The notes under the pieces: model-generated
Seen by the model: the letters and a program-made list of their open reading frames with translations, nothing else
Database searches by the model: none
Told to the model about the DNA's origin: nothing
Shown: piece after piece, positions 1 to 64,000 of the stretch
How positions within the stretch are numbered: the first letter of the stretch is position 1
How the letters are laid out: every line of letters starts with the position of its first letter
NCBI GenBank assembly: GCA_963786615.1
Contig: CAWAZT010000014.1
Span: 438,344-502,343, forward strand
Direction of reading: 5' to 3'
DNA length: 64,000 bases
Source of the DNA: an uncultured Acidobacteriota bacterium
GTDB lineage: Bacteria > Acidobacteriota > Vicinamibacteria > Vicinamibacterales > 2-12-FULL-66-21
Translations under genes and position numbers: made by a program

Positions 1-84
1 GCCCCACTTCCGCTCGCCCGCGCTCGGCGGCCCGGCTGCGCCGGGCTACACTCCGTCGCCTCGCGCGAGCCGCAGGCGCTCTGC

Positions 85-969
85 CTACAGCGCTTGCGCG
101 CCGGACACGACCTCGATGATCTCTCGCGTAATGGCCGCCTGTCTGACCTTGTTCATGTACAACGTCAGCTGCTCCAGCATGTCGGCCGAGTTCCGCGTCG
201 CGGCGTCCATTGCCGTCATCTGCGCGGCGTAGAAAGCGGCGTTCGATTCGAGGAGCGCTCGAAACACCTGCACCTCGACGTGGCGCGGCAGAAGCGTGGT
301 GAAGAGCTCCTGCGGAGTGGGCTCGTAGAGATAGTCCACGGTTGGCCCCTCGGTCGCGCCGGGCGACGGTCCTTCGATGTCGAGCCGCGGGATCGGCAGC
401 AGGCGCTCGAGCACGATGCGCTGCTGGAGGACCGACTTGAACTCGTTGTACACGAGATACACGCTGTCGACGCGCCCCTCGACGAACTCCTCGATGGCGG
501 CCTGGGCGATGTCGCGCGCGTGATCGAACTGCAGCGCCTGGAACAGGTTCACCTGCTCGTATCGCACCTCGAAGCCCCGGCGCGCGAAGAAGTCGCGCCC
601 GCGCCGGCCGATCAGGCCCAGCGCGACCTGACGTCCGGCGTCCTCGGTAATGAAGTTGCCGGCCGCCTTGATCGCGTTCGTGTTGAAGCTGCCGCAGAGA
701 CCGCGGTCGGCTGTGATCACGAAGAGCAGGACCTTGCCGCCCGCGCGCTTCTCGAGCCGCTCGTCGAGCAGCGGGTGCGACCCGGGATCGACCCGCGTGG
801 CCAGGCTGTTCAGGACGCGCAGCATCTGCGTGGCGAAGGGACGCGCCTGCTGAATACGCTCCTGCGCGCGACGCAGACGCGACGCGGCGACCATTTTCAT
901 GGCCTTCGTGATCTGCTGCGTCGACTTGACCGCTCGGATCCGGCGTCGGATGTCCAGTAACGACGGCAT
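85..969 (-). CDS. atpG: F0F1 ATP synthase subunit gamma
   Basis: 294-aa ORF; N-terminus MPSLLDIRRRIRAVKSTQQITKAMKMVAAS is the canonical gamma-subunit start; lies after atpA in operon order. Confidence 0.9.
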   Translation of the reverse strand: MPSLLDIRRRIRAVKSTQQITKAMKMVAASRLRRAQERIQQARPFATQMLRVLNSLATRVDPGSHPLLDERLEKRAGGKVLLFVITADRGLCGSFNTNAIKAAGNFITEDAGRQVALGLIGRRGRDFFARRGFEVRYEQVNLFQALQFDHARDIAQAAIEEFVEGRVDSVYLVYNEFKSVLQQRIVLERLLPIPRLDIEGPSPGATEGPTVDYLYEPTPQELFTTLLPRHVEVQVFRALLESNAAFYAAQMTAMDAATRNSADMLEQLTLYMNKVRQAAITREIIEVVSGAQAL

Positions 970-975
970 GGTGTC

Positions 976-2505
976 TTATGCGGCGGCGGTCTTCTGCGCG
1001 GCCGAGAAATCCTTCCCGAACTCCTCCAGCGCCGCGTTGAGCTCGGGCTTGAGCTGGTCGTCGATCTGCTTCTTCTCGGCGAGCGACGAGAGGAGCTGCG
1101 ACTTGCGCGTGTCGAGGAACTTGTAGAGCTGCTCTTCGTAGGCTCGAAGGGCCTCGACCGGCACCGGGTCCAGATACCCGTTGGTGGCCGCGTAGATGAT
1201 CGCGACCTGCTTCTCGACCGCGAGCGGCTGGTACTGCGGCTGCTTCAGGATTTCGACCAGGCGGCGGCCGCGATTGAGCTGGTTGAGCGTCGCTTTGTCC
1301 AGGTCGGATCCAAACTGCGCGAACGCCGCGAGCTCCCGGTATTGCGCCAGGTCGAGCCGGAGCGTGCCGGCCACCTGCCGCATCGCTTTCACCTGCGCCG
1401 ATCCGCCGACGCGCGACACGGAGTTGCCGACGTTGATCGCGGGTCGCACACCCTGGTGGAACAGATCCGCTTCGAGGAAGATCTGGCCGTCGGTGATCGA
1501 GATCACGTTGGTCGGGATGTAGGCCGAGAGATCGCCCGCCTGCGTCTCGATGATCGGCAGGGCCGTCAGCGAGCCGCCGCCGAGCTCCTTCCGCAGCTTC
1601 GCAGCGCGTTCGAGGAGACGGGAGTGGAGATAGAAGACGTCGCCGGGGTACGCCTCGCGACCTGGGGGCCGGCGAAGCAGGAGGGAAATCTCACGGTACG
1701 CCTGCGCGTGCTTCGAGAGGTCGTCGTAGATGCACAGCACATGGCCGCCATTGTCCCGGAAGAACTCTCCAATCGTGCAGGCCGAGTACGGGCTGATGTA
1801 GAGCAGCGGCGCAGGATCGGACGCGCCGGCCGCCACCACGATCGTGTACTCCATCGCGCCCGCTTCCTCGAGCGTCCGCACGACCTGCGCAATCGTGGAC
1901 TGCTTCTGTCCGATCGCGTTGTAGATGCAGACGACGTTCTGCCCCTTCTGGTTGATGATGGCGTCGACAGCGACCGCAGTCTTGCCGGTCTGTCGGTCGC
2001 CGATGATCAACTCGCGCTGACCCCGGCCGATCGGCACCATCGCGTCGATGGCCTTCAGTCCAGTCTGCAGCGGCTCCTTGACCGGCTGGCGATCCACGAC
2101 GCCTGGCGCGATCCGCTCGATCGGCATCGACTGTTGCGACACGATCGGGCCCTTCCCGTCGATGGGTCGGCCCAGCGCGTTCACGACACGGCCCACGAGC
2201 TCGTTGCCGACCGGGACCGACATGATGCGCTTCGTGCGCTTCACGGTGTCCCCTTCGCGGATTTCCGTGAAGTCGCCCAGCAGCACCGTGCCGACGCTGT
2301 CCTCTTCCAGATTCAGCGCGATGCCGAACACGTCGTGCGGGAACTCGAGCATCTCGCCGGCCATCGTCTTCTCGACGCCGTGCACACGCGCGATGCCGTC
2401 GCCAACCGATACGACCGTGCCGACTTCGGCGACGTCGACGTCGACGGCATAGCTGCCGATCTGGTCGCGGATGATCTTTGAGATTTCTTCGGCTCTTATG
2501 TCCAT
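976..2505 (-). CDS. atpA: F0F1 ATP synthase subunit alpha
   Basis: 509-aa intact ORF with the alpha-subunit nucleotide-binding region ([18 protein letters not shown]); 6-nt gap to atpG. Confidence 0.92.
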
Positions 2506-2556
2506 ATTTTCCCGCGCTCGCTTCTTTACCTTCTACCTTCTGCCTTCTGCGCGCGC

Positions 2557-3108
2557 CTACTGACCGCCTTCGATCAGCGCGTCTTTCATCCTGCTCAACT
2601 GCGTCGTCACGCTGCCGTCGTAGATAGTGCTGCCGAGGCGCGTGACCACGCCGCCGATGATCGCAGGGTCGACTCTGGATTCGAGGATGACCCTGCGGCC
2701 GGTGGCTTTCTCCAGCCCTTGTTCCAGCAGGCGCAGTTTCTGGGCGTCGAGCGCGACGGCGGTCGTCACGCTGCCGCGGATGATGCGCTGGTGATCCAGA
2801 AGGCGTTCCTGATAGGCAGACGCGAGATCGGAGAGCAGCACGAGGCGATCCCGCTCCGCCAGCAGCAACACCAGCTTCGAGAGCGGGGGCGAGAACGGCC
2901 CGACGCGCTTGAGCAGCGATGTGACCAGCGCCGCTTTGCGCGCCCCAGGAATCGCCGGGTTCGCGAAGACGCTGGTGAGGGCTTCGTGCGATTGCACCAG
3001 GCCGACGAAGCCATTCAGCTCGTCGCCGATCTTCGAGACGTCCGACTCGCGTAAGGCGACGTCGAACAGGGCACGCGCGTAACGGCTCGCGGCGGCGTGC
3101 CGGGTCAC
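2557..3108 (-). CDS. atpH: F0F1 ATP synthase subunit delta (OSCP)
   Basis: 183-aa ORF with delta/OSCP-like N-terminus (AASRYARALFDVA); start overlaps atpF stop (ATGA). Confidence 0.8.
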   Translation of the reverse strand: MTRHAAASRYARALFDVALRESDVSKIGDELNGFVGLVQSHEALTSVFANPAIPGARKAALVTSLLKRVGPFSPPLSKLVLLLAERDRLVLLSDLASAYQERLLDHQRIIRGSVTTAVALDAQKLRLLEQGLEKATGRRVILESRVDPAIIGGVVTRLGSTIYDGSVTTQLSRMKDALIEGGQ

Positions 3109-3764
3109 AGGCCCGTCTCCTTCAACTGCGCGGCGTATCGATCGACGAGCCGCACCTGGTCGTCCGGCGTGATCGTTTGCGTGATTCGCTGGGTCGCCAC
3201 GGCAACCGCTTGCGTCGCGGCGAACTCGAGCAGCTGCCGCTTCAGGACGCGCGCGTGCAGCTCGATCTCGCGCCGCGTCTGGTCGAGCAGACGCAGACGT
3301 TCGGTTTCAGCAGCTTCTTCGATCCGCCCACGCTCCGCGGCAATTTCTTCCGCGCCGCGCTGCTTCAACGCGGCCAATTCTCCGGGCAGGGTGCTCAGCT
3401 TGGTTTGAATCTCGGCGTGCAGCCGATTCGCGGTCTCCCGCGTCATCGCCGCCGTGACCAGATCTTCGCGGACCTTCGTGATGCGTGAATTCAGGTAGAC
3501 GGTCAGCGGCTGCCGGAGGAAGTAGACGAGCACGCCGACCAGCACGGCAAAGTTGAATATCTTCGCGATGGTGGGGAGCCAGCCGCTCTCGTGCGCGTGC
3601 TCACCGTCGGTTGCTTCCGCGTGACCCGCTTCGTGCTGTGGCGCTGCGGCGGGAGCCTCCTGGCCGGCCCGAACGGCGTGGGTCGTGACACCAAGCGCCA
3701 GCACGAGCAGCAGGGCTGCCAGCGTGCGGGTCACGATTGGTGTGAGCCGAGAGTCAGATCTCAT
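3105..3764 (-). CDS. atpF: F0F1 ATP synthase subunit b
   Basis: The listed 3105..4280 ORF is an over-extension. The real protein most likely starts at the ATG at 3764 (MRSDSRLTPIVTRTLAALLLVLALGV...): single N-terminal TM followed by a long charged coiled coil typical of b subunits. Confidence 0.7.
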   Translation of the reverse strand: MRSDSRLTPIVTRTLAALLLVLALGVTTHAVRAGQEAPAAAPQHEAGHAEATDGEHAHESGWLPTIAKIFNFAVLVGVLVYFLRQPLTVYLNSRITKVREDLVTAAMTRETANRLHAEIQTKLSTLPGELAALKQRGAEEIAAERGRIEEAAETERLRLLDQTRREIELHARVLKRQLLEFAATQAVAVATQRITQTITPDDQVRLVDRYAAQLKETGL

Positions 3765-3814
3765 GGGTGATGAGGCAGCAGGCCGCAAACTCGAATGGAA
3801 ACCAGCGTCCCGGT

Positions 3815-4240
3815 TCAGGACGCCTTTCGCCCCAGAACACGCTCGGCCGCCGCGGCGCCGAGCACCTGTGCGTCGGCCTCGAGCCGGCGCCTGGCCTCTT
3901 CGGCTTCGGCCTGCAGTTCGCGCGAGGCCCTGGCAACGGCGGCTGCGGCTTCCGCACGCGTCGCCGCCACGATTTCTGCCTTCCGCGCATCGGCCGCGCG
4001 ACGCATCTCGTCCATCTGTTGATAAATCTCCGCGCGCGCCGCCGTTGTTTTTCGATCGAGCTCCTCCGAAGCAGCCTGCGCGTCCGCTGCCGACCGCCGT
4101 GCGAGCTCGCGTGCCGAATCGATCGCTTCCTCGCGCTTTCGGATGACCTCGAGGACCGGCCGCAACAACAGCCGGTTGATCACCATCGTGAGAAAGAGAA
4201 GAAGAACGATGACCCAGATGACGGATAAATTCGGGAGCAC
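3815..4240 (-). CDS. ATP synthase subunit b' (second b-type stalk subunit)
   Basis: ORF 3815..4288 with LPNLSVIWVIVLLLFLTMVINRLLLRPVLEVIRKREEAIDSA, the classic b/b' TM plus coiled coil; probable GTG start near 4240 (VLPNLS...). Confidence 0.65.
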   Translation of the reverse strand: MLPNLSVIWVIVLLLFLTMVINRLLLRPVLEVIRKREEAIDSARELARRSAADAQAASEELDRKTTAARAEIYQQMDEMRRAADARKAEIVAATRAEAAAAVARASRELQAEAEEARRRLEADAQVLGAAAAERVLGRKAS

Positions 4241-4302
4241 AGCGCCTCGTTTGTTGCCGTTCTGCCGGGCCCTTCGGCACCCGGACAAAACATCAATTTA
4301 TA

Positions 4303-4381
4303 CCATCACACAGCACAGGTTCTCAAGGTTCTCGGTTCTCTCGTTCTCGGGTTCAGGTTCTCAGGTTCTCGAGGTTCCCGT
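4303..4381. promoter_or_regulatory. Putative atpF'FHAG promoter: TATAAA -10-like box preceded by 7-8 tandem GAGAACC (GGTTCTC) repeats
   Basis: Seen directly: ggttctcaaggttctcggttctctcgttctcgggttcaggttctcaggttctcgaggttccc at 4318-4378; on the gene strand this reads ...gagaacc x7...ggTATAAAttg just upstream of the b' start. Confidence 0.4.
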
Positions 4382-5413
4382 CTACGAGACGCGAACGCAC
4401 GGGGCACCCGCCGCGGCGCGCCCGATGGTCCATGCCGGCACACCGCGCTGAGCGAACGCGTCGAGGGCGGCGTCGAGCGCGGGGGCGGCAATGGCGACGA
4501 GCAACCCACCCGATGTCTGCGGATCGAACAGGAGCTGCACCTGGCGGCTGTCCGCACCAGCGTCCGCCTGGAAATACCCGCGGACGTACGCCTCATTCGT
4601 TCGAGCCCCGCCGGGCGTATTCCCTTCGAGGAGATCCATCGCGCCTGGGAGCACGGGGACACTTGCCGCCTCGATCTCGACGATACAGCGGCTGGCGCGG
4701 GCCATTTCCGAGGCGTGTCCGGCAAGGCCAAATCCGGTGACGTCCGTGCAGGCGTGGACGACGGCTGGCGGAAGCGTGGATAGGGCTGCGGCCGCCGCCC
4801 GATTGAGGGTGGTCATCGATTCGATAGCGGCATCCGCGGCTGACGCGGGTGCGCGATCGAACTTGATCGCTGTGGCAATGACGCCCGTCCCGATCGCCTT
4901 GGTCAGCACCAGCCGATCGCCGTCCTGCGCGCCGGCGTTCGTCCAGACCCGATCCGGATCCACCTCGCCGGTCACGGCATACCCGAACTTGATTTCCTGG
5001 TCCTGCACCGTGTGGCCGCCAAGCAGCGCGGCGCCAGCCTCGCGAAGGATCTCCAGCCCGCCGCGAAAGATCGTCGCGAGGACGGTCGCGTCTCCGTCTC
5101 GCGGAAATGTCGCCACGGCCAACGCCGTCAGCGGCCGCCCGCCCATGGCGTAGACATCCGACAAGGCATTTGCCGCGGCAATGCGCCCATACGTGACGGG
5201 GTCGTCGACAATCGGCGTGAAGAAATCGACGGTCTGCACCAACGCGCGCCGCTCATCCAACCTGAAGATCCCCGCATCGTCGGCGGTCCGGTAGTCGACG
5301 AGCACGCGGGAGTCGGATCCGAGAGGGAGCTCAGCGAGCACGTGGGCCAGCTCCCCAGCGGCGAACTTGCTGGCGCAACCGGCACAGGCCGCGTAGTGGG
5401 TGAGTTTCTTCAT
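4382..5413 (-). CDS. selD: Selenide, water dikinase (selenophosphate synthetase), Cys-type
   Basis: 343-aa ORF with N-terminal LTHYAACAGCASK (Cys at the Sec/Cys position) and FFTPIVDDP...GRIAAANALSDVYAMGG motifs of SelD/AIR-synthase family. Confidence 0.85.
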   Translation of the reverse strand: MKKLTHYAACAGCASKFAAGELAHVLAELPLGSDSRVLVDYRTADDAGIFRLDERRALVQTVDFFTPIVDDPVTYGRIAAANALSDVYAMGGRPLTALAVATFPRDGDATVLATIFRGGLEILREAGAALLGGHTVQDQEIKFGYAVTGEVDPDRVWTNAGAQDGDRLVLTKAIGTGVIATAIKFDRAPASAADAAIESMTTLNRAAAAALSTLPPAVVHACTDVTGFGLAGHASEMARASRCIVEIEAASVPVLPGAMDLLEGNTPGGARTNEAYVRGYFQADAGADSRQVQLLFDPQTSGGLLVAIAAPALDAALDAFAQRGVPAWTIGRAAAGAPCVRVS

Positions 5414-5424
5414 TGGGCCGCCGG

Positions 5425-6273
5425 CTAGGTTCGGTCCGTCAGCTGCTCGAAGATGCGCTGCAGCTCGTCCTCGTTCGTGAACTCGATTTCGAGTCGTCCG
5501 CCCTTGCCCTTGCGCACGATTCGGACACGCGTACCGAGCGCGATCCGCAACCGATCCTCGGCCGCGCGCGTGTGGACGTCCTTCACGGGCTCAGGCTTCG
5601 AGGGAGCGGGCTGCTGCGCCTTGCGGATGAGCGCCTCGGTTTCGCGCACGGAGAGGCTCGACGCGACGATGACTCGGGAGAGCTGGAGTTGGCGTGCTTC
5701 GTCGCCAATGCCGAGCAGCGCGCGCGCATGGCCCATCGACAATGCGCCCGACGCGAGGTTGGCGCGCACTTCCTGGGGCAGCCGAAGCAGCCGGACGTAG
5801 TTGGCGATCGACGATCGATCCTTGCCGACGGCGTCGGCGATCTGCTCCTGCGTGAGCTGGAAATCGTCCACGAGCCGGCGATATGCGTGGGCTTCTTCGA
5901 TCGGATTCAGGTCTTCGCGCTGAATGTTCTCGATGAGCGCGACCGCCAGCAGCTGGTCCTCAGGAATGTCACGAACGACCACGGGAACTTTGAGGAGACC
6001 GACGCGCTGCGCCGCCCGCCAGCGGCGTTCGCCGGCCACGATCTCGTAGCCACCGTCGACGCGCCGGACCACGATCGGCTGGATGATGCCGTTGGATCGA
6101 ATCGAGCGCGACAGGTCATCGATCCGCGCATCATCGATGTGCGTGCGCGGCTGAAACTTGTTGGGCCGCAGCAGATCGGTGTCGACGTCGAGCGCCCGCT
6201 CGGGAGCCGTCAGAGGCGCGTCGGGAATGAGCGCGCTCAGTCCTCGTCCGAGCGCCGGCCGCTTTTCAATCAT
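5425..6273 (-). CDS. parB: Chromosome partitioning protein ParB (Spo0J)
   Basis: 282-aa ORF with ParB box GLSALI..., LRPNKFQPR, IIQPIVVRR; overlaps parA by 8 nt. Confidence 0.88.
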   Translation of the reverse strand: MIEKRPALGRGLSALIPDAPLTAPERALDVDTDLLRPNKFQPRTHIDDARIDDLSRSIRSNGIIQPIVVRRVDGGYEIVAGERRWRAAQRVGLLKVPVVVRDIPEDQLLAVALIENIQREDLNPIEEAHAYRRLVDDFQLTQEQIADAVGKDRSSIANYVRLLRLPQEVRANLASGALSMGHARALLGIGDEARQLQLSRVIVASSLSVRETEALIRKAQQPAPSKPEPVKDVHTRAAEDRLRIALGTRVRIVRKGKGGRLEIEFTNEDELQRIFEQLTDRT

Positions 6274-7075
6274 GGTGGGGCTCCGTCGCCGCGGACAACG
6301 CGGCGGTTTCGCGCGCGAGCAATTCGCGCGCGAGCGACAGATAGGCTTCGGCGCCGCGAGACTTCACGTCGTAGAGAATGCCCGGCAGGCCGTGGCTGGG
6401 CGCCTCACCGAGCCGGATGTTGCGCGGGATCACGGTATCGAAGACCCGATCCTGAAAGAACTGGCGGATGTCGCGCGACACCTGCTGACCCAGGTTCGTT
6501 CGCTCGTCGTACATCGTCATCAGGACGCCCGCGATATCGAGGGACGGGTTCAACGCGCCGCGGACACGCCGAAGCGTCGCCACGAGATCCGCGAGACCCT
6601 CGAGAGCGAAGTACTCGCAGTTGAGCGGAATCAGCACCGCGTCAGCCGCCACGAGAGCGTTCAGCGTCAGCAAACCGAGCGACGGCGGCGTGTCGATGAA
6701 GATGAACTCGAACCGATCGCGCAGCGATTCGAGCACATGGCGAAGGCGGCGCTCCCGATTCGGCAGCAGCACGAGCTCGACCTCCGCTCCCGTCAGGTTG
6801 CGATCGGCAGGCATCAGCCAGAGATTTCTGACGCGGGTGTCGAGCAGAAACCCCGAAGCGTCGTCGATGGGCTCACCGGTCAGGGCTTCGTAAATCGTCC
6901 CCGAGGCGGCCGCCCGACCTTTCAGGCCAATGCCACTCGTCAGGTTACCCTGCGGGTCCATGTCGACCAGGAGGACACGCTGTTCCGCTAAAGCCAATGC
7001 TGTCGCGACGTTAATGGCTGTCGTCGTCTTGCCGACGCCCCCTTTTTGATTGGCAACCGCCAGAATACGTGCCAT
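6266..7075 (-). CDS. parA: Chromosome partitioning ATPase ParA (Soj)
   Basis: 269-aa ORF with deviant Walker A KGGVGKTTTAINVATALA. Confidence 0.9.
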   Translation of the reverse strand: MARILAVANQKGGVGKTTTAINVATALALAEQRVLLVDMDPQGNLTSGIGLKGRAAASGTIYEALTGEPIDDASGFLLDTRVRNLWLMPADRNLTGAEVELVLLPNRERRLRHVLESLRDRFEFIFIDTPPSLGLLTLNALVAADAVLIPLNCEYFALEGLADLVATLRRVRGALNPSLDIAGVLMTMYDERTNLGQQVSRDIRQFFQDRVFDTVIPRNIRLGEAPSHGLPGILYDVKSRGAEAYLSLARELLARETAALSAATEPHHD

Positions 7076-7156
7076 GTTTTGGTTGATTGACCTATTGAAG
7101 ATCCTTGCGGGGCATGATCAGGGTAAGTCAGGCGTGAGGGGTAATCAAGTGCCGTA

Positions 7157-7172
7157 TGTTCCACGTGGAACA
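7157..7172. promoter_or_regulatory. parS centromere site (TGTTCCACGTGGAACA)
   Basis: Perfect 16-bp palindrome matching the parS consensus TGTTNCACGTGNAACA, in the 100-bp gap between rsmG and parA. Confidence 0.7.
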
Positions 7173-7176
7173 TCCG

Positions 7177-7812
7177 TCAAGCCGGTATCAAGACCTGCAG
7201 GCTGCTTCTCGTTGACTGCAGAAGAGAATAGGCGTCCATCAAGTGAAATCCTGCGGTGAAGAAATCGCTGCGCGGTTGTCCGCTCGAGAACAATGCAAGC
7301 CGACCTTCTGGGGCGATAAAGCTCTTCAGTTTGATAAAGACGACGGGGTCAAGCCTGACGGCTCGGACGGAAATCAGTGGTTGCGGACCGCCGACGTCGG
7401 CGACCGACAGCGACTCCAGCCGAGCGGCCTCAACTCGGGCAGGAATCGCGAGTTCCCTGGCGGCCTCCCTGAGGAATGAGGCTTTCCTCGAATTCGATTC
7501 CACCATCACCAGAGAAGTGACGCCGAGAGCGATCGCCAACGGAATTGCCGGGGACCCGCCACCGGAGCCAATGTCCAGGAGCTGTGATTGGGAAGGGAGG
7601 TGACGGGCGGCGGCGAGCGGCTCGAGCAGCAGTCGGTCGATCGCATCGTCCACATTACGGAGGGATGTCAGATTGATGGTCCGATTCCAGTGTTCCAGAA
7701 GAGCATAGTAGGCTGCCAGACGAGACGCGACGAGGGGATCGAGGTCCAGCGCCGCCTGGGACGACCGCTCGGCAAGCCGCTGAAGCAAATCGGACGCGGA
7801 CATCCGTCGAGG
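7177..7812 (-). CDS. rsmG: 16S rRNA (guanine527-N7)-methyltransferase RsmG (GidB)
   Basis: C-terminal ~210 aa of ORF 7177..8664, beginning [10 protein letters not shown]...[18 protein letters not shown] (SAM-binding motif); the upstream part of that ORF is really mnmG, run in by a frameshift. Confidence 0.8.
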
Positions 7813-7820
7813 CGGAAAGG

Positions 7821-9628
7821 TCAGTGAGATCCGATGTGCGCGGCGATCAGTGCGACCGCAGCGGGCGTCACGCCTGGAACGCGCTGGGCCTGGGCGAGGG
7901 TTTCGGGCCGGACGCTCGACAGGCGCTCCACCATCTCGCGAGACAGGCCAGGGATGCCGGCATACACGAAGTGCGACGGGATCACTCGCGATTCCTGACG
8001 TCGCAGACGCTCGATCGACTGCGTCTGCCTCTCGAGATACCCCGCGTAGCGGAACTCCGTCTGGAGGCTGATTGCGTCCAGCGGGTCCTGGAATGTCGAG
8101 CGTCAACTGACGATCGCGCACGAGCGTCAGCAGATCGACTGAGGGCTGACGTAGCGCGCGACAGGCGAGCATGCGCTGCGGGCCTGCGCCGACGGACGAG
8201 TTCCTCACGACCTCGCGATTGCGTTCGAGGCGATCCCGACGACCCTCGAATGCCTCCCAGCGGCTGTCGTCCACGAGGCCAATCGCTCGAGCGGCGGGCG
8301 TGAGCCTCAGATCGGCGTTGTCGATTCTGAGAAGCAGCCGGTGCTCTGCGCGCGACGTGAACATCCGGTACGGCTCCAGACACCCTCGGGTCGTCAGGTC
8401 GTCGATCATGACGCCGATGTACGCCTCGTCGCGCCCGAGCACGAAGGCGCCGGCCTGCCCGAGCGCCGCGTTGATTCCTGCAACCAAGCCCTGAGCCGCT
8501 GCTTCCTCGTAGCCTGACGTTCCGTTGATCTGACCGGCGAGAAAGAGGCCCGGAACACGACTGCGTTTCGAGCGTGCGGTCGAGCTCGGTCGGTTGAATG
8601 AAGTCGTACTCGACGGCGTAACCCGGCCGGAGCACTTCGGCGTCCTCGAGGCCCGGAAGCGCATGGACGATCTCGGCCTGCACGGCTTCAGGCAGGCTCA
8701 TCGAGTAGCCGTTGACGTAAATCTCGTCGACGTCGACGCCCTCCGGCTCCAGAAAGATCTGGTGACGCTCGCGGTGAGGAAACCGCATCACCTTGTCTTC
8801 GAGCGATGGGCAATAACGCGGACCGACGCCAGAAATCTGGCCGTTGTACAGCGGCGATTCGCCGATGTGATCCCGAACGAGTTGATGGACACGCTCGGTC
8901 GTGTGAACGAGGTAGCAAGAGATTTGGGGCCGCTTCAGATCTCGCGTCTTGAAGGAAAACGGAACAGGTGGATCGTCGCCGCGCTCCTCGACGAACCGGG
9001 AGAAGTCGATGCTTCGACGATGAAGCCGTGGCGGCGTCCCGGTCTTCAGGCGACCCCAGCGAAAACCAAATGACTTCAGCGATTCCGCCAGGTCTCGCGA
9101 CGGCGGTTCGTCTGCCCGACCCGACGGTCGCTGCACCGGCCCGACGTGAACCAGCCCGTTGAGAAACGTGCCGGTGGTGACGACCAGCGCATCGCACCGA
9201 TAGGTGTCGCCGTCCTCGAGCGCGAGACCGCTGACACGGCCTTCCGTCACGAGTATCCGACCGGCGCGCCCGATAATCCACGAGAGGTTCGGCACCGCCG
9301 AGAGCGCCTCGCGAACCCAGCCGCCGTAGGCGCGCTTGTCGGCCTGCGCGCGTGGCGACCAGACCGCGGGGCCGCGGCTGCGATTGAGCAGCTTGAACTG
9401 GATGCCGGTCGCATCGATCGCCAGCCCCATCAGACCGCCGAGCGCGTCAATCTCCCGAACAAGGTGGCCCTTCGCTGTTCCTCCGACTGCCGGATTGCAC
9501 GGCATGTGGGCGACGGTCTCGAGCGAGAGCGTGCAGATGCCCACACTCCGGCCCATCCGGGCCGCGGCCCACGCGGCTTCTACGCCGGCATGGCCGGCGC
9601 CGATGACGATGACGTCGAAATGGCGCAC
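7821..9628 (-). CDS. mnmG: tRNA uridine 5-carboxymethylaminomethyl modification enzyme MnmG (GidA), interrupted by 2 frameshifts
   Basis: N-terminus [26 protein letters not shown] (FAD fold) in the 9628 frame; ...[21 protein letters not shown] in the 8664 frame; C-terminus ...[11 protein letters not shown]...[18 protein letters not shown] in a third frame ending TGA ~7821. Frame changes at ~8553 (one extra base; removing it restores [14 protein letters not shown]) and at ~8090. Confidence 0.8.
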
Positions 9629-9652
9629 AGTATTTGTGACGTAAGTATTTAC

Positions 9653-10994
9653 TTATTTACCAATACAGAATCGCTGAAAAATGACCTGCAGCACTTCCTC
9701 CGGAGCCCGCGTGCCGGTGATCTCATCGAAGCACCGACGCGCCTCGTGCAATTCCGCAAGGAGCAGCTCCTCGGGCTCCCCAGCGGCCGCGTCCGTCCGG
9801 GCCCTCGAGACCGCTGCGCGCGCGCGCTCAATCAACGCCGCGTGCCGCAGGTTCGCGATCCCCGGACGATCGCGCAGGACGTCGCCGCCCACCCGACCAA
9901 CCAACGAGCGACGCAGATCGTCGATCCCCTCGTCGGTGAGCGACGACACGCAGATCGCCTGGTGTGCCTCCGCGATCCACGCGGGCGCGAGATCAGCCTT
10001 GCTGGCCACAATGACCCGCGGGCGCGCACTGGTCTCGTCGAGGATCCGCTCGTCGAGTGCCGTCAGCGGCTGCGAGCGATCGATGACGACAATCAGCACG
10101 TCCGCCGCCGCGCCCGCCTGGCGCGCGCGCGCAATCGCCTTCTTCCTCGATCGCGTCGCCGGCGCCCTCTCGCAGGCCAGCCGTGTCGATCAGCGTCACG
10201 GGAACGCCGTCAATGGCGACACGTTCGGTGATCAGATCGCGCGTGGTACCAGGCACGTCGGTGACAATCGCGCGCGCGGCGCCGGCGAGCCGGTTGAAGA
10301 GGCTCGACTTGCCGGCGTTCGGTCGTCCGACGATGGCCGCGCTCAACCCGTCGCGAATCATCCGGCCGCGCGCCGCGTCTGCGAGCAACACGTCGAGCTC
10401 CGCGACCATGCCGTCGATCGCACCGCGCGGCGGCCTCGGGCGCGATGAAGTGGTACCCCTCCTCGGGGAAATCGAGGGACGCCTCCAACGGCGCGATCAG
10501 ATCGAGCAGCTGCGTATCGAGCGCCTTCAGCCGCGTCGTCAACGTCCCTTCGAGCTGATCGAAGGCCACGCGCGCCTGCAGCGGCGTCACCGCGTCAATC
10601 AGGTCCGCGACCGCTTCGGCCTGCACGAGATCGATCCGTCCGTTCAAGTACGCGCGAAACGTGAACTCGCCCGGGTTGGCCAGCCGCGCGCCGGCATGAA
10701 CCGCGGCGCGGACGATCGATTCGAGAATCACGGGACTGCCGTGCGCCGAAATTTCGACGACATCATCGCCGGTGTAGGAGTGCGGAGCCGGAAAGTACGT
10801 CGCGACGACCCGATCGATCGTCGTCTCGTCGATGACGACGTGGGTGAGCGTCGCGCGACGCGGCTCGAGCGTGGAACGTGACGTGAGAGCGCTGCCGATC
10901 GAGGCTGCCGACACCCCGCTCACGCGGACGACACCGATCCCCCGCGCCCCGGCGGCGTCGCGATCGCCACGATGGTGTCGTCGGTGGAGAACAT
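9653..10994 (-). CDS. mnmE: tRNA modification GTPase MnmE (TrmE), interrupted by ~3 frameshifts
   Basis: Pieces in three frames: [19 protein letters not shown] (10994..10920), N-domain ...[22 protein letters not shown] (10210..10923), G-domain [12 protein letters not shown]...DTAGLRE (9993..10409), C-terminus ending ...FCIGK (9653..10099). Confidence 0.8.
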
Positions 10995-11083
10995 CGGTTT
11001 GCCTTTCCAGAGAGAACGGAGTCTTCCTGACGCCTCCGAGGACCTCCGTGACCTCGATCCGCCCTGCCGCGGGATCCGCGGCC

Positions 11084-11533
11084 CTACCGGCGGGTCGAAA
11101 TAATCACGGTCTTCAGATAGGCGTCGCCGATGCTCTCGGAGCTCATCTCGGGATCCTCCGCCACGGTGAGGTGGACGAGGCGTCGCGCGTAGGGGTTCAG
11201 CGGCCCCATTTCCTGCGGCGTGCCCGTCGTGCGCGCCTTCTCCATGATGAAGCGCGCCATCTGCCGCAGCTCCGCATCCTTCGCCTTGCGGTAATCCATG
11301 CAATCCACGACGAAGCTGCGATCGTCGTCGAGCTCGCGGCGGAATCCCGTGTTGACGATCTGCTGCAGGGCATCGAGCGCTTCGCCCTTCCGACGAAGCA
11401 GGACTTCGCCGCCTTCGCCCGACAACTCGATCCGAATCCCGTCCGGCAGATCGTTGACGTCCACGTCCAGGGACAGCCCCATCGCGGTCAGGACGTCCTT
11501 CATGAATCCGGCAACCTTCTGCTGCACGTCCAT
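11084..11533 (-). CDS. jag: Jag (SpoIIIJ-associated) KH/R3H RNA-binding protein
   Basis: 149-aa intact ORF; start ATG abuts the yidC stop (TAGATG). Confidence 0.75.
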
Positions 11534-13244
11534 CTAGTCGCGCTCCTTCGCCTGATCGCTCTTGCCGCTGCCCGCTCGCTTCACGCGCCGCTCGGCGGCC
11601 GGCCGCACGGTCCGCTGCGGTGACGGGCCAATCAGCCGATTCGTGATCATCTGCTGCCCGATGCCCCAGACGTTGCTGACGGTCCAGTAGAGCAGCAAGC
11701 CCGCTCGACCACCAGAGCGACATCCCGGTCAGCACGACCGGCATCACCATCATCATGCGCTGCTGCGTAGGATCCGCGGTCGACGGCGTCATCCGCTGCT
11801 GCAGGAACATCGTCGCGCCCATGAGGATCGGCAGCACGTAATACGGATCGGGCGCGACGAGGTCGTGAATCCAGAGAATGAACGGCGCGCCGCGCAGCTC
11901 GATGGCGACCGCAGCAGCGAGTAGAACGCGAAGAGCACGGGGAGCGTCAACACCATCGGGATACAGCCGCTGGCCGGATTGACGCCGCGCTCCCGATAGA
12001 GATTCATCATCTCGACGTTCATCTTCGAACGCGCCGGATCGTTCATCTTCAGCTTGGCGTAGCGATCCTGGATCGCTTTCACCTCCGGCTGAATCTCCTG
12101 CATCTTCCGCATCGACACGACGCTCTTGTGCCGCAGCGGGAACATCGCAAGGTTGAGCAGAATCGTCAGGATGATGAGCGACCAGCCGTAGTTGCCGACG
12201 TAGCTGTTGACCCACTTCAGCGCGCGGAGCAGGGGCACGACGAGCCACGAGAATTTGCCGAAATCGATCGCGCGCACGAGATCGCGATCGACGACTGCCA
12301 GGACGTCGAAGTCCTTCGGTCCGAAAAAGAACGTGGCGGTCAGCGGCCCCGGGCCGAACCGGGCGGACCATGAAGCGAAATGCGCTCCGTCGGGAAGGCC
12401 TTCCACCGGCATGTCAACCGGGTGGTACTCGACGCGCAACGGCTGCACGGGCTCGACGATGGCCGCGAGAAAGTAGTGATCGTCGACGCCGGCAAACCCG
12501 AACGTGCCCTCGTGCACGGCCTGCTGCGGGACCTTGGCCGGCGCAATGCGGGTGACCGAGCCGTCCTTGAAGAAGATCGGCTGCGGGGGCGGGTTGTAGC
12601 CGCGGGAGTGCTGCACGATGCCGTTGCCGAGCGCGGGTCCCCACTCAATGACGATCGGCAGCGGCTGGCCGGCCTGCGTCACGGTCGCGCTCAGGGCGAT
12701 CACGTAGGGCTTGTCCGGCGTAAAGGTGAATGTCTTCTTCGCGGCCAGACCCGAGGGATCGGTGTAGTCGAACGTCAGCGTCTGCGGGCCGCCCTGGACG
12801 TTCACGCTGGTGGCGCTGCTCGTGAAATTCGCTGCCGCAAGGCGAGCGGTGACCGTCGGATCGTCGGTCGCCAGCGTGAAGGGCTTTGGCGCGTCCGGCG
12901 GCACGTGCTGCCGGCACCAGCTCCAACGGTTGCCCGGCAGCGTCCTGGTACCGCTTCAGGCGCCAGCTTTTCAGCACGCCCCCGCGCGTCGTGAAGATCG
13001 CGCGGACGTCCGAGGCCTCGACGGTGACGTCGCGTGCGGGACCGCCGACCTCCACGGTTCCGGCCACGGCCTCGGCCTGCGGGGCCGCGCTCGGGGTCAC
13101 GGCTGCCTGACCCGAAGCGGCTGGCTGTTGCGCCGCAGCGCCGGCCTTCGCCCGGGGCGGCTCCGGTGGCGGCGGAAAGAGCAGCTGGTAACCGAACAGC
13201 ACCAGAAACGACAGGAGGACAGCGATCAGTACGCGACGTTCCAT
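11534..13244 (-). CDS. yidC: Membrane protein insertase YidC, interrupted by >=3 frameshifts
   Basis: N-terminal [22 protein letters not shown] plus periplasmic domain (12645..13244); middle ...[17 protein letters not shown]...[16 protein letters not shown] (11789..12904); C-terminus [30 protein letters not shown]...[20 protein letters not shown] then (after a 1-nt correction near 11700) [19 protein letters not shown]..., ending TAG at ~11534. Confidence 0.8.
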
Positions 13245-13478
13245 CTACGAGCCTCGAACGGGGGGAACCGGATCGAGACCCGGTGTGGCGAGAGGGTGGC
13301 ACCGGGCCAAGCGGCGCATCGCCAGCCACGTGCCTCGACGAACCCCGTGAAGCGCAATGGCCTCGCGCGCGTAGACCGAGCATGACGGGACGAACCGGCA
13401 GGCGCCCCCCAGGAAGGGCGAAAGGACCAGCTGGTACGCGCGAATCAGCGCGAGCGCGATGTGAGCGCCTACTGTCAT
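13245..13478 (-). CDS. yidD: Membrane protein insertion efficiency factor YidD
   Basis: 77-aa ORF with [11 protein letters not shown]...RCHP...GLDPVP. Confidence 0.8.
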
Positions 13479-13828
13479 TATTTTGACAACTCTTGGCAGC
13501 GCCTTAACGTCACGCGAAAGTCCCGCTCGAGGGCCTCGAACGGGGCGACCAGCAACGGCGCCTTGGGAATCACCACCACATCCAGCGGACGTTCGACCGG
13601 GGTTGTGGTTCGGAACACTTCTCGAATCAACCGCTTAGCGCGATTTCGCGCGACCGCGCCGCCAAGTTTCTTCGACGCCACGATGCCGAGACGCGCGCAC
13701 GGTCCACCATCAGGAGCCGCGATGATCGTGAGAAAGCGCCCGTGGGTCCTGCGCCCCTTGTCGAAGACGCGCTGGAACTCGACCCTGCGACGGAGTCGCC
13801 GTGCCGGCGGCAGAGCGTTGGACGACAT
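13478..13828 (-). CDS. rnpA: Ribonuclease P protein component
   Basis: 116-aa basic ORF ([18 protein letters not shown]...) between rpmH and yidD, the canonical position. Confidence 0.8.
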
Positions 13829-13863
13829 GTCGGGGTGCTGATCGGACCCCCGCTGGCGCGGGC

Positions 13864-14010
13864 GTTACCGTGAAGCGGTGACCGTCAGGCGCTTGCGGCC
13901 CTTCGCGCGACGCCGCTTCAGCACCAGCCGACCGTTCTTGGTGCTCATTCTGACCAGGAAGCCGTGCGTGCGCTTCCGGCTGCGCCGATTCGGCTGATAA
14001 GTGCGCTTCA
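13864..14010 (-). CDS. rpmH: 50S ribosomal protein L34
   Basis: Not in the ORF track (too short). Manual translation of the minus strand gives [48 protein letters not shown] (48 aa), canonical L34. Confidence 0.85.
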
Positions 14011-14202
14011 TGATGGATTCAACCCTGCTGCGGTTTTCAAACGAAAAGAGAAACCCAAATAGTAGCGAACGGCCGAGCGCGCTGTCAATGCGACGCCCGA
14101 AAAACCGCGGTGTTTGTCACGCTCGGGAGCCTATGCTACAGTCCGTTCCCCGCTGCCGCGCGGTGCCCATTCGGCCGCGGTCCGTAGGGTCAGCCCCCGA
14201 AG

Positions 14203-14233
14203 TTTTCCACACCTGTGGAAAAAATTGTGGAAA
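14203..14233. promoter_or_regulatory. Cluster of three DnaA boxes in the dnaA promoter region
   Basis: ttTTCCACAcCTGTGGAAAAaatTGTGGAAAAg: TTTTCCACA and two TGTGGAAAA, all matching TTWTNCACA. Confidence 0.5.
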
Positions 14234-14348
14234 AGCAGGGGCGAAGGTCGGAAAGACCCTGTAAGTAGTTTGCGAAAGTCGCAGCTCGACCGCCGGGAAC
14301 CCGCAGGAACGGGCTCCTCTGTGGGGCGAAAGGTCCCGGAACGCCATC

Positions 14349-15682
14349 ATGATCGGCAGCAATCTCTGGGATCAGGTTCTTTCCCGCATCGAGGCGAAAG
14401 TCAACCGTCACAGCTTCTACACCTGGTTCAAGCCCACCTCGTTCGTCGAGGAGCGCGATGGGCGTGTGCAGGTGCGCGTGCCGAACACGCTCTTCCGGGA
14501 CTGGCTGACGAAGCACTATTCCGCGGTGATCGACGAAGCCTTCACCGAGCTCGATCGGCCGGGCACGGCCATCGTGTTCGTGACCGATGAAGTCATGCCG
14601 CCCCGCGCTCCCGCACGCCGAGCTCGTCGCCGAACACGTGCAGCCCGAACCACGCCGTCACCGACGAGGGTGCGCTCAGCGCCCGTTTCTCCTTCGACAC
14701 CTTCATCGTCGGACCGTCGAACCAGTTCGCACATGCCGCGTGCCGTGCGGTTGCGGAAGCGCCGTCGCGCTCCTACAACCCGCTGTTCATCTACGGCGGT
14801 GTGGGGCTCGGGAAGACGCATCTGATGCACGCGATTGGCCACTACGTGGTCCATCATCTGAAGAACTTCAAGCTCACCTACATCTCGTCCGAGCGGTTCA
14901 TGAACGAGATGATCAACGCGGTGCGCTACGACCGCATCCTCGACTTCCGCGAGCGCTATCGCAGCGTCGACGTGCTGCTGGTCGACGATATCCAGTTTCT
15001 CGCGGGTAAGGAAGGCACGCAGAACGAGTTCTTCCACACCTTCAACGCGCTGTACGATTCGCAGAAGCAGATCGTGATCAGCAGCGATTGCCCGCCGCAC
15101 GAGATTCCGCAGCTGGAAGAGCGGCTCCGTTCGCGCTTCGAGTGGGGATTGATCGCGGACATCCAGCCGCCTGATCTCGAGACCAAGACCGCGATTCTCA
15201 AGAAAAAAGCGGAAACCGAGGGTGTTCCGCTGCCCGACAACGTGGCGATCTACATCGCCGGCAAGATCAAATCGAACATCCGGGAGCTCGAGGGATCGCT
15301 CATCCGCCTGGTCGCGTACGCCTCGCTGACCGGGCGGGAGATCTCGCTGCCGCTCGCGCAGGACGTGCTGCGAAACGTTCTCCAGAACGACGAGCGCGCG
15401 ATCACGATCGAAATCGTGCAGAAGGCCGTGGCGGATCACTATTCGCTCAAGCTCAACGATCTGAAATCGAAGAACAACTCGAAATCAGTGGCCATGCCGC
15501 GCCAGATTGCGATGTACTTGTGCAAGGCGCTGACGAACGCGTCCCTGCCCGAGATCGGCAAGAGCTTCGGCGGCAAGCACCACTCGACCGTGATTCACTC
15601 GATCCGGAAGATCGAAGATCTCCGGCAGAAGAACGGGGATTTCAACACGCTTATCAACAGCCTGATGCAGTCGTTCCGCTGA
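14349..15682 (+). CDS. dnaA: Chromosomal replication initiator DnaA (one frameshift in the domain II linker, ~14600-14650)
   Basis: N-terminus [30 protein letters not shown] (14349 frame); AAA+ and domain IV ...[21 protein letters not shown]...[37 protein letters not shown] (14801 frame, open upstream to ~14640). Confidence 0.85.
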
Positions 15683-15927
15683 GGGGAATCGCTCGGCTTT
15701 TGCACACCGCCGTTACCGTTCAGCCTGTGGACAATCTGTTGCGGCGCGGCGGGTCGAAAACCTCAACAGGATCTGGCCGGAAAACCCTCCGTAAAACCGA
15801 AAAGAAGTGCACAGGGTAACCTACAGATTTTCAAGGACTAACGAGCGTCTATTCGCTTTTCAACAGCACCTAGATCTTGTTATAATTATTTGTTGCTAGT
15901 CTTCTCTCGTAAATTACTGAGATCACA
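15683..15927. promoter_or_regulatory. dnaA-dnaN intergenic region: AT-rich stretch (candidate DUE / dnaN promoter) with a DnaA-box-like TGTGGACAA
   Basis: cctgtggacaatc plus the very AT-rich ttgttataattatttgttgctagtcttctctcgtaaattactgag in a 68% GC genome; contains a TATAAT. Confidence 0.4.
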
Positions 15928-17049
15928 ATGATGGAACTGGTCGTCCGAAAGACCGATCTGCTGCGTGAGTTACAGCTCTTCCAGGGGATCGTCGAGCGGA
16001 AGAACACGATTCCGATCCTCGCCAACGTGCTCCTCGAAGCCAATGGCGAGCAGGTGAAGATGCTGGCAACCGATCTCGAGGTCGGGCTGCGCAGTACGTT
16101 CACGGCCTCGGTGTCGAAGGGGGGAGCGCTGACCCTTCCCGCGAAGAAGCTCTACGAAATCATCAAGGCGCTTCCCGAGACCGACGTGCGGATCGAGGAA
16201 GACAAGGGGGGCGTCAAGGTCGCCGCGGATCGCTTCGACTCGCGCATGCAGACGTTGCCGCGGGAGGATTTCCCATCGCTCCCGGAGGGCACTGGCAGCT
16301 ACACGGCCACGCTGCCCCGCGACGTGCTGCGCCAGATGGTCTCGAAGACGCAGTTCGCCATCACCGGCGAAGACACCCGATACTTCCTCAACGGCGCGCT
16401 CTTCATCCTGCGGCCGGACTCGATGGGCCTGGTGTCGACCGACGGCCATCGGCTCGCGCTCATCACGGTGCCGCGCGACAAGAGCAAGAACCGCCTGAAG
16501 TCCGACGACGAGGTGCGGGTGATCCTGCCGCGGAAGACACTGCTGGAGCTCGGTCGCCTGTTGACAGAGGGGGACGGCGAGATTCAGTACGAGCGAGGCG
16601 AGAACCATCTGTTCTTCGATATCGGCGGGCGTCTGCTGATCTCGCGCATGATCGACGGGCAGTTCCCGGCGTTCGAGCGCGTCATTCCGAAAAGCAACGA
16701 CAAGCGGGTGGAGTTCGATCGCGATCGTCTGACGAGCGCGGTCAAGCGTGTGGCGCTCCTGTCGAACGAGCGCTCGCGGGCGGTGAAGTTTCAGATCGAC
16801 AAGGGCAAGGTCGAGATTGCCTCGAGCAGCCCGGAATTCGGCGAGGCGAAGGAAGTCCTCATGGTGGACTACGCCGCAGCCCCGGTGACAATCTGCTTCA
16901 ACGCGCAATACGTGCTCGATTTCCTCGGCGTGGTCGAGACCGATACGGTCTCGCTCGAGTTCAAGGACGAGATGAGCCAGGCCGTGCTCCGTCCGGTGGG
17001 CGCCGAAGGATACGAGTACACCTACGTCATCATGCCGATGAGAATCTGA
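15928..17049 (+). CDS. dnaN: DNA polymerase III subunit beta (sliding clamp)
   Basis: 373-aa intact ORF directly downstream of dnaA with typical beta-clamp length and start (MMELVVRKTDLLRELQLFQGIVERKNTIPILANVLLEA). Confidence 0.9.
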   Translation: MMELVVRKTDLLRELQLFQGIVERKNTIPILANVLLEANGEQVKMLATDLEVGLRSTFTASVSKGGALTLPAKKLYEIIKALPETDVRIEEDKGGVKVAADRFDSRMQTLPREDFPSLPEGTGSYTATLPRDVLRQMVSKTQFAITGEDTRYFLNGALFILRPDSMGLVSTDGHRLALITVPRDKSKNRLKSDDEVRVILPRKTLLELGRLLTEGDGEIQYERGENHLFFDIGGRLLISRMIDGQFPAFERVIPKSNDKRVEFDRDRLTSAVKRVALLSNERSRAVKFQIDKGKVEIASSSPEFGEAKEVLMVDYAAAPVTICFNAQYVLDFLGVVETDTVSLEFKDEMSQAVLRPVGAEGYEYTYVIMPMRI

Positions 17050-17153
17050 AGAATCTTGTGATTTGGTGATTTCGTGGTGATTCGTCATTGACAAATCACT
17101 CGATTACCGAATTACCGTACCAAATTACTGAATTACCAAATTCAACGACCTGA
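17050..17153. repeat. AT-rich dnaN-gyrB spacer with GGTGATT x3 and AATTACC x4 direct repeats plus TTGACA
   Basis: tgatttGGTGATTtcgtGGTGATTcgtcaTTGACAaatcactcgATTACCgAATTACCgtaccaAATTACtgAATTACCaaatt. Confidence 0.35.
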
Positions 17154-19802
<2,649 letters not shown>

Positions 19803-19804
19803 AC

Positions 19805-20065
19805 GGTGTCAGCTGAAGGTGCTGGCTGAAGGTGCTAGAGGAAGTGCTAAAGGTGACTAACGGTGCTAGGGGTGCTGGTGCGAAGGGTGCTGAAGGTGCT
19901 CAAGGTGCTAAGGTGCCGATAGTGGGGCAGCTTGCGGCCGAGCACTCGGAGCACTCGGAGCACCCTTAGCACCTCCAGCACCAGCACCTTTAGCACCCTA
20001 GCACCCTCAGCACCAGCACCTTTAGCACCATTAGCCACCCTTAGCACCTTTAGCACCTCGCGATC
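19805..20065. repeat. ~260-bp imperfect palindrome built from tandem 9-mers: ~10 copies of T(A/G)AAGGTGC(T) in the left arm and ~12 copies of AGCACCTTT in the right arm; fills the whole gyrB-gyrA spacer
   Basis: Seen directly: tgaaggtgc tggctgaaggtgc tagaggaagtgc taaaggtgac taacggtgc taggggtgc ...tgaaggtgc tcaaggtgc taaggtgcc | centre | agcactcgg agcactcgg agcaccctt agcacctcc agcacc agcaccttt agcacccta gcaccctc agcacc agcaccttt agcaccatt agccaccctt agcaccttt agcacctcg. Confidence 0.8.
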
Positions 20066-20068
20066 ACT

Positions 20069-22547
20069 ATGTCCGACATCGCAGCCTCCAAAATTCCCGT
20101 CAACATCGAAGACGAGATGAAGCGCTCGTACATGGATTACGCGATGAGCGTAATTATCGGGCGAGCGCTGCCTGACGTCCGCGATGGGCTCAAGCCGGCG
20201 CATCGTCGCGTGCTCTACGGCATGCGGACCATGGGCCTCGCGTCGAACCGTGCGTATCGCAAGTGCGCGAAGATCGTCGGCGAGGTGATGGGGAACTACC
20301 ATCCCCACGGCGACGCGTCGATCTACGACACGCTCGTGCGCCTCGCGCAGGACTTCAACATGCGCTATCCCCTGGTGGACGGCCAGGGGAACTTCGGTTC
20401 GATCGACGGCGATCCGCCGGCGGCCATGCGATACACGGAGGCGCGTCCGGAAGCCATCGCCGAAGCGATGATGACGGACCTCGACAAGGAGACCGTCGAC
20501 TTCGTCCCCAACTACGACGAGAGCACCGAAGAGCCGACCGTCCTTCCCACGAGCTTTCCCAACCTGCTCGTGAACGGATCGGCAGGTATCGCGGTCGGCA
20601 TGGCGACGAATGTGCCCCCGCACAACCTGCGCGAAGTGATCGACGCCGTCATTGCCACCGTCGAGCTGCGCGGCCAGTCGCGTGACGCCCGTCTGAAGGC
20701 CGTCCTCATGGCGGTGCCTGGGCCGGACTTCCCATCGGGAGGATTCATCGTGGGCCGGCAGGGGATCTTCCAGGCCTACACCACGGGTCGCGGCGCCATC
20801 ACGCTGCGCGCTCGGGCGGCCGTGGAGGAGAGCAAGAAGGGCGACAAGCAGTCGATCGTCATCACGGAGATTCCGTATCAGATCAACAAGGCGCGCCTGA
20901 TCGAGAAGATCGCCGAGCTCGCGCGCGAGAAAACGATCGAAGGCATCGCGGACCTGCGCGACGAGTCCGATCGCGACGGCATGCGGATCGTCATCGAGCT
21001 CCGCCGCGGCGAACTCCCCGACGTCGTTCTGAACAATCTGTACAAGCACACGCCTCTGCAGACGACGTTCGGGATCATCATGCTGGCGATCGCCGGCGGG
21101 CGCCCGAAGGTGCTCGGCCTGCTCGAGGTGATCGAGAATTTCGTCGATTTTCGACGTGAGGTCGTCCGGCGCCGGACCGAGTTCGAGCTGCGGAAGGCGG
21201 AGGCCCGCGCCCACATTCTGGAAGGTCTCAAGATCGCGCTCGACCACCTGGACGAGGTCATCAAGCTGATTCGCGCGTCGAAGAGCCCCGCCGAAGCGCG
21301 TGACGGGCTGATGACCCAGTTCAAACTGACGCAGGTCCAGTCGCAGGCCATCCTGGACATGCAGCTCCAGCGGCTGACGGGCCTCGAGCGCCAGAAGATC
21401 CTCGACGAGCTCCTCGAGCTGATGAAGACCATCGAGCGCCTCCGCGCGATTCTCTCCAGCGAAGACCTCCTGATGCAGGTGGTGCTCGGCGAGCTGAAGG
21501 CCGTGCGCGAGAAGTTCGGCGACGAGCGCCGGACCGAGATCATCGACGAGAGCGGCGAGTTCCGCATCGAGGACTTGATCGCCGACGAGGACATGGCGAT
21601 CACGGTCACGAACACTGGTTACATCAAGCGGACGCCGATCTCGACGTACCGGGCCCAGCGCCGCGGCGGCAAGGGCCGCATCGGCATGCGGACACGCGAA
21701 GAGGACTACGTCAGCCACCTGTTCGTCGCGTCGACGCACGCCTACATCATGATCTTCACCGACCGTGGCCGGGGCTATTGGCTCAAGGTCCACGAAGTTC
21801 CCGACGTGGGTCCAGGCGGGAAGGGCAAGGCGATCGCAAACCTCGTCCAACTCGAGGAAGGGGAGCGCATTGCCGCGCTCCTGGCGGTCAAGGAATTTCC
21901 GTCCGAGGAAGACCAGCAGTACGTCGTGATGGGCTCGCGGCGAGGGCGTCATCAAGAAGACCGATCTCTCAGCCTTCAGGAATCCGCGCGCGGGCGGCAT
22001 CATCGCGATGGGCGTCGAAGAGGGGGATGCCGTGATTGCCGTCGAGCTCTCCGACGGCAAGGAGCAGATCTTCCTCGGCACGCGCGACGGCATGGCCATC
22101 CGGTTCGACGAGACCGACGTCAGGCCCATGGGCCGGAGCGCCTATGGCGTCCGCGGCATCAGCCTGCGCGACGACGACGAGGTCGTGGCGATGGACGTGG
22201 TGCGCGAGGGCGGCACGCTGCTGACCGTCGCGCAGAACGGCTACGGCAAGCGGACCGGGCTGGAAGAGTATCGTCTCCAGTCGCGCGGCGGCGTCGGCAT
22301 CATCAACATCCAGACCACCGATCGCAATGGAAAGGTCGTCGGCATCGCCTACGTCCACGACGACGATCAGCTGATGCTGATCAGCCAGCAGGGAATGATC
22401 CTGCGGATGAAGGCCGGCGGCATCCGGACGATCGGGCGCGCGACGCAGGGCGTCCGCCTGATCGAGATGGAGGAAGGCGACATGGTCGTCTCGGTCGCGA
22501 AGCTCGCCGAGCGCGAGGACGAGGAGACGAACGGTCAGGAACCGTAG
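20069..22547 (+). CDS. gyrA: DNA gyrase subunit A (one frameshift at ~21945, GGG run)
   Basis: Reading frame 20069..; the C-terminal beta-pinwheel continues in frame 22008..22547 (...[26 protein letters not shown]...[12 protein letters not shown]). Junction MGSRRG|[17 protein letters not shown] is restored by deleting one G at 21944-21946. Confidence 0.88.
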
Positions 22548-24826
22548 CTAGGCCGGTTCGAGCTTGGCAAATTTCGCGAGCAGCTTCTTCTGACCGACCG
22601 ACTGGAAGCGCACGGTGATCTTGAGATCGTCGTTGTGCTCCTCGACCGACAGCACCGTGCCGACGCCGAACTGCTGATGGCGAACGCGCATGCCCGGGCG
22701 CAGGTGAGGCGCCGACTGATCCTCGTTCTCGTACGCGTAGCTGGTCGACTCCTCGCGAAATCGCGCGCCGCGTCCCTTGCGGCCGTACGGGTCCGTCCTG
22801 AACTCGTAGTGCGCGTGCGAGAAGCCCCCATAGTTTCGACGTGCTGGAGGCGCTTTCAATGCGCTCCACGAGCTCGGCCGGGATCTCGTCGAGGAAACGT
22901 GACGGCGCCGACGCCTGGTATTCGCCGAACACGCGCCGTCTGGCGGCGCCCGTGAGCACCAGCCGGCTCTCCGCACGGGTCATCCCGACATAGCAGAGCC
23001 GGCGCTCCTCTTCGAGCTCGTCGTCGCTCTCGCCCGATCGCGAATGCGGGAAGAGACCTTCCTCGAGACCCGCCATGATCACGACCGGGAACTCGAGCCC
23101 TTTGGCCGCGTGGAGCGTCATCAGCCACACCTTGGCCTCGCGCGTCCCGGATTCTTCGTCAGCCTCGGACAAGAGGGACAGACGGTCGACATAGCCACCG
23201 AGCGAGGCGTCCGCTTCGCGGGTCTCGTACTCCCGCGCGGCCGACACGAGCTCCATCAGGTTCTCGATTCGCTCGTTCGATTCTTCCGAATTGTCGTCCC
23301 GAAGGTCGTTCAGGTACCCGGTCCGATCGAGCATCTTGCCGATCGAGGCGTAGACGGACTCGGTCCGCGCGACATCCGCCAGGCCGACGATCAGATCGCG
23401 AAACGTTCGCAACGCCGACGTGGCCCGGTTTCCCAGTTTCCCTTCGTCGACGGCATACACCAGCTTCGCCCACAAGCGAGCGCGCGGTCGAGACCTCCGC
23501 GAGCCCCGCGGCCAGCAGCGGCGGGGCGTCGGCGGCGACCTTCGTCGGATCGATCGTCTGCAGGGCATCCATGACGCCCTTCCCGATCCCTCGCGCCGGG
23601 ACGTTGATCACCCGTCGCAGGCTCACATCGTCGTGCGGGTTGATGATCAGCTTCAAATAGGCGAGCGCGTCCTTGATCTCCTTGCGCTCGTAGAATCGCA
23701 CGCCGCCAATCACCTTGTACGCCACCGCCTCGCGCATCAGCGAGTCTTCGATGGCTCGCGACTGCGCGTTGGTGCGGTAGAGCACCGCGATCATGCCGTC
23801 GACGTCTTCGCTCCGGGCCTGCTTGATCGAGCGGGTGATGAAGTCCGCTTCCTCCAGCTCGTCGGCGCCGCGGAAATACGCGATCTTGCGCCCGCCCTTG
23901 CGGTCGGTCCACAGACGCTTGTCCTTGCGATTGCGGTTCTGCTGGATGACCGCGGTCGCCGCGTCGAGGATCACCTGCGTCGAGCGATAGTTCTGCTCGA
24001 GGCGAACCACGTGCGTCTCCGGGAAGTCGTGCTCGAAATCGAGGATGTTGCGCAGGTCCGCGCCGCGCCATTTGTAGATCGACTGATCCGGGTCGCCGAC
24101 AACGGCCAGGTTGCGATGGATTTCGGCCAGCCGCTTGATCAGCAGGTATTGCGGCCGGTTGGTGTCCTGGTATTCGTCCACCATCACGTAGCGAAACTTC
24201 CTGGCGTAGCGCTCGCGCGTCTCGGCCGACGATTCGAACAGTTCGACGGTCTTGAGGAGCAGGTCGTCGAAATCCAGCGCGTTGCTGTCAGCGAGCGCGG
24301 TGAGGTATCGCTCGTAGACTCTGGCGATCTGCTCGTCGCGCAGGTTGAAGGATCCCCGAAGCGCATCGGGACCTTCCATCCGGTTCTTGGCCTGGCTGAT
24401 GCGCGACAGCGCCATCCGCGGCGGCACCAGCTTGTCGTCGATGCCGAGCTCCCGCTCCGCCTGCTTGACCACGGAGACCTGATCGGAGGAGTCGTAGATC
24501 ACGAAATCGCGCGTGAGCCCGATGCGCGGCGCCTCGCGCCGGAGCAGCCGGGCGCACAGGGCGTGGAACGTCGACAGCCAGATTCCGTTGCAGGCCTCGC
24601 CCAGAACCGATTCGACCCGTTCCCGCATCTCGCCCGCGGCCTTGTTCGTGAACGTCACCGCCAGCACCTCGTCCGGCGCCGCATGGCCGTCGCCAATGAG
24701 GTACGCGATGCGGTAGGTGATGACACGAGTCTTCCCCGAGCCCGCGCCCGCAAGAATCAGCAGCGGCCCGTCGATGCGCAGCACCGCCTCACGCTGCTCG
24801 GGATTGAGATTTTCGAGGAAGGTCAT
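22548..24826 (-). CDS. uvrD: ATP-dependent DNA helicase UvrD/PcrA (>=3 frameshifts)
   Basis: N-terminus MTFLENLNPEQREAVLRIDGPLLILAGAGSGKTRVITYRIAYLI (23159..24826); motifs ...LHAAKGLEFPVVIMAGLEEGLFPHSRS...RRLCYVGMTRAESRLVLT (22381..23568 frame); C-terminus ...RVRHQQFGVGTVLSVEEHNDDLKITVRFQSVGQKKLLAKFAKLEPA (22548..22976). Its stop codon abuts the gyrA stop (TAGCTA). Confidence 0.8.
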
Positions 24827-24870
24827 TGTGGGGAGGACGGGATCAGTATAGCGTCGATGCGAGGACCGAG

Positions 24871-24915
24871 ATGGCGGATGGCGGATGGCGGATGGCGGAT
24901 GACGGATGGTTCGCT
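24871..24915. repeat. Tandem 7-mer repeat (GGATGGC/GATGGCG) x6 in the uvrD upstream region
   Basis: gatggcggatggcggatggcggatggcggatgacggatgg. Confidence 0.7.
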
Positions 24916-24922
24916 TATCGGC

Positions 24923-25345
24923 TCACCAGACCCGCAGGCCGATCAACAGCAGCATTGCCGGAACGCCGGTGAACACCAATAGCTGTCGTCCAAGTGCCCG
25001 CCGCAGTCCAAAGAGCATCTTCCTTTCGGTTCCAAGCAGGTCTTCGATGTGTCTCGTCCGCTCTCCAGAGCAATAGTTCAATCGAACCACGATCTCCAGC
25101 TGAGTATCCAGTTCGGCGAGCGAGCCGAGCGCAATTCCAATGAAGTGAATGAACGCGCGCGGGGACCTCCGCGCCTGTCCTTCAGCGACATTCGACGGAA
25201 CCGAGAGAGCCGCCCGGCGCATTTGAGCGGACAAGATGAACTGCTCGTGCCGAGGAAGCTCGGCGCAAAGCTGGTAGACGGCGAGCAGAATGTCGATAGC
25301 CGTCCGCCACGCCTCGAGATCCCGATGGTTGCGAATTTGACTCAT
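24923..25345 (-). CDS. Four-helix-bundle protein (TIGR02436 / 23S rRNA intervening-sequence protein family)
   Basis: MSQIRNHRDLEAWRTAIDILLAVYQLCAELPRHEQFILSAQMRRAALSVPSNVAEGQARRSPRAFIHFIGIALGSLAELDTQLEIVVRL matches that family; local GC visibly lower than neighbours; probable start is the internal ATG of ORF 24923..25528. Confidence 0.6.
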   Translation of the reverse strand: MSQIRNHRDLEAWRTAIDILLAVYQLCAELPRHEQFILSAQMRRAALSVPSNVAEGQARRSPRAFIHFIGIALGSLAELDTQLEIVVRLNYCSGERTRHIEDLLGTERKMLFGLRRALGRQLLVFTGVPAMLLLIGLRVW

Positions 25346-25496
25346 TTGACCCTCGCACTTTCGGCCAGCCAGCAAACGGACGCTCGTGGCAGTTCCTGCC
25401 ACATCGACCAGTTCACCGTTGCGGGCGGCTTGACCGTCAGGTAAGCAGAGCAATACGTGCGCCGCAAAGAGGAACCTGATGGTTGCCCGTCTACGG

Positions 25497-25560
25497 TCAT
25501 CGGTCATGTGCCGACCGTCATCTGCCAACCGTCATCTGCCAACCGTCATCTGTCATCCGT
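25497..25560. repeat. Tandem 14-mer repeat (CGTCATCTGCCAAC) x3-4 upstream of leuC
   Basis: ccgtcatctgccaaccgtcatctgccaaccgtcatctgtcatccgtcacc. Confidence 0.65.
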
Positions 25561-25593
25561 CACCGCTCCCCCGTGCTACGATCGCCTCCTGCC

Positions 25594-26991
25594 ATGGGCA
25601 AGACGCTTCTCCACAAAGTCTGGGACGCGCATTCGGTGCGCACGCTGCCGAACGGTCAGACGCAGCTGTTCGTTGGGCTTCACCTGATTCACGAGGTCAC
25701 CACGCCGCAGGCGTTCGACATGCTGCGGGCGCGCGGATGGGGCGTGGCGTTTCCGGATCGGACGATCGGGACGGTCGATCACATCGTGCCGACGAGCGAT
25801 CAGCGCCGGCCGTTCATCGACGTGATGGCGGAGCAGATGCTGTCGTCGCTCGAGCGCAACTGCCACGACTACGGCATTCGCCTGCTGGATCTGTCGAGCG
25901 GCATGCAGGGCATCGTGCACGTCATTGGCCCGGAGCTCGGGATCACGCAACCGGGCATGACGATCGCGTGCGGCGACTCGCACACGTCGACGCACGGCGC
26001 GTTCGGGGCGATCGCGTTCGGGATCGGCACGTCGCAGGTGCGCGACGTGCTGGCGTCGCAGTGCCTCGCGATGGATCCGCTGAAGGTCCGCCGCATCGTG
26101 CTGCGCGGGCGGCTGCAGAGCGGCGTCTACGCGAAGGACGTGATCCTCGAGATCATCCGCCGGCTCGGCGTGAACGGCGGCGTCGGATTCGCCTACGAGT
26201 ACGCCGGCGACACGTTCGACCGCATGTCGATGGACGAGCGCATGACGGTGTGCAACATGTCGATAGAGGGCGGCGCGCGCGTCGGCTACGTGAATCCGGA
26301 TCAGACGACCTTCGACTACATCAGGGGGCGTCCGTTCGCGCCGCAGGGCGAGGAGTTCGATCGTGCGTGCGCGTGGTGGAGCTCGATGGCGTCGGATGCG
26401 GACGCGCGCTACGACGACGAGGTCACGATCGACGCCGCGTCGATTCAGCCAACGGTCACGTGGGGGATCAACCCTGGACAGTCGGTCGCGATTGACGAGC
26501 GGATTCCCGCCGGCGCGGACGAAGAGGCGCTCGCGTTCATGGACTTCCGGCGCGGGCAGCCGCTGAAGGGCACGCGGATCGACGTCGCGTTCGTCGGCTC
26601 GTGCACGAACGGCCGGCTCTCCGACCTCCGGGAGGCCGCGCGTGTGCTGCGCGGGCATCGGGTCGCCCCGCACGTGAAGGCGCTGGCGGTGCCGGGATCG
26701 CAGGCGGTGCGGGCGGCAGCCGAGCGCGAAGGGCTCGACCGCGTGTTCACCGAGGCTGGCTTCGAATGGCGTGGCGCGGGCTGCTCGATGTGCCTGGCGA
26801 TGAACCCGGACCGCCTCGAGGGTCGCCAGATCTGCGCATCGTCCTCCAACCGGAACTTCAAGGGACGGCAGGGGAGCCCCACCGGACGGACGCTCTTGAT
26901 GAGTCCCGCGATGGTGGCCGCGGCGGCCGTTGCCGGCGAGGTCGTGGACGTCAGGGAATTCACCTCGGCGGAGGTTGGCGTTGGCCGTTGA
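25594..26991 (+). CDS. leuC: 3-isopropylmalate dehydratase large subunit
   Basis: [15 protein letters not shown]... aconitase-family with [22 protein letters not shown] and Fe-S Cys ligands ([18 protein letters not shown]); intact from the internal ATG at 25594. Confidence 0.88.
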
Positions 26992-27588
26992 AAAGATTCA
27001 GGCCGTCAGCGGAACGGCGGTCCCGCTTCGCGGCGACGACATCGACACCGATCGCATCATCCCCGCGCGCTTTCTGAAGGCCATCACGTTCGAGGGGCTC
27101 GAACAGCATCTCTTCGAGGACGATCGGCTTCAGGCGCCGGACCATCCGCTCTCGAATCCCGCCTACCGATCCGCGCGGATCATGCTCGTGAATGCGAATT
27201 TCGGCTGCGGCTCGTCGCGCGAGCATGCGCCGCAGGCGATTCTTCGATCGGGCATCCGCGCGGTCGTGGGGCAGTCGTTTTCGGAGATCTTCTCCGGCAA
27301 TTCCGTCGCGATTGGTCTCGCGTGTCCCACGGCGTCAGCCGAATCACTCCGCGAGATGATGGAGGCGGTCGAGCGCGATCCGGCGCACGACGCTCACCGT
27401 CGATCTCTCCACGATGCGCGTGACGTGCGGTGATCGGGAGTATCCGCTCTCGCTTCCGGCGGGAACGCGCGATGCGCTCGTGAACGGAAGCTGGGACGGC
27501 ACCGGCCAGCTGCTGGAGAATCTCGACCAGGTCCGCAGCGTCGCCGCCAGCCTGCCTTACGTCAGCGGCGCCTGGTGAGGCGCTGCGG
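26985..27588 (+). CDS. leuD: 3-isopropylmalate dehydratase small subunit (one frameshift at ~27392)
   Basis: ...[30 protein letters not shown]...[33 protein letters not shown] (26930 frame); C-terminus [45 protein letters not shown]...SGAW in the next frame, ending TGA at 27588; probable TTG start. Confidence 0.8.
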
Positions 27589-28474
27589 GCTCGGCGCCGT
27601 GGCCTAGACGCACGACATCCAGGAACGCCTCCGCCGCCCGACTTCGCTCGCCTGTTTTCCGAAACGCGAGCCGGACCTGTCGCGTCCCGCCGAGCGCAGG
27701 AACTTTCACGGCGACCAGGTGGCCACGCGCGATCTCGGTCAGCGCGCACCGGCGCGGGAGCAGGGCCACGCCGATGCCCATTTCGACCGCGCGCTTGATG
27801 CCGTCGAGGCTCGGGAGCGAGATCTGGATGTTGATGGACGTGCGGCGTCGCTCGTACGCGCGGAGGACGCGCTCGCGGGTCGGCGACACTTCGTTGTGGG
27901 CGATGACGACCTGACGCCCGACCTCCTCGAGCGAGACCTTTCGTCGAGTGGCGAGCGGATGGCGCGGCGAGGTGAGCAGGACGAGATCGTCGGCGCCGAG
28001 CGGCATCGTCTGGATCCCGCGATCGGCCGGCTCGAACGTGAGCACGCCGAAGTCGAGCGAGCGATCCAGCAGCGCTTCGGCCATCTGCCGTGACGGCACG
28101 CGCCGGACCTCGACGGCGACCCCTGGATGCAGCGCCGCAAACCGCTCGACATACGGCAGCAGGCTGTGCACGGCGGCTTCGTTGGCGCCAAGAATCACGC
28201 GGCCGCGCCGGACCTGCTGGAGCTCTCGGACCGCGACCTCCGCTTCGCCGGCGAGCCCGAGCAGCCGCTGCGCATATCCCTGCAGCAGGCGTCCGGCTTC
28301 CGTCAGCGTCCCGTCGCGCGACGAGCGGTCGAAGAGCCGCTCCCCCAGCTCGTCCTCGATTCGCCGGACCGCCTGGCTGATGGCCGGCTGCGTGCGGTGG
28401 AGCCGGCGGGCCGCCGAAGAGAAGCTCCGGTCGTCCGCAACTGCCAGAAACGCCGCCAGATCCTGAAGCTGCAT
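27557..28474 (-). CDS. LysR-family transcriptional regulator (divergent from leuA)
   Basis: 305-aa intact ORF with N-terminal HTH (MQLQDLAAFLAVADDRSFSSAARRLHRTQPAISQAVRRIEDELGERLFDR) and LysR substrate-binding domain. Confidence 0.8.
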   Translation of the reverse strand: MQLQDLAAFLAVADDRSFSSAARRLHRTQPAISQAVRRIEDELGERLFDRSSRDGTLTEAGRLLQGYAQRLLGLAGEAEVAVRELQQVRRGRVILGANEAAVHSLLPYVERFAALHPGVAVEVRRVPSRQMAEALLDRSLDFGVLTFEPADRGIQTMPLGADDLVLLTSPRHPLATRRKVSLEEVGRQVVIAHNEVSPTRERVLRAYERRRTSINIQISLPSLDGIKRAVEMGIGVALLPRRCALTEIARGHLVAVKVPALGGTRQVRLAFRKTGERSRAAEAFLDVVRLGHGAEPAAPHQAPLT

Positions 28475-28559
28475 AAGAACTGCTAATATAAACCAAAGAA
28501 GTATAAATTGGACTTACGTTCCGCCCGCTTGTACAAGGGATCGAGGAGGCTCTTAGACC

Positions 28560-29819
28560 ATGGGTGGCAACCGGCTCACTATCTTCGACACGACCCTGCG
28601 CGACGGCGAACAGGCGCCGGGGTTCTCGTTGCGGATCGACGAAAAGTTGAAGATGGCCCACCAGTTACGCACGTTGGGGGTCGACATCATCGAGGCAGGG
28701 TTCCCGATTGCCTCGGAGGCCGACGCCGAGGCGGTGCGCATGGTGTCGACGCACGTCCGCGGTCCTGTCATTGCCGCCCTCGCGCGCTGCAACGCGCAGG
28801 ACATCGAGCGCGCGGCGTGGGCGCTGACGCCGGCCCCGCGGCGTCGAATCCACGTCTTCATTGCGACCTCCGATCTGCATCTCGAGCGCAAGCTCCGCAT
28901 GACGCGCGACGAGTGCCTGCGGATGGCGATGGACGCGGTCCGTCTGGCGCGCAAGTACACCGACGACGTGCAGTTTTCGGCGGAGGATGCGACGCGCAGC
29001 GACCCCGACTTCCTGTGGCGGGTCGTCGAAGCCGTGATCCAGTCCGGCGCGACCACGATCAACCTGCCGGATACGGTCGGCTACTCGACGCCGGACGAGG
29101 TGCGCGACTTCTTCGCGGCGATCATCAATCGGGTGCCGAGCTCCGACCAGGTGGTTTTCAGCGCGCACTGCCACGACGATCTCGGTCTGGCGGCGGCAAA
29201 TACTCTGGCGGCCGTGGGCGCCGGCGCGCGGCAGATCGAGTGCACGATCAACGGCGTCGGCGAGCGGGCCGGCAACGCGTCGCTCGAAGAAGTCGTGATG
29301 GCCATTCGCGTCCGTCCGGATCGCCTGCCGTTCACGATGGGGATCAACTCCACGGAGATCTATCCGTCCAGCCAGCTGCTGACGGCGCTGACGGGCGAGG
29401 GCGTTCAGGCGAACAAGGCGATCGTCGGACGCAATGCGTTCGCTCACGAAGCCGGCATTCACCAGGACGGCATGCTGAAGGATCGGCGCACGTACGAGAT
29501 CATGCGTCCCGAGGAAGTCGGCGTGCCGCAGGCGACGCTCGTGCTCGGCAAGCACTCGGGCCGTCACGCGGTGCAGCGCCGGTGCGAGCAGATTGGATAC
29601 ACGCTCGATCGTCCGTCGCTCGACCAGGTGTATCGCGCGGTCATCGCCCATGCGGACCGCGAAAAGATCGTGAGCGACCGCGATCTCGCGGTGATCGTGG
29701 CGAGAGCCCTGGGCACCCAGGCGCCCGCGACAGACGCGCCGGCAACGACCTTCGCACCGGCGCCTGCGGCGGACTTCCACACGACGCCGGCCGAAGTGGG
29801 ATACGGACACGGCGTCTGA
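28560..29819 (+). CDS. leuA: 2-isopropylmalate synthase / citramalate synthase family (short form, no C-terminal regulatory domain)
   Basis: 419-aa intact ORF with LTIFDTTLRDGEQAPGFSL, ...HCHDDLGLAAANTLAAVGAGARQIECTINGVGERAGNASLEEVVMA (DRE-TIM metallolyase). Confidence 0.8.
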   Translation: MGGNRLTIFDTTLRDGEQAPGFSLRIDEKLKMAHQLRTLGVDIIEAGFPIASEADAEAVRMVSTHVRGPVIAALARCNAQDIERAAWALTPAPRRRIHVFIATSDLHLERKLRMTRDECLRMAMDAVRLARKYTDDVQFSAEDATRSDPDFLWRVVEAVIQSGATTINLPDTVGYSTPDEVRDFFAAIINRVPSSDQVVFSAHCHDDLGLAAANTLAAVGAGARQIECTINGVGERAGNASLEEVVMAIRVRPDRLPFTMGINSTEIYPSSQLLTALTGEGVQANKAIVGRNAFAHEAGIHQDGMLKDRRTYEIMRPEEVGVPQATLVLGKHSGRHAVQRRCEQIGYTLDRPSLDQVYRAVIAHADREKIVSDRDLAVIVARALGTQAPATDAPATTFAPAPAADFHTTPAEVGYGHGV

Positions 29820-29961
29820 GCCTCCGTTGCGCGGGAGCCGCGCCGTGCCTCCCGCGCAGACCCCTTCCGCGTCACGGCATTGCCTGCCTTTCGGATTCCC
29901 GGTATGCTCCGCACTTTGTGTGCGCACACGTGGTGTCTTCAGTGGTGAGGTCTAGCGCGGC

Positions 29962-31021
29962 ATGAACGCTCGAATAGCGTTGTTGCCCGGCGATGGCGTC
30001 GGGCCGGAAGTGACGGCCGCCGCACGGCTCGTGCTCGAGCACGTGGCGACGGTCTTCGGTCATCAGTTCACGTTCGACAGCCGCCCGATAGGCGGGGCGG
30101 CGCTTCGCCGCGGCAGCGCGCCGCTTCCCGACGACACCGTCGCCGCGTGTCTGCAGGCCGATGCCATCCTGCTCGGCGCTGTCGGCGACGCGCAGTTCGA
30201 CAGCCTTCCCGCGAACCGGCGGCCGGAGGCGGCGCTGCTGCAGCTCCGGCAACGGCTGGGCCTCTACGCGAATTTGCGTCCCGCCAGGGTCTGGCCGGGG
30301 CTCGAGAACGTCGGTCCGCTGAAGCCCGAGGTGCTGGCGCACACCGACCTGCTCGTCGTTCGCGAGCTCACTGGCGGGTTGTATTACGGCGAGCCGCGCG
30401 GGATTTCAACCGACGGCGAAGTGGCCTGGAACACGCTGCGCTATTCGCGAGCCGAGGTGGAGCGGATCGCCCGCGTCGCGTTCGAGGCGGCGCGGCTGCG
30501 CAAGCGCCACGTCACCTCGGTCGACAAGGCCAACGTGCTCGAAACCTCACGCCTCTGGCGCGATGTCGTCAATCACGTGGCCAAAGGATTATCCGGATGT
30601 CCGGCTGGATCACATGTATGTCGACTCGTGCGCGATGCGCCTGACGCTCGCACCCGCATCGTTCGACGTGATCGTGACCGAGAACATGTTCGGCGACATC
30701 CTGTCGGATGAAGCGGGCGCGATCGTGGGATCGCTCGGCCTCCTGCCGTCGGCGAGCCTCGGCGACGGGACGGGGCTGTTCGAACCGGTGCACGGGACGG
30801 CGCCGGACATTGCCGGCCTGGATGTGGCGAACCCCGTCGGCGCGATCCTCTCGGCCGCGATGCTGCTGCGCCACGCGCTGTCGCTCGAAGCCGAGGCCAC
30901 GGCGGTCGAGGCCGCGGTCGGTGCCGCCATCGGTGTGCCGCGCCGCACGCGCGACATCGGCGGCATCGCATCCTGCAGCGCGGTCGCACAAGCCGTCGTC
31001 GAGCAGGTGCGCCGGCCGTAG
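29962..31021 (+). CDS. leuB: 3-isopropylmalate dehydrogenase (one frameshift at ~30575)
   Basis: N-terminus [25 protein letters not shown]...LRPARVW...[16 protein letters not shown] (29962 frame); C-terminus ...[49 protein letters not shown] (30563..31021). Confidence 0.82.
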
Positions 31022-31049
31022 GAATCGATTGCTGAGTGCCGACGGCGCG

Positions 31050-31951
31050 TCACTGTTCGTGCGCTGCGTGTCGGCAAGCTGGCGATGAACGCGTGCACCT
31101 CGCGAAGGACCTGTGCTTCCCGGGTGATCCAGAGATAGTGCCCGCCGCCAGGGACGTCGACGAAGCGCGCGTCGCGGACGTTGCGTTTCGCCTTGTCGAT
31201 CCAGCGGCTGACGATCACGCGGCCGCGCTCCACGAATTGTTCGATGAGCGCGCGGTCCTCTTCGCTCTTCGGGTGATAGTCATCCGGAAAGTCGAGGCAG
31301 CTCCAGCATCACAAGAGCAGCGGCACGCCGGACGTTCGAGTAATCCTTCCGATAGACCTGTTGCTGCCCGATCGGCTCGCATCACCCAGCCGGGCGCCGT
31401 CGGCTGGCCCACGCCGCCGTTGACGTCTCCGAACTGATTGCGCAGCTCCGATTCAGGAAATGTGAACCCGATCGAGCAGGCGAGTGACTTCTGAAACGCC
31501 GGGAAAGAAGTGCGGTCCATGGGTGGCAGACTGGCCGCGGACGGAGATCGGGCGGCATCTTCTGCTGGAGCGCCGCCCATTCCTTGTCGGCGGGCGGATC
31601 GTCCTCGAGGTCGGCGATTGCGTCGAGATAGACGAGGCCCGCGAGCCGGTCGGAGTGCTGCCGGCCCACGGTCGTCATCTCGCCCCCGGCCATCGAGTGA
31701 CCGATGAGCACGGGCTTCTGAATCTTCGCTCACCTCAATCGCACGAAATACATCGTCGGCCAGGCGTTGGTCGTCATAACCCGACGCGGGCCGGCTCGAC
31801 ACGCCGAAGCCGCGCCGCGTGATGCCGTACACGTGACAGCAGTCGGTGAGCTTTGGGGCGAAGCGTCGTACACGTGCGCCGTGTGCCCGGATCCCGTGAG
31901 CAGCACGACGGGTTGTCCTGAGCCGCCCCAGTCGAGAACCTCCAGTTGCAC
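31050..31951 (-). CDS. Alpha/beta-fold hydrolase (>=3 frameshifts; boundaries approximate)
   Basis: Fragments: MQLEVLDWGGSGQPVVLLTGSGHTAHVYD (31730..31951), nucleophile elbow LIGHSMAGGEMTTVGRQHSDRLAGLVYLDA (31382..31711), C-terminus RFVDVPGGGHYLWITREAQVLREVHAFIA (30610..31233); a possible signal peptide IVVLALTLALVAW lies just upstream. Confidence 0.5.
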
Positions 31952-32119
31952 GCCGCTGGTCCACCGTCACGAAGCGGACCTCGTGCTTCGAGAGGGTCGC
32001 GCCACTCGTCGCTGCTGCGGCCTGCCGGGTGCTGACGATCGAGATCCGCCAGGCCACCAGGGCGAGCGTGAGCGCCAGCACGACGATCGATGCATCAGGC
32101 TCCTCGTCAGGTACGCGTC

Positions 32120-33088
32120 CGTTACTCGATTTTCGTTGCGCGTTGTGACCAGGCTCGTCGGAGCCCGTCAGGCTCGACTGACGCAGCGCGGCGGCGCCCA
32201 TCAATCCGCCCATCCCCATCGATTCGACGGCGCTGCTCGGAATCAACATCAGCGCGCCTTTCTCCTTCAAGCCCTCGTAGAGCATGTTCATCGCGCGCAG
32301 ATGGAGCGCGGTAGGGTTGTGCAGGTACGACTTCGACGCTTCCTCGAACGAGTGCGCGATTTCCAGCTCGGCCTGACCGAGGATGATGCGCGCCTGTTTC
32401 TCGCGCGCGGCCTGCGCCTCGCGCGACATCGCGTCCTGCAGCGAGTCCGGGATGACGACGTCGCGCATCTCGACCGACTGCACCGTCACGCCCCACGGGG
32501 TCGATCGCTGATCGATCAGCTTCTGCAGCTCCTCCTCGATCCGCTCGCGTCCTTTCAGGAGATCGCCGAGCGATGTGCGGCCGATGATGTCGCGCAGCGC
32601 CGTCTGTGCCGCCCAGCTGACGGCCTGCTGGTACTCCTGAACTTCGAGCGCTGCTTTCTCCGGGTCGTAGACCAGCCAGAACAAGACGGCGTCGACGTTG
32701 ACGGGAACGGTATCGGACGTCAGCGTCTGCTCGGCGGCGAAGCTCGTCGTGATCACCCGTTGATCGACCCAGCGCGTCACGCACATCCACGAACGGCATG
32801 ATCCAGAAGAGGCCGGGTCCACGCAGGCCGACGTACCGGCCGAGGCGCAGGACGACCGCGCGCTCCCATTGCTGCGCGATCTTTGGCGCCTGCGCGAGCG
32901 ATGAAGCCGAGCGCGAAGCCGATGAGGACCGGCCACGGGCTGGCGGCTCGGATCGTTCCCGCGAGCCCGAGTCCGAGCGGGATCAGCATCAGCGCGACCG
33001 AGACGATGTTCGTCCGCGTCTCTCGTGTCACCGATTCCTGGGTCGTGCGTCTCCCGGACAACGGCAAGATCACTTGGGCCACGGTCAT
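32120..33088 (-). CDS. SPFH/band-7 (stomatin/QmcA-like) membrane protein (>=2 frameshifts; 3' end approximate)
   Basis: N-terminal TM IVSVALMLIPLGLGLAGTIRAASPWPVLIGFALGFIARAGAK (32777..33088); SPFH core VNVDAVLFWLVYDPEKAALEVQEYQQAVSWAAQTALRDIIGRTSLGDLL...PWGVTVQSVEMRDVVIPDSLQDAMSREAQAAREKQARIILGQAE (31215..33254 frame). Start ATG overlaps the gntR stop (ATGA). Confidence 0.6.
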
Positions 33089-33486
33089 GCTCCTTGTTGG
33101 CGCCGCCCCTCGATCTCCGGCAGCGCGTCGTCCACGCTGAAGCCATGGGTCGAGAGGTCGGCGAGAAAGCGGTCGATGAGCCGGCGCAGCTCGGATTGCC
33201 TCGCCGTCGCGTCGGGGCGACGAGGTCGGCCTGCAGCGCCACGAAGGTGCCCACCCCGCGCCGGGTTTCGAGGACCCGTGCGCGCTCGAGGTGGGCGTAG
33301 ACCTTGGCGACGGTATTCGCGTTGACCCGGAGGTCGACTGCCAGCTGTCTGACGGTCGGGAGCTGGTCGCCCGTGCGCAGGCGCCCGGCGGCGATCGCCG
33401 CGAGGATGCCCCGCTCGAGCTGCGCGTGCAGCGGCGTCGCGTCGCTGCGAGTCGATCGCGAATCCGTCCCAGGGGCTCACAAGCAT
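33085..33486 (-). CDS. GntR-family (YhcF-like, HTH only) transcriptional regulator (one frameshift at ~33440)
   Basis: Hand translation: ...IDSQRRDA|TPLHAQLERGILAAIAAGRLRTGDQLPTVRQLAVDLRVNANTVAKVYAHLERARVLETRRGVGTFVA (winged-helix GntR signature); C-terminal tail in ORF 33085..33516. Confidence 0.6.
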   Translation of the reverse strand: MLVSPWDGFAIDSQRRDAAARAARAGHPRGDRRRAPAHGRPAPDRQTAGSRPPGQREYRRQGLRPPRARTGPRNPARGGHLRGAAGRPRRPDATARQSELRRLIDRFLADLSTHGFSVDDALPEIEGRRQQGA

Positions 33487-33489
33487 CAA

Positions 33490-33509
33490 TGTACTACTAC
33501 AATAGTACA
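33490..33509. promoter_or_regulatory. Perfect inverted repeat TGTACTA-N6-TAGTACA overlapping a TTGACA-17nt-TACATT promoter directly upstream of the GntR gene (putative autoregulatory operator)
   Basis: Minus strand reads caacTTGACAttgtactattgtagtagTACATTgATGctt; forward tgtactactacaatagtaca at 33490-33509. Confidence 0.5.
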
Positions 33510-33522
33510 ATGTCAAGTTGGG

Positions 33523-33657
33523 GTCAGACCCCGTTAAACGGGCGCACTATCTATGGACTTATGGTGATGGGACCACAAGGCCTGGTGACGCCAGCTGCCG
33601 GATTGGGGTCAGACCCCAATCCAGCGTGCGTTGACGCCTGGTGGGGTCAGACCCCAC
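33523..33657. repeat. Three copies of the 13-bp perfect palindrome GGGGTCAGACCCC between the glmS stop and the GntR promoter
   Basis: ttGGGGTCAGACCCCgtt (~33523), attGGGGTCAGACCCCaat (~33603), tggtGGGGTCAGACCCCacg (~33645); spacings ~80 and ~42 bp. Confidence 0.7.
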
Positions 33658-33662
33658 GAGCT

Positions 33663-35506
<1,844 letters not shown>

Positions 35507-35543
35507 ATCCTGCAGTCCTTGAAGTCGACCGTCGACTACTGGT

Positions 35544-36924
35544 TTACGTCGATTTCTTCTTGCGCTCGACCCAGCCGGGCTTGTTGACCTGCTTGCCGCG
35601 CGCGATGCCGAGCGCGCCTTCCGGCACGTCCTCGGTGATCGACGAGCCCGCCGCGACGTACGCACCGCGTCCGACGCGGACCGGCGCGATCAATTGCGAG
35701 TCGCTGCCGATGAACGCATTGTCCTCGATCACCGTCGGATTCTTGTGCGTGCCATCGTAGTTGCACGTGATCGTGCCCGCGCCGACATTGACGTGTGCGC
35801 CGATCGTCGCGTCGCCCAGGTACGTGAGGTGACTCGCCTTCGATCCCGGTCCAAGCGTCGTCTTCTTGAGTTCGACGAAGTTGCCGACCTTCGCGTCTCG
35901 CTCGACGCGGGACTGCGGCCTGACGTGCGCGAACGGGCCGACGTGCGCGCCGGTGGCGATGTACGACTCGGTGATCACGCAGAAGTTGTTGATCACGACG
36001 CCGTCTTCCACCGTGCTGTCGGCAATCCGCACGCACGCGTGGACGACACAGCCGGAGCCGATCGCCGTCTTGCCTTCGAGAAAGACGTTCGGGTGAAGCA
36101 CGGTGTCGGGACCGACCGTCACGTCTGGGCCGATCCATGTCGACGCGGGATCGACGATGGTCACGCCGGCTGCCATCAACTCCTCGTTGCGATCCTGCTT
36201 CAGAATGACGCTCACGTCCGCCAGCTCCCTTCGGCTGTTCACCCCGAGGATCTCCCGTGCGTCGTCGAGCCTCACGGCATCGACGACGAGGCCGCGCGTG
36301 CGGTAGATCCGCACGAGATCCGGAAGGTAGTACTCCCGCTGCGCGTTGTCGGCGCCGACGTTGGCCAGCGCCTCGAACAACGGATCCAGATCGAACGCGT
36401 AGATGCCGCTGTTGATCTCCCGGATCCGTCGTTGGTCGCGGCGTCGCATCCTTCTCCTCCACGATCGCGGCAAGCGACTCGCCGTCGCGCACGATGCGGC
36501 CGTACCCGTGAGGGTCGTCGACGAGGGCGGACAACACCGTCGCTGCCGCACCGCGTGCACGATGCCTCTCGACCAGCTGACGGAGCGTCGTCGCCCTGAG
36601 CAACGGAACATCGCCCGACAGCAGGACCAGCGTTCCGCGCGCCCCCCGCAAGTGCGGTTCCGCCTGCAGCAGCGCATGGCCGGTTCCCAGCTGTGGCTCC
36701 TGCAATGCAAACCGCAGGCCCGGCCGTTTCCCGACCGCGCGCTCGACATCCTCCGCCTGGTGGCCGACAACCGCAACGATTGTGGAGGGTTGGAGCGACT
36801 CCGCCGTCCGGAGCACCCGCTCGATCAGCGACAATTCTCCCGCACGGTGGAGCACTTTGGGCAGCGCGGACTTCATGCGCGTACCTTTTCCTGCCGCGAG
36901 AATCACAACATGCAGATCTGACAT
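35544..36924 (-). CDS. glmU: Bifunctional UDP-N-acetylglucosamine pyrophosphorylase / glucosamine-1-phosphate N-acetyltransferase (one frameshift at ~36440)
   Basis: N-terminus [30 protein letters not shown]...LSGDVPLL (35536..37206 frame from the ATG at 36924); C-terminal LbH acetyltransferase ...[11 protein letters not shown]...hexapeptide repeats...[17 protein letters not shown] (35544..36776). Confidence 0.85.
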
Positions 36925-36991
36925 GAATGTCGGGCGCCTTCCGTGGGGATCATCGTCGCATGCGCCGCAGTCGCGGGACGATGGAATCCCG

Positions 36992-37744
36992 CTAGCGCCG
37001 GATTTTGCGTGGCTGGGGGCCGGCGTGCTTGGCGGGGTCGGCGTCCGGCGCCGGCGACTCGAGCGCGTCACGAAAGGCTTCGAGCTCCCGCAGCGCATCC
37101 AGATCGGGATCCTGCCGTGCGAGGGCGCGATTCTCGGGGTTGAGCGTGACGGCGTGGCGCAGGTGCTCGACCGCCGCCGCGCGGTCTCCGCGGCGTGTGC
37201 TCGCAACCGCCATCATGTAGTGCGCGTGGTCGTGGCGCGGATTCTCGCCGAGCGCCCGTTGCAGGTGCTGCACGGCCACTGATTCCTGATCGGCGTTCAG
37301 GGCGATGGTCGCCTCGTAGACCCATTCGTCGGCCGTTCGTGACACCGGCTCCCGGGGCTCGAGCTCGCGCTCGCAGACCTTCAGATACAGCCGTGCACGT
37401 TCGAGGAGCTCGCGCTCGTCGGGATACTGCTGGATCACCGAGCGCAAGGCGTTCGCGGCGGCGGAGAAATCCCGCCGCTGGAGGGCCTGCAGTCCGCGTT
37501 CGTACAGGCCGACGGCCTCGTGGTACGTGGGCTTTCGGGCAGGCGCCGGAGGCGCTGCCTGCGGTGCCGCGGCCTGAACTGCGGCAGGCTGCGCCGGCGC
37601 GCTCGACGCTGTCCGGGACGCCAGCCTGGGCCGCTTCGAGGCTCTGGCCCTGGTTCGGGACGAGGAGCCCCGGCTTGCCGCTCGCTGCCGTGCCGGCTTC
37701 CGTTTCGGGGTTCGGGCGGTGGTCGCCCGGCGTGCTTTCGCCAT
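36992..37744 (-). CDS. Hypothetical protein with basic N-terminus and TPR-like C-terminal half
   Basis: 250-aa ORF; RK-rich N-terminus; ...YHEAVGLYERGLQALQRRDFSAAANALRSVIQQYPDE...YLKVCERE... helical-repeat character; no specific family recognised. Confidence 0.45.
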   Translation of the reverse strand: MAKARRATTARTPKRKPARQRAASRGSSSRTRARASKRPRLASRTASSAPAQPAAVQAAAPQAAPPAPARKPTYHEAVGLYERGLQALQRRDFSAAANALRSVIQQYPDERELLERARLYLKVCERELEPREPVSRTADEWVYEATIALNADQESVAVQHLQRALGENPRHDHAHYMMAVASTRRGDRAAAVEHLRHAVTLNPENRALARQDPDLDALRELEAFRDALESPAPDADPAKHAGPQPRKIRR

Positions 37745-37961
37745 CGCAATAGCCTGCTGGAGTCGAGAATCCAGCGGGTGGACAGTAGCAAATCCCGTCG
37801 CGTGGGGTCAAGACGACCAAAGGCCAATGTATGTTTGGTCTAACAACCAATATATGTTACCGCTTCCCCAAGAGATCATAGAGCGCGTTCGGCGCTCAGC
37901 CCATGGCGTTTCCCGACTTCTTTGAGCGCTTCTCGGCGCCTCAAACCCTCTTGTTTTGGTC

Positions 37962-38707
37962 AATTCACCAACTTCGACGGCCAAGGCCGTCGGCATCGGG
38001 AATCTCGGCCTTCACCGCGATCGTCGGATCGAACCCCGTCATCTGGGGGCAGCACAAGAGTGAACTCTCCTCTTGGGTTTTGAAAGTGCTCCAAGAGCTC
38101 ATTAATAGGCTTAATGACCAATTCCTCGTGCACTTTGTCAGCTCTCGCCCAACCATAGCGAGTCTGTTAGGTCGAATGACCATCAGAAAGTCGCCCAACG
38201 TTCGCCCGCAGCCGATGCGGCGCTTCGAAGAAGACCACGGTTCGAGTCTCGGAAGCCACCTTCGCGAACCAGAGTTTGCGGTCTTTTGACCTAATCGGTG
38301 GGAATCCGAGGAATGTGAACTCGCTGGTCGGGAAGCCCCGCCGCGGACAACGCCGCCATCACGGCGCTCGGTCCGGGAATGCTTTCCACCCGCACTCCTG
38401 CCGCCCGCGCGGCCGCGACGAGCGATTGACCGGGATCCGAGATCAGCGGCGTGCCGGCATCCGACACGAGCGCAATGGATTCCCCGCGGGAGAGCCGGGC
38501 GATCAGCGCCGGCGTTTGCCGACGCTCGTTGTGCTCGTGAAGGCTCGTCGTCGGCGTCGAGATCGAGTAGTGTTGGAGGAGCCGATTCGTCCGGCGCGTA
38601 TCCTCCGCCGCGATGAGGGAAACCTCGCGCAGGATCCTGAGGGCCCGCAGAGTGACGTCTTCGAGGTTGCCAATGGGAGTGGCAACCACATACAGGATGC
38701 CGGACAT
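37962..38707 (-). CDS. rsmI: 16S rRNA (cytidine1402-2'-O)-methyltransferase RsmI (>=3 frameshifts in the 3' half; 3' end approximate)
   Basis: MSGILYVVATPIGNLEDVTLRALRILREVSLIAAEDTRRTNRLLQHYSI...IALVSDAGTPLISDPG (38291..39028 frame from the ATG at 38707); then FTFLGFPP...TVVFFEAPHRL, AMVGRELTK and VHEELVIKPINELLEHFQNPRGEFTLVLPP in alternating frames through the lower-GC stretch 37960-38290. Confidence 0.65.
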
Positions 38708-38731
38708 GCGCGGGCCGCAGATTCTACCAGA

Positions 38732-40393
38732 ATGTATTCCGCCGAACCCCTGCCGCACTTCGTTGATGAGTACCTCGCCTGGCTCCATGAGGTCCATCCC
38801 ACCAACGCGACATTCGACGGCGTGCACCTTCATGACGATCTTCTCGAGGACCTCAGTCGTGCGGCCATCGATCACCAGATCCGGGCGCTCGGGCGGATTC
38901 GCGCGACGTCTCGCGGCGATCGACCCCGCGCGGCTGACCGACACGGAGCGGCTCGAGCGGCCGGCGCTCGAAGCCAACATCCGCGCCCGCCTGTTCGAGC
39001 TGGAGTCCGTCCGCTCGTGGGAGCGCAATCCCCAGCACTACGGCGACCTGGTCTCCACCAGCCTCGCCGGACAGGCGCTGTTCGACTACGCGCCGCTGGC
39101 CGAGCGCGCACGTCGGGTCCTGTCGAAGCTGCGCCAGGTGCCCGCGCCTGATGCAGGCAGCGCGCGACAACGTGAAGGATCCTCCGGGCATCTTCGTCAA
39201 GTTCGGCCTCGAGAGTCTCCGCGGGACGCAGCGGTTCATCGAAGAGGATCTGCCGAGAGCGTTCGGGGACGTGGACGACTTGCACCTGCTCGGCGATCTG
39301 GCGGACGCGTCATGCGAGGCGTCGGCCGCCGTCGGCGCGTACGTGACGTACCTCGAGGAAGACCTGGCGCCCCGCGCCCGCGGATCGTTCCGTCTCGGCG
39401 CCGATCGCTTCGGCCAGAAGCTTCAGCTCGAAGAGGGGCTGACGCTCGATGCCGACCGCCTGCTCGCCATTGCCATGCGGGAGCTCCACGCGACCCAGGA
39501 GGAATTCCGCCGCGCCGCGTCGCGCCTGGATGGCACGGATCCGTTTGCTGCGTGGGCGCGCGCGAAAGGGGACCATCCGGCGGCCGGCCAGGTCGTCTCC
39601 ACCGCGCAGGCGCAGCTCGACGAGCTCGAGACGTTCATCCGGCGACAGGATCTCGTCAGCCTGCCGGAGTCCGCGCAGGTGCAGGTCGCGCCGACGCCGC
39701 GGTTCTATCGCTGGACGTTCGCCAGCATGTGGACCCCGGGGCCATTCGAGGCGCAAACCGCTGCGCGGGTTCTACTACATCACCGATGTGGATCCGGCGT
39801 GGCCGCCCGATCGTCAGGAAGAGCACCTGCGCGATTTCAGCTACGGCGCGCTGTGGGCGATTTCCATCCACGAGGTCTTCCCGGGCCACTTCCTGCATTA
39901 TCAGCACCTGCGCCGGCTGACCTCCACGCTGCGCAAATCGATCCTGTTCTCGTCGGCCGCCATGGTCGAAGGCTGGGCGCACTACGTCGAGCAGATGATG
40001 GTCGAGGCGGGCTTCCGCCGGCAGGATCCGGTCGTGAAGCTCGGTCAGCTCGCGGAGTCCCTCATCCGGCTCTGTCGGCTGATCGTCGGCGTGCGCCTGC
40101 ACTGCGAAGACCTCTCGGTCGAACAGGGCGTCCGCTTCTTCAAGGACGAAGCGTACCTGGAAGAGTCGGCGTGCCCGCCGCGAGGCCGAGCGCGGAACCT
40201 TCGACCCGTCGTACGTCCTGTACTCGCTCGGAAAGCTGATGGTGCTGAAGCTGCGGGACGACTACACGGCCAAGGTCGGCAGCCGGTTCTCCCTGCGCGA
40301 GTTCCACGACACCCTGCTCGGGAACGGGACGGTGCCGCTCTGGCTGCACCGGAACCTGATGCTCGGCGAGCACAATGGGGCTATGCTTGAATG
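38732..40393 (+). CDS. DUF885-family protein (predicted HExxxGH metallopeptidase-like; >=3 frameshifts)
   Basis: MYSAEPLPHFVDEYLAWLHEVHPTNATFDGVHLHDD... then ...GALWAISIHEVFPGHFLHYQHLRR...AMVEGWAHYVEQMMVEAGF... then ...FDPSYVLYSLGKLMVLKLRDDYTAKVGSRFSLREFHDTLLGNGTVPLWLHRNLMLGEHNGAMLE*; start codon 25 bp from the divergent rsmI start. Confidence 0.55.
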
Positions 40394-40400
40394 ACAGCCT

Positions 40401-40721
40401 ATGCCCTTATATGAATACGAGTGTGACGCCTGCCATCAGCGCTTCGAGCGCATCCAGAAATATTCCGATCCGCCGATAGACGTCTGCGTCAAGTGCGGGA
40501 AGGGTCCCGTCCGCAAGCTGTTCTCGTCCCCGGCCATTCAGTTCAAGGGATCAGGCTTCTACATCACCGACTACGCGCGAAAGTCCTCGACCGACTCCGG
40601 GAAGACCGGCGGCGACACGTCATCATCCACGACATCCTCCAGCACGAGCGCCACGGAATCATCGGCGGCACCCGCCAAGCCGAGCGAGAAATCGTCGGAC
40701 AAGACCGAGAAGAAGTCCTAA
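40401..40721 (+). CDS. FmdB-family zinc-ribbon protein
   Basis: MPLYEYECDACHQRFERIQKYSDPPIDVCVKCGKGPVRKLFS, the CxxC...CxxC FmdB signature, followed by an S/T-rich acidic tail. Confidence 0.6.
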   Translation: MPLYEYECDACHQRFERIQKYSDPPIDVCVKCGKGPVRKLFSSPAIQFKGSGFYITDYARKSSTDSGKTGGDTSSSTTSSSTSATESSAAPAKPSEKSSDKTEKKS

Positions 40722-40725
40722 GCCC

Positions 40726-41614
40726 TCAGCGGCTGGTGGCGGGCTTGCCGAGATCGATCGTCTGCAGGTATTCGCGGAATCGATCGGACAGATCCGGACG
40801 CCGCAGCGCGAAGTACACGACCGCCTTCAGGAATCCCAGCTTGTTTCCGGTGTCGTGCCGGACGCCGTCGATGCGGCAGCCGTAGATCGGCCGCTGCTTC
40901 AAGCAGGCGCCGCAGGCCGTTGGTCAGTTGGATTTCCCCGGTTCGATCCTTGGCCGTTTCCTCGAGCGCCCCGAAGATGTCGGGCGTCAGGATGTAGCGA
41001 CCGATGATCGCCAGGTTCGACGGCGCCTCGTCGCGGGGTGGCTTCTCGACGAGGTCGCGGATCTTGTACACGCCAGGGCGCAGTTCCTCCGCGTCGATGA
41101 TCCCGTAGGAGCTGACGTCGGCGCGCGGGACTTCTTCGATCGCGAGCACGGGTCCGTTCAGCTCCTGGAACACGTCGATCATCTGGCGCAGCGCCGGCGG
41201 ATGCGCATCGATCACGTCGTCACCGAGAATCACCGCGAAGGGCTCCTGCCCGACGAGACTTCGTGTGACGAGGACGGCGTGGCCGAGCCCGAGCGGCTCT
41301 CCCTGACGCACGTAGGAGAAGTTGATCAGGTTGGAAATTTGCCGGATCTCCGCGAGGAGCTCGGTCTTGCCGCGCGCTTCGAGGAACGTCTCGAGCTCCA
41401 CCGATACGTCGAAGTGGTCTTCGATGGCGTTCTTGCCGCGGCCGGTGACCAGGATGATGTTGTCGACGCCCGAGGCGAGCGCCTCTTCCACCCCGTATTG
41501 GATGATCGGTTTGTCCACGAGCGGCAGCATCTCTTTCGGCTGCGCCTTTGTCGCCGGCAGAAAGCGCGTGCCGAGCCCGGCCGCGGGAAAGACGGCTTTA
41601 CGAACTGGCGTCAT
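40726..41614 (-). CDS. galU: UTP--glucose-1-phosphate uridylyltransferase (one frameshift near the 3' end)
   Basis: MTPVRKAVFPAAGLGTRFLPATKAQPKEMLPLVDKPIIQYGVEEA...; C-terminus PIYGCRIDGVRHDTGNKLGFLKAVVYFALRRPDLSDRFREYLQ...* recovered in a second frame. Confidence 0.8.
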
Positions 41615-41723
41615 CATCCCGGGCATCGTATCCCAGGAGCGGCTTGCCGGGTATAGGATCAGGGGGCTTCGCCGTCGGGCTGAGCGCTGATCGCTGAAGG
41701 CTGGCACACAGGACAAGCAACGC

Positions 41724-43034
41724 ATGATTGATCCGACGTACGTAAGAGATCACGTCGAGGAGGTCCGTAACGGACTGCAGAACCGCGGTCTGCGTCTGGA
41801 CACCGAGCTGGAACAACTCGCGACGCTGGAGCTCCGGCGTCGTCGTCTGATTCCCGAGCTCGAGGGCCTGAAGCGCGAGCAGAACACCGCCGGCGATCAG
41901 GTCGCGCGCGCCAAGCGTCAAGGGCAGGACGCGTCCGCGATTTTCGCGGCCAACAAGGCACGCGCGCAGCAGATCCGGCAGATCGAAATCGAACTCGACC
42001 AGGTCGAGCAGCAACGCTCGGCGCTGCTCATGACGCTTCCGAATCTTCCGCACGCGTCCGTGCCGGTGGGATCGAGCGCCGAGCAGAACACCGAGGTCCG
42101 TCGGCACGGCACCGTGCCCACATTCGACTTCGAGCCGCGCCCGCATTGGGAGCTCGGCGCCGCGCTCGGCATCATCAACTTCGAGCAGGCAACGAAGATG
42201 TCGGGCTCGCGCTTTGCGGTCCTCAGCGGCGCGGGCGCCCGATTGTCACGCGCGCTCATCAACTTCATGCTCGACCTGCACACGCGCGAGCATGGCTATA
42301 CCGAGATCGAGCCGCCGTTTCTCGTGAACAGCGAAGCGCTGCGCGGCACCGGGAATCTGCCCAAGTTCGAACAGGATCTCTTCCGCATCGCGGGGGACTG
42401 GGATCTCTTTCTGATTCCGACCGCCGAGGTGCCGCTGACGAACCTGCATCGAGGAGAGATTCTCGACGGCCGGCGGCTGACGCTGCGCTACACGGCCTAC
42501 ACGCCCTGCTTCCGCAGCGAGGCCGGATCCTACGGCGCCGATGTGCGCGGCTCGATCCGGCAGCATCAGTTCGACAAGGTCGAGCTCGTCAAGTTCACCA
42601 CGCCCGATCAGTCCTACGACGAGCTGGAGTCGCTGACGGCCAACGCCGAGGAAGTCCTCAAACGCCTCGAGCTGCCGTACCGGACGATGCTGCTGTGCAC
42701 GGGAGACCTGGGGTTTGCCTCGGCAAAGACGTACGACATCGAGGTCTGGCTGCCGAGCCAGCAGACCTACCGCGAGATCTCGTCCTGCAGCAACACCGAG
42801 GCGTTCCAGGCGCGCCGCGCCAACATCAAGTTCCGGCCGCAGGGGACCGGCAAGGCGGAATTCGTCCACACCCTGAACGGGTCAGGCCTGGCCGTGGGCC
42901 GGACGCTGATCGCCATCCTCGAGAACGGTCAGCGCAAGGATGGCAGCGTCGTCATTCCGGCCGCGCTGCGTCCGTACATGGACGGCCGGGACGTCATCGA
43001 GCCGCCGGACCGGCGAAAGCTGAGCCCAGTCTGA
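41724..43034 (+). CDS. serS: Serine--tRNA ligase
   Basis: 436-aa intact ORF: N-terminal coiled coil, class II core with ...[30 protein letters not shown]...[18 protein letters not shown]. Confidence 0.92.
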
Positions 43035-43167
43035 CGGTCCTGGGCCCTCGACCCTCGGCGTTCAATCCTCGATTCTCGACTCCCGAACCGTCGACGACCG
43101 ACCCTCGATCACACTATCTGTAGTCCAACATATAATCCCCGAACAGGCTTTCTCCGTCTAACGGGTC

Positions 43168-43530
43168 ATGACCGCCCAGCGCGACCCACGCGATCTGCTG
43201 CCGCTCCCCTCTCACGACTTCCAGGTCCTGTTGTCGCTCGCCGACGGGCCCAGGCACGCCTACGGGATGGCCAAGGCGGTCGAGGGCCAGACAGGGGGCG
43301 TGCGTCTCGGGATTGGATCGCTCTACCGCATCCTCGCGCGGCTCACCGCCGACGGCGTGATCGAGGACGACCTGCCGGCCATCGGACGCCGAAGGCCACG
43401 AGGCGCGGCGCCGGTACTACCGGCTGACGACGTTCGGACGGCGTGTGGCGCGGGCGGAGGCGGTGCGACTCGAGGACGTGGTGAAGACCGCGCGTCGGCA
43501 GAAGCTGCTGCCGTCGAGGTCGAAATGACT
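43168..43530 (+). CDS. PadR-family transcriptional regulator (one frameshift at ~43385)
   Basis: ...PSHDFQVLLSLADGPRHAYGMAKAVEGQTGGVRLGIGSLYRILARLTADGVIED then (shifted) ...RRRYYRLTTFGRRVARAEAVRLEDVVKTARRQKLLPSRSK*; TGA overlaps the ATG of the downstream permease (ATGA). Confidence 0.65.
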
Positions 43531-46257
43531 GACGGCGGTCCCGTCTGGCTCGTTCGCCTGGTGCTTCGCCTCTACCCCGCGCGATTTCGGGAGCGCTATG
43601 CGGCCGACATGGAGCAGCAGTTCTCGGACCGGTGGCAGGACCGATCGGGCGTGCTCTCGCGCCTCGGTGTTTCTGAGTGGTGCGCTCGTCAGCCTGACGC
43701 TCTCGGCGGTCGCTGAGCGACGCTACAGCTCGCTCGACGGCTCCGTCACGCGCGCGGCGCGCCGTGGCGGCAACGAGCCGAGGGAAGGAGGAATCGTGTT
43801 CGGACTGCTGCAGGATACTCAGTACGCGCTGCGGCTCCTTCGCCGTCAGCCCGGCTTCTCGCTCTTCGTGATGCTGACCATGGCGGTCGGGATTGGCGCA
43901 AACGTCGCGGTCTTCAGCGTCGTCGACGGCGTGCTGCTGAAGCCCTTGCCGTTCGCACAGAGCGATCGGCTGGTCGCCATCTGGGGACGCTTCGATCCCG
44001 AGAGCGGCTTCAGCTTCCCGCAGTTTCCGTTGTCCAATCCCGAGTTCGTCGACTACCGGCAGGAAGCCCATGCCCTGGAGGACGTAGCGGCGTGGGCGCG
44101 TCAGTCGGTGACGGTTGGCGGTCCGGGCGCGGAGCCAGAGCGGGTCGTGGCCGCGGCCGTTTCGGCCAATCTGTTTTCGCTTCTGCGCGTGTCGCCGTCG
44201 GCCGGCCGCACGTTCACGAACGAGGAGGACCGTCCGAAAGCGCCCCCGGTCGCCGTGCTCTCGGCAGGCTATTGGCGGAGCCACTTTGCCGGCGACCCGT
44301 CGGTCGTGGGACGGACGGTTCTCATGAATGGTGTCCCGACCACGATCGTCGGGATCATGCCGGAAGGATTCGCGTTTCCGGGCACGACCACGCGAATCTG
44401 GATCCCGCTGGGGATCGACCCGGCGAATCCCGGCAACCGTCAGGGGCACAATATTCGAGCGATCGGCAGGCTGGCACCCGGTGCGTCGATCGAGACAGCT
44501 CGTGCGGAGCTCCGGACGATCATGTCGGCGTGGAAAGCCAGGTATCCGGCGATCCACACGGGCCACTACCTGTTCGTGCGTCCGATGCTCGAGGAAGTGT
44601 CGGGATCGATCCGGCCGGCGCTGGTCGCGCTGCTGGGCGCCACCGGCTTCGTGCTGCTGATCGTGTGCGCGAACGTCGCGAACCTGATGCTGGCGCGCGG
44701 CGAGGCGCGAACACGCGAGATGGCCATTCGCGGTGCGCTCGGCGCACAGCGGGGACGTCTGTTGCGGCTGACCCTTCTCGAGAGCGGAATCCTCGCGATC
44801 GTCGGTGGCGGGCTCGGCCTTGCGCTTGCGCGGCATCGGCGTCCGGTTCCTGTTGACGCTCGATCCTGCCGGCATTCCCCGCGCGTCGGAAGTGGGTCTC
44901 GACGCGCGCATGCTCGGGTTCACGCTGCTCGTCACGCTGGTCTCGGCGATGCTGTCGGGCCTCGTGCCGGCCGTGCGCGGCGCATCTCCCGCGCTGCAAG
45001 GCACGCTTCGCGACACGAACCTGACGGCGACCGCCGGCGTGGGTCGCCAGCTCATTCGGCGATCGCTCGTCACGCTCGAAGTCGGCTTGTGTGTCGTGCT
45101 CGTCCTCGGCGCGGCGCTGATGCTGCGCAGCTTCGCGCGGCTGTTGTCCGTCGACCCGGGATTCCGGCCGTCGAACGTCATGATGGCCGGCGTGTCGCTG
45201 CCAGAGACGGCTTATGCCAATCCGGCCCGCGTCGAAGCGTTTTATTCCGGCTTGATGATGCGCCTTCGATCGGTCCCGGGCATTCGTGCCGTTTCGGCGG
45301 CGAGCGGCGTCCCTCTGTGGTCCGACGCCGGCGTGTGGGATTTCGAGGTCGAGGGCCGGCCGCGGCCGCTTCCTGGACAGATGGCCTGGAATGCAGCGGC
45401 GACGGTCGCCCGGGACGGCTTCTTCGAGACGCTTGGTATTCCCGCTCGCGCGCGGACGATTCTTCACGGTGCACGACGATGAGCGGAGCATGCCGGTGGC
45501 TGTGATCAACGAGGCGATGGCGCGGCGGTTCTTTACAGGGGAGGACCCGATAGGCAAGCGGATCCGCGTCAAAGGTGTCACCGACCCGAAAGGCTGGATG
45601 ACGATCGTCGGCGTGGCCCGCGACATTCGGGACGAAAGCCTCGACACGCCGCCGAGACCGTGCTACTACCTCGCGCACAGTCAGACGGTGCGCACCATCG
45701 AAGGCGGCTATCCATCGATGTCCATCCTGATGAAGGTGGATGGCGCTGGCGCTGTGGACACCGCGCGGACCGCGCTGGCCCGCGCGGTGCACGACCTCGA
45801 CTCGGGACTGCCGCTGTTCGACGTCCAGACCGTGGACACGATCATCGACCTGTCGGTGGCGCGGCCGAAGTTCACGACATCGCTCCTCGCGTTGTTCGCG
45901 ATGATCGGTGTTCTCCTGGGCGCCACGGGGATCTACGGCGTGCTGGCCTACACCGTCACGCGCAGCACTCAGGAAATTGGCATCCGCCGCGCGCTGGGCG
46001 CACCGACGCCCGGTCTGCTGACGCACATCGTTGCCGGCGGCATGCGGCCGGTCCTGGTCGGTCTCGTCCTCGGCATCACCGCGTCCTTCTGGAGCACTCG
46101 GCTGCTGACGACGGATCTGTTTGGCATCTCGCCGACGGATCCATCCACATATCTGCTGGCGGTGATCGGCGTGATCGTGGTGTCGCTGCTCGCGTGTCTG
46201 CTGCCCGCGCGCCGCGCGCTGCTCGTGAGCCCGATCGTTGCGCTGCGTTCGGAGTAA
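43527..46257 (+). CDS. MacB/FtsX-type ABC-transporter permease of the 'duplicated orphan permease' type (two FtsX domains; >=3 frameshifts)
   Basis: MTDGGPVWLVRLVLRLYPARFRERYAADMEQQF N-extension, then ...LRLLRRQPGFSLFVMLTMAVGIGANVAVFSVVDGVLLKPLPF...LIVCANVANLMLARGEARTREMAIRGALGAQRGRLLRL... (43598 frame), second FtsX domain ending ...LVSPIVALRSE* (45286..46257). Confidence 0.75.
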
Positions 46258-46332
46258 CGCACACTACGACCGCCGGTAGTAGAATCCGGAACCATGGCCG
46301 CGGACAGACGCGGATCTCGTGGCAACGGTCTC

Positions 46333-46556
46333 CGGCTCGGATGATCGTTTTTCCCTCCATCTGTCCGTCCTGCGCGTCGGACAAAGGTCGACGGATCATT
46401 CCCGAGAGCCCGGAAGTGCAGACGTTCCGATGCGGGGTGTGCCGCCACCAGTGGAGCGAGCCGCTTCGCGTGCTCGAGGTCATCCCCGATCCGGACGCCG
46501 GTGGCGCGGGCGGCCGTCGCTGGCCGCTCTGGCCGCGGCGGCGGGGCCGCGGATAA
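46333..46556 (+). CDS. Small hypothetical zinc-ribbon protein (CPxC...CGVC)
   Basis: MIVFPSICPSCASDKGRRIIPESPEVQTFRCGVCRHQWSEP...; internal ATG of ORF 45660..46556; 74 aa; Gly/Arg-rich tail lowers confidence. Confidence 0.35.
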
Positions 46557-46608
46557 GAGGCCGCGGAAACCCTGTCAGGCTGCGGATTACGCGGAAGACG
46601 CCGGCAAA

Positions 46609-47497
46609 CTAGCTTTTCCCGATCTTCTTCAACTCGCGGGCGGCGGACTCCGCGTGCTGGCGCGCTTCGACGAGCGCCTGTTCTGCCGCCTTTCGCCGTT
46701 CCTCGGCGGCCGAACGCTGGCGGGCGGCTGTTTGCGCGGCTTTCTCCGCACGCTCGAGGTCAGCTTTGGCCTGCGTGAGCGCTTCGCGGGCATCCTCGAC
46801 CGACTTGGCGGCGCGGTCCTGTTCGCGCGTCGCGCGGGCAATCTCGAACTCTTCTCGTTTGGCCGCGTGCTCCGCGTCTCGTACCGCGCCGTCGGCGGCG
46901 GCGACCGCTTCGCGCGCGCGGACCAGGACCTGGGGGTCGCCCTTCGGCGTCGAATGGGCGCCGCGCGTGGCAGCAGGCGCCGGCCTTGCCGCCGCCGGCT
47001 TCGCGGCATTGGCGTTGCCGGCCGCGACCGACAACCCCGCCAGCATCTCGAAGCCGCCCGGCTGCACGGCATGCGTCAGCCGTCCGGGCGCCTCGGTTCC
47101 AGGCAGCGATCGAATGGTGGTGGCGATCGCCTGCCTGGTTGCGTCCGTCACCGGGTGACCGCCATCGGCCAGCAGCCCCAGCGTCGTCTTCACCGCGGCC
47201 TCCGCCGCATCATCGTGAACCTTGCCGGCGGCCCGAACGTCACCGGAGCGTCCGGACAGCACCGCTTTGTGCGCCCGGCGCGCGTTCTCCGACGCTGCGA
47301 TGAGGTCGTCCCACACATTGCGCTTCTTCCAATAGAGCTGGTTGACCGCCCAGGCCGCGATCGGAGGCTTCACGAGCGCGCGAATGCGCGCAGCGTCCGG
47401 TCCCGCTGTCTTGGCCAGCGCGTTGCGCGCGTCGTGAACTCGTCGAGCGGGAGTTGGTAGAGACGGTCGATCTCGCTGTCGAGCGCCCGCGGTCCCA
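46609..47497 (-). CDS. Hypothetical protein with Ala/Glu/Arg-rich coiled-coil C-terminus (one frameshift at ~47440)
   Basis: N-terminus MGPRALDSEIDRLYQLPLDEFTT in the 47370..47681 frame joins ...ARNALAKTAGPDAARIRALVKPPIAAWAVNQLYWKKRNVWDDLIAASE...; C-terminal ~100 aa coiled coil; no family recognised. Confidence 0.4.
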
Positions 47498-47589
47498 TGC
47501 GTTGAGCATATCGCGCTCCCCGCGCGATGGACCTGTCGTAAGATGGATTGCTGCGCGCGAGTCGTTGATCTCGAACGAGTCGCCGGCAT

Positions 47590-47680
47590 TGGAGGGGTGG
47601 CCGAGTGGTTGAAGGCGGCGGTCTTGAAAACCGCTGTACGGGGAACCGTACCGTGGGTTCGAATCCCACCTCCTCCGCCA
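47590..47680 (+). tRNA. tRNA-Ser (anticodon TGA)
   Basis: GGAGGGGTGGCCGAGTGGTTGAAGGCGGCGGTCTTGAAAACCGCTGTACGGGGAACCGTACCGTGGGTTCGAATCCCACCTCCTCCGCCA folds as a class II tRNA: 7-bp acceptor, 3-bp D stem, anticodon loop CTTGAAA, long variable arm, T-loop GGTTCGAATCC, encoded CCA. Confidence 0.9.
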
Positions 47681-47727
47681 TTCGACTCGCGTTCAGTTCG
47701 CCGGGAGGCGAGCTGAGAGCTCGCTCA

Positions 47728-48416
47728 TGGCGGGGCTGTCTTCAGGGAGAATGCCCTGAGCGAACGAGGTGAGTCGAAGGGCGAATCTTTTCGTGGCGCT
47801 CTCGACGCCTGGGTCGCGGCGCTCGAGACTCGTCATCTCGCCAATCTCACGCGAGCGGAGCTGACGCGCGGGTTGCGCGCGCTGTCCTCCTGCTACGTCG
47901 AGCGTCGGAGCAAGCTCGCGTCCGGGTCCGCGCTGGACGGCGCGGGCAAGCGCGCCGCGTTTGCCCTTTTCTATGCGCCCGTTCATTTCCTCACGGTCAC
48001 GCACGTCGTGCGGGCGCTTGGCGCCCACACCCAGCCGCACCATCGCCTGATCGATCTCGGGTGCGGCACGGGCGCGGCAGGGTCCGCGTGGGCGCTCGCG
48101 TGCGATCCCTCCGTCAACGCTGGCTGGCGTGGATCGGCATCCGTGGGCGGTTCAAGAGGCGAACTGGACGTATCGGCATCTCGGGCTTCGTGGCCGCGCG
48201 GTCGTCGGCGACGTCCTGAAGCCGATCGACGTCCGCGAATCGTCCACCGGCATCGTGCTCGCGTACGTCGTGAACGAGCTTCCGCCCGACAAGCGCCGGC
48301 TCCTGCTGGATCACGTAAGGCATCGCATTCGGCGTGGCGCAGGCATGCTGATCGTTGAGCCGATCGCGCGAAGCGTGACGGGCTGGTGGACGGAATGGAC
48401 GACCGCGCTTCGCTGA
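47728..48416 (+). CDS. Class I SAM-dependent methyltransferase, Rsm22/COG5459-like (frameshifted; may extend to ~48590)
   Basis: ...LTRAELTRGLRALSSCYVERRSKL...AGKRAAFALFYAPVHFLTVTHVVRALG...RLIDLGCGTGAAGSAWALA then ...GIVLAYVVNELPPDKRRLLLDHVRHRIRRGAGMLIVEPIARSVTGWW. Confidence 0.45.
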
Positions 48417-48685
48417 CGTCAACGTCCGCGCGGACGAGTGGCGCTTTCCCAGCGACGCTGCCGGCGCTCCTCTCCGAAATCGCCGCTGGCGCCGGCCTCA
48501 ACCCGCGCGAGCTGACCGCGCGCACCATCTACGTTGCGCCGCGCGTGTTGGCGCGCGCCCAGGATCAGGACCGAACACCGCCAAAATTGTCTAGAACCAC
48601 CAGCAGGGTGTGGTCGGATCTTCGCCGTGAGCGGCAGACCGTCTCCACGGCGCGAGCGACCCCAGCTATCGGATAGAATCTCGCG

Positions 48686-49971
48686 ATGCACCGAGCCGAC
48701 TCAGTCGGATCTGGTCGGCCGTCGGGCCTCACCCTCACGCAGCAAATCATCCTCGGCCTCATCGTTGGCGTAGCCGTCGGCGCGCTGATCAGCCGGACCC
48801 ATCCCGACTGGGCAACGTTCTTCAGCCCGTTCAGCCAGCTGTTTCTCCGGCTGATCAAGATGATCATCGCGCCGTTGATCTTCGGCACGCTGGTGGCGGG
48901 CGTGGCGGGCGCCGGTCACGTGAAGGTCGTCGGCCGCATGGGCCTCCGGGCCATGATCTATTTCGAGGCGGTCACCACCGTCGCGCTGGTGATCGGCTTG
49001 CTCGCCGTGAACCTGCTCAGGCCGGGCGTCGGCCTCGTGCTTCCGGCGTCGGCGGGCGCCCCGGAAGTTGCTGCGCACGCCCAGACGTGGGATCAGATCC
49101 TGCTCCACACCGTCCCGAACTCGATCGTGCAGGCCATGGCCGAGGGAGACGTTCTGCAGATCGTCGTGTGGTCGTTGATTTTCGCGATCGCGCTCACGAT
49201 GGTCGGGCCCAAGGGACGGCCGGTCGATCGAGCTCTGCGAGTCGCTGGCGGAAACGATGTTCAAGTTCACGAACATCGTCATGAAGTACGCGCCCATCGG
49301 CGTGGCTGCAGCGATGGCCTACACGATCGGCAAGGGCGGCTTCGGCGTTCTGTACAATCTCGCCTGGCTCGTGGGCACGTTCTACATCGCGCTGGCCGCG
49401 TTCTACCTGCTCGTGCTCGTTCCCGTCATGCTGCTGTTCCGCGTCCCCATTCGCAAATTCATCAAGGCCGTGAAGGAACCGGCCGTGATCGCGTTTTCGA
49501 CGACCTCGAGCGAGGCCGCGCTGCCGCGGGCGATGGAAGCGATGGAACATCTCGGCGTGCCGCGAAGCGTTGTCGCTTTCGTTCTGCCGCTCGGCTACAG
49601 CTTCAACCTCGACGGATCCACCCTCTACCTCTCGCTGGCCGCGGTGTTCGTCGCGCAGGCCGCCAATGTTGCATCTGAGCATCGGCGAGCAGATCACGTT
49701 GCTCCTGACGTTGATGCTCACGAGCAAGGGTGTGGCCGGTGTTCCGCGGGCGTCGCTGGTGATCCTCGCCGCGACGGTGGCGAGCTACCGGCTGCCGCTC
49801 GAAGGCGTCACGCTGATTCTTGGCGTCGACACGCTGATGGACATGGGCCGCACCATGACGAACGTGATTGGCAACTGCCTCGCGTCGGTGGTGGTGGCGC
49901 GGTGGGAAGGCGTGTTCACGGAAGCCAGCGATCGCGAGCTGGAGCTGGCGGCGGTCCGGGGCGAAATCTGA
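48686..49971 (+). CDS. Dicarboxylate/amino acid:cation symporter (DAACS; DctA/GltP family; 2 frameshifts)
   Basis: ...[17 protein letters not shown]...[23 protein letters not shown]... (48686 frame); ...[20 protein letters not shown]...[12 protein letters not shown] (49257 frame); ...[25 protein letters not shown]...[28 protein letters not shown] (49570..49971). Confidence 0.75.
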
Positions 49972-49975
49972 GCGC

Positions 49976-51889
49976 ATGGGATACGGTCTGACGTCCCGGC
50001 GGAAACGCCGGTTCAAGCTGTGGTTCTTCGAGGGACTGCGGGAAACGGGCGTGATGATGGCCGCTCATCATCAAGCGCCCTGGTGGAAGGTGATGTGCCT
50101 GACGGGCGTCGATTATTTTTCGACGCTCGGCTATCAACCAGGCATTGCCTTTCTGGCGGCCGGCCTGCTGTCGCCCGTCGCGACGTTGATCCTCGTTCTG
50201 CTGACCCTCTTCGGCGCACTGCCAATTTACAAGCGCGTCGCTGAGGCGAGCCCCAATGGACAGGGCAGCATCGCGATGCTCGAGGATCTGCTTCCGCGGT
50301 GGAAGGGCAAGGCCGTCGTGTTGTGCCTGCTTGGCTTTGCCGCAACCGACTTCGTGATCACGATCACGCTGTCGGCGGCCGACGCCACCGCACACATCGT
50401 CGGCAACCCCTTCGTGCCGGAAACCTTCAATCATCCGATCGCCCTGACGCTCATTCTGCTGACTGCGCTGGCGGCCGTCTTTCTGAAGGGCTTCAAGGAA
50501 GCGATCGACTTCGCCGTCGTCATCGTGGGCATCTACCTTGTTCTGAACGTGGTGGTGATCGGGTACGCGCTTGCGCATGTGGTCCAGCACCCCGGCGTGC
50601 TGCCCGCATGGCGGGACGCGCTCCTCAGTCAGCAGGGCAGCCCGCTGATGATGGTCGCGCTCGCGCTGCTGTTGTTCCCGAAGCTTGCGCTCGGGCTCTC
50701 GGGGTTCGAGACCGGTGTGGCCGTGATGCCGCTCGTGAAGGGCGATCCCACCGATACCCCCGAGCGTCCCGTCGGGCGCATTCGTAACACGAAGAAGCTG
50801 CTGCGCACGGCCGCGGTTCTGATGAGCGTCTTCCTGATCGGCAGCTCGTTGTCGACGACGTTGCTGATACCGCCGGCGGAGTTCCGGGAAGGCGGACAGG
50901 CCTGGGGCCGCGCGCTCGCCTATCTCGCGCACCTCTATCTCGGCGAGGTGTTCGGCACGATCTACGACGTGAGCACCATCTCGATCCTGTGGTTCGCCGG
51001 CGCCTCCGCGCTGGCTGGCCTGCTCAATCTCGTGCCGCGGTACCTGCCCCGTTATGGCATGGCGCCCGAGTGGACGAAAGCGACGCGTCCACTCGTGCTC
51101 CTGTTCACGGCAATCACGTACTTCATTACCATCCTCTTCACAGCCAACGTCGAGGCACAAGGCGGCGCCTATGCGACCGGCGTTCTCGTGCTCATGACCT
51201 CGGCCGCCGTTGCTGTCACGCTGCATCTGCGCCGATCGCGCTTTGCGTTCGGGTTCGGGACGATCACGCTGGTGTTCGTCTACACGACCGTCGTCAACAT
51301 CTTCGAGCGGCCGGAAGGCATCAAGATCGCGTCCTGGTTCATCGTCACCATCATCGCGACGTCGCTGATCTCGCGCGTGCTCAGATCGACGGAACTGCGG
51401 ATTCAGGGCGTGGTGCCGGATGCGATGGCGGAGGGCTTCCTTCGCGACGTCGGTCATCGCCCGGTGCGGCTCATTGCCAACCGGCCGGATGTGGGGAATC
51501 CTGAGGAGTACGCCAGCAAGCTGCGCGAGGCGCGCGAGTCGCATCACCTTCCTCTCGACGAGCCGGTGCTGTTTCTCGAAGTGCGTCCTGGCGACGTGTC
51601 CGATTTCCGCGGGACGCTCCAGGTCGCGGGAGCGGATGTCGCGGGGCATCACGTGCTTCGGTGTGTGAGCCCGGCCATCCCTAACGCGATCGCGGGCCTG
51701 CTGCTGTTCATCCGGGATCGCACCGGCCAGATCCCGCACGCGTACTTCGGATGGACCGAAGGAAATCCGATCGTCTACCTTCTGAAGTTCCTGGCGTTCG
51801 GGGAGGGGGACACGGCGCCCGTGACGCGCGAGGTGCTCCGGCAGACCGAGCAGGACCCGATGCGCCGGCCGAGGATTCACGTCGGCTGA
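49976..51889 (+). CDS. APC-superfamily permease with cytoplasmic C-terminal domain (KimA/YdaO-like, possible K+ transporter)
   Basis: 638-aa intact ORF from the internal ATG at 49976; ~12 TM segments; [15 protein letters not shown] resembles the KimA LSSDALSSVAYGTE motif; ~150-aa soluble tail. Confidence 0.55.
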
Positions 51890-51894
51890 GGCGG

Positions 51895-53191
51895 TCACTC
51901 CACGAGCGATACGGCGGCCTCGTCCACGCCGCGACCTTTCACCGCCGTCACGTCGAAACGCAACCGCTCGTACCGGACCGAATCACCGACCCGAGGTGGA
52001 CGGCCGAGCAGCGCGAGCACAAGACCGCTGACGCTGTCGACCTCCTCATGGGCCAGGTCCAAATCGAAGAAGCGCCCGACCGCATCGAGGCGCATCGTGC
52101 CAGGCACCCGCAGGCTGCCCATGGGATCCCACTGCGGTCCTGCTGCCGCCGTCGGCCCCTCGTCAATCTCGCCCACGACCTCCTCGAACGAGGTCTTCGA
52201 GCGTGACGATTCCGGCCGTGCCGCCGTGCTCGTCGATCACGACGGCCATCTGCGTGCGCTCACGCCGCATCGTGCTCAGCACGTCGTCGAGCAGCGACGT
52301 CTCGGGGACGACAGGAACCTGCCGGACACCCGCGGCGGAAACGGGTTGGCCGATGAGCAGCAGCCGCAACAGATCCTTGATGTGATACATGCCGACGATG
52401 TGATCGAGATCGCCTTCATACACGGGATAGCGAGTATGCGGCGCCACCCGCAGAAGGGCGCGAAGCTCCTCGGGGCTCGAGCCAACAGGGATTCCGGAAA
52501 TGCGTACGCGCGGAACCATGACCTCGCCCGCTGTCCGATCGCCGAAGGCGAACAGCTCGCGCAGCATCTGGCCCGCGTCCTCGCGGAGCGCGCCCTGTTC
52601 TTCTGATTCCTGAACGATCAGCTGCAGCTCTTCGGACGTGTAGTACTGGTCGGTGTTCCGCGCCTGCCGGCTGATGCCGGCAATTTTCAGCACGCGATTG
52701 CCGATGGCGTTCAGCAGAACCACGAGCGGCAGCAGGATCGTCTGGAGCCACAGCATCGGCGGCGTGATCCAGAGGACGATCTGCTCGGCGTCACTCAGCG
52801 CGAGCGACTTTGGCACCATCTCGCCGAGGACGATGTGGAAGTAGGTGAGGATCGCGAGCGCGACGAGGCTCGCGAACCCGTGGGCGGCCAGCCATTGCGC
52901 CAAGGCCGCACGCCCGAGCGCCCGCGCCAGGATCCAGTCTGCGAGCACGTGCTCGCCGTACATGCCCAGGCCGAGGCTCGCGACGGTGATGCCGATCTGC
53001 GCGGTCGCGATGTACCGATCGACTCTGCGCGGGTCGCGCAGGACGCTCTGCACGAGCCGCGCGAGCGGCTGCTTCCGAGCGGCGCGTGCGTCGATCGCCG
53101 CCCGCGGCGCGCCGACGATGGCGAATTCCGCGGCGACGAAAACGGCGTTGAGCACGATCAACACGGCGATGATCAGGAGCGGGATCGCCAC
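51895..53191 (-). CDS. CorC/HlyC (TlyC-like) transporter-associated protein: DUF21 + CBS pair + CorC_HlyC (one frameshift at ~52180)
   Basis: ...IPLLIIAVLIVLNAVFVAAEFAIVGAPRAAID...LGEMVPKSLAL... CBS ...VVIDEHGGTAGIVTLEDLV (52163..53224); CorC_HlyC C-terminus ...VSGLVLALLGRPPRVGDSVRYERLRFDVTAVKGRGV (51895..52176). Confidence 0.7.
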
Positions 53192-53192
53192 G

Positions 53193-54499
53193 TTACGCCT
53201 CGACCTCCTGCGGAGGAGACACAATGAGCGAGGCGATCTGGTCGTTTTCCACGGCCTCGATCTCGACCGCGAGGCCGCGAACGGTGAGCTCCTCGCCGGG
53301 CTCGGGAAGCCTGCCGGCCTCGTGCAGCACGAACTCGCCGACCGTGCCGCCGTCCTGCGGCCAGGCGCCGTCGATCCACACCCGGGCGCGATCGAGGGGA
53401 AACGCTCCTGGCAGCCTGACGCGTCCGTCAGTCAGGCGCAGCGGCAGCAGCCGCTGACCCTTGAGCTCGTCGGCCACGTTCCCGAGCAGCTCGCCGAGCA
53501 CGTCCTCGAGTGTGATGAGACCCGCGACACGGCCCGCACGATCGGCCACAATCGCCTGATGGCTCCGCCGCTCGCGCAGAAAGGCGAGCAGCCGATCGGC
53601 CGGCATGGTGTCGGGCACTCGAGGAATCGGCCGTACGAGCGTCGCAAGCGATCCCGCGGCTCCTTGATCGACGAAGTGCAGCACCGCATCTTTCGTATGC
53701 AGGATGCCGACGATATCGTCGAGCGTGTTGCGGAAGAGCGGGAGGCGACTGTAAGGGCTCGACGCGACGACGCGCATCACATCAGGCATGGCCGTCGCGA
53801 GGTCGAGCGCAGCCAGGCGTTCACGCGGCACCATCAGCTGACGGGCGTTTCGCAGGCCGAGCCTGAGCGCACGATGCAGCCGCACCTGCTCCTGCGGCTC
53901 GAGCAGGCCGCCGTCGCGACTCTCGGCGATGAGGAGCGCAATCTCCTCGGGTGAATGCACGTGACGATGACCCGTGCTCGGGAGCCGGAGCGCACGCAGG
54001 ATGACGAGCGCGCTGCCGTTGAGGAGCGCAATCAGCCAGGCGTACGCGCGAAGCGACCACTCCATCGGAAGCAACGGTGAACAGTGCCGCCTGGGTTGGA
54101 TACTGCAGCGCGATCGCCTTCGGCACGAGCTCGCCGAGGATGACCGACAGGACCGTGAGCACGACGAGAAAGATGGCCGCCGAGACCTCGAGGGCCGTGT
54201 GCTCGTCGAGCCGCGTCCAGCGCGTCAGGAGCGGCGTGGCCCACGGGGCCAGGATGGCGCGCGCATACGCGCCGAGAATCAGGCTGGAGAGCGTGATGCC
54301 GACCTGGGAGGCGGCGATATAGCGATCGAGCGCGGCGCGGCGAATCGAGGACAGGCAGCAGGCGCGCCGCGAGCGGACTGCCGTCCTCGGCCATCCGTCG
54401 CAACCGGCTCCGGCGGGCGCCAACAGCAGCGAACTCGGCCGCTACATACAGCGCCGTGAGCGCGATGAGCAGCAGGATGACGCCCGCAGCCACCAGCAT
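53193..54499 (-). CDS. Second CorC/HlyC (DUF21-CBS-CorC_HlyC) paralogue (2 frameshifts)
   Basis: MLVAAGVILLLIALTALYVAAEFAAVGARRSRL (54032..54604 frame), ...ILGELVPKAIALQY (53821..54423), CBS plus CorC_HlyC ...QAIVADRAGRVAGLITLEDVLGELLG...LTVRGLAVEIEAVEND (53193..54074). Confidence 0.65.
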
Positions 54500-54611
54500 G
54501 CCGACAAATCGTACTTGATCGCGGCGCGCCGCGTTTACGTGAGGGGTGCCGCGCGGCGGGCAGCTCTGCCTGCACAGAGCGAGCCACATCCATCGTGGCG
54601 CCAAGCACTTA

Positions 54612-57038
54612 CAGTCTGATCACTCCGCCCGCAGGGCGACCGCGGGATCCACCCGTGTCGCTCGCAGGCCAGGTACCGACTGCGGCTGCAGCGGCGATCA
54701 CCGCCAGGAGAGTGGCGACCAGCGCGAACGTCACAGGATCGGTCGGACGCACCCCGTAGAGCAGGTTGCGCATCAACCCGGTCAGGAGCGCCGCACCGAC
54801 CCCGCCGATCAGGATGCCCGCGGCCGCGAGCGTCAGTGCCTGACGAAGCACCATCGACAGCACGTCGGATTGGCGTGCGCCGAGCGCCATGCGAATGCCG
54901 ATCTCCTGGGTGCGCTGCGAGACCGTGTAGCTGATCACGCCGTAGATGCCGACGGCGGCGAGCAGCAGCGCGATACCCGCAAACACTCCCAGCAGCATCG
55001 TCGTCAGCCGCCGTTGCGCGACCGAGGTGTCGCGAACCTCGGTCATCGTGCGCACGTCAGCGACGGGCACGTTTGGATCGAGCTCGTGCACGCGCGCCGT
55101 TGCAGCCGGGACGATGGCGCTGACTTCTCCTGCCGCGCGGATGGCGACCGTCATCCAGGGATAGGCGAACCGTGCAGGAGGCCAGTAGATCGACGGCCGG
55201 ACTTCCTTTTCGAGCGTCTCCTGCCGGACGTCGCCCACGACGCCGATGATTTCGTCCGGACCCGGATCGTTCCAGTACACGGAAATCCGCTGGCCGATCG
55301 GATCCTCGTTGGGCCAGTACTTCCTCGCCATGCTCTCGCTGATGATGACCTTTCGTGCTGTGGCCCCGCGCTCTTCGGCGCCGAACAACCGGCCGCGCAC
55401 CAGGCGGATTCCCATCGCGCGGAAGAAGTCGTGCGTGACTACGCGGACGTCGGTCACCGGTTCCTGGCCGACCGGCGGTTTCGGGCGCCCGATGATTTCG
55501 AAGTCCGTCGCAGCGCCAAGACCGTTCAACGGCAGGAAGCTCGTTCCGCCCGCAGCTTGCACACCGGGGATCGCGTCGATCTGCTCGAAGAGCTGGTCGT
55601 AGAAGCCGCGAATCTTCTGGGGCGTTTCGTACTTCGATTGGGGAATCGAGACCCGCATCGTGATCGTGTGGGACGGATCGAATCCGGGGTCCACGCTGAG
55701 AAGAGCGCTGAAGCTGCGGATCAGCAGGCCCGCGCCGACCAGCAGCACGAGCGCGAGTGCCACTTCGACCACGACGAACGCGTTCCGGGCACGAGCGCCA
55801 CGAGCGCCCGTACCTCCGCGTCCGCCTTCCTTGAGTGCGTCCGTCAGCGTGGTCCGCGCCGCCGTGAGGGCCGGGAAGAGTCCGAACGCAAGGCCGCTGA
55901 CGAGCGTTGCGACGAGCGTGAACACCAGCACACGCGAATCGACGGTGACAGCCTCGAGCCGAGGAATCGGCAGTTGTTTCGCGACGACGCTCCGCAGACC
56001 AAGCGTCGTCCACCATGCGAACAGCAGACCCGCGGCACCGCCCGTGGTGGACAGCAACAGACTCTCGGCGAGGAGTTGTCGGACGAGTCGTCCACGCCCG
56101 GCGCCGAGCGCCGCGCGCACCGCGATCTCGCGATGACGCGCCGTCGCGCGCGCGAGCAGCAAATTCGCCACGTTCGCACACGCGATGAGCAGCACGAATC
56201 CCACCGCGACGAGCAGGACGAACAACGCCGGCCGCACGTCACCGGTCAGCTGATCGGTCAGGCTCACGACCCTGGCGCTCCAGCCGGTGTTGAAGTCAGG
56301 AAACATCCGCGTCAGCTCCGCGTGAACCCGTGTCATATCCTCCTGCGCCTGGGCAACCGTGATTCCCGGTCGCATCCGTGCGACGGTCATGAGCCAGCGG
56401 CCGCGAGGCGTACGGGCATCGGGTTTGAACCCGATCGTCTGCCAGATATCGATCGTCCTGTCGAGAATCGAAAACCCTGGCGGCATCACGCCGATCACGA
56501 TTTGCGACCGGCCGTCGAGTTGAATGGGCTGATTGATGATCTTCGGGTCCGCACCGAAGCGTCGCCGCCAGAGCCCGTCGCTGATCATCACGACGTTCGC
56601 GGACGGGTCGTCGTCTCCCGGCTGGAACAATCGTCCCTGTTGCGGCGGCACGCCCATGATGGGAGACACCGCCGCTGTGACGTATTGCACCGGAAGTTCT
56701 TCCGGCGCGCCGCCGCCGCCCGTGATGGTGGTCTTGAACGTCAGGCTGACCGCCGCAATGTCCTCGAACGAATGGTTCATCTCGCGCCAGTGCAGGAAGT
56801 TGCCGGGCGAGACGACGTTGTCCTTGCGGTCGGTCGGCAGGTGGTGCTCCCACACGATGACGAGCTTCGACGGATCCTTGTAGGGAAGCGGTTCGAGCAG
56901 CAGCGTGTTGACGACGCTGAAAATCGCCGTGTTCGCGCCGATCCCGAGCGTCAACGCCGCGAGTGCGATGCACGTGAATCCCGGCGAGCGAAGCAGCAGG
57001 CGCGCGGCGAACCGGAGGTCCTGCCAGAGGACGGCCAT
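54612..57038 (-). CDS. MacB/FtsX-type duplicated permease, copy 2 (single frameshift at the extreme C-terminus, ~54665)
   Basis: ...[52 protein letters not shown]...; two FtsX domains; correct C-terminus [19 protein letters not shown] by a 1-nt shift; ATG 5 nt after the copy-3 stop. Confidence 0.8.
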
Positions 57039-57042
57039 GGCG

Positions 57043-59514
57043 CTATTCACTCCTGAGAACGGTCAGCGGGTCGACGCGTGACGCCCATCGCGCGGGCACG
57101 ACGGTCGCCGCCGTCGCGACGACGACGAAAAATACCGCGACGCTGACAAAGGTGAGCGGATCCGTGGCGGTCACGCCAAACAACAGCGTCCGCAACACGC
57201 GTGTGAAAGCGAAGGCCGCGCCGAGACCGAGCACGAGGCCGCTCAGCGTCAGCACAGCGCCATCGCGCAGGACGAGCCGGAGGACCGTTCCCGGTCCGGC
57301 GCCGAGCGCCATGCGAATCCCGATTTCCTGGCGCCGCCGCGCAACGCGATAGCTCAGCATCCCGTGGATGCCGATACCGGCAAGCAGCAGGCCAGTCGCC
57401 GCGAACGCCCCGAGCAGCATCATGATGAACCGACGTTGCGAGACCGATCGCGAGAGCGTCACGTCCAGCGGCTCCAGCCCGAACACCGCAAGCCCGGGAT
57501 CAACCGCACGAATCGTCGATCGCACGGACCCGGCGAGCCCGGACGGATCGCCGCTGGTGCGAACGAGCAGCACGCCGGCGCCGTTTGCGGACGGCGTCTG
57601 CGACAACGGTGTGTACGCGGCGATGGGAGCGGATTCGACCAGGCCATGGAATCGCTCGTTCGCGACGACGCCGACGATCGTGCGTGAGGTTCCCCAGAAG
57701 CGGATCTGATGGCCGAGCGGATCGGTCTTTCCGAAGAACCGCTGTGCCGCCGTCTCGTTGAGCAGAATCACCGGCGCGCTGGTTGTGGTGTCGCCCGGCT
57801 CGATGAGTCGTCCGCGTACGAGCGCCAGGCCGACGGTGCGGAAGTAGCCGCTCGTCACACGGCGGACGGAAATCTCCGGCCATGTGCGCGACTCGGCTTC
57901 GCGCCCGACGACCGCGAAGGAATTGGTGAAGCCGGGATCCAGCGGGTGGTTCCCGGCGATGGCCGCGGATTCGACACCCGGCAAGGCTTCAGCGCGCGCG
58001 AGGAGCGCGCGATCGAACGCATGCTGTTCTCGAAAATCGGGCCATCGGCGGAAATCGACCGGGTAGCGCGCGGGCGGAAGCTGGAACTCCGCCTTGAGGA
58101 CGCCGTGCGACTGGAACCCCGGGTCCACGGCTTGCAGCCGCCAGAAGCTCTTGATCAGCAATCCGGCGCTGCACACGAGAAGCAGCGCGAGCGCCAGCTC
58201 CGCCACGACAAGGCTCTGCTGCAGGCGTCCGCTTCCGCGACTCGCGGATGCGCGGACGGTCGCGTCCTTCAGCGGATCCTGTGTCGAGAACCGCTCCAGG
58301 TGAATCGAGGGGATGATGCCGAACAGAAAAGCGACAACGATGGACACGCCCGCGGTGACTGCGAGCACCGCAGGATCGACCGCCGCGGCGTCGAGGCGTG
58401 GCACGTCGGCCGGTGCAAGCGCGACGATCGCGCGGACACCCAGGAAGGCGAGCCCCACGCCGATCGCGCTGGCGGTTGCCGTGAGCACCGCGCTTTCGGT
58501 GACGAAGAGTCGCAGCAGCGTCGCGCCGCCTGCTCCAAGCGCCCGGCGAACAGCCACTTCGTGCGCACGCGTGTCGCCACGCGCGAGCAGCAGGTTGGCC
58601 ACATTGACGCAGGCGACGATCAGCACGAGGGCGACAGTGGCAAGCAGGACGTACAGCGCGGGCCGTACCGGCCCGAAGATCACCCGCGTCAGCGACTCGA
58701 CGTTCGTTCCGCGCGCCGCATTGTCCGGAAAGCTCTTCTCGAGGTCCGCGGCGATGGCACCGATTTCCGCCTGCGCCGCGCCGATCGTCGCGGCCGGCGC
58801 GAGCCTGCCGATCATCAGCAAGGGATGAGTAGAGCGCGGCAACTGCGCCGCGTCACCCTGCAGCGGCAGCCAGATGTCCACCTGCGCGCGTTCGCCGCGA
58901 TCGGCAAATGCGCGCCCGTAGGCGGCAGACGTGAGGACCTGCAGAATCCCGAAATCAGCCTCTGGCGGCATCACCCCGACAATGGTCCATGGCGTGTCGT
59001 CGAGCCGCAGCGTGCGTCCGATCGCTCCAGGATCGCGCCTGAACTCGCGCTGCCAGAGCGCGTCACTGATCAGCGCGACCGCAGGTCCGCTCTTCGCATC
59101 CTCGGCGGGCGTGAACACGCGGCCTGCGATGGGCTTGATGCCGAGCAATGGAATCAGCTCGTGCGATGCATGCAGCACCGGCACGCGCCGCGGATCGCCC
59201 TGCCCGGGACTCAGGTTCATCTCGTCGGCGATGAACCCGCCCATCGCGGCCATCGTCCGCGACTGCCGCTGAATGTCTTGAAAGTCCGGCCAGGATCCCG
59301 GCTCGCGCGTCGTCCCCGTGTTGCGATCGGTCTCCCACACAACCGCAAGACGTTCGGGTTCCGAAAACGGCGGCGGCGCGAGCAGCACGGCGTGGACGAC
59401 GCTGAAGATCGCGGTGTTGGCGGCAATCCCCAGCGCAATCGTCGCAATGACCACGATGGTGAAGAGGGGGGCCTTCAGGAGTGACCGGACGGCGAAGCGC
59501 AGGTCAGATAGCAC
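57043..59514 (-). CDS. MacB/FtsX-type duplicated permease, copy 3 (intact, 823 aa)
   Basis: [50 protein letters not shown]...ends ...[16 protein letters not shown]; same architecture as copies 1 and 2. Confidence 0.85.
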
Positions 59515-59520
59515 GGGGCA

Positions 59521-59640
59521 GCTCCTCTGGTCCCGAGTCCCAAGTCCGACGGTCCAGCAGTCTCTAGCCGAGTCAGCAGCCTGGGAAGTCTGGACTTGGA
59601 CGCGGGACTCGTGACCAGCGACTCAGGACCTGGGACTACG
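59521..59640. repeat. Imperfect palindrome made of short GGGACT / AGTCCC-type units between permease copy 3 and the upstream HEAT-repeat gene
   Basis: ggtcccgagtcccaagtccgacggtccag ... ctggacttggacgcgggactcgtgaccagcgactcaggacctgggactacggacttgcgac. Confidence 0.6.
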
Positions 59641-60508
59641 GACTTGCGACCACCCGCCGATGGCGCCGAGCGCCCAGGCGGCCTGGCGGCGGACGCGCGC
59701 GTCGGTGTCTTTCAGCGACTTCGCAAGCGGCGCGGAGGCTCGGTGATCTCCGATCGCGCCCAATGCCCACGCGGCCTGTTCCCGCACCGACGCCACATCG
59801 TCGCCCAGGGCCGCGACCAGCGCGTCGACGGCGCCGCGATCGCCGATCGCGCCCAGTGCCCACGCCGCCTGATGGCGGGCTTTCGCGTCGGCATCCTTCA
59901 GCAGCGCCGACAGCGACGGCACCGCTCGGCGATCGCCGATGGCGCCCAGGGCCCATGCCGCCTGCTCACGAACGGCGGGTTCGGCATCCTTCAACGCGTC
60001 GATCAGCGCGGGCACCGCGACGTCGGCGTCGAGCGCGCCCAGCGCCCACGCGCTCTCCTTTCTGACGGCCGCCTCTCCGTCGTGCAGCGATCCCGAGAGG
60101 AGCGGCGCGGCGTCGCGATTTCCCAGCGCGCCGAGTCCCCATGCGGCGTTCTTTCGCGCGATCCAGACGGGCGCTTTCAGCGCACGCGTCAAGGGATCGT
60201 ACGCGGGACGACCGATCGCCACCAGCGCGGAGGCGGCCTGCTCGCCGGGCGACGTCGTGTCGGCGATGCCGGAGTGCCGTCCCCACGTCCGCTCACCGCA
60301 GACGTTGCCGTCAACAGGTGATCCGTCCCCGAGCAGCGCGACGAGCTGCGGTAGCGCAAAAGCGGCGTTGCTTCCGAACTCCCGCAAGTCGCACGCCGCC
60401 CGCGCGCGCGTCGGCCGGGTCGGACGAGGCCAGCCCCGCAGCCTTCGTCCGCGCGTCGCCCTGGACCGGGGCAAGGGCAATCGCACCGGCGATGATCACG
60501 GCGATCAT
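59623..60508 (-). CDS. HEAT-repeat (PBS-lyase HEAT-like) protein with N-terminal signal peptide (one frameshift at ~60490)
   Basis: Signal/TM (V)MIAVIIAGAIALAPVQG (60311..60511 frame) joins >=6 repeats of ...AAWALGAIGDRRAVP.L...LKD.... (59623..60486); GTGATGA start overlaps the upstream gene stop. Confidence 0.6.
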
Positions 60509-61245
60509 CACCGAATCCTCATGTTGTGGAATCCCATGGGATTCGGATTCGGATTCGGGTTTGGATTGGGGTTCGGGTGTGGATGCGGATGGGGATGCGG
60601 GTGCGGGTGTGGAGACGAATGGCCATCCCCGTCACCGCCGAGATCCGCGATCGCGGCCGCGGCGGCGCGGCGGATGCCGGCATCCTCATCCTTCAGCGCC
60701 TGCGTGAGGGCGTCCATGGCGCGCATGTCTCCAATCTCGCCGAGCGCGCTGATCACATGACGCCGGACGTCGGGACTCTTGTCCTTGCTTGCGGCGATCA
60801 ACGCGTCCACGGCGCTGCGGTCACCGATTTCGCCGAGCGCCGACGCGGCGTGCGCGCGAATGGCCGCCGATTCGTCCTTGAGCGCGTTCGCCAGCGCGGC
60901 GGTCGCGCGTGAATCGGACAGCTCGCCAAGCGCGCTGATGATCTGGGCTCTGACCTCAGGGTCGGCATCGCCGAGCGCGGCCGCGAGCGCGGGCACCGCG
61001 CGCGCGTTGCCCAGCTCCGCGAGCGAGTTCGCCGCCTGGCGTCTGACGCCGGCGTCAGGATCCTTGAGGAGCCCGATCAGGCCATCGACGGCGGCTTCGG
61101 CTGGTGCCTGTTGCGCGCCAACGACCCCTTGCGACGCGGCTCGCCATTCGAGCGGCGGATGCAGGAACATGGCGGCCACGCCTAGGAAGATGGCGCTCGC
61201 CCGACGCAGCGTGCGGAAGAAGACAGTCACGGGGCTCATGAGCAA
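60508..61245 (-). CDS. Secreted HEAT-repeat protein with C-terminal (HP)6(NP)6 low-complexity tail
   Basis: 245-aa intact ORF: signal peptide MLMSPVTVFFRTLRRASAIFLGVAAMFL, five HEAT-like repeats (AANSLAELGNARAVPALAAALGDADPEVR...), ending GDGDGHSSPHPHPHPHPHPHPNPNPNPNPNPNPMGFHNMRIR. Confidence 0.65.
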   Translation of the reverse strand: MLMSPVTVFFRTLRRASAIFLGVAAMFLHPPLEWRAASQGVVGAQQAPAEAAVDGLIGLLKDPDAGVRRQAANSLAELGNARAVPALAAALGDADPEVRAQIISALGELSDSRATAALANALKDESAAIRAHAASALGEIGDRSAVDALIAASKDKSPDVRRHVISALGEIGDMRAMDALTQALKDEDAGIRRAAAAAIADLGGDGDGHSSPHPHPHPHPHPHPNPNPNPNPNPNPMGFHNMRIR

Positions 61246-61323
61246 CTCCTGCTAAGAAACCAGCACCAACGAGAACACCATCACCGCGGATCGCCCGACG
61301 GCGATCGATGGGGCGCGCGGCGT

Positions 61324-62238
61324 TTACCGGATTTGTCCCAGAGCGAACGCGGCCTGCTGACGAACAGAGGCGTTGGCGTCCTTGAGCGCAGCGGTCAGCG
61401 CGTCGATCGCGCGTGCATCGCGAATCTGCCCGAGCGCAAACGCGGTCTGCTCGCGCACGTCGACGTTGGCGTCCTTCATCGCGATCACCAGCGCCTCGAC
61501 GGCGCGCGAGTCGCGCAGCTGTCCGAGCGCGAACGCGGCCTGCTCGCGCACGTCGGGCTTGGCGTCCTTCAGCGCCGCGATCAGCGGATCGACCGCACGG
61601 CGATCGCGGATCTGCCCGAGTGCGAACGCGGCCTGCTCGCGGACGCTGTCGTTCGCGTCGTGCAGCGCGCCAGCCAGCGCGTCAACCGACGAGACGTCGC
61701 GGATCTGTCCGAGCGCGAAGACCACTTGTTCCCGCACGTCGGCGTTGACTGTCCTTGAGTGCCGCCGCCAGCGCGCCCACCGCGGACTTGGCTCTGATTT
61801 GTCCGAGCGCGAACGCCGCCTGCTCGCGGACGTCAGCGCTCGCATCCTGGAGCGCCGCCGTCAGGGGGTCGACCGCGCGCTGATCACGAAGCTGGCCGAG
61901 GCCGAACGCCGCCTGCTGGCGGATGTTTGCATCGGCGTCTTTCAACGCCGACGTCAGCGGTTCGTACACTCGCGGATCGCGCATCTGCGTCAGGGCAGAG
62001 AGTGCGGTCTCGCGGACTTCCTTGTCGGAATCCTTGAGCGCTTCGATCAGCGCGCTGACGGTCCGCGGATCGTTCGCGTGCGACCGCTCCTTCTCCTCAC
62101 CCTGTGCGGCCGCGGCGTCGGCCACATGTCCGGCCACGCTCTCGACCATGCTGCCGACGACGCCAGCGGCCATGCCGGTGCCGACGCCGGTCGCGATGCC
62201 TTGCGACACGCCCTGCGCGACGCCTTGTCCGACTTCCA
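61324..62238 (-). CDS. HEAT-repeat protein (one frameshift at ~61760), Gly-rich N-terminus; possibly the C-terminal domain of the upstream M56 protein
   Basis: MEVGQGVAQGVSQGIATGVGTGMAAGVVGSMVESVAGHVAD... then ...ALIEALKDSDKEVRETALSALTQMRDPRVYEPLTSALKDADANIRQQAAFGLGQLRDQRAVDPL... (61682..62239) continuing in 61324..61845. Confidence 0.55.
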
Positions 62239-63505
62239 TGCGACATCCCCTCGGCCACGGCGTGGGGCATTTCCTTGCCGGCCGTGTGCCACTCCGACTC
62301 CGGGACTTTCGCGCTCATCGGTGACGTCGCGGGCGCCGGCGCCGGGGTCGGCGCCTCCGCTGACGGTGCAGGTATCGGTTGCGGAGTCTGCGCGGAGGCC
62401 GGAATCGGCACGACGTCCGCGGTTTTCACGGCCGCGCGCTCCTCGGCCCAGGGCTGCACCGACGCAACCGGGACCAGCACGACGGCGAACACGCCCGCAG
62501 CAATGGCCGCACGAAGGCGCGTGAGACCGCGGCGAGGTACGGTCGGATCGAGAATCGCGATCAGCCGTCCCTCGAGTTGGGAGCGATGCGCCATCGCGAG
62601 TGAGGCGCCGGCGAGGACGGCGGGGAAGCGGCCCGGCGTTCATGACGCGCGCAATTTCCAGCAATTGATTCGCGTAATCAGCGCCGCGCGTGCCGGCGGC
62701 AAGGACGAGATCGTCGCACGCACGCTCGCGCTCCGCCCGGAGTCGACGAACGGCCATCCACGCCAGCGGATTGAACCAGTACGCCGCGCACGCCAGCTGC
62801 GCGAAGAGGTGCGTCAGGCAGTCGCGGCGCTTCACGTGTGCGAGCTCGTGCAGCAGCACGATGCGCAGCCGCTCATCGGGCCAGCTGTCGGCGTCCGCCG
62901 GCATCAGCACGGACGGACGCAGGATGCCCCACGCCATCGGCATGGAGGCCGCTCCGGTGCGGAGAAAACGAACGCGCGAGAGGCCGAGATCGCGCGCCAA
63001 CTCCCGCGCCTGCGCCAGCCAGGGCGCGTCGGTCACGAGCGCCGTGCGACGCGACATCCATTGGACGGCGACGAGTCCCACGAGCATGCGGCCGATGATC
63101 AGGAGCGCCCCGATCGACCAGATCAGCAGCAGGGACGTTGACCAGCTCGGAAGCGCGCGCACCGTGCTGCGTCGGCTTCGGAGGGTCCCGTGCCCGCAAC
63201 CGCATCGTTCGTCGTCGTCGGCGTCCGGTGATGCGCAATCGCGGGTGGCGCCGGCGCCGGAGTCGTCGCGGGCGGTGTGCGCGACCGTCTCGGTGCTGAA
63301 CCGGACCAGCGGCACTTCCCAGCGAGGAAGCGCCAGCGCGAGCGCCGGGACGATCAGCGCGCCCATCAGCCCGAGCGTCCAGATCATGTGGCGTGCGGCC
63401 GCCGACGCGCGCCGGAGCACCGTCGCGATCAGCCCGGTCGCCGCCAGGATGAGAGAGGCCTTGACGATGGCGTCGAGGATCGACAGTTTGCTGTAACGCG
63501 TGCAT
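62239..63505 (-). CDS. BlaR1/MecR1-like M56-family peptidase signal transducer (frameshifted; C-terminal boundary uncertain)
   Basis: N-terminal TMs LSILDAIVKASLILAATGLIATVLRRASAAARHMIWTLGLMGALIVPALALALP...; metalloprotease motif RIVLLHELAHVKRRDCLTHLFAQLACAAYWFNPLAWMAVRRLRAERERACDD; then TM plus Pro-rich linker (AVVLVPVASV...PIPASAQTPQPIPAPSAEAPTPAPAPA) in frame 62097..62594. Confidence 0.7.
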
Positions 63506-63507
63506 CA

Positions 63508-63873
63508 CTACACCCCGCTCTTCCGCGCGCCGTCGATCAGCGTCGCCAGGCGGTCGAGCTCGTCGTTCGACAGCCGCGTGGAGGGCTCGTCGAGCAGGGC
63601 CGAGATCGCCTGCTCCGCGGAGCCATCGAAAAAGGTTTGAAGGATATGGCGGAGCGCCGAGCGCTTCGCGTTGTCGCGTGCCACCGTAGGGAGATAGACG
63701 TAACGGGGCCCGTCTTGTTCGTGGCGGATGTGGCCCTTCTCTTCCAGAATACGCAACAGCGCGCGTACGGCGGAGTAGCTCGGCGGTTCAGGCAGGTCTG
63801 TCTGCACCTCGGCGGCGGTGGCGCGCCCCTTCTGGTAGAGGATGTCGAGAATCTGCCGTTCCCGGCGACTCAA
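63508..63873 (-). CDS. BlaI/MecI/CopY-family transcriptional repressor
   Basis: 121-aa intact ORF MSRRERQILDILYQKGRATAAEVQTDLPEPPSYSAVRALLRILEEKGHIRHEQDGPRYVYLPTVARDNAKRSALRHILQTFFDG; its stop (TAG) is 2 nt from the M56 gene start. Confidence 0.8.
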   Translation of the reverse strand: MSRRERQILDILYQKGRATAAEVQTDLPEPPSYSAVRALLRILEEKGHIRHEQDGPRYVYLPTVARDNAKRSALRHILQTFFDGSAEQAISALLDEPSTRLSNDELDRLATLIDGARKSGV

Positions 63874-63951
63874 ATCGCGATGATGCGGTTGTGGTCATAT
63901 ATGGTCCGTCAGCCTTGGTCTCGAAGGCTTAGACGGAGCCCGGACCGAAAA

Positions 63952-63971
63952 GGTGCTACGAAAATAGCACC
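63952..63971. promoter_or_regulatory. Inverted repeat GGTGCTA-N6-TAGCACC ~80 bp upstream of the BlaI-like repressor gene (candidate operator)
   Basis: aaaGGTGCTAcgaaaaTAGCACCggg, with a further half-site-like tTTAGCAAC 10 bp away; the half-site is the same as the 9-mer unit of the gyrB-gyrA palindromic array. Confidence 0.5.
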
Positions 63972-64000
63972 GGGCTGAAAATTTAGCAACACGTGGGGTC

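Follow-up and report, generated by a model that had tools for sequence, protein, structure and literature searches.

The window analysed here is a stretch of 64,000 nt from a deposited contig of 528,498 bp (NCBI, ENA), which derives from an uncultured soil population of Vicinamibacterales (Acidobacteriota). Orthologous proteins from related contigs were compared with the window by frameshift-aware alignment, and 42 genes (52 kb) were tested by homology in this way; the genes of 1-5947, which were checked with Pfam, bring the sequence examined to 58.4 kb. Intact comparators were available in L164, L167, and L169, three contigs from JGI that belong to the species of the window (93-96% nucleotide identity to it); JGI samples 3300054979 and 3300060885 contain this species. 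Between 5947 and 23616 the sole close reference was a contig that is itself error-prone, and the polarity of the indels in this part was taken from protein alignments to short-read metagenome-assembled genomes (MAGs) with 61-91% amino-acid identity. A scan of metagenome contigs with SerS returned only relatives of at most 80% amino-acid identity, on short contigs.

The left end of the window is occupied by atpG, atpA, atpH, atpF, atpF', purM, parB, and parA (1..7075, minus strand), in which no frameshift was detectable; for 1-5947 this call was made from full-length Pfam matches only, without a close relative. The adjacent rsmG (7154..7803, minus strand) has a single doubtful difference from L081 at 7399, which is probably an error of L081 itself; two of four distant rsmG orthologues (L002 and L007) align without a frameshift. 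Two extra T residues, at 8089 and 8562, interrupt mnmG (7833..9628, minus strand), and the orthologues from four short-read MAGs (L002, L003, L007, and L011) agree on them. Three events were found in mnmE (9656..10994, minus strand), namely an extra C at 10136, another at 10423, and a missing C at 10939, where a run of six C is read as five, and three in yidC (11537..13244, minus strand), namely an extra C at 11700, a missing G at 11913, and an extra G at 12910. On the plus strand, dnaA (14349..15679) contains a cluster at 14601-14673 (extra C at 14601, missing G at 14635, missing T at 14673; net -1), which was counted as three events and represents at least one, and the distant orthologues require one net -1 shift. 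An extra G lies at 17954 in gyrB (17154..19799, plus strand), whose N-terminal extension also carries a -1 shift at about 17258 that is present in L081 as well. The only event in gyrA (20069..22544, plus strand) is an extra A at 21943; it precedes GGG and is thus not a fourth G. Also broken in this half are uvrD (22551..24826, minus strand), with an extra A at 22839 and an extra C at 23477; leuD (26981..27575, plus strand; reference JGI contig L169), with an extra G at 27385; and leuB (29962..31018, plus strand), with an extra C at 30581.

The densest cluster was found in an alpha/beta hydrolase gene (31053..32095, minus strand), which is also the gene most divergent from its relatives (12.5%). 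It has 10 events, comprising extra bases at 31072, 31293, 31374, 31730, 31957, 31994, and 32009-32011 (2 nt) and missing bases at 31524, 31863, and 32082. The following Band-7 protein gene (32125..33088, minus strand) has a missing C at 32149, an extra G at 32781, where the window reads GC and the relatives read G or C, and an extra C at 32899, where CG stands in the window and in L162 and the relatives have C or G. A GntR regulator gene (33088..33489, minus strand) has an extra GC at 33217 and an extra T at 33446. Single events were found in glmS (33664..35506, minus strand; extra G at 33752, on the coding strand CC read as CCC) and in glmU (35547..36924, minus strand; at 36438-36442). The rsmI gene (37860..38707, minus strand) has seven events, with extra bases at 37891, 37949, 37989, 38038, 38204, and 38335 and a missing C at 38133; the insertion at 38204 is common to the window and L162. 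Four events lie in the gene of a DUF885 protein (38732..40391, plus strand; extra C at 38894 and extra G at 39144, 39753, and 40171) and one in galU (40729..41617, minus strand; extra G at 40903). The serS gene (41724..43034, plus strand) is intact up to an extra A at 43009, which changes the last four codons and gives a product of 436 aa instead of 432 aa.

Further to the right, a PadR regulator gene (43168..43525, plus strand) has an extra C at 43387, and the gene of MacB/FtsX-type permease 1 (43525..46254, plus strand) has an extra T at 43668 and an extra G at 44830 and 45444. A missing C at 47430 breaks the gene of a hypothetical 296-aa protein (46612..47498, minus strand), and a methyltransferase-like gene (47873..48541, plus strand) has an extra G at 48113 and an extra T at 48414 and 48445. 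In the sodium:dicarboxylate symporter gene (48686..49968, plus strand) there is an extra G at 49226 and an extra C at 49672; at the latter site the window and L162 have GC, L168 has G, and L165 has C. Two neighboring genes encode CNNM/CBS proteins, the one (51898..53179, minus strand) with an extra G at 52190 and the other (53196..54499, minus strand) with an extra C at 54072 (window CA, relatives C or A) and at 54336. Only the last 19 codons or so of permease 2 (54623..57038, minus strand) are altered, by an extra C at 54680. Permease 3 (57046..59514, minus strand) is intact, with 823 aa and 98% identity to its JGI orthologue, and lies within a 6.1-kb stretch given as free of events (54336-60411). 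An extra T at 60411 was found in a HEAT-repeat protein gene (59653..60508, minus strand). The last gene affected encodes a repeat protein of more than 700 aa (61327..63429, minus strand) and has six extra bases, at 61748 (window AC, relatives C or A), 62233 (window CT, relatives T or C), 62635, 63166, 63177, and 63278.

Altogether, 68 frame-changing events and the doubtful one in rsmG were found in 27 of the 42 tested genes, the C-terminal event of serS at 43009 standing outside the 68. The 69 calls comprise 55 one-base insertions, 12 one-base deletions (including the doubtful rsmG call), and 2 two-base insertions. The initial annotation, which had recognized frameshifts throughout the window, is thus confirmed by homology on their reality, and all five junctions that it quoted are present, with the flanking peptides in different, abutting frames (mnmG 8560, gyrA 21943, glmS 33752, yidC 11696-11700, and glmU 36438). 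Its figure of about 45 events was an undercount, and its random error of about 0.7 per kb does not describe the data: the rate over the 58.4 kb examined was 1.16 per kb, and the spacing was non-Poisson (variance/mean 2.4-3.5; none of 5000 simulations was that extreme), with 10 events inside a single 1-kb gene and event-free stretches of 6-7 kb elsewhere. Its range of one to three corrections per gene is exceeded by rsmI (7) and by the hydrolase (10). Among the genes it listed as intact, dnaN, atpA, leuC, leuA, and permease 3 are so, and serS is so up to its last four codons. Frameshift density increased with divergence from the relatives (Spearman rho 0.41, P = 0.007), a correlation that is in part circular, as errors left uncorrected raise the divergence, and in which divergence between samples stands in for within-sample diversity.

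Other ways of counting were less suitable. Chaining of tblastn HSPs gave 41 junctions and missed closely spaced events, so the frameshift-aware alignment was used instead. A codon-model Viterbi gene and frameshift caller produced 53 frame switches, which were rejected as an event count and kept as a rough guide only, since 4-nt gene overlaps were taken for frameshifts and adjacent genes were merged. A whole-ORF GC3 filter for gene definition and a comparison of the longest open stretch before and after correction were both uninformative in this window, because at 65% GC the off-frames are open for hundreds of codons.

Considering that so many conserved genes are broken, the question is whether the breaks belong to the organism or to the record. 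We consider, at a probability of roughly 93%, that the frameshifts are consensus errors of the deposited sequence and that the genes are functional in the organism. The extra and missing bases are, almost all of them, private to this contig. In a four-way alignment of 13.9 kb the window had 27 private insertions and 5 private deletions (1-2 nt) and JGI contig L164 had 1; no frameshift was found in the JGI contigs L164, L167, and L169, while the other contigs of the species with names of the contig_N type had 0.3-1.4 frameshifts per kb, at different sites. After the 69 edits all genes aligned in one frame over 94-100% of the orthologue, and internal stops amounted to 1 in 17,405 codons, the one being in the doubtful rsmG. 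Across the break, amino-acid identity was 100% for gyrA against L081 and for glmS against L164, the DNA differing by 1.6-1.8%. Moreover, 112 of the 159 window-private substitutions past the first frameshift fell on the third codon position of the restored frame (chi-square P = 3e-22), and this share (70%) equals that in unbroken genes. Purifying selection acts on the restored frames. The idea that the window had been corrupted synthetically was rejected because frameshifted products are in the public collection: the frameshift-tailed SerS (436 aa) and GlmS (619 aa) are exact public protein entries of the 528,498-bp contig. The contig would be a metagenome assembly of modest coverage made from Nanopore reads only (Flye and Medaka), similar to the long-read MAGs of Microflora Danica (MFD), a project that also has shallow Illumina metagenomes; most of the relatives listed are such MFD long-read MAGs, and their contig names are in the Flye style.

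The same data bear on the possibility that the genes are genuine pseudogenes, really inactivated in a decaying genome or in a dead or relict population. The indels do stand in the deposited record, and four of them are common to a second contig. However, the essential single-copy genes dnaA, gyrA, gyrB, yidC, glmS, and glmU would all have been broken together, by events that are absent from relatives at 93-96% nucleotide identity, while the sister assemblies have other genes broken at other sites. No nonsense substitution was found in the 41 confidently restored genes, and the bias toward third codon positions is not weakened past the breaks. The ratio of insertions to deletions (55 to 12) is also the reverse of what is expected of decay, as Mira, Ochman, and Moran are said to have shown in 2001 that bacterial pseudogenes are deletion-biased. 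Mycobacterium leprae and recent host-restricted symbionts have pseudogene-rich genomes, and the window resembles them in that many genes are interrupted by frameshifts. In genomes of the M. leprae type, however, relaxed selection goes together with inherited lesions that spare the essential genes and occur alongside stop codons and deletions of greater size, and the window has none of these traits. Genuine inactivation is therefore extremely improbable. Biological recoding, in which programmed +1/-1 ribosomal frameshifting, transcriptional slippage, or RNA editing would restore the frames, agrees with the conservation of the restored frames and with nothing further. The sites lack a slippery run or homopolymer and are not conserved, the relatives encode the proteins in one frame, and the site contexts have no common motif, so that this explanation is more remote still and can be given next to no credence. 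Consensus error is thus the reading on which the initial annotation, which had called the indels assembly errors and not pseudogenes and had proposed a comparison with close relatives, is borne out, by the private indels, the restorable frames, the codon-position bias, the sister contigs broken elsewhere, and the intact genes of L164, L167, and L169.

As for the cause of the errors, the textbook residual error of Nanopore data is one of homopolymer length, mostly deletion, and the initial annotation had pointed to GGG and CCC sites for a check of this kind. We found that the inserted base is unlike both of its neighbors in 44 of the 55 insertions, and that only one of the 68 events, the mnmE deletion at 10939, lies in a run of at least five, despite 48 such runs in the window. 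Homopolymer miscalls (of the Nanopore, 454, or Ion Torrent type) fit 10939 (C6 as C5), 33752 and 11700 (CC as CCC), and 14601 (CCC as CCCC), but the extra base of gyrA is an A before GGG, and as the main cause they are highly improbable. Inspection of the insertion sites by eye showed no shared motif, GATC and CCWGG included. Residual Nanopore indels are known to fragment gene calls; they are assessed by tests of the IDEEL type and fixed by short-read polishing or proovframe. The window is like unpolished Nanopore assemblies in that single-base indels split conserved genes, that the rate depends on the assembly, that one-base edits restore the frame, and that the frameshifts are missing from accurate assemblies of the same species (PMC9262707). 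It differs from them in that 80% of the events are insertions and 80% of those do not adjoin an identical base.

The identity of the inserted bases points elsewhere. For 11 of the 55 insertions, a close relative has the added base as its allele at the adjoining site, as determined with 1-4 relatives per site on the corrected sequence and a multiple alignment; the null gave 2.0 ± 1.4, and 11 was not reached in any simulation. Among private insertions of the sister contigs the same match was seen in 4 of 12 (L163) and 3 of 4 (L162). In addition, the inserted base would be a synonymous alternative of a neighbor in 28 of 43 cases (18.9 expected, P = 0.005). A version of the allele-match test on gap-permissive pairwise alignments was negative (1 of 43) and was discarded as an alignment artefact, because one of the two bases in the window always gives each relative a perfect alignment. 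Since 11 of the 55 inserted bases match a relative's allele at the adjoining site where about 2 are expected, our results suggest that, for a share of the insertions, a mixed-strain consensus put the two alleles of a SNP next to each other. A consensus drawn from a mixture of strains would place the two alleles in tandem at SNP sites (e.g., GC where relatives have G or C), and such a model would account for the excess of insertions over deletions, the avoidance of homopolymers, the apparent clustering in the most variable genes, and the occasional recurrence in another assembly. It resembles the collapse of haplotypes or strains in consensus building and polishing, in that errors lie at strain-variable sites, the alternative allele is what is inserted, the most diverse genes seem to be worst affected, and a second sample of the species shows the artefact again. 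The difference is that only a fifth of the events here are demonstrably of this kind, and the link to that named artefact is our own; a literature search found no paper describing the form in which both alleles are written in tandem.

Plain stochastic error is the other candidate: in a long-read assembly of low coverage, insertion noise in a few reads would win the vote, with no strain mixture involved. It would suit the 44 of 55 insertions that match no allele in the few relatives compared, and the rates of the sister contigs, which vary four-fold as differences in coverage would make them. Errors of this sort have been linked to coverage in the literature (PMC12313526; PMC9262707): near-finished R10.4 genomes require about 40x coverage (PMC9262707), and in Microflora Danica, whose Nanopore-only data were assembled with Flye (--meta --nano-hq) and then passed once through Medaka, coding density was lower at low coverage (PMC12313526). 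Against noise as the whole explanation, about half of the insertions should extend a neighboring base; a run was lengthened by no more than 11 of the 54 insertions of one base (27.5 expected by chance). The matching of relatives' alleles at five times the chance level, the recurrence of the same base at the same site in another assembly, the overdispersion, and the apparent tracking of local diversity are likewise unexpected under it. As the sole cause, stochastic error is possible and rather doubtful. Alongside a mixed-strain consensus, the 44 insertions without a known SNP allele may simply reflect noisy reads at low coverage.

A few events are not private. Four of them, namely the insertions at 32899, 38204, and 49672 together with the -1 shift near 17258, are found again, base for base, in contig_12307, which belongs to a different ENA analysis. 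The tandem writing of alleles would cover 32899 and 49672 and does not obviously cover 38204 or 17258. That these four are segregating frameshift alleles (of the Band-7 protein, rsmI, the dicarboxylate symporter, and the GyrB N-terminal extension), or a reproducible consensus artefact that depends on sequence or modification, is improbable.

In the coding sequence of this contig and of sister contigs in the same style, frameshifts occur at roughly one per kb, and gene calls are therefore truncated, split, or fused. In the relatives, such miscalls include a "fusion" of 1083 aa in L162 and permeases that measure 539, 559, and 755 aa in place of 823 aa. Claims of pseudogenes, gene fusions, novel short ORFs, or unusual domain architectures drawn from the window are unsafe, and the caution that the initial annotation had urged toward pseudogene and fusion claims was fully justified. 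Some 80% of the errors would escape checks confined to homopolymers. Should the tandem-allele signature hold true on reads, it would offer a simple filter for this class of error in strain-mixed long-read assemblies. For the organism itself the frameshifts have no biological import, because its genes are almost certainly intact.

We counted frameshifts, taken as one- or two-base frame-changing indels, by local protein-to-DNA alignment of 90-odd orthologous proteins against the window, allowing +1, +2 and -1 shifts. The closest trustworthy reference was chosen for each gene, and nearly all events were located to the base by DNA alignment. Over the 42 genes tested there were 69 events: 55 one-base insertions, 12 one-base deletions and 2 two-base insertions. 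The event in rsmG is uncertain: the error probably lies in the related contig L081. Without it, 68 events in 27 genes remain, or 1.16 per kb for the 58.4 kb of coding sequence examined. The permease 2 event at 54680 is real and alters only the last ~19 codons, while the dnaA cluster at 14601-14673 was counted as three events, although one net shift suffices. The initial annotation, made from the sequence alone, had estimated ~45 events (~0.7 per kb), an undercount because closely spaced events were missed. The five junctions it quoted were exact, with peptides in different frames abutting at 8560, 21943, 33752, 11696 and 36438.

The events were clustered, and the uniform random error first assumed does not describe them (variance/mean 2.4 in 1-kb bins and 3.5 in 2-kb bins, reached by no simulation). 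The 1-kb hydrolase gene (31053-32095) contained 10 events and rsmI 7, versus none in 1-7399 or 54336-60411. Six were found in the gene of the 700-aa repeat protein (61327-63429), four in that of a DUF885 protein, three each in mnmE, yidC, dnaA, Band-7, permease 1 and methyltransferase, and two each in mnmG, gyrB, uvrD, GntR, symporter and CNNM-b. Single events occurred in gyrA, leuD, leuB, glmS, glmU, galU, PadR, CNNM-a, permease 2 and the genes of a 296-aa protein and a HEAT protein. Based on homology, parA, jag, rnpA, rpmH, dnaN, leuC, LysR, leuA, permease 3 and the genes of the TPR, zinc-ribbon, 637-aa and 249-aa proteins were intact; atpG, atpA, atpH, two atpF genes, purM, parB and a BlaI-like repressor were judged intact by full-length Pfam matches only. 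The genes initially called intact thus stood (dnaN, leuC, leuA and permease 3 by homology, atpA by its Pfam match), except that an insertion at 43009, outside the 68, alters serS in its four final codons.

Several repeats and neighbouring features were recorded as well. Within coding sequence, HEAT-like tandem repeats with a 93-nt (31-aa) unit occur at 59836-60051 and 61343-61959. The 700-aa protein has up to 6 copies, and the frameshift at 61748, one of that gene's six, lies inside the array. The tandem ATP synthase b-type subunit genes (~3105-3600 and 3815-4288) do not reflect a frameshift; each matches PF00430 nearly end to end, and they form a normal atpF/atpF' pair. The gap at 4289-4381 between the second of them and purM (4382-5413) contains the 8-nt tandem repeat CAGGTTCT (7.9 copies, 4316-4377). 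Three close nonamers TTTTCCACA at 14203-14234, ~120 nt upstream of dnaA, differ by one mismatch from TTATCCACA; judging from sequence, these DnaA-box-like elements are probably part of the dnaA promoter or origin region. The gyrB-gyrA spacer (19809-20059) contains an array of ~9-nt units, with AGCACCTTT ~12 times at 19959-20058 and GCTGAAGGTGCTG twice at 19812-19836, and its unit number is unlike that of L081. The stretch at 24878-25563, for which neither L081 nor L169 gave an alignment, looks like a strain-variable islet; its 23S-rRNA-intervening-sequence protein family gene (24923-25528) has only 45% identity to the same-place gene in L169, and the flanks carry short tandem repeats (GATGGCG, 5.7 copies at 24870-24909; a 14-mer, 4.3 copies at 25503-25562).

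The references were independent same-species sequences, all with gene calls. They included contig_12307 (L081, L162 and L166; ENA analysis ERZ25039464; window 5947-27064 and 31706-64000) and two further contigs with names of the contig_N style (L163, 31701-47611; L168, 47238-64000), all at 95-96% nucleotide identity. JGI/IMG contigs were L164 (96.1%, 31689-45550), L169 (94.8%, 23616-33535) and L167 (93.1%, 55146-63430), and a JGI contig, L165, was more distant (82%, 34599-53408). Four short-read MAGs (L002, L003, L007 and L011; ~81%) covered the dnaA region. In 5947-23616, where the sole close reference is itself error-prone, polarity was taken from these four mutually agreeing MAG orthologues. 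Neither the JGI contigs nor the short-read MAGs have a broken gene in the region; each gene there is one ORF. Sister contigs contain a public gene call of a 1083-aa "fusion" (L162 17975-21226), joining the 637-aa gene to antisense sequence of the CNNM gene, and permease-3 calls of 539, 559 and 755 aa versus 823 (L166 10001-12077; L168 10001-12474), because of their own errors.

Our results support the initial reading that the frameshifts are artefacts of the deposited assembly, not pseudogenes. When 13.9 kb were aligned across four sequences, private 1-2 nt indels comprised 27 insertions and 5 deletions in the window, 12 and 7 in L163, 4 and 1 in L162, and one deletion only in L164. After the 69 edits every gene aligned in a single frame to 94-100% of its orthologue (38-97% before in affected genes), with one stop in 17,405 codons, located in the doubtful rsmG. 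GyrA and GlmS were 100% identical to relatives across the breaks at the protein level, with a DNA difference of 1.6-1.8%. Among the window's own substitutions (sites where the three other sequences agree), 112 of 159 downstream of the first frameshift fell at codon position 3 of the restored frame (P = 3e-22). This share was 70% downstream of breaks, 72% upstream and 74% in unbroken genes, and being undiminished it indicates that the lineage evolved under selection on uninterrupted frames. Insertions exceeded deletions by ~5:1, whereas real bacterial pseudogenes show a deletion bias. Moreover, the broken genes include dnaA, gyrA, gyrB, yidC, glmS and glmU, which cannot all have been lost together.

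Homopolymers, where the initial annotation had proposed to look, do not explain the errors: 44 of 55 inserted bases were unlike both neighbours, and 11 of 54 insertions extended a run versus 27.5 by chance (0 of 5000 simulations gave so few). The window has 48 runs of at least 5 bases, and a single event fell in one of them (10939, C6 read as C5). Classical homopolymer error was therefore rejected. At 32781 local alignments give GC in the window, G in L162 and L169, and C in L164; at 32899 CG is common to the window and L162, against C or G in other relatives. Pairs of this kind are also seen at 61748 (AC), 62233 (CT), 54072 (CA) and 49672 (GC). To judge from these comparisons, the two alleles of a SNP seem to stand one behind the other in the contig at such sites. 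After correction of the sequence, 11 of 55 inserted bases matched the allele that one or more close relatives have at the adjoining site, versus 2.0 +/- 1.4 expected; no simulation reached this count, which is a lower bound with one to four relatives per site. The same signature appeared in private insertions of L163 (4 of 12; null 0.31) and L162 (3 of 4; null 0.12). In 28 of 43 non-run insertions the added base would make a synonymous alternative to one of its neighbours (18.9 expected, P = 0.005), and frameshift density correlated with divergence from relatives (rho 0.41, P = 0.007) in a partly circular test. The insertions beyond these 11 may be of the tandem-allele kind or plain low-coverage noise.

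Four events (32899, 38204, 49672 and a -1 shift at ~17258) were common base for base to the window and contig_12307, from a separate ENA analysis, and that at 31957 to the window and L163; given the rates measured, coincidence by chance can be neglected. Those at 32899 and 49672 fit a mixed-strain consensus writing both alleles side by side, with both samples polymorphic for the SNP concerned. A real allele, or alternatively a reproducible artefact, is possible only for the other pair, 38204 and ~17258. The gyrB N-terminal extension is open from the ATG at 17154 and reaches the conserved core only via a -1 shift in the context GCGGCGCGG, also present in L081 (window 17154-17290; L081 11220-11370); the shift is an artefact that recurs or else a genuine change, in which case the start would be a GTG further downstream.

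The G+C content of the window is 65%, and its DnaN assigns it to the Vicinamibacterales (Acidobacteriota); the relatives listed there are metagenome-assembled genomes, many of them "MFD...bin" long-read MAGs with contig_N contigs. Other contig_N contigs of the species had frameshifts of their own (0.3-1.4 per kb), the JGI contigs none. The Microflora Danica long-read study was Nanopore-only, using Flye --meta --nano-hq and one Medaka round without short-read polishing, and its low-coverage MAGs had reduced coding density (PMC12313526); according to the same group, near-finished R10.4 assemblies need ~40x coverage (PMC9262707). We infer that the window fits a Nanopore-only, Flye/Medaka-type contig of a strain-mixed soil population. 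Exact-sequence look-ups placed its proteins on one 528,498-bp contig in NCBI and ENA, and the public entries of SerS (436 aa) and GlmS (619 aa) already bear frameshifted tails. Thus, the window is a faithful piece of the deposited record and the indels are part of that record. The biological interest is low, with some practical value as a warning on the deposited assembly, and SNP-allele insertions are a possible diagnostic signature of errors in strain-mixed long-read assemblies.

Follow-up and report, generated by a model that had tools for sequence, protein, structure and literature searches.

The 174-nt spacer between glmS and gntR contains two unrelated things, a cluster of REP-like repeats and the promoter of a gntR–SPFH operon. 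The three 13-bp palindromes that stand out in this spacer are a REP-like repeat cluster of the GGGG[AT][CG]A[CG]-tagged family, not sites for a second regulator, as an earlier note on this DNA had proposed. The overall best explanation for the locus, to which we assign a probability of roughly 0.8, is a REP-like cluster tied to the repeats of TIRYT-type transposases, together with an autorepressed and leaderless gntR promoter. Both the palindromes and the GntR operator/promoter are ordinary representatives of known kinds.

The window, i.e. the whole stretch of DNA analysed (64 kb), has a G+C content of 65.8%. The genes around the spacer are all on the minus strand, in the order TPR, glmU, glmS, the spacer, gntR and SPFH/Band-7; the gntR stop and the ATG of the SPFH gene share bases in ATGA, and the pair is therefore considered to form one operon. 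Because glmS, glmU, gntR and the SPFH gene each carry 1-nt homopolymer frameshifts, the contig is taken to be prone to indel errors; the last ~30 codons of glmS are frame-shifted by a 1-nt insertion in GGG 33752-33754, and the gntR reading frame is interrupted twice by 1-nt indels. The features considered here are as follows.

33661..35506, minus strand: glmS, with 614-aa orthologues; C terminus ...KSVTVE, TAG at 33663-33661
33643..33655, plus strand: REP-like palindrome copy 1, with the GGGGTCAG head on the plus strand, 5 nt past the glmS stop
33605..33617, plus strand: REP-like palindrome copy 2, the core of a perfect 23-nt palindrome at 33600-33622
33520..33532, plus strand: REP-like palindrome copy 3, not extended by its flanks; -7.7 kcal/mol as RNA
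33488..33516, minus strand: sigma-70-type promoter, TTGACA at 33516-33511, 17-nt spacer, TACATT at 33493-33488; 10/12 matches
33490..33509, no strand assigned: inverted repeat TGTACTA-N6-TAGTACA, proposed operator of the putatively YtrA-like GntR; it occupies the -35/-10 spacer and runs into the -10
33085..33480, minus strand: gntR, a short GntR-family regulator gene of ~130 aa, read as YtrA-like, with a GTG start at 33480
32130..33088, minus strand: SPFH/Band-7 gene, second gene of the operon; 3' end approximate owing to a frameshift

The palindromes are exact copies of GGGGTCAGACCCC on the plus strand, at 33520-33532, 33605-33617 and 33643-33655, and so are as identical as the earlier note had stated. 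Its spacing figures of ~80 and ~42 bp are replaced by measured start-to-start distances of 85 and 38 nt. No further copy is present in the 64-kb window at up to one mismatch; at up to two mismatches there are 9 matches in the 64 kb, against 1.84 expected, a number reached by 0/100 shuffles. A degenerate copy reported near 37797 (GGGGTCAAGACGACC) is not among these matches, requires an indel as well as mismatches to align and is off the family tag, and is not retained. All three copies read GGGGTCAG on the plus strand, and hence match the GGGG[AT][CG]A[CG] head motif at one end.

The self-complementarity of the 13-mer, which is a perfect palindrome, is confirmed, with RNA folding energies that range from -7.7 to -24.4 kcal/mol depending on the copy. 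Copy 1 with its flanks (33638-33660) gives an 8+2 bp hairpin of -13.2 kcal/mol, and the palindrome around copy 2, GGATTGGGGTC-A-GACCCCAATCC, has 11-bp arms and folds at -24.4 kcal/mol (z -6.3), its near-palindromic arms reaching 33597-33625. The whole glmS–gntR spacer is much more stably folded than its shuffles (z -6.1). The hairpins are thus not all weak. They have no T-run behind them on the transcribed strand, and a terminator scan of 33000-34000 returned 0 sites. The repeat cluster lies within the 3' flank of glmS. Copy 3, for its part, adjoins the -35 hexamer both in the window and in one of the related loci described below (L121).

Several known classes were considered for the palindromes and dropped. 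The hairpins are present without a T-tract, so the window copies are not canonical terminators and the intrinsic (Rho-independent) class was set aside. A GT[AG]G tag is absent from the positions 0-2 nt 5' of the hairpin foot (the flanks read gtt/att/ggt on the plus strand and cgt/att/aac on the minus strand); this tag defines the classical GTAG-tagged REPs, and the palindromes are therefore not filed with them. The inverted-repeat tips of Tn3-family elements start with GGGGTCTGAC..., and these too were dropped, there being no further similarity and the repeat units flanking Y1 rather than DDE genes. Rfam has no family for the region at gathering thresholds, and relaxing the search to E<=10 adds nothing but meaningless microRNA matches; nor did full-text literature searches with the 13-mer, as DNA or as RNA, or with shorter cores return anything relevant.

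Comparison of orthologous spacers bears directly on whether the palindromes have a fixed role at this locus. With the GntR protein, its frameshifts repaired, as query, relatives were found in their thousands, the best being 130-aa proteins named from Vicinamibacterales, and 11 orthologous loci of the same gene order were fetched; nine lineages, the window and eight others, were compared. The synteny TPR-glmU-glmS-gntR-Band7 is kept in the Vicinamibacterales orthologous loci, with a glmS–gntR spacer of 65-238 nt. The 13-mer is found in only 3/9 of the lineages compared, and among those three its number, position and orientation vary: there are three copies in the window, three in L121 (96% GntR identity) and four in L122 (88%), those of L122 being at other positions than in the window and one of them being inverted. 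The exact 13-mer is absent from the spacers of L123, L124-127, L128, L135, L137, L144 and L146. This series of 3, 3, 4 and then 0 copies confirms presence/absence polymorphism at orthologous sites, and the palindromes are not a conserved part of glmS or gntR regulation.

The head word GGGGTCAG/CTGACCCC does occur in other arrangements in the spacers of L124, L135 and L144. In L124 and L135 it makes up the arms of longer hairpins; the L144 spacer has two direct GGGGTCAGGTCT, and that of L123 has a degenerate palindrome. The word is not enriched elsewhere in those orthologous loci. The spacer looks like one that has long been occupied by a related repeat family with turnover, rather than like a fixed regulatory site, though a local function is another way to explain why GGGGTCAG recurs in this same spacer in several divergent species.

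The 13-mer is widely dispersed in other genomes. The window has one cluster only and no Y1 gene, so what follows on dispersal and on a cognate transposase applies to relatives and to other lineages; dispersal, for its part, is seen in other Vicinamibacterales (L017, L047, L064, L107, L112). When one genome per species was scanned for pairs of copies separated by 10-40 nt, at least 120 loci were obtained, where by our own estimate at most a few are expected by chance. The matches listed comprise 318 copies in about nine phyla (Pseudomonadota, Actinomycetota, Acidobacteriota, Bacillota, Planctomycetota, Bacteroidota, Omnitrophota, Spirochaetota and Gemmatimonadota), and 0/120 of the paired-motif loci among them have glmS or gntR. 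Lineage-specific flanks usually lengthen the palindrome, e.g. aaatGGGGTCAGACCCCattt. Among the Acidobacteriota, L022 has its pair between rplR and rpsE, within the spc operon, L047 has one between genes in tandem and L017 one in a divergent spacer, and three separate 13-mer sites lie within 8 kb in L112; in other Vicinamibacterales, there are also in-frame intragenic pairs, in a XerC/D-like gene (L064) and in a RarA-like gene (L107).

An orientation census of the flanking genes (convergent 25, tandem 32, divergent 15), made with a crude GC3-based gene caller that mis-called the window, argues, if only weakly, against a bias toward promoters. In viral contigs, where the numbers are small, the test motif scored 6 loci and four control palindromes scored 0, 5, 0 and 1; the control that scored, GGGGACWGTCCCC, is not a true control because it belongs to the same tagged family (L204).

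The available evidence further ties the 13-mer to Y1 transposases. While the 64-kb window has no Y1_Tnp (PF01797) gene, such genes are present in 4/120 of the paired-motif loci among the matches listed, and for two of the four, when scanned, the best NCBIfam match was REP-associated tyrosine transposase, at 76-77 bits versus a cut-off of 80. (A first tblastn lead, which used an E. coli RayT query, was superseded by the Pfam/NCBIfam scans and by the proteins found.) Three of these four Y1 genes (L096, L094 and L079) are bordered on both sides, within ~50 nt, by the 13-mer or by inverted copies with one mismatch, in the case of L079 by the inverted pair GTGGTCTGACCCC ... GGGGTCAGACCAC.

A motif-independent test employed 80 metagenomic transposase loci chosen by protein similarity alone. 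GGGG[AT]CAG is present within 250 nt upstream, in the orientation of the gene, at 50/77 loci (4/77 in the opposite orientation), and its complement within 250 nt downstream at 42/74 (1/74 in the opposite orientation); 33/71 loci have the two together, the background being 0.23 per kb. The 13-mer itself, at up to one mismatch, lies beside the transposase at 12 metagenomic loci, on both sides at 7 of them. The repeats beside metagenomic transposases are extended near-palindromes of the same design, e.g. GGGGACAGTCCCC (L204), which explains why a 'control' palindrome scored in viral contigs. The connection of the GGGG[AT][CG]A[CG] tag of the 13-mer with the flanks of group-1 RAYT/TIRYT Y1 transposases is thus confirmed, independently, in the 80 metagenomic loci. 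A profile search with the transposase family gave, among its best 120 matches, Burkholderiales-type names only and no Vicinamibacterales TIRYT with the 13-mer.

By analogy with REPs and with IS200/IS605 elements, an HUH tyrosine transposase would copy such repeats to new sites as single-stranded hairpins, and the repeats would pile up as dimers or clusters, mostly behind genes. The repeats of the window are probably transcribed as the 3' tail of glmS, where the hairpins may keep 3' exonucleases off the glmS mRNA or reduce read-through into gntR.

There is precedent for repeats of this type. RAYT-like genes flanked by terminal inverted repeats (TIRs) with GGGGWSAS have been described as TIRtrons or TIRYT (Di Nocera et al. 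2013, PMC3733652); some of the TIRs are self-complementary, are arranged as dimers or in clusters and make up families of moderate abundance, acidobacterial transposases were included, and REPs were noted within replication/repair genes (PMC3733652). The corresponding transposases are TnpA-Y1 subclass 2.1, equivalent to RAYT group 1 and to TIRYT, with the consensus GGGG[AT][CG]A[CG] (Quentin et al. 2018, PMC6006769), RAYT group 1 having been defined by Bertels et al. 2017 (PMC5581495). The flanking repeats of group-1 RAYTs are given as of modest copy number, and subclass 2.1 genes as being without adjacent REP-like secondary structures (PMC6006769, PMC5581495).

Since GGGGTCAG fits the tag, both as GGGGWSAS and as GGGG[AT][CG]A[CG], the palindromes belong to this known kind. 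They share with the TIRs of TIRYT their self-complementarity, their arrangement in dimers or clusters, a location that is mostly extragenic but in some cases within replication/repair genes, a broad distribution over phyla that takes in Acidobacteria and, in other lineages, cores that border Y1 genes as inverted pairs. By contrast, the unit here is cut to a perfect 13-bp palindrome with scarcely any conserved flank, the window has no transposase gene, and what the papers describe for subclass 2.1 is modest-copy terminal inverted repeats without REP-like hairpins.

The palindromes also resemble the classical REP/BIME/REPIN elements known from Enterobacteria and Pseudomonas (RAYT groups 2 and 3), which are likewise short GC-rich hairpins that stand in regularly spaced clusters behind genes and come and go between relatives. 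Both are tied to a single-copy HUH Y1 transposase, its gene being bordered by the repeats (for the palindromes, in other lineages), and mRNA 3' stabilisation and partial termination are the proposed side effects. However, the hairpins here have neither 5' GT[AG]G at the foot nor a bulge in the stem, and the unit is of 13 nt versus 20-40 nt. The relatives lying in frame in the XerC/D-like (L064) and RarA-like (L107) genes recall Rickettsia palindromic elements (RPEs) and intragenic REPs, although the copies in the window are intergenic and RPEs are longer and have a CGTC tag.

The proposal that the palindromes are operators of a second dimeric transcription factor, controlling the gntR–SPFH operon or glmS, has their form and placement in its favour, in that they are perfect 13-bp dyads in a promoter-bearing spacer, copy 3 lies upstream of the gntR promoter with only 3 nt between it and the -35 hexamer, and the GGGGTCAG head word recurs in the spacer of several divergent orthologous loci. 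We nevertheless regard it as very unlikely. The sites are missing from most orthologous spacers and are otherwise unconserved in number, position and orientation, even though the adjacent operator block is invariant; the same 13-mer also occurs in the ribosomal spc operon, behind unrelated genes and, within the same order, in frame in coding sequences; and its flanks co-vary so as to lengthen the hairpin, which is needless for a double-stranded binding site. Its occurrence in 3/9 lineages only, at unrelated loci and in about nine phyla, and with the tag of Y1 flanks, leads us to abandon the distinct regulator of the earlier note. That note had itself set a dispersed REP-like repeat, with no bias toward promoters, against its own proposal, and this is what we judge the motif to be, on the strength of relatives and other lineages.

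It may also be asked whether the palindromes are glmS 3'-end hairpins, i.e. terminators or mRNA stabilisers, that were duplicated locally with no link to a transposase. Copy 1 begins 5 nt past the glmS stop, RNA folding gives stable stems (and a stable spacer as a whole, z -6.1), different hairpins occupy the same place in L124 and L135, and in several phyla the core is flanked by A-/T-tracts in the manner of a bidirectional terminator. This origin is improbable, however, given that none of the three copies has a T-tract behind it (0 sites in the terminator scan), that identical cores with unrelated spacers are found at many other loci of no relation to this one, some of them inside operons or genes, where termination would be harmful, and that the core bears the tag of repeats bordering Y1 transposase genes. 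The objection concerns origin only, as a REP-like element can still serve as a 3' stabiliser. An origin by chance, or as an artefact of an error-prone long-read contig, might be suspected from the several homopolymer frameshifts in the window; it is hardly credible, as the observed count is reached by 0/100 shuffles, and it is refuted by L121 and L122, independent assemblies with the same elements at the same locus.

With the palindromes assigned to the REP-like GGGG[AT][CG]A[CG]-tagged family, a false lead is removed from the locus, where nothing points to a second regulator. The hosts of GGGGWSAS-tagged REP-like repeats now include a soil lineage that has been little studied, and the 13-mer provides a simple sequence handle with which these repeats and their Y1 transposases can be followed from phylum to phylum. 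In genome annotation, such repeats are easily confused with operators or terminators.

The 13-bp palindrome is constant, near letter for letter, in at least nine phyla, from Acidobacteriota to gut Lachnospiraceae, and this near-perfect constancy of the core across phyla somewhat exceeds the published description. We tentatively suggest, at slightly short of even odds, that GGGGTC(A/T)GACCCC and its sibling GGGGAC(A/T)GTCCCC represent the terminal repeats of group-1 RAYT/TIRYT in a dispersed form that is REPIN-like and makes hairpins. If so, the most widespread RAYT group would maintain populations of REP-type hairpins (as doublets, as arrays of regular spacing and as in-frame insertions into repair genes), in contrast to the description of group 1 as having low-copy flanking repeats without REP-like structures, and the apical sequence of the hairpin would be a strongly constrained recognition element.

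The other element of the spacer, the promoter and putative operator of gntR, is conserved. The perfect inverted repeat TGTACTA-N6-TAGTACA, overlapping a TTGACA-17-TACATT promoter, was found as the earlier note had described it, at 33490-33509, with the promoter on the minus strand matching at 10/12 positions. The 29-nt promoter/operator block, TTGACATTGTACTATTGTAGTAGTACATT, is near-invariant in the 11 orthologous loci (9 non-redundant lineages), with GntR identity down to 73%, while the sequence on either side of it is unalignable between them. The inverted repeat occurs once per close orthologous locus, and the window has no second one even at 3 mismatches (expected 0.04). A sigma-70 promoter leaves the sequence of its spacer unconstrained; the invariant -35/-10 spacer therefore indicates a bound protein. 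The GntR protein encoded just downstream is the obvious candidate, and most likely the ligand of TGTACTA-N6-TAGTACA; the near-invariance of the block between unalignable flanks thus bears out the earlier reading of the repeat as an operator, here a putative site.

The start of gntR has to be revised. Its orthologues begin with (M/V)SPW, which in the window corresponds to GTG 33480 and not to ATG 33486, so the former is taken as the true start codon; the -10 hence ends 7 nt before the start codon, rather than 1 nt before an ATG as previously proposed. The distance from TACATT to the start codon (GTG/ATG) is 6-8 nt in 11/11 loci, leaving no room for a Shine-Dalgarno sequence, and the gntR transcript is therefore predicted to be leaderless, one of two options that the earlier note had raised, with the predicted transcription start at the GTG. 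In the mechanism that we propose, a YtrA-like GntR dimer would sit on TGTACTA-N6-TAGTACA and block RNA polymerase, giving autorepression, and transcription would begin on the GTG start codon itself to give a leaderless gntR–SPFH mRNA. The regulatory logic of the locus would then be that of a single conserved, autorepressed, leaderless promoter, for a GntR–SPFH operon that is conserved across Vicinamibacterales.

The protein encoded directly downstream of the inverted repeat, of ~130 aa, has PF00392 as its only domain, and its best solved relatives are GntR-family proteins of 113-134 aa, the deposit names of which are mostly uninformative; the description of GntR as YtrA-like is our own reading of these short relatives. 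In this regard the proposed operator resembles those of the YtrA subfamily, e.g. of Bacillus subtilis YtrA and Corynebacterium glutamicum CGL2947, where a short GntR protein, with a winged helix and a minimal C-terminal domain, is encoded by the first gene of its own operon, and a perfect inverted repeat with GT...AC cores lies over the promoter. By contrast with those systems, the half-site sequence and the 6-nt spacing are lineage-specific here, the transcript is predicted to be leaderless, and the partner of the regulator is an SPFH/Band-7 protein instead of an ABC transporter.

Copies of the 13-mer often recur at regular intervals, both in the window (33605-33655) and at other loci (L122 2421-2509, L036, L084, L062, L090, L120, L141). 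The start-to-start distance is 38 nt in the window and in L122 alike, and the spacers between copies are unrelated, at least in these two. Arrays with a spacing of 27-37 nt occur in Thermoleophilia and other lineages. The periodicity of the arrays is BIME-like.

Directly behind genes of low-GC Bacillota, paired 13-mers make up the two arms of a single long hairpin, the GC-rich 13-mer core contrasting sharply with the local composition. Such pairs were noted at four loci:
L006 609-656, long-hairpin 13-mer pair
L055 6871-6922, long-hairpin 13-mer pair
L058 1205-1264, long-hairpin 13-mer pair
L008 4413-4456, long-hairpin 13-mer pair
As judged by eye for L006, L055 and L008, the spacer between the 13-mers is apparently part of the hairpin. 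A related Y1_Tnp gene is present in an Oribacterium (Bacillota) MAG (L086 7202-7768); no 13-mer adjoins it, though there is a pair 3 kb off, and the transposase link is therefore less clear in Gram-positives.

In one Acidobacteriota MAG (L022 3927-3976), two 13-mer copies interrupt the ribosomal spc operon between rplR and rpsE; they carry A- and T-tracts and have the appearance of bidirectional terminators. A strong terminator at this position would be harmful. In other Vicinamibacterales, 13-mer pairs are apparently in frame within coding sequences (RarA-like, XerC/D-like), contributing segments such as GSLGSDPSGRDRTVGSDPRP, and so recall the intragenic REPs and RPEs of replication/repair genes:
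L107 7160-7205, apparently in-frame 13-mer pair
L064 3741-3790, apparently in-frame 13-mer pair
L112 7951-7988, apparently in-frame 13-mer pair

The gntR stop and SPFH/Band-7 start share an ATGA overlap (window 33085-33088), as they do in orthologues, which suggests translational coupling of the regulator and the membrane-scaffold protein. At orthologous loci of one Vicinamibacterales lineage (L124-L127), an outer-membrane beta-barrel gene in the opposite orientation is inserted between glmS and gntR, and the promoter/operator block is kept:
L124 9207-9875, opposite strand, outer-membrane beta-barrel gene (PF13505), glmS-gntR interval

Single-base indels in homopolymer runs, a pattern typical of uncorrected long-read assembly, disrupt several essential genes of the window, making its ORF-based annotation unreliable:
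33752-33754, glmS indel
33214-33217 and about 33440-33450, gntR indels
35536-37206, glmU, indel-broken
about 32130-33088, SPFH gene, indel-broken
The sole Rfam match at gathering thresholds across the whole window is a tRNA gene (47591-47677, + strand).

Follow-up and report, generated by a model that had tools for sequence, protein, structure and literature searches.

A conserved blaI and M56-HEAT protease gene cluster with linked ADOP permeases in Acidobacteriota, a candidate BlaR1-type signalling operon

A gene cluster on the minus strand, at 54609-63873 of the window (the whole 64,000-nucleotide stretch of DNA analysed here), encodes a BlaI repressor, an M56-HEAT membrane protease, two HEAT-repeat proteins and two duplicated MacB_PCD/FtsX permeases. 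As judged from related loci, the cluster is real and conserved in soil Acidobacteriota. We consider it probable (roughly 60%) that the region is a regulated-proteolysis signalling operon of the BlaI/BlaR1 type, in which both the sensor and the outputs are new. The genes had been described as co-directional, and this was confirmed over the whole cluster; a CNNM/CBS/CorC pair at 54499-51895 extends the conserved cluster past the earlier edge at 54612. The combination had also been called an undescribed system, and the literature searched gave no paper on BlaI/M56-HEAT together with permeases. The assigned features were as follows.

63961..63989, minus strand: putative blaI promoter, -35 TTGCTA (63989-63984), 17-nt spacer, -10 TATTTT (63966-63961).
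63953..63970, minus strand: BlaI box 1, perfect palindrome GTGCTA-TTTTCG-TAGCAC, upstream of blaI.
63508..63898, minus strand: blaI, BlaI/MecI/CopY-family winged-helix repressor, 129 aa once the inserted T at 63883 is removed.
61324..63505, minus strand: M56-HEAT, a single 725-aa membrane protein reconstructed across insertions at 63480, 62635, 62233 and 61748.
61289..61306, minus strand: GC-rich hairpin GATCGCC-GTCG-GGCGATC, lying after the M56-HEAT stop and ahead of box 2.
61249..61266, minus strand: BlaI box 2, GTGCTgGTTTCTTAGCAg, overlapping and directly upstream of the AGGAG ribosome-binding site of HEAT2.
60508..61239, minus strand: HEAT2, 243-aa secreted or membrane-anchored HEAT-repeat protein (PF13646) with a C-terminal (HP)6(NP)6 tail.
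59623..60508, minus strand: HEAT3, signal-peptide HEAT-repeat protein of 294 aa; a single base is inserted in its gene at 60411.
57043..59514, minus strand: ADOP1, 823-aa duplicated FtsX/MacB_PCD permease, clade B of the linked ADOPs.
54620..57038, minus strand: ADOP2, ADOP permease of about 806 aa, clade A.
51895..54499, minus strand: two tandem CNNM/CBS/CorC_HlyC genes by Pfam matches (about 54499-53193 and 53224-51895), each split by frameshifts.

Single-base insertions are scattered over the window, and eight of them lie within 60411-63883. The insertions are non-homopolymer and also affect intergenic DNA as well as glmS, a housekeeping gene whose conserved C-terminus is out of frame; therefore, they were read as sequence errors and not as decay of the locus. 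Removing the eight insertions, of which that in blaI was located by comparison with locus L001, yields an intact BlaI and a single M56 protease. Same-strand long ORFs also overlap elsewhere in the window and suggest further frameshifts.

The assignment of the first gene to the BlaI/MecI family was upheld. BlaI, starting at ATG 63898 in the corrected sequence, matched Pfam PF03965 with E = 1.4e-27 over profile positions 2-114 of 115 and aligned over its full length with the MecI and BlaI crystal structures. In this comparison, the S. aureus BlaI cleavage site N101-F102 was not conserved in the window BlaI. The reported 2-nt TAG..ATG junction between blaI and the M56 gene was found as described. 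The M56 gene reads from ATG 63505 through to the stop at 61324 after four insertions are removed, and its product was rightly recognised as an M56 protease with a HELAH motif (PF05569, E = 7.4e-28). The protein has four TM helices, a zinc protease (HELAH/ExxxD) in a cytoplasmic loop, a disordered linker rich in Pro and Gln/Gly, and, with a predicted periplasmic location, some eight HEAT repeats of 31 residues each (about 61324-62090). The TM/positive-inside analysis gave the four helices with K/R-rich loops at 31-40 and 146-331, and HELAH and ERERACDD were invariant in 12 and in 40 sequences. By these predictions, M56-HEAT retains the membrane topology of BlaR1 and its catalytic HExxH and ExxxD motifs.

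The sequence-only reading had counted three stand-alone HEAT proteins. Only two are separate: its "Gly-rich HEAT-repeat protein" at 61682-62239 forms, together with the ORF 61324-61845, the C-terminal half of the M56 protein. That the M56 and HEAT ORFs are one polypeptide, a check suggested with that reading, is supported by the reconstruction, by its match to protein P0001 (88% identity over 100% of the length) and by all 120 clusters among the matches listed, which carry both M56 and HEAT Pfam domains in 686-831 aa. The AlphaFold2 model contained a confident M56 bundle and a HEAT solenoid, with residues 355-470 as a disordered linker; the repeats resemble alphaRep-type HEAT, and the match to BlaR1 8exs was weak. 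As had been noted before correction, no penicillin-binding or transpeptidase domain was detected by Pfam (E <= 0.01) on any fragment of the reading frame, and the corrected sequence shows no transpeptidase domain. The domain calls and the model agree with the proposal that HEAT repeats replace the penicillin sensor of BlaR1, here fused to the protease; in place of a penicillin-binding domain, the predicted extracytoplasmic C-terminus forms an alphaRep-type HEAT solenoid borne on a long disordered linker. Since HEAT repeats bind proteins in general, they give no indication of the ligand.

HEAT2 matched PF13646 with E = 2.1e-57. Its (HP)6(NP)6 tail, already seen in the uncorrected sequence, is kept in orthologues of 57-96% identity as PHPHPHP...PNPNPNP, along with the N-terminal hydrophobic segment. 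The start ATG of HEAT3 overlaps the HEAT2 stop (TGATG), which places the GTGATGA overlap described earlier at this junction. HEAT3 has two invariant cysteines conserved among relatives. The sensor repeats share 48-50% identity with the secreted HEAT repeats, and the three HEAT paralogues carry distinct repeat signatures (QAAFALGQ, QAAWALGA and SALGEIG).

Box 1 overlaps the putative blaI promoter, is accompanied by a degenerate tandem copy at 63973-63988, and is unchanged in six loci with differing flanks. The putative promoter, read from the sequence, is conserved in the alignment and has 8/12 consensus matches, which is under the promoter-scan threshold. Of the 85 loci surveyed, nearly all have the box core TGCTA-N6-TAGCA upstream of blaI. 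With up to two mismatches, five box matches were observed in the window against 0.49 expected, and nearly all of the 152 matches in 1.58 Mb of related loci lie upstream of blaI or in the M56-HEAT/HEAT2 gap. A box was found at the box-2 position in 27 loci, and the box 2 core TGCT-N7-TAGCAG is kept in 6/6 aligned loci. Because box 2 overlaps the ribosome-binding site and the promoter scan gave no sigma-70-like promoter near it, this box could act as a roadblock rather than as a promoter operator. The window hairpin preceding it is weak (z = -1.44, without a U-run); in several relatives an equivalent hairpin is followed by a U-run.

The tandem FtsX-domain permeases of the earlier description were confirmed as duplicated MacB_PCD/FtsX proteins, and Pfam found MacB_PCD and FtsX in two stretches each in ADOP1. 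By their TIGR03434 scores, 829.6 bits for ADOP1 and 961.4 bits for ADOP2 against a cut-off of 622.3, both are members of the ADOP family. ADOP2 is the orthologue of the sole ADOP in most related loci. A C-terminal frameshift lies near 54675 in ADOP2, whose true stop is TGA 54622-54620. The abutting arrangement of the permease genes stands, and the 5-nt gap was corrected to 4 nt, between the ADOP1 stop (TAG 57045-57043) and the most likely ADOP2 start at ATG 57038. The motif search found no ABC ATPase anywhere in the 64-kb window, in line with the claim that the permeases lack an adjacent ATPase gene. We know of no ATPase partner of an ADOP; transport activity is therefore an assumption, and export is assumed here from MacB/FtsX family membership.

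The survey covered 85 loci (1.58 Mb), including 56 assessable M56-HEAT loci and 18 M56 loci without HEAT. A co-oriented ADOP gene followed within 600 nt in 31/56 of the former and 0/18 of the latter (Fisher p = 1.2e-5). Conservation of gene order in other Acidobacteriota, proposed as a check, was thus observed: the order blaI, M56-HEAT, HEAT, ADOP occurs in Vicinamibacteria, Terriglobia and Blastocatellia with different flanks. Only about 13/51 ADOP genes in these sequences lie away from the M56-HEAT linkage. In the tree, the linked ADOPs formed two clades of their own. Of the other ADOPs on the same contigs, all but two fell outside these clades, among them the PadR-adjacent ones identified in L003 and L005; the remaining two are basal branches of clade A. 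In 19 related loci, ADOP is followed by the CNNM pair in the same orientation; in L024 and L039, the pair comes directly after the HEAT genes.

The permeases had been proposed as the controlled output. The linkage is conserved, but box 2 fronts HEAT2 and not the permeases, so we infer permease control from the shared orientation, the close spacing seen in relatives and the joint inheritance of the genes. We likewise infer their co-transcription, since no box lies directly upstream of ADOP and the HEAT3-ADOP1 gap is 108 nt. BlaI and M56-HEAT might instead control only themselves and the two secreted HEAT genes, with ADOP and CNNM as conserved, separately regulated neighbours. The box scan found no BlaI box upstream of ADOP in any locus, the spacer reaches 250 nt in some relatives, ADOP genes are usually PadR-paired (as in L003 and L005), and 25/56 M56-HEAT loci have no downstream ADOP, some being followed by DUF5916/CBM9, ABC ATPase or CNNM alone. 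We regard such restricted control as unlikely, given same-strand gaps of only 5-33 nt in many loci, linkage across three classes with unrelated flanks, the dedicated ADOP clades, and the window scan, which gave no terminator-like site between HEAT3 and ADOP1. Moreover, ADOP follows M56-HEAT directly in L014, L019 and L047, where no second box or separate HEAT gene was detected between them, and in L013 and L021 they are separated by a single short HEAT gene with box 2 in front of it. It is rather doubtful, too, that the permease is the true sensor and the HEAT proteins are structural adaptors coupling it to the protease, in a manner resembling BceAB with BceS or FtsEX with EnvC. In that case, what the protease reports would be the activity of the transporter, or else stress on the envelope or from cations. 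MacB/FtsX-type permeases do act as mechanotransmitters and flux sensors (BceAB, FtsEX), HEAT/alphaRep solenoids bind proteins, and the three distinct paralogues co-occur with large periplasmic ADOP domains; however, the many M56-HEAT loci without ADOP indicate that the sensor can work without it.

Two further explanations carry far less weight. A decaying pseudogene cluster, with real frameshifts and nothing functional in the organism, would fit the single-base insertions, of which 4.4 kb contain at least eight that shift a frame or are intergenic. Such decay is very improbable, as the intergenic and glmS insertions, the split CNNM genes and the overlapping ORFs elsewhere in the window speak against it, as do the 92% identity to an intact metagenomic locus outside the insertions and the similarly split genes of L002, from a different assembly. 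A conventional beta-lactam-sensing BlaR1/BlaI resistance system is scarcely credible: automatic family names such as the JGI 'beta-lactamase regulating signal transducer' point to it and NCBIfam blaR1_generic matches the protease part, but with 91.7 bits this match stays below the cut-off of 400, and it spans model residues 100-253 only, no penicillin-binding domain was found in the Pfam search, and the cluster has no beta-lactamase or PBP gene.

The preferred reading, a BlaI/BlaR1-type operon with a new sensor, was compared with known systems. ADOP stands for 'Acidobacterial duplicated orphan permease'. The window permeases share the duplicated MacB_PCD and FtsX architecture and the missing adjacent ATPase of this family, whereas they are linked to a BlaI/M56-HEAT module, not PadR, in linkage-specific clades. 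MacB, BceAB and FtsEX type VII ABC systems have in common with them an FtsX-fold permease with a large periplasmic domain, which in BceAB and FtsEX takes part in signalling or activation of periplasmic partners; here, in contrast, there is no fused or adjacent nucleotide-binding domain and no histidine kinase, and the candidate partners are the HEAT proteins and the M56 protease. M56-TonB_C fusions of Bacteroidota and Acidobacteriota (e.g., L005 3927-5974) share the BlaI and M56 core and the box type but carry TonB_C in place of HEAT as the periplasmic C-terminal domain, and no linked-clade ADOP was seen downstream on the same strand.

BlaI/BlaR1 and MecI/MecR1 (S. aureus, B. licheniformis; MEROPS M56) likewise have a winged-helix repressor gene adjoining that of a membrane protein, which has four TM helices, holds its HExxH/ExxxD zinc protease loop in the cytoplasm and ends in an extracytoplasmic domain; a palindromic operator lies over the promoter, and the regulated genes include sensor-domain relatives, as is proposed here. 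The cluster differs in that blaI precedes the protease gene, a HEAT solenoid on a linker of ~115 residues replaces the class-D-beta-lactamase-like domain, and the operator is TGCTA-N6-TAGCA instead of TACA/TGTA, with a second box co-directionally downstream. Its outputs would be HEAT proteins, ADOP permeases and CNNM transporters, and its BlaI has not kept the N-F cleavage site. The atypical BlaIR pairs of M. tuberculosis (Rv1846c/Rv1845c), M. abscessus and P. aeruginosa (PvmSR) govern other regulons and are no beta-lactam sensors (bioRxiv 10.64898/2026.08.03.742534). They also combine an M56 protease and a BlaI-family repressor without a penicillin sensor; however, those proteases lack a C-terminal sensor domain, whereas M56-HEAT has a large, different and conserved one, with dedicated secreted paralogues and transporters.

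The mechanism of BlaR1/BlaI is established (PMC7593790). By analogy, BlaI dimers on both boxes would repress blaI-M56HEAT and HEAT2-HEAT3-ADOP(-ADOP)-CNNM-CNNM in the resting state; the output likely takes in the two HEAT proteins and the CNNM/CorC pair as well. A periplasmic ligand or protein partner, possibly the soluble HEAT proteins or the ADOP periplasmic domains, would engage the sensor solenoid. Candidates for the signal are a divalent metal, which the His-Pro tail would bind, and a peptide or protein acting as ligand. TM4 and the conserved juxtamembrane strands (LPRWE / QPWAEE) may carry the change inward; the cytoplasmic zinc protease would then cut BlaI and derepress both units. The induced HEAT proteins would bind the ligand of the sensor, just as BlaZ and the BlaR1 sensor have a ligand in common; removing this ligand or counteracting it would fall to the ADOP and CNNM transporters.

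All genes named by the sequence-only reading were located on the minus strand at 54609-63898. Pfam and NCBIfam searches confirmed the genes themselves, but the proposed gene count and boundaries did not hold. HEAT/PBS-HEAT repeats filled four ORF fragments in these searches, and the M56 reading frame switched frame four times in a three-frame translation of the window. The metagenomic contig L001, with DNA 92% identical to the window over 4.7 kb, carried intact genes. In the alignment of the window to L001, each frame break came down to one inserted base outside any homopolymer, and deletion of eight inserted bases left the genes uninterrupted.

Corrected genes of the cluster, and inserted bases located by alignment to L001
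From ATG 63898, minus strand: BlaI, 129 aa after correction
63505-61324, minus strand: M56-HEAT, one protein of 725 aa after correction
61239-60508, minus strand: HEAT2, 243 aa
60508-59623, minus strand: HEAT3, 294 aa after correction
Minus strand: ADOP1, 823 aa
Minus strand: ADOP2, about 806 aa, with one further frameshift near 54675 and the canonical end in the neighbouring frame
54499-51895, minus strand: tandem CNNM/CBS/CorC_HlyC pair, directly downstream of ADOP2
63883: inserted base in blaI
63480, 62635, 62233 and 61748: inserted bases in the M56 gene
61314 and 61241: inserted bases in the spacer
60411: inserted base in HEAT3, the last HEAT gene

Frameshifts of the same kind split the CNNM genes (51895-54604) and the housekeeping gene glmS, whose conserved C-terminus was out of frame (example region 33647-33800), and for this reason the frameshifts were read as sequence errors and not as decay of the cluster. 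Single-base indels occurred about once per 600 nt across the stretch alignable to L001, and they look like the errors of an uncorrected long-read assembly. Programmed frameshifting was ruled out, since the insertions lay outside slippery or homopolymer contexts and were absent from the 92%-identical L001. ORF-based readings of this window should allow for such frameshifts.

Three HEAT proteins had been proposed. Two separate ones remained after correction; the third, described as a Gly-rich HEAT-repeat protein, was absorbed by the corrected M56 gene and corresponds to the linker and sensor domain of the M56 protein. The suggested check of whether the M56 and HEAT ORFs are one polypeptide gave a positive answer. 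The matching protein P0001 showed 88% identity to the reconstructed M56-HEAT protein over 100% of its length, and PF05569 and HEAT domains were both present in all 120 clusters among the matches listed (686-831 aa), of which the named ones were Vicinamibacterales.

BlaI matched PF03965 (1.4e-27, 96.7 bits, cut-off 22.6) at profile positions 2-114 of 115 and aligned end to end with the MecI structures 1sd6 and 1okr and the BlaI structure 1sd4. Members of the BlaI/MecI/CopY family combine an N-terminal winged-helix DNA-binding domain with a C-terminal helical dimerisation domain in about 120-130 aa, and the protein is assigned to this family from its sequence; the core of the system belongs to the BlaI and M56 families. 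The family's palindromic operator at its own promoter, which predicts autoregulation, was present in sequence as box 1, described below. Scores were below the NCBIfam equivalog cut-offs for BlaI_of_BCL (35.3 vs 180 bits) and MecI (17.2 vs 250), and the staphylococcal N101-F102 scissile bond was absent, with A-L-L-D at the aligned position. CopY-like direct metal sensing was ruled out by the CopY/TcrY score (TIGR02698, 47.7 bits vs a cut-off of 121.95) and by the lack of any cysteine in the 129-aa protein, which leaves no CopY-type C-terminal CxCxxxxCxC metal site.

The M56 fragment carrying HELAH matched PF05569 (7.4e-28, 98 bits, cut-off 31). Peptidase M56 proteins span the membrane four times and carry HExxH, followed by the zinc ligand ExxxD, in the TM3-TM4 loop, and M56-HEAT is classified as one of them. 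Hydropathy placed its TM helices at 12-30, 41-59, about 124-145 and 332-350, with K/R-rich loops at 31-40 and 146-331, and HELAH and E-R-A-C-D (ExxxD) showed no variation among 12 and among 40 family members. Two juxtamembrane segments, LPRWE following TM2 and QPW following TM4, were likewise invariant and formed adjacent beta-strands in the AlphaFold2 model, a plausible route for the signal. BlaR1 has its N-terminus outside, its protease loop inside and its C-terminus outside (PMC7593790). Because the TM arrangement of M56-HEAT matches that of BlaR1, the HEAT domain is predicted to be periplasmic.

The AlphaFold2 model (mean pLDDT 74) comprised a confident M56 bundle, a disordered Pro-rich and Gln/Gly-rich linker at residues 355-470, and a solenoid of about eight repeats of 31 residues, modelled very confidently (pLDDT above 90). 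PBS-lyase HEAT-like domains (PF03130/PF13646) are tandem helical hairpins of about 31 residues forming a solenoid, and PF13646 matched at up to 2.1e-57. The nearest structures to the sensor solenoid, by sequence and by fold, were artificial alphaRep binders (Foldseek target-normalised TM-scores 0.84-0.91), which were derived from this HEAT repeat family. When the full model was compared to the PDB with Foldseek, only alphaRep, armadillo and HEAT structures were returned and the M56 part was swamped, so the fold evidence for BlaR1 rests on sequence profiles; the match to the BlaR1 structure 8exs was weak. Phycobilin lyase equivalogs (CpcE/F, NblB) all scored far below cut-off, for example NblB with 76.7 vs 300 bits.

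The earlier suggestion that HEAT repeats replace a penicillin-binding sensor was borne out. No Pfam transpeptidase or penicillin-binding domain was reported in M56-HEAT, whose C-terminus consists of HEAT repeats. BlaR1/MecR1 proteins (NF000326) are defined by a C-terminal penicillin-binding, class D beta-lactamase-like sensor with SxxK, and M56-HEAT is classed outside them by the lack of this sensor. The blaR1_generic model (NF000326) gave 91.7 bits vs a cut-off of 400, covering the protease core only (model positions 100-253 of 585).

Of the two separate HEAT proteins, HEAT2 has a hydrophobic segment at its N-terminus and ends in an (HP)6(NP)6 tail, and the PHPHPHP...PNPNPNP pattern was kept in all its orthologues (57-96% identity). 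A Tat signal in HEAT2 (TLRRAS) was ruled out, as the orthologues read TLLKSS. HEAT3 carries a signal peptide and two invariant cysteines, and its ATG overlaps the HEAT2 stop (TGATG). The repeats of the secreted proteins were 48-50% identical to those of the sensor domain, with different signatures (QAAFALGQ in the sensor, QAAWALGA in HEAT3 and SALGEIG in HEAT2).

The two permeases, of about 820 aa, each contain two MacB_PCD and two FtsX modules (PF12704 and PF02687, two stretches each) and eight hydrophobic segments. ADOP1 and ADOP2 scored 829.6 and 961.4 bits against TIGR03434 (cut-off 622.3) and are classified as bona fide ADOP members. They had been described as lacking an adjacent ATPase gene, and this was confirmed: ABC ATPase motifs (LSGGQ, Walker A GxxGxGK[ST]T) were absent from all frames of the 64-kb window, and none turned up among the called genes of related loci from the protein look-ups. 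By gene content, both are orphan permeases. Against MacB (NF007826) they scored 73 and 109 bits vs a cut-off of 966, matching the permease part only, with no fused nucleotide-binding domain.

The two genes directly downstream of ADOP2 combine the CNNM/DUF21 membrane domain, CBS pair and CorC_HlyC domain of CNNM/CorC proteins, with PF01595, PF00571 and PF03471 matching frameshifted pieces of both. In 19 related loci a CNNM pair lay 3' of ADOP and co-directional with it; in two loci without ADOP, the pair came directly 3' of the HEAT genes. The pair probably belongs to the same cluster, and its conservation makes the conserved cluster larger than the interval 54612-63873 first proposed. At 49868-51898, both strands are open over about 660-673 aa, and this long ORF has no Pfam match; the L003 gene that occupies the corresponding place beyond the CNNM pair encodes 640 aa and likewise lacks Pfam hits. 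The sole tRNA of the window is tRNA-Ser (anticodon TGA) at 47591-47680 on the plus strand.

Gene-order conservation in other Acidobacteriota, proposed earlier as a check, was found. Five contigs retrieved through protein look-ups carried BlaI and M56-HEAT, then a protein of about 250 aa, a HEAT protein and ADOP, all on one strand and with differing flanks. A scan of GTDB species representatives added 80 loci, in which BlaI, M56, HEAT and ADOP were mapped by phmmer. A co-directional ADOP started no more than 600 nt downstream in 31/56 assessable M56-HEAT loci vs 0/18 M56 loci without HEAT (Fisher p = 1.2e-5), and the gap was often only 5-33 nt. Linked loci were labelled Vicinamibacteria/Vicinamibacterales, Terriglobia (L023, L036), Blastocatellia (L030) and Solibacteraceae (L075). 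Across 1.58 Mb, only about 13/51 ADOP gene equivalents were located elsewhere, which puts chance adjacency at around 0.3% per site.

Neighbour joining placed the linked ADOPs in two clades. Clade A contained window ADOP2 and the single ADOP of most loci, and clade B included window ADOP1. Other ADOPs of the same contigs, including those adjoining PadR in L003 and L005, fell outside both clades, except for two (L022, L035) that branched at the base of clade A.

Other arrangements were also observed. In a Vicinamibacteria sub-family (L025, L050, L052, L055, L058), a HEAT gene preceded by boxes lies upstream of blaI, giving the order HEAT, BlaI, M56-HEAT, and a downstream ADOP is absent. DUF5916/CBM9-like proteins follow M56-HEAT in Gemmatimonadota (L057 13005-15248; L080 12945-15383), and an ABC ATPase follows it in L026 (13487-14251), also outside Acidobacteriota. 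The HEAT sensor seems to serve more than one set of outputs. A second BlaI pair, with an M56-TonB_C partner, its own box variant GTACTAGTTAAATAGGAC and an adjoining PadR-ADOP pair, occurs in L005 (3927-8995; also L003 3158-6166), which places an alternative M56 sensor domain and a PadR-adjacent ADOP on one contig.

Box 1 (63953-63970) is a perfect 6+6 palindrome, GTGCTA-TTTTCG-TAGCAC, located 55 nt upstream of the blaI ATG. It overlaps a putative -10 TATTTT, 17 nt after TTGCTA, and was invariant in six loci with differing surrounding sequence. The promoter/terminator scan detected no sigma-70-like promoter and called box 1 a terminator, a call regarded as false given the conservation of this predicted operator. 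The core TGCTA-N6-TAGCA, with at most 1 mismatch, was searched in 85 loci (1.58 Mb) and gave 152 matches vs roughly 16 by chance, the latter a rough base-composition estimate made without a tool. Nearly all matches lay just upstream of blaI or in the gap between the M56-HEAT stop and HEAT2. The boxes upstream of blaI were often tandem (19-21 or about 44 nt apart), with an AT-rich N6, and occurred in every phylum, irrespective of which C-terminal domain the M56 partner carried; the box-bearing pairs came from MAGs labelled Acidobacteriota, Gemmatimonadota, Rhodothermales, Planctomycetota and Latescibacterota. TGCTA-N6-TAGCA looks like the general predicted operator of this BlaI clade. A palindrome resembling the BlaI box with 2 mismatches, GTACTACTACAATAGTAC, lies at 33491-33508 between glmS and a minus-strand ORF (31215-33254), with no BlaI gene nearby.

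The second-position box was found directly before HEAT2 in 27 loci. In the window it reads GTGCTgGTTTCTTAGCAg (61249-61266) and abuts the AGGAG of HEAT2. An RNA hairpin masking this ribosome-binding site was ruled out, since box 2 could form no more than 4-5 base pairs and agrees in sequence with the blaI DNA operator. A GC-rich hairpin lay between the M56-HEAT stop and box 2 in every locus examined, followed by a U-run in L013, L039, L076 and L022; the window hairpin is weaker (61289-61306, z = -1.44). The scan missed these hairpins, apparently because a G-T stem extension consumes the U-run, and the regions were folded separately. No BlaI box preceded ADOP in any locus at up to 2 mismatches, the scan found no terminator-like site between HEAT3 and ADOP1, and an Rfam search of 51000-64000 gave no matches. 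Taken together, the boxes, the hairpin and the lack of a box or terminator before ADOP suggest two BlaI-controlled units, blaI-M56HEAT and a putative HEAT2-HEAT3-ADOP(s)-CNNM(s) unit. Scattered GGGAC/GTCCC motifs occur in the HEAT3-ADOP1 spacer (59527-59650); in L001 (5290-5340) they are expanded to a tandem (GGGACGT)n run that is absent from the window (25-nt alignment gap).

By analogy with BlaI/BlaR1 (PMC7593790), BlaI dimers would repress both units. The cytoplasmic zinc protease would be switched on by an event on the periplasmic side, at the HEAT solenoid, and would cleave BlaI; the HEAT paralogues, ADOP permeases and CNNM transporters induced in this way would form the response. In the bla system, one ligand is recognised by both the output enzyme and the sensor. 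Since the outputs here include paralogues of the sensor domain, this parallel suggests that they may act by ligand sequestration or co-reception, with the transporters removing the ligand. HEAT/alphaRep surfaces bind proteins or peptides, and the His-Pro tail and CorC-type cation exporters hint at divalent metals as the ligand. The X-Pro tail of HEAT2 is also similar to TonB's rigid (EP)n(KP)n rod. As a tentative reading, with a probability of roughly 0.3, the cluster may encode a new class of transmembrane receptor, in which a periplasmic HEAT solenoid recognises a peptide, protein or metal and switches on the M56 protease, secreted HEAT paralogues serve as co-receptors or ligand sinks (one with an X-Pro rod like that of TonB, or a His-rich tail for metal binding), and dedicated ADOP and CNNM proteins are the effectors.

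The combination had been put forward as undescribed, and the full-text literature search found no account of it, of the M56-HEAT sensor and its linkage to ADOP/CNNM, or of ADOP function; the ADOP family name appeared in passing mentions only. The interpretation of the sequence-only reading, a comparative-genomic inference, withstood the two of its own refutation conditions that could be computed: gene order was conserved, and no Pfam transpeptidase domain was reported. Sensor-less atypical BlaIR pairs are known in mycobacteria and P. aeruginosa (bioRxiv 10.64898/2026.08.03.742534). The present cluster extends the BlaR1 paradigm to an M56 core that is combined with exchangeable sensors in the periplasm (a penicillin-binding domain, TonB_C, HEAT or none). 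A single predicted operator type, TGCTA-N6-TAGCA, is common to BlaI-M56 pairs of several phyla. In soil resistome surveys, automatically assigned labels of the type 'beta-lactamase regulating signal transducer' should not be equated with antibiotic-resistance genes.

Acidobacteriota, Vicinamibacteria among them, rank with the most abundant bacteria of soil, and their genomes carry many ADOP permeases. The cluster is conserved and abundant in soil Acidobacteriota, and two specific ADOP clades are tied to a recognisable signalling switch and a sharply defined predicted operator motif. If the receptor reading is true, it would provide the first regulatory or functional entry point to the large unexplained ADOP family of soil Acidobacteriota.
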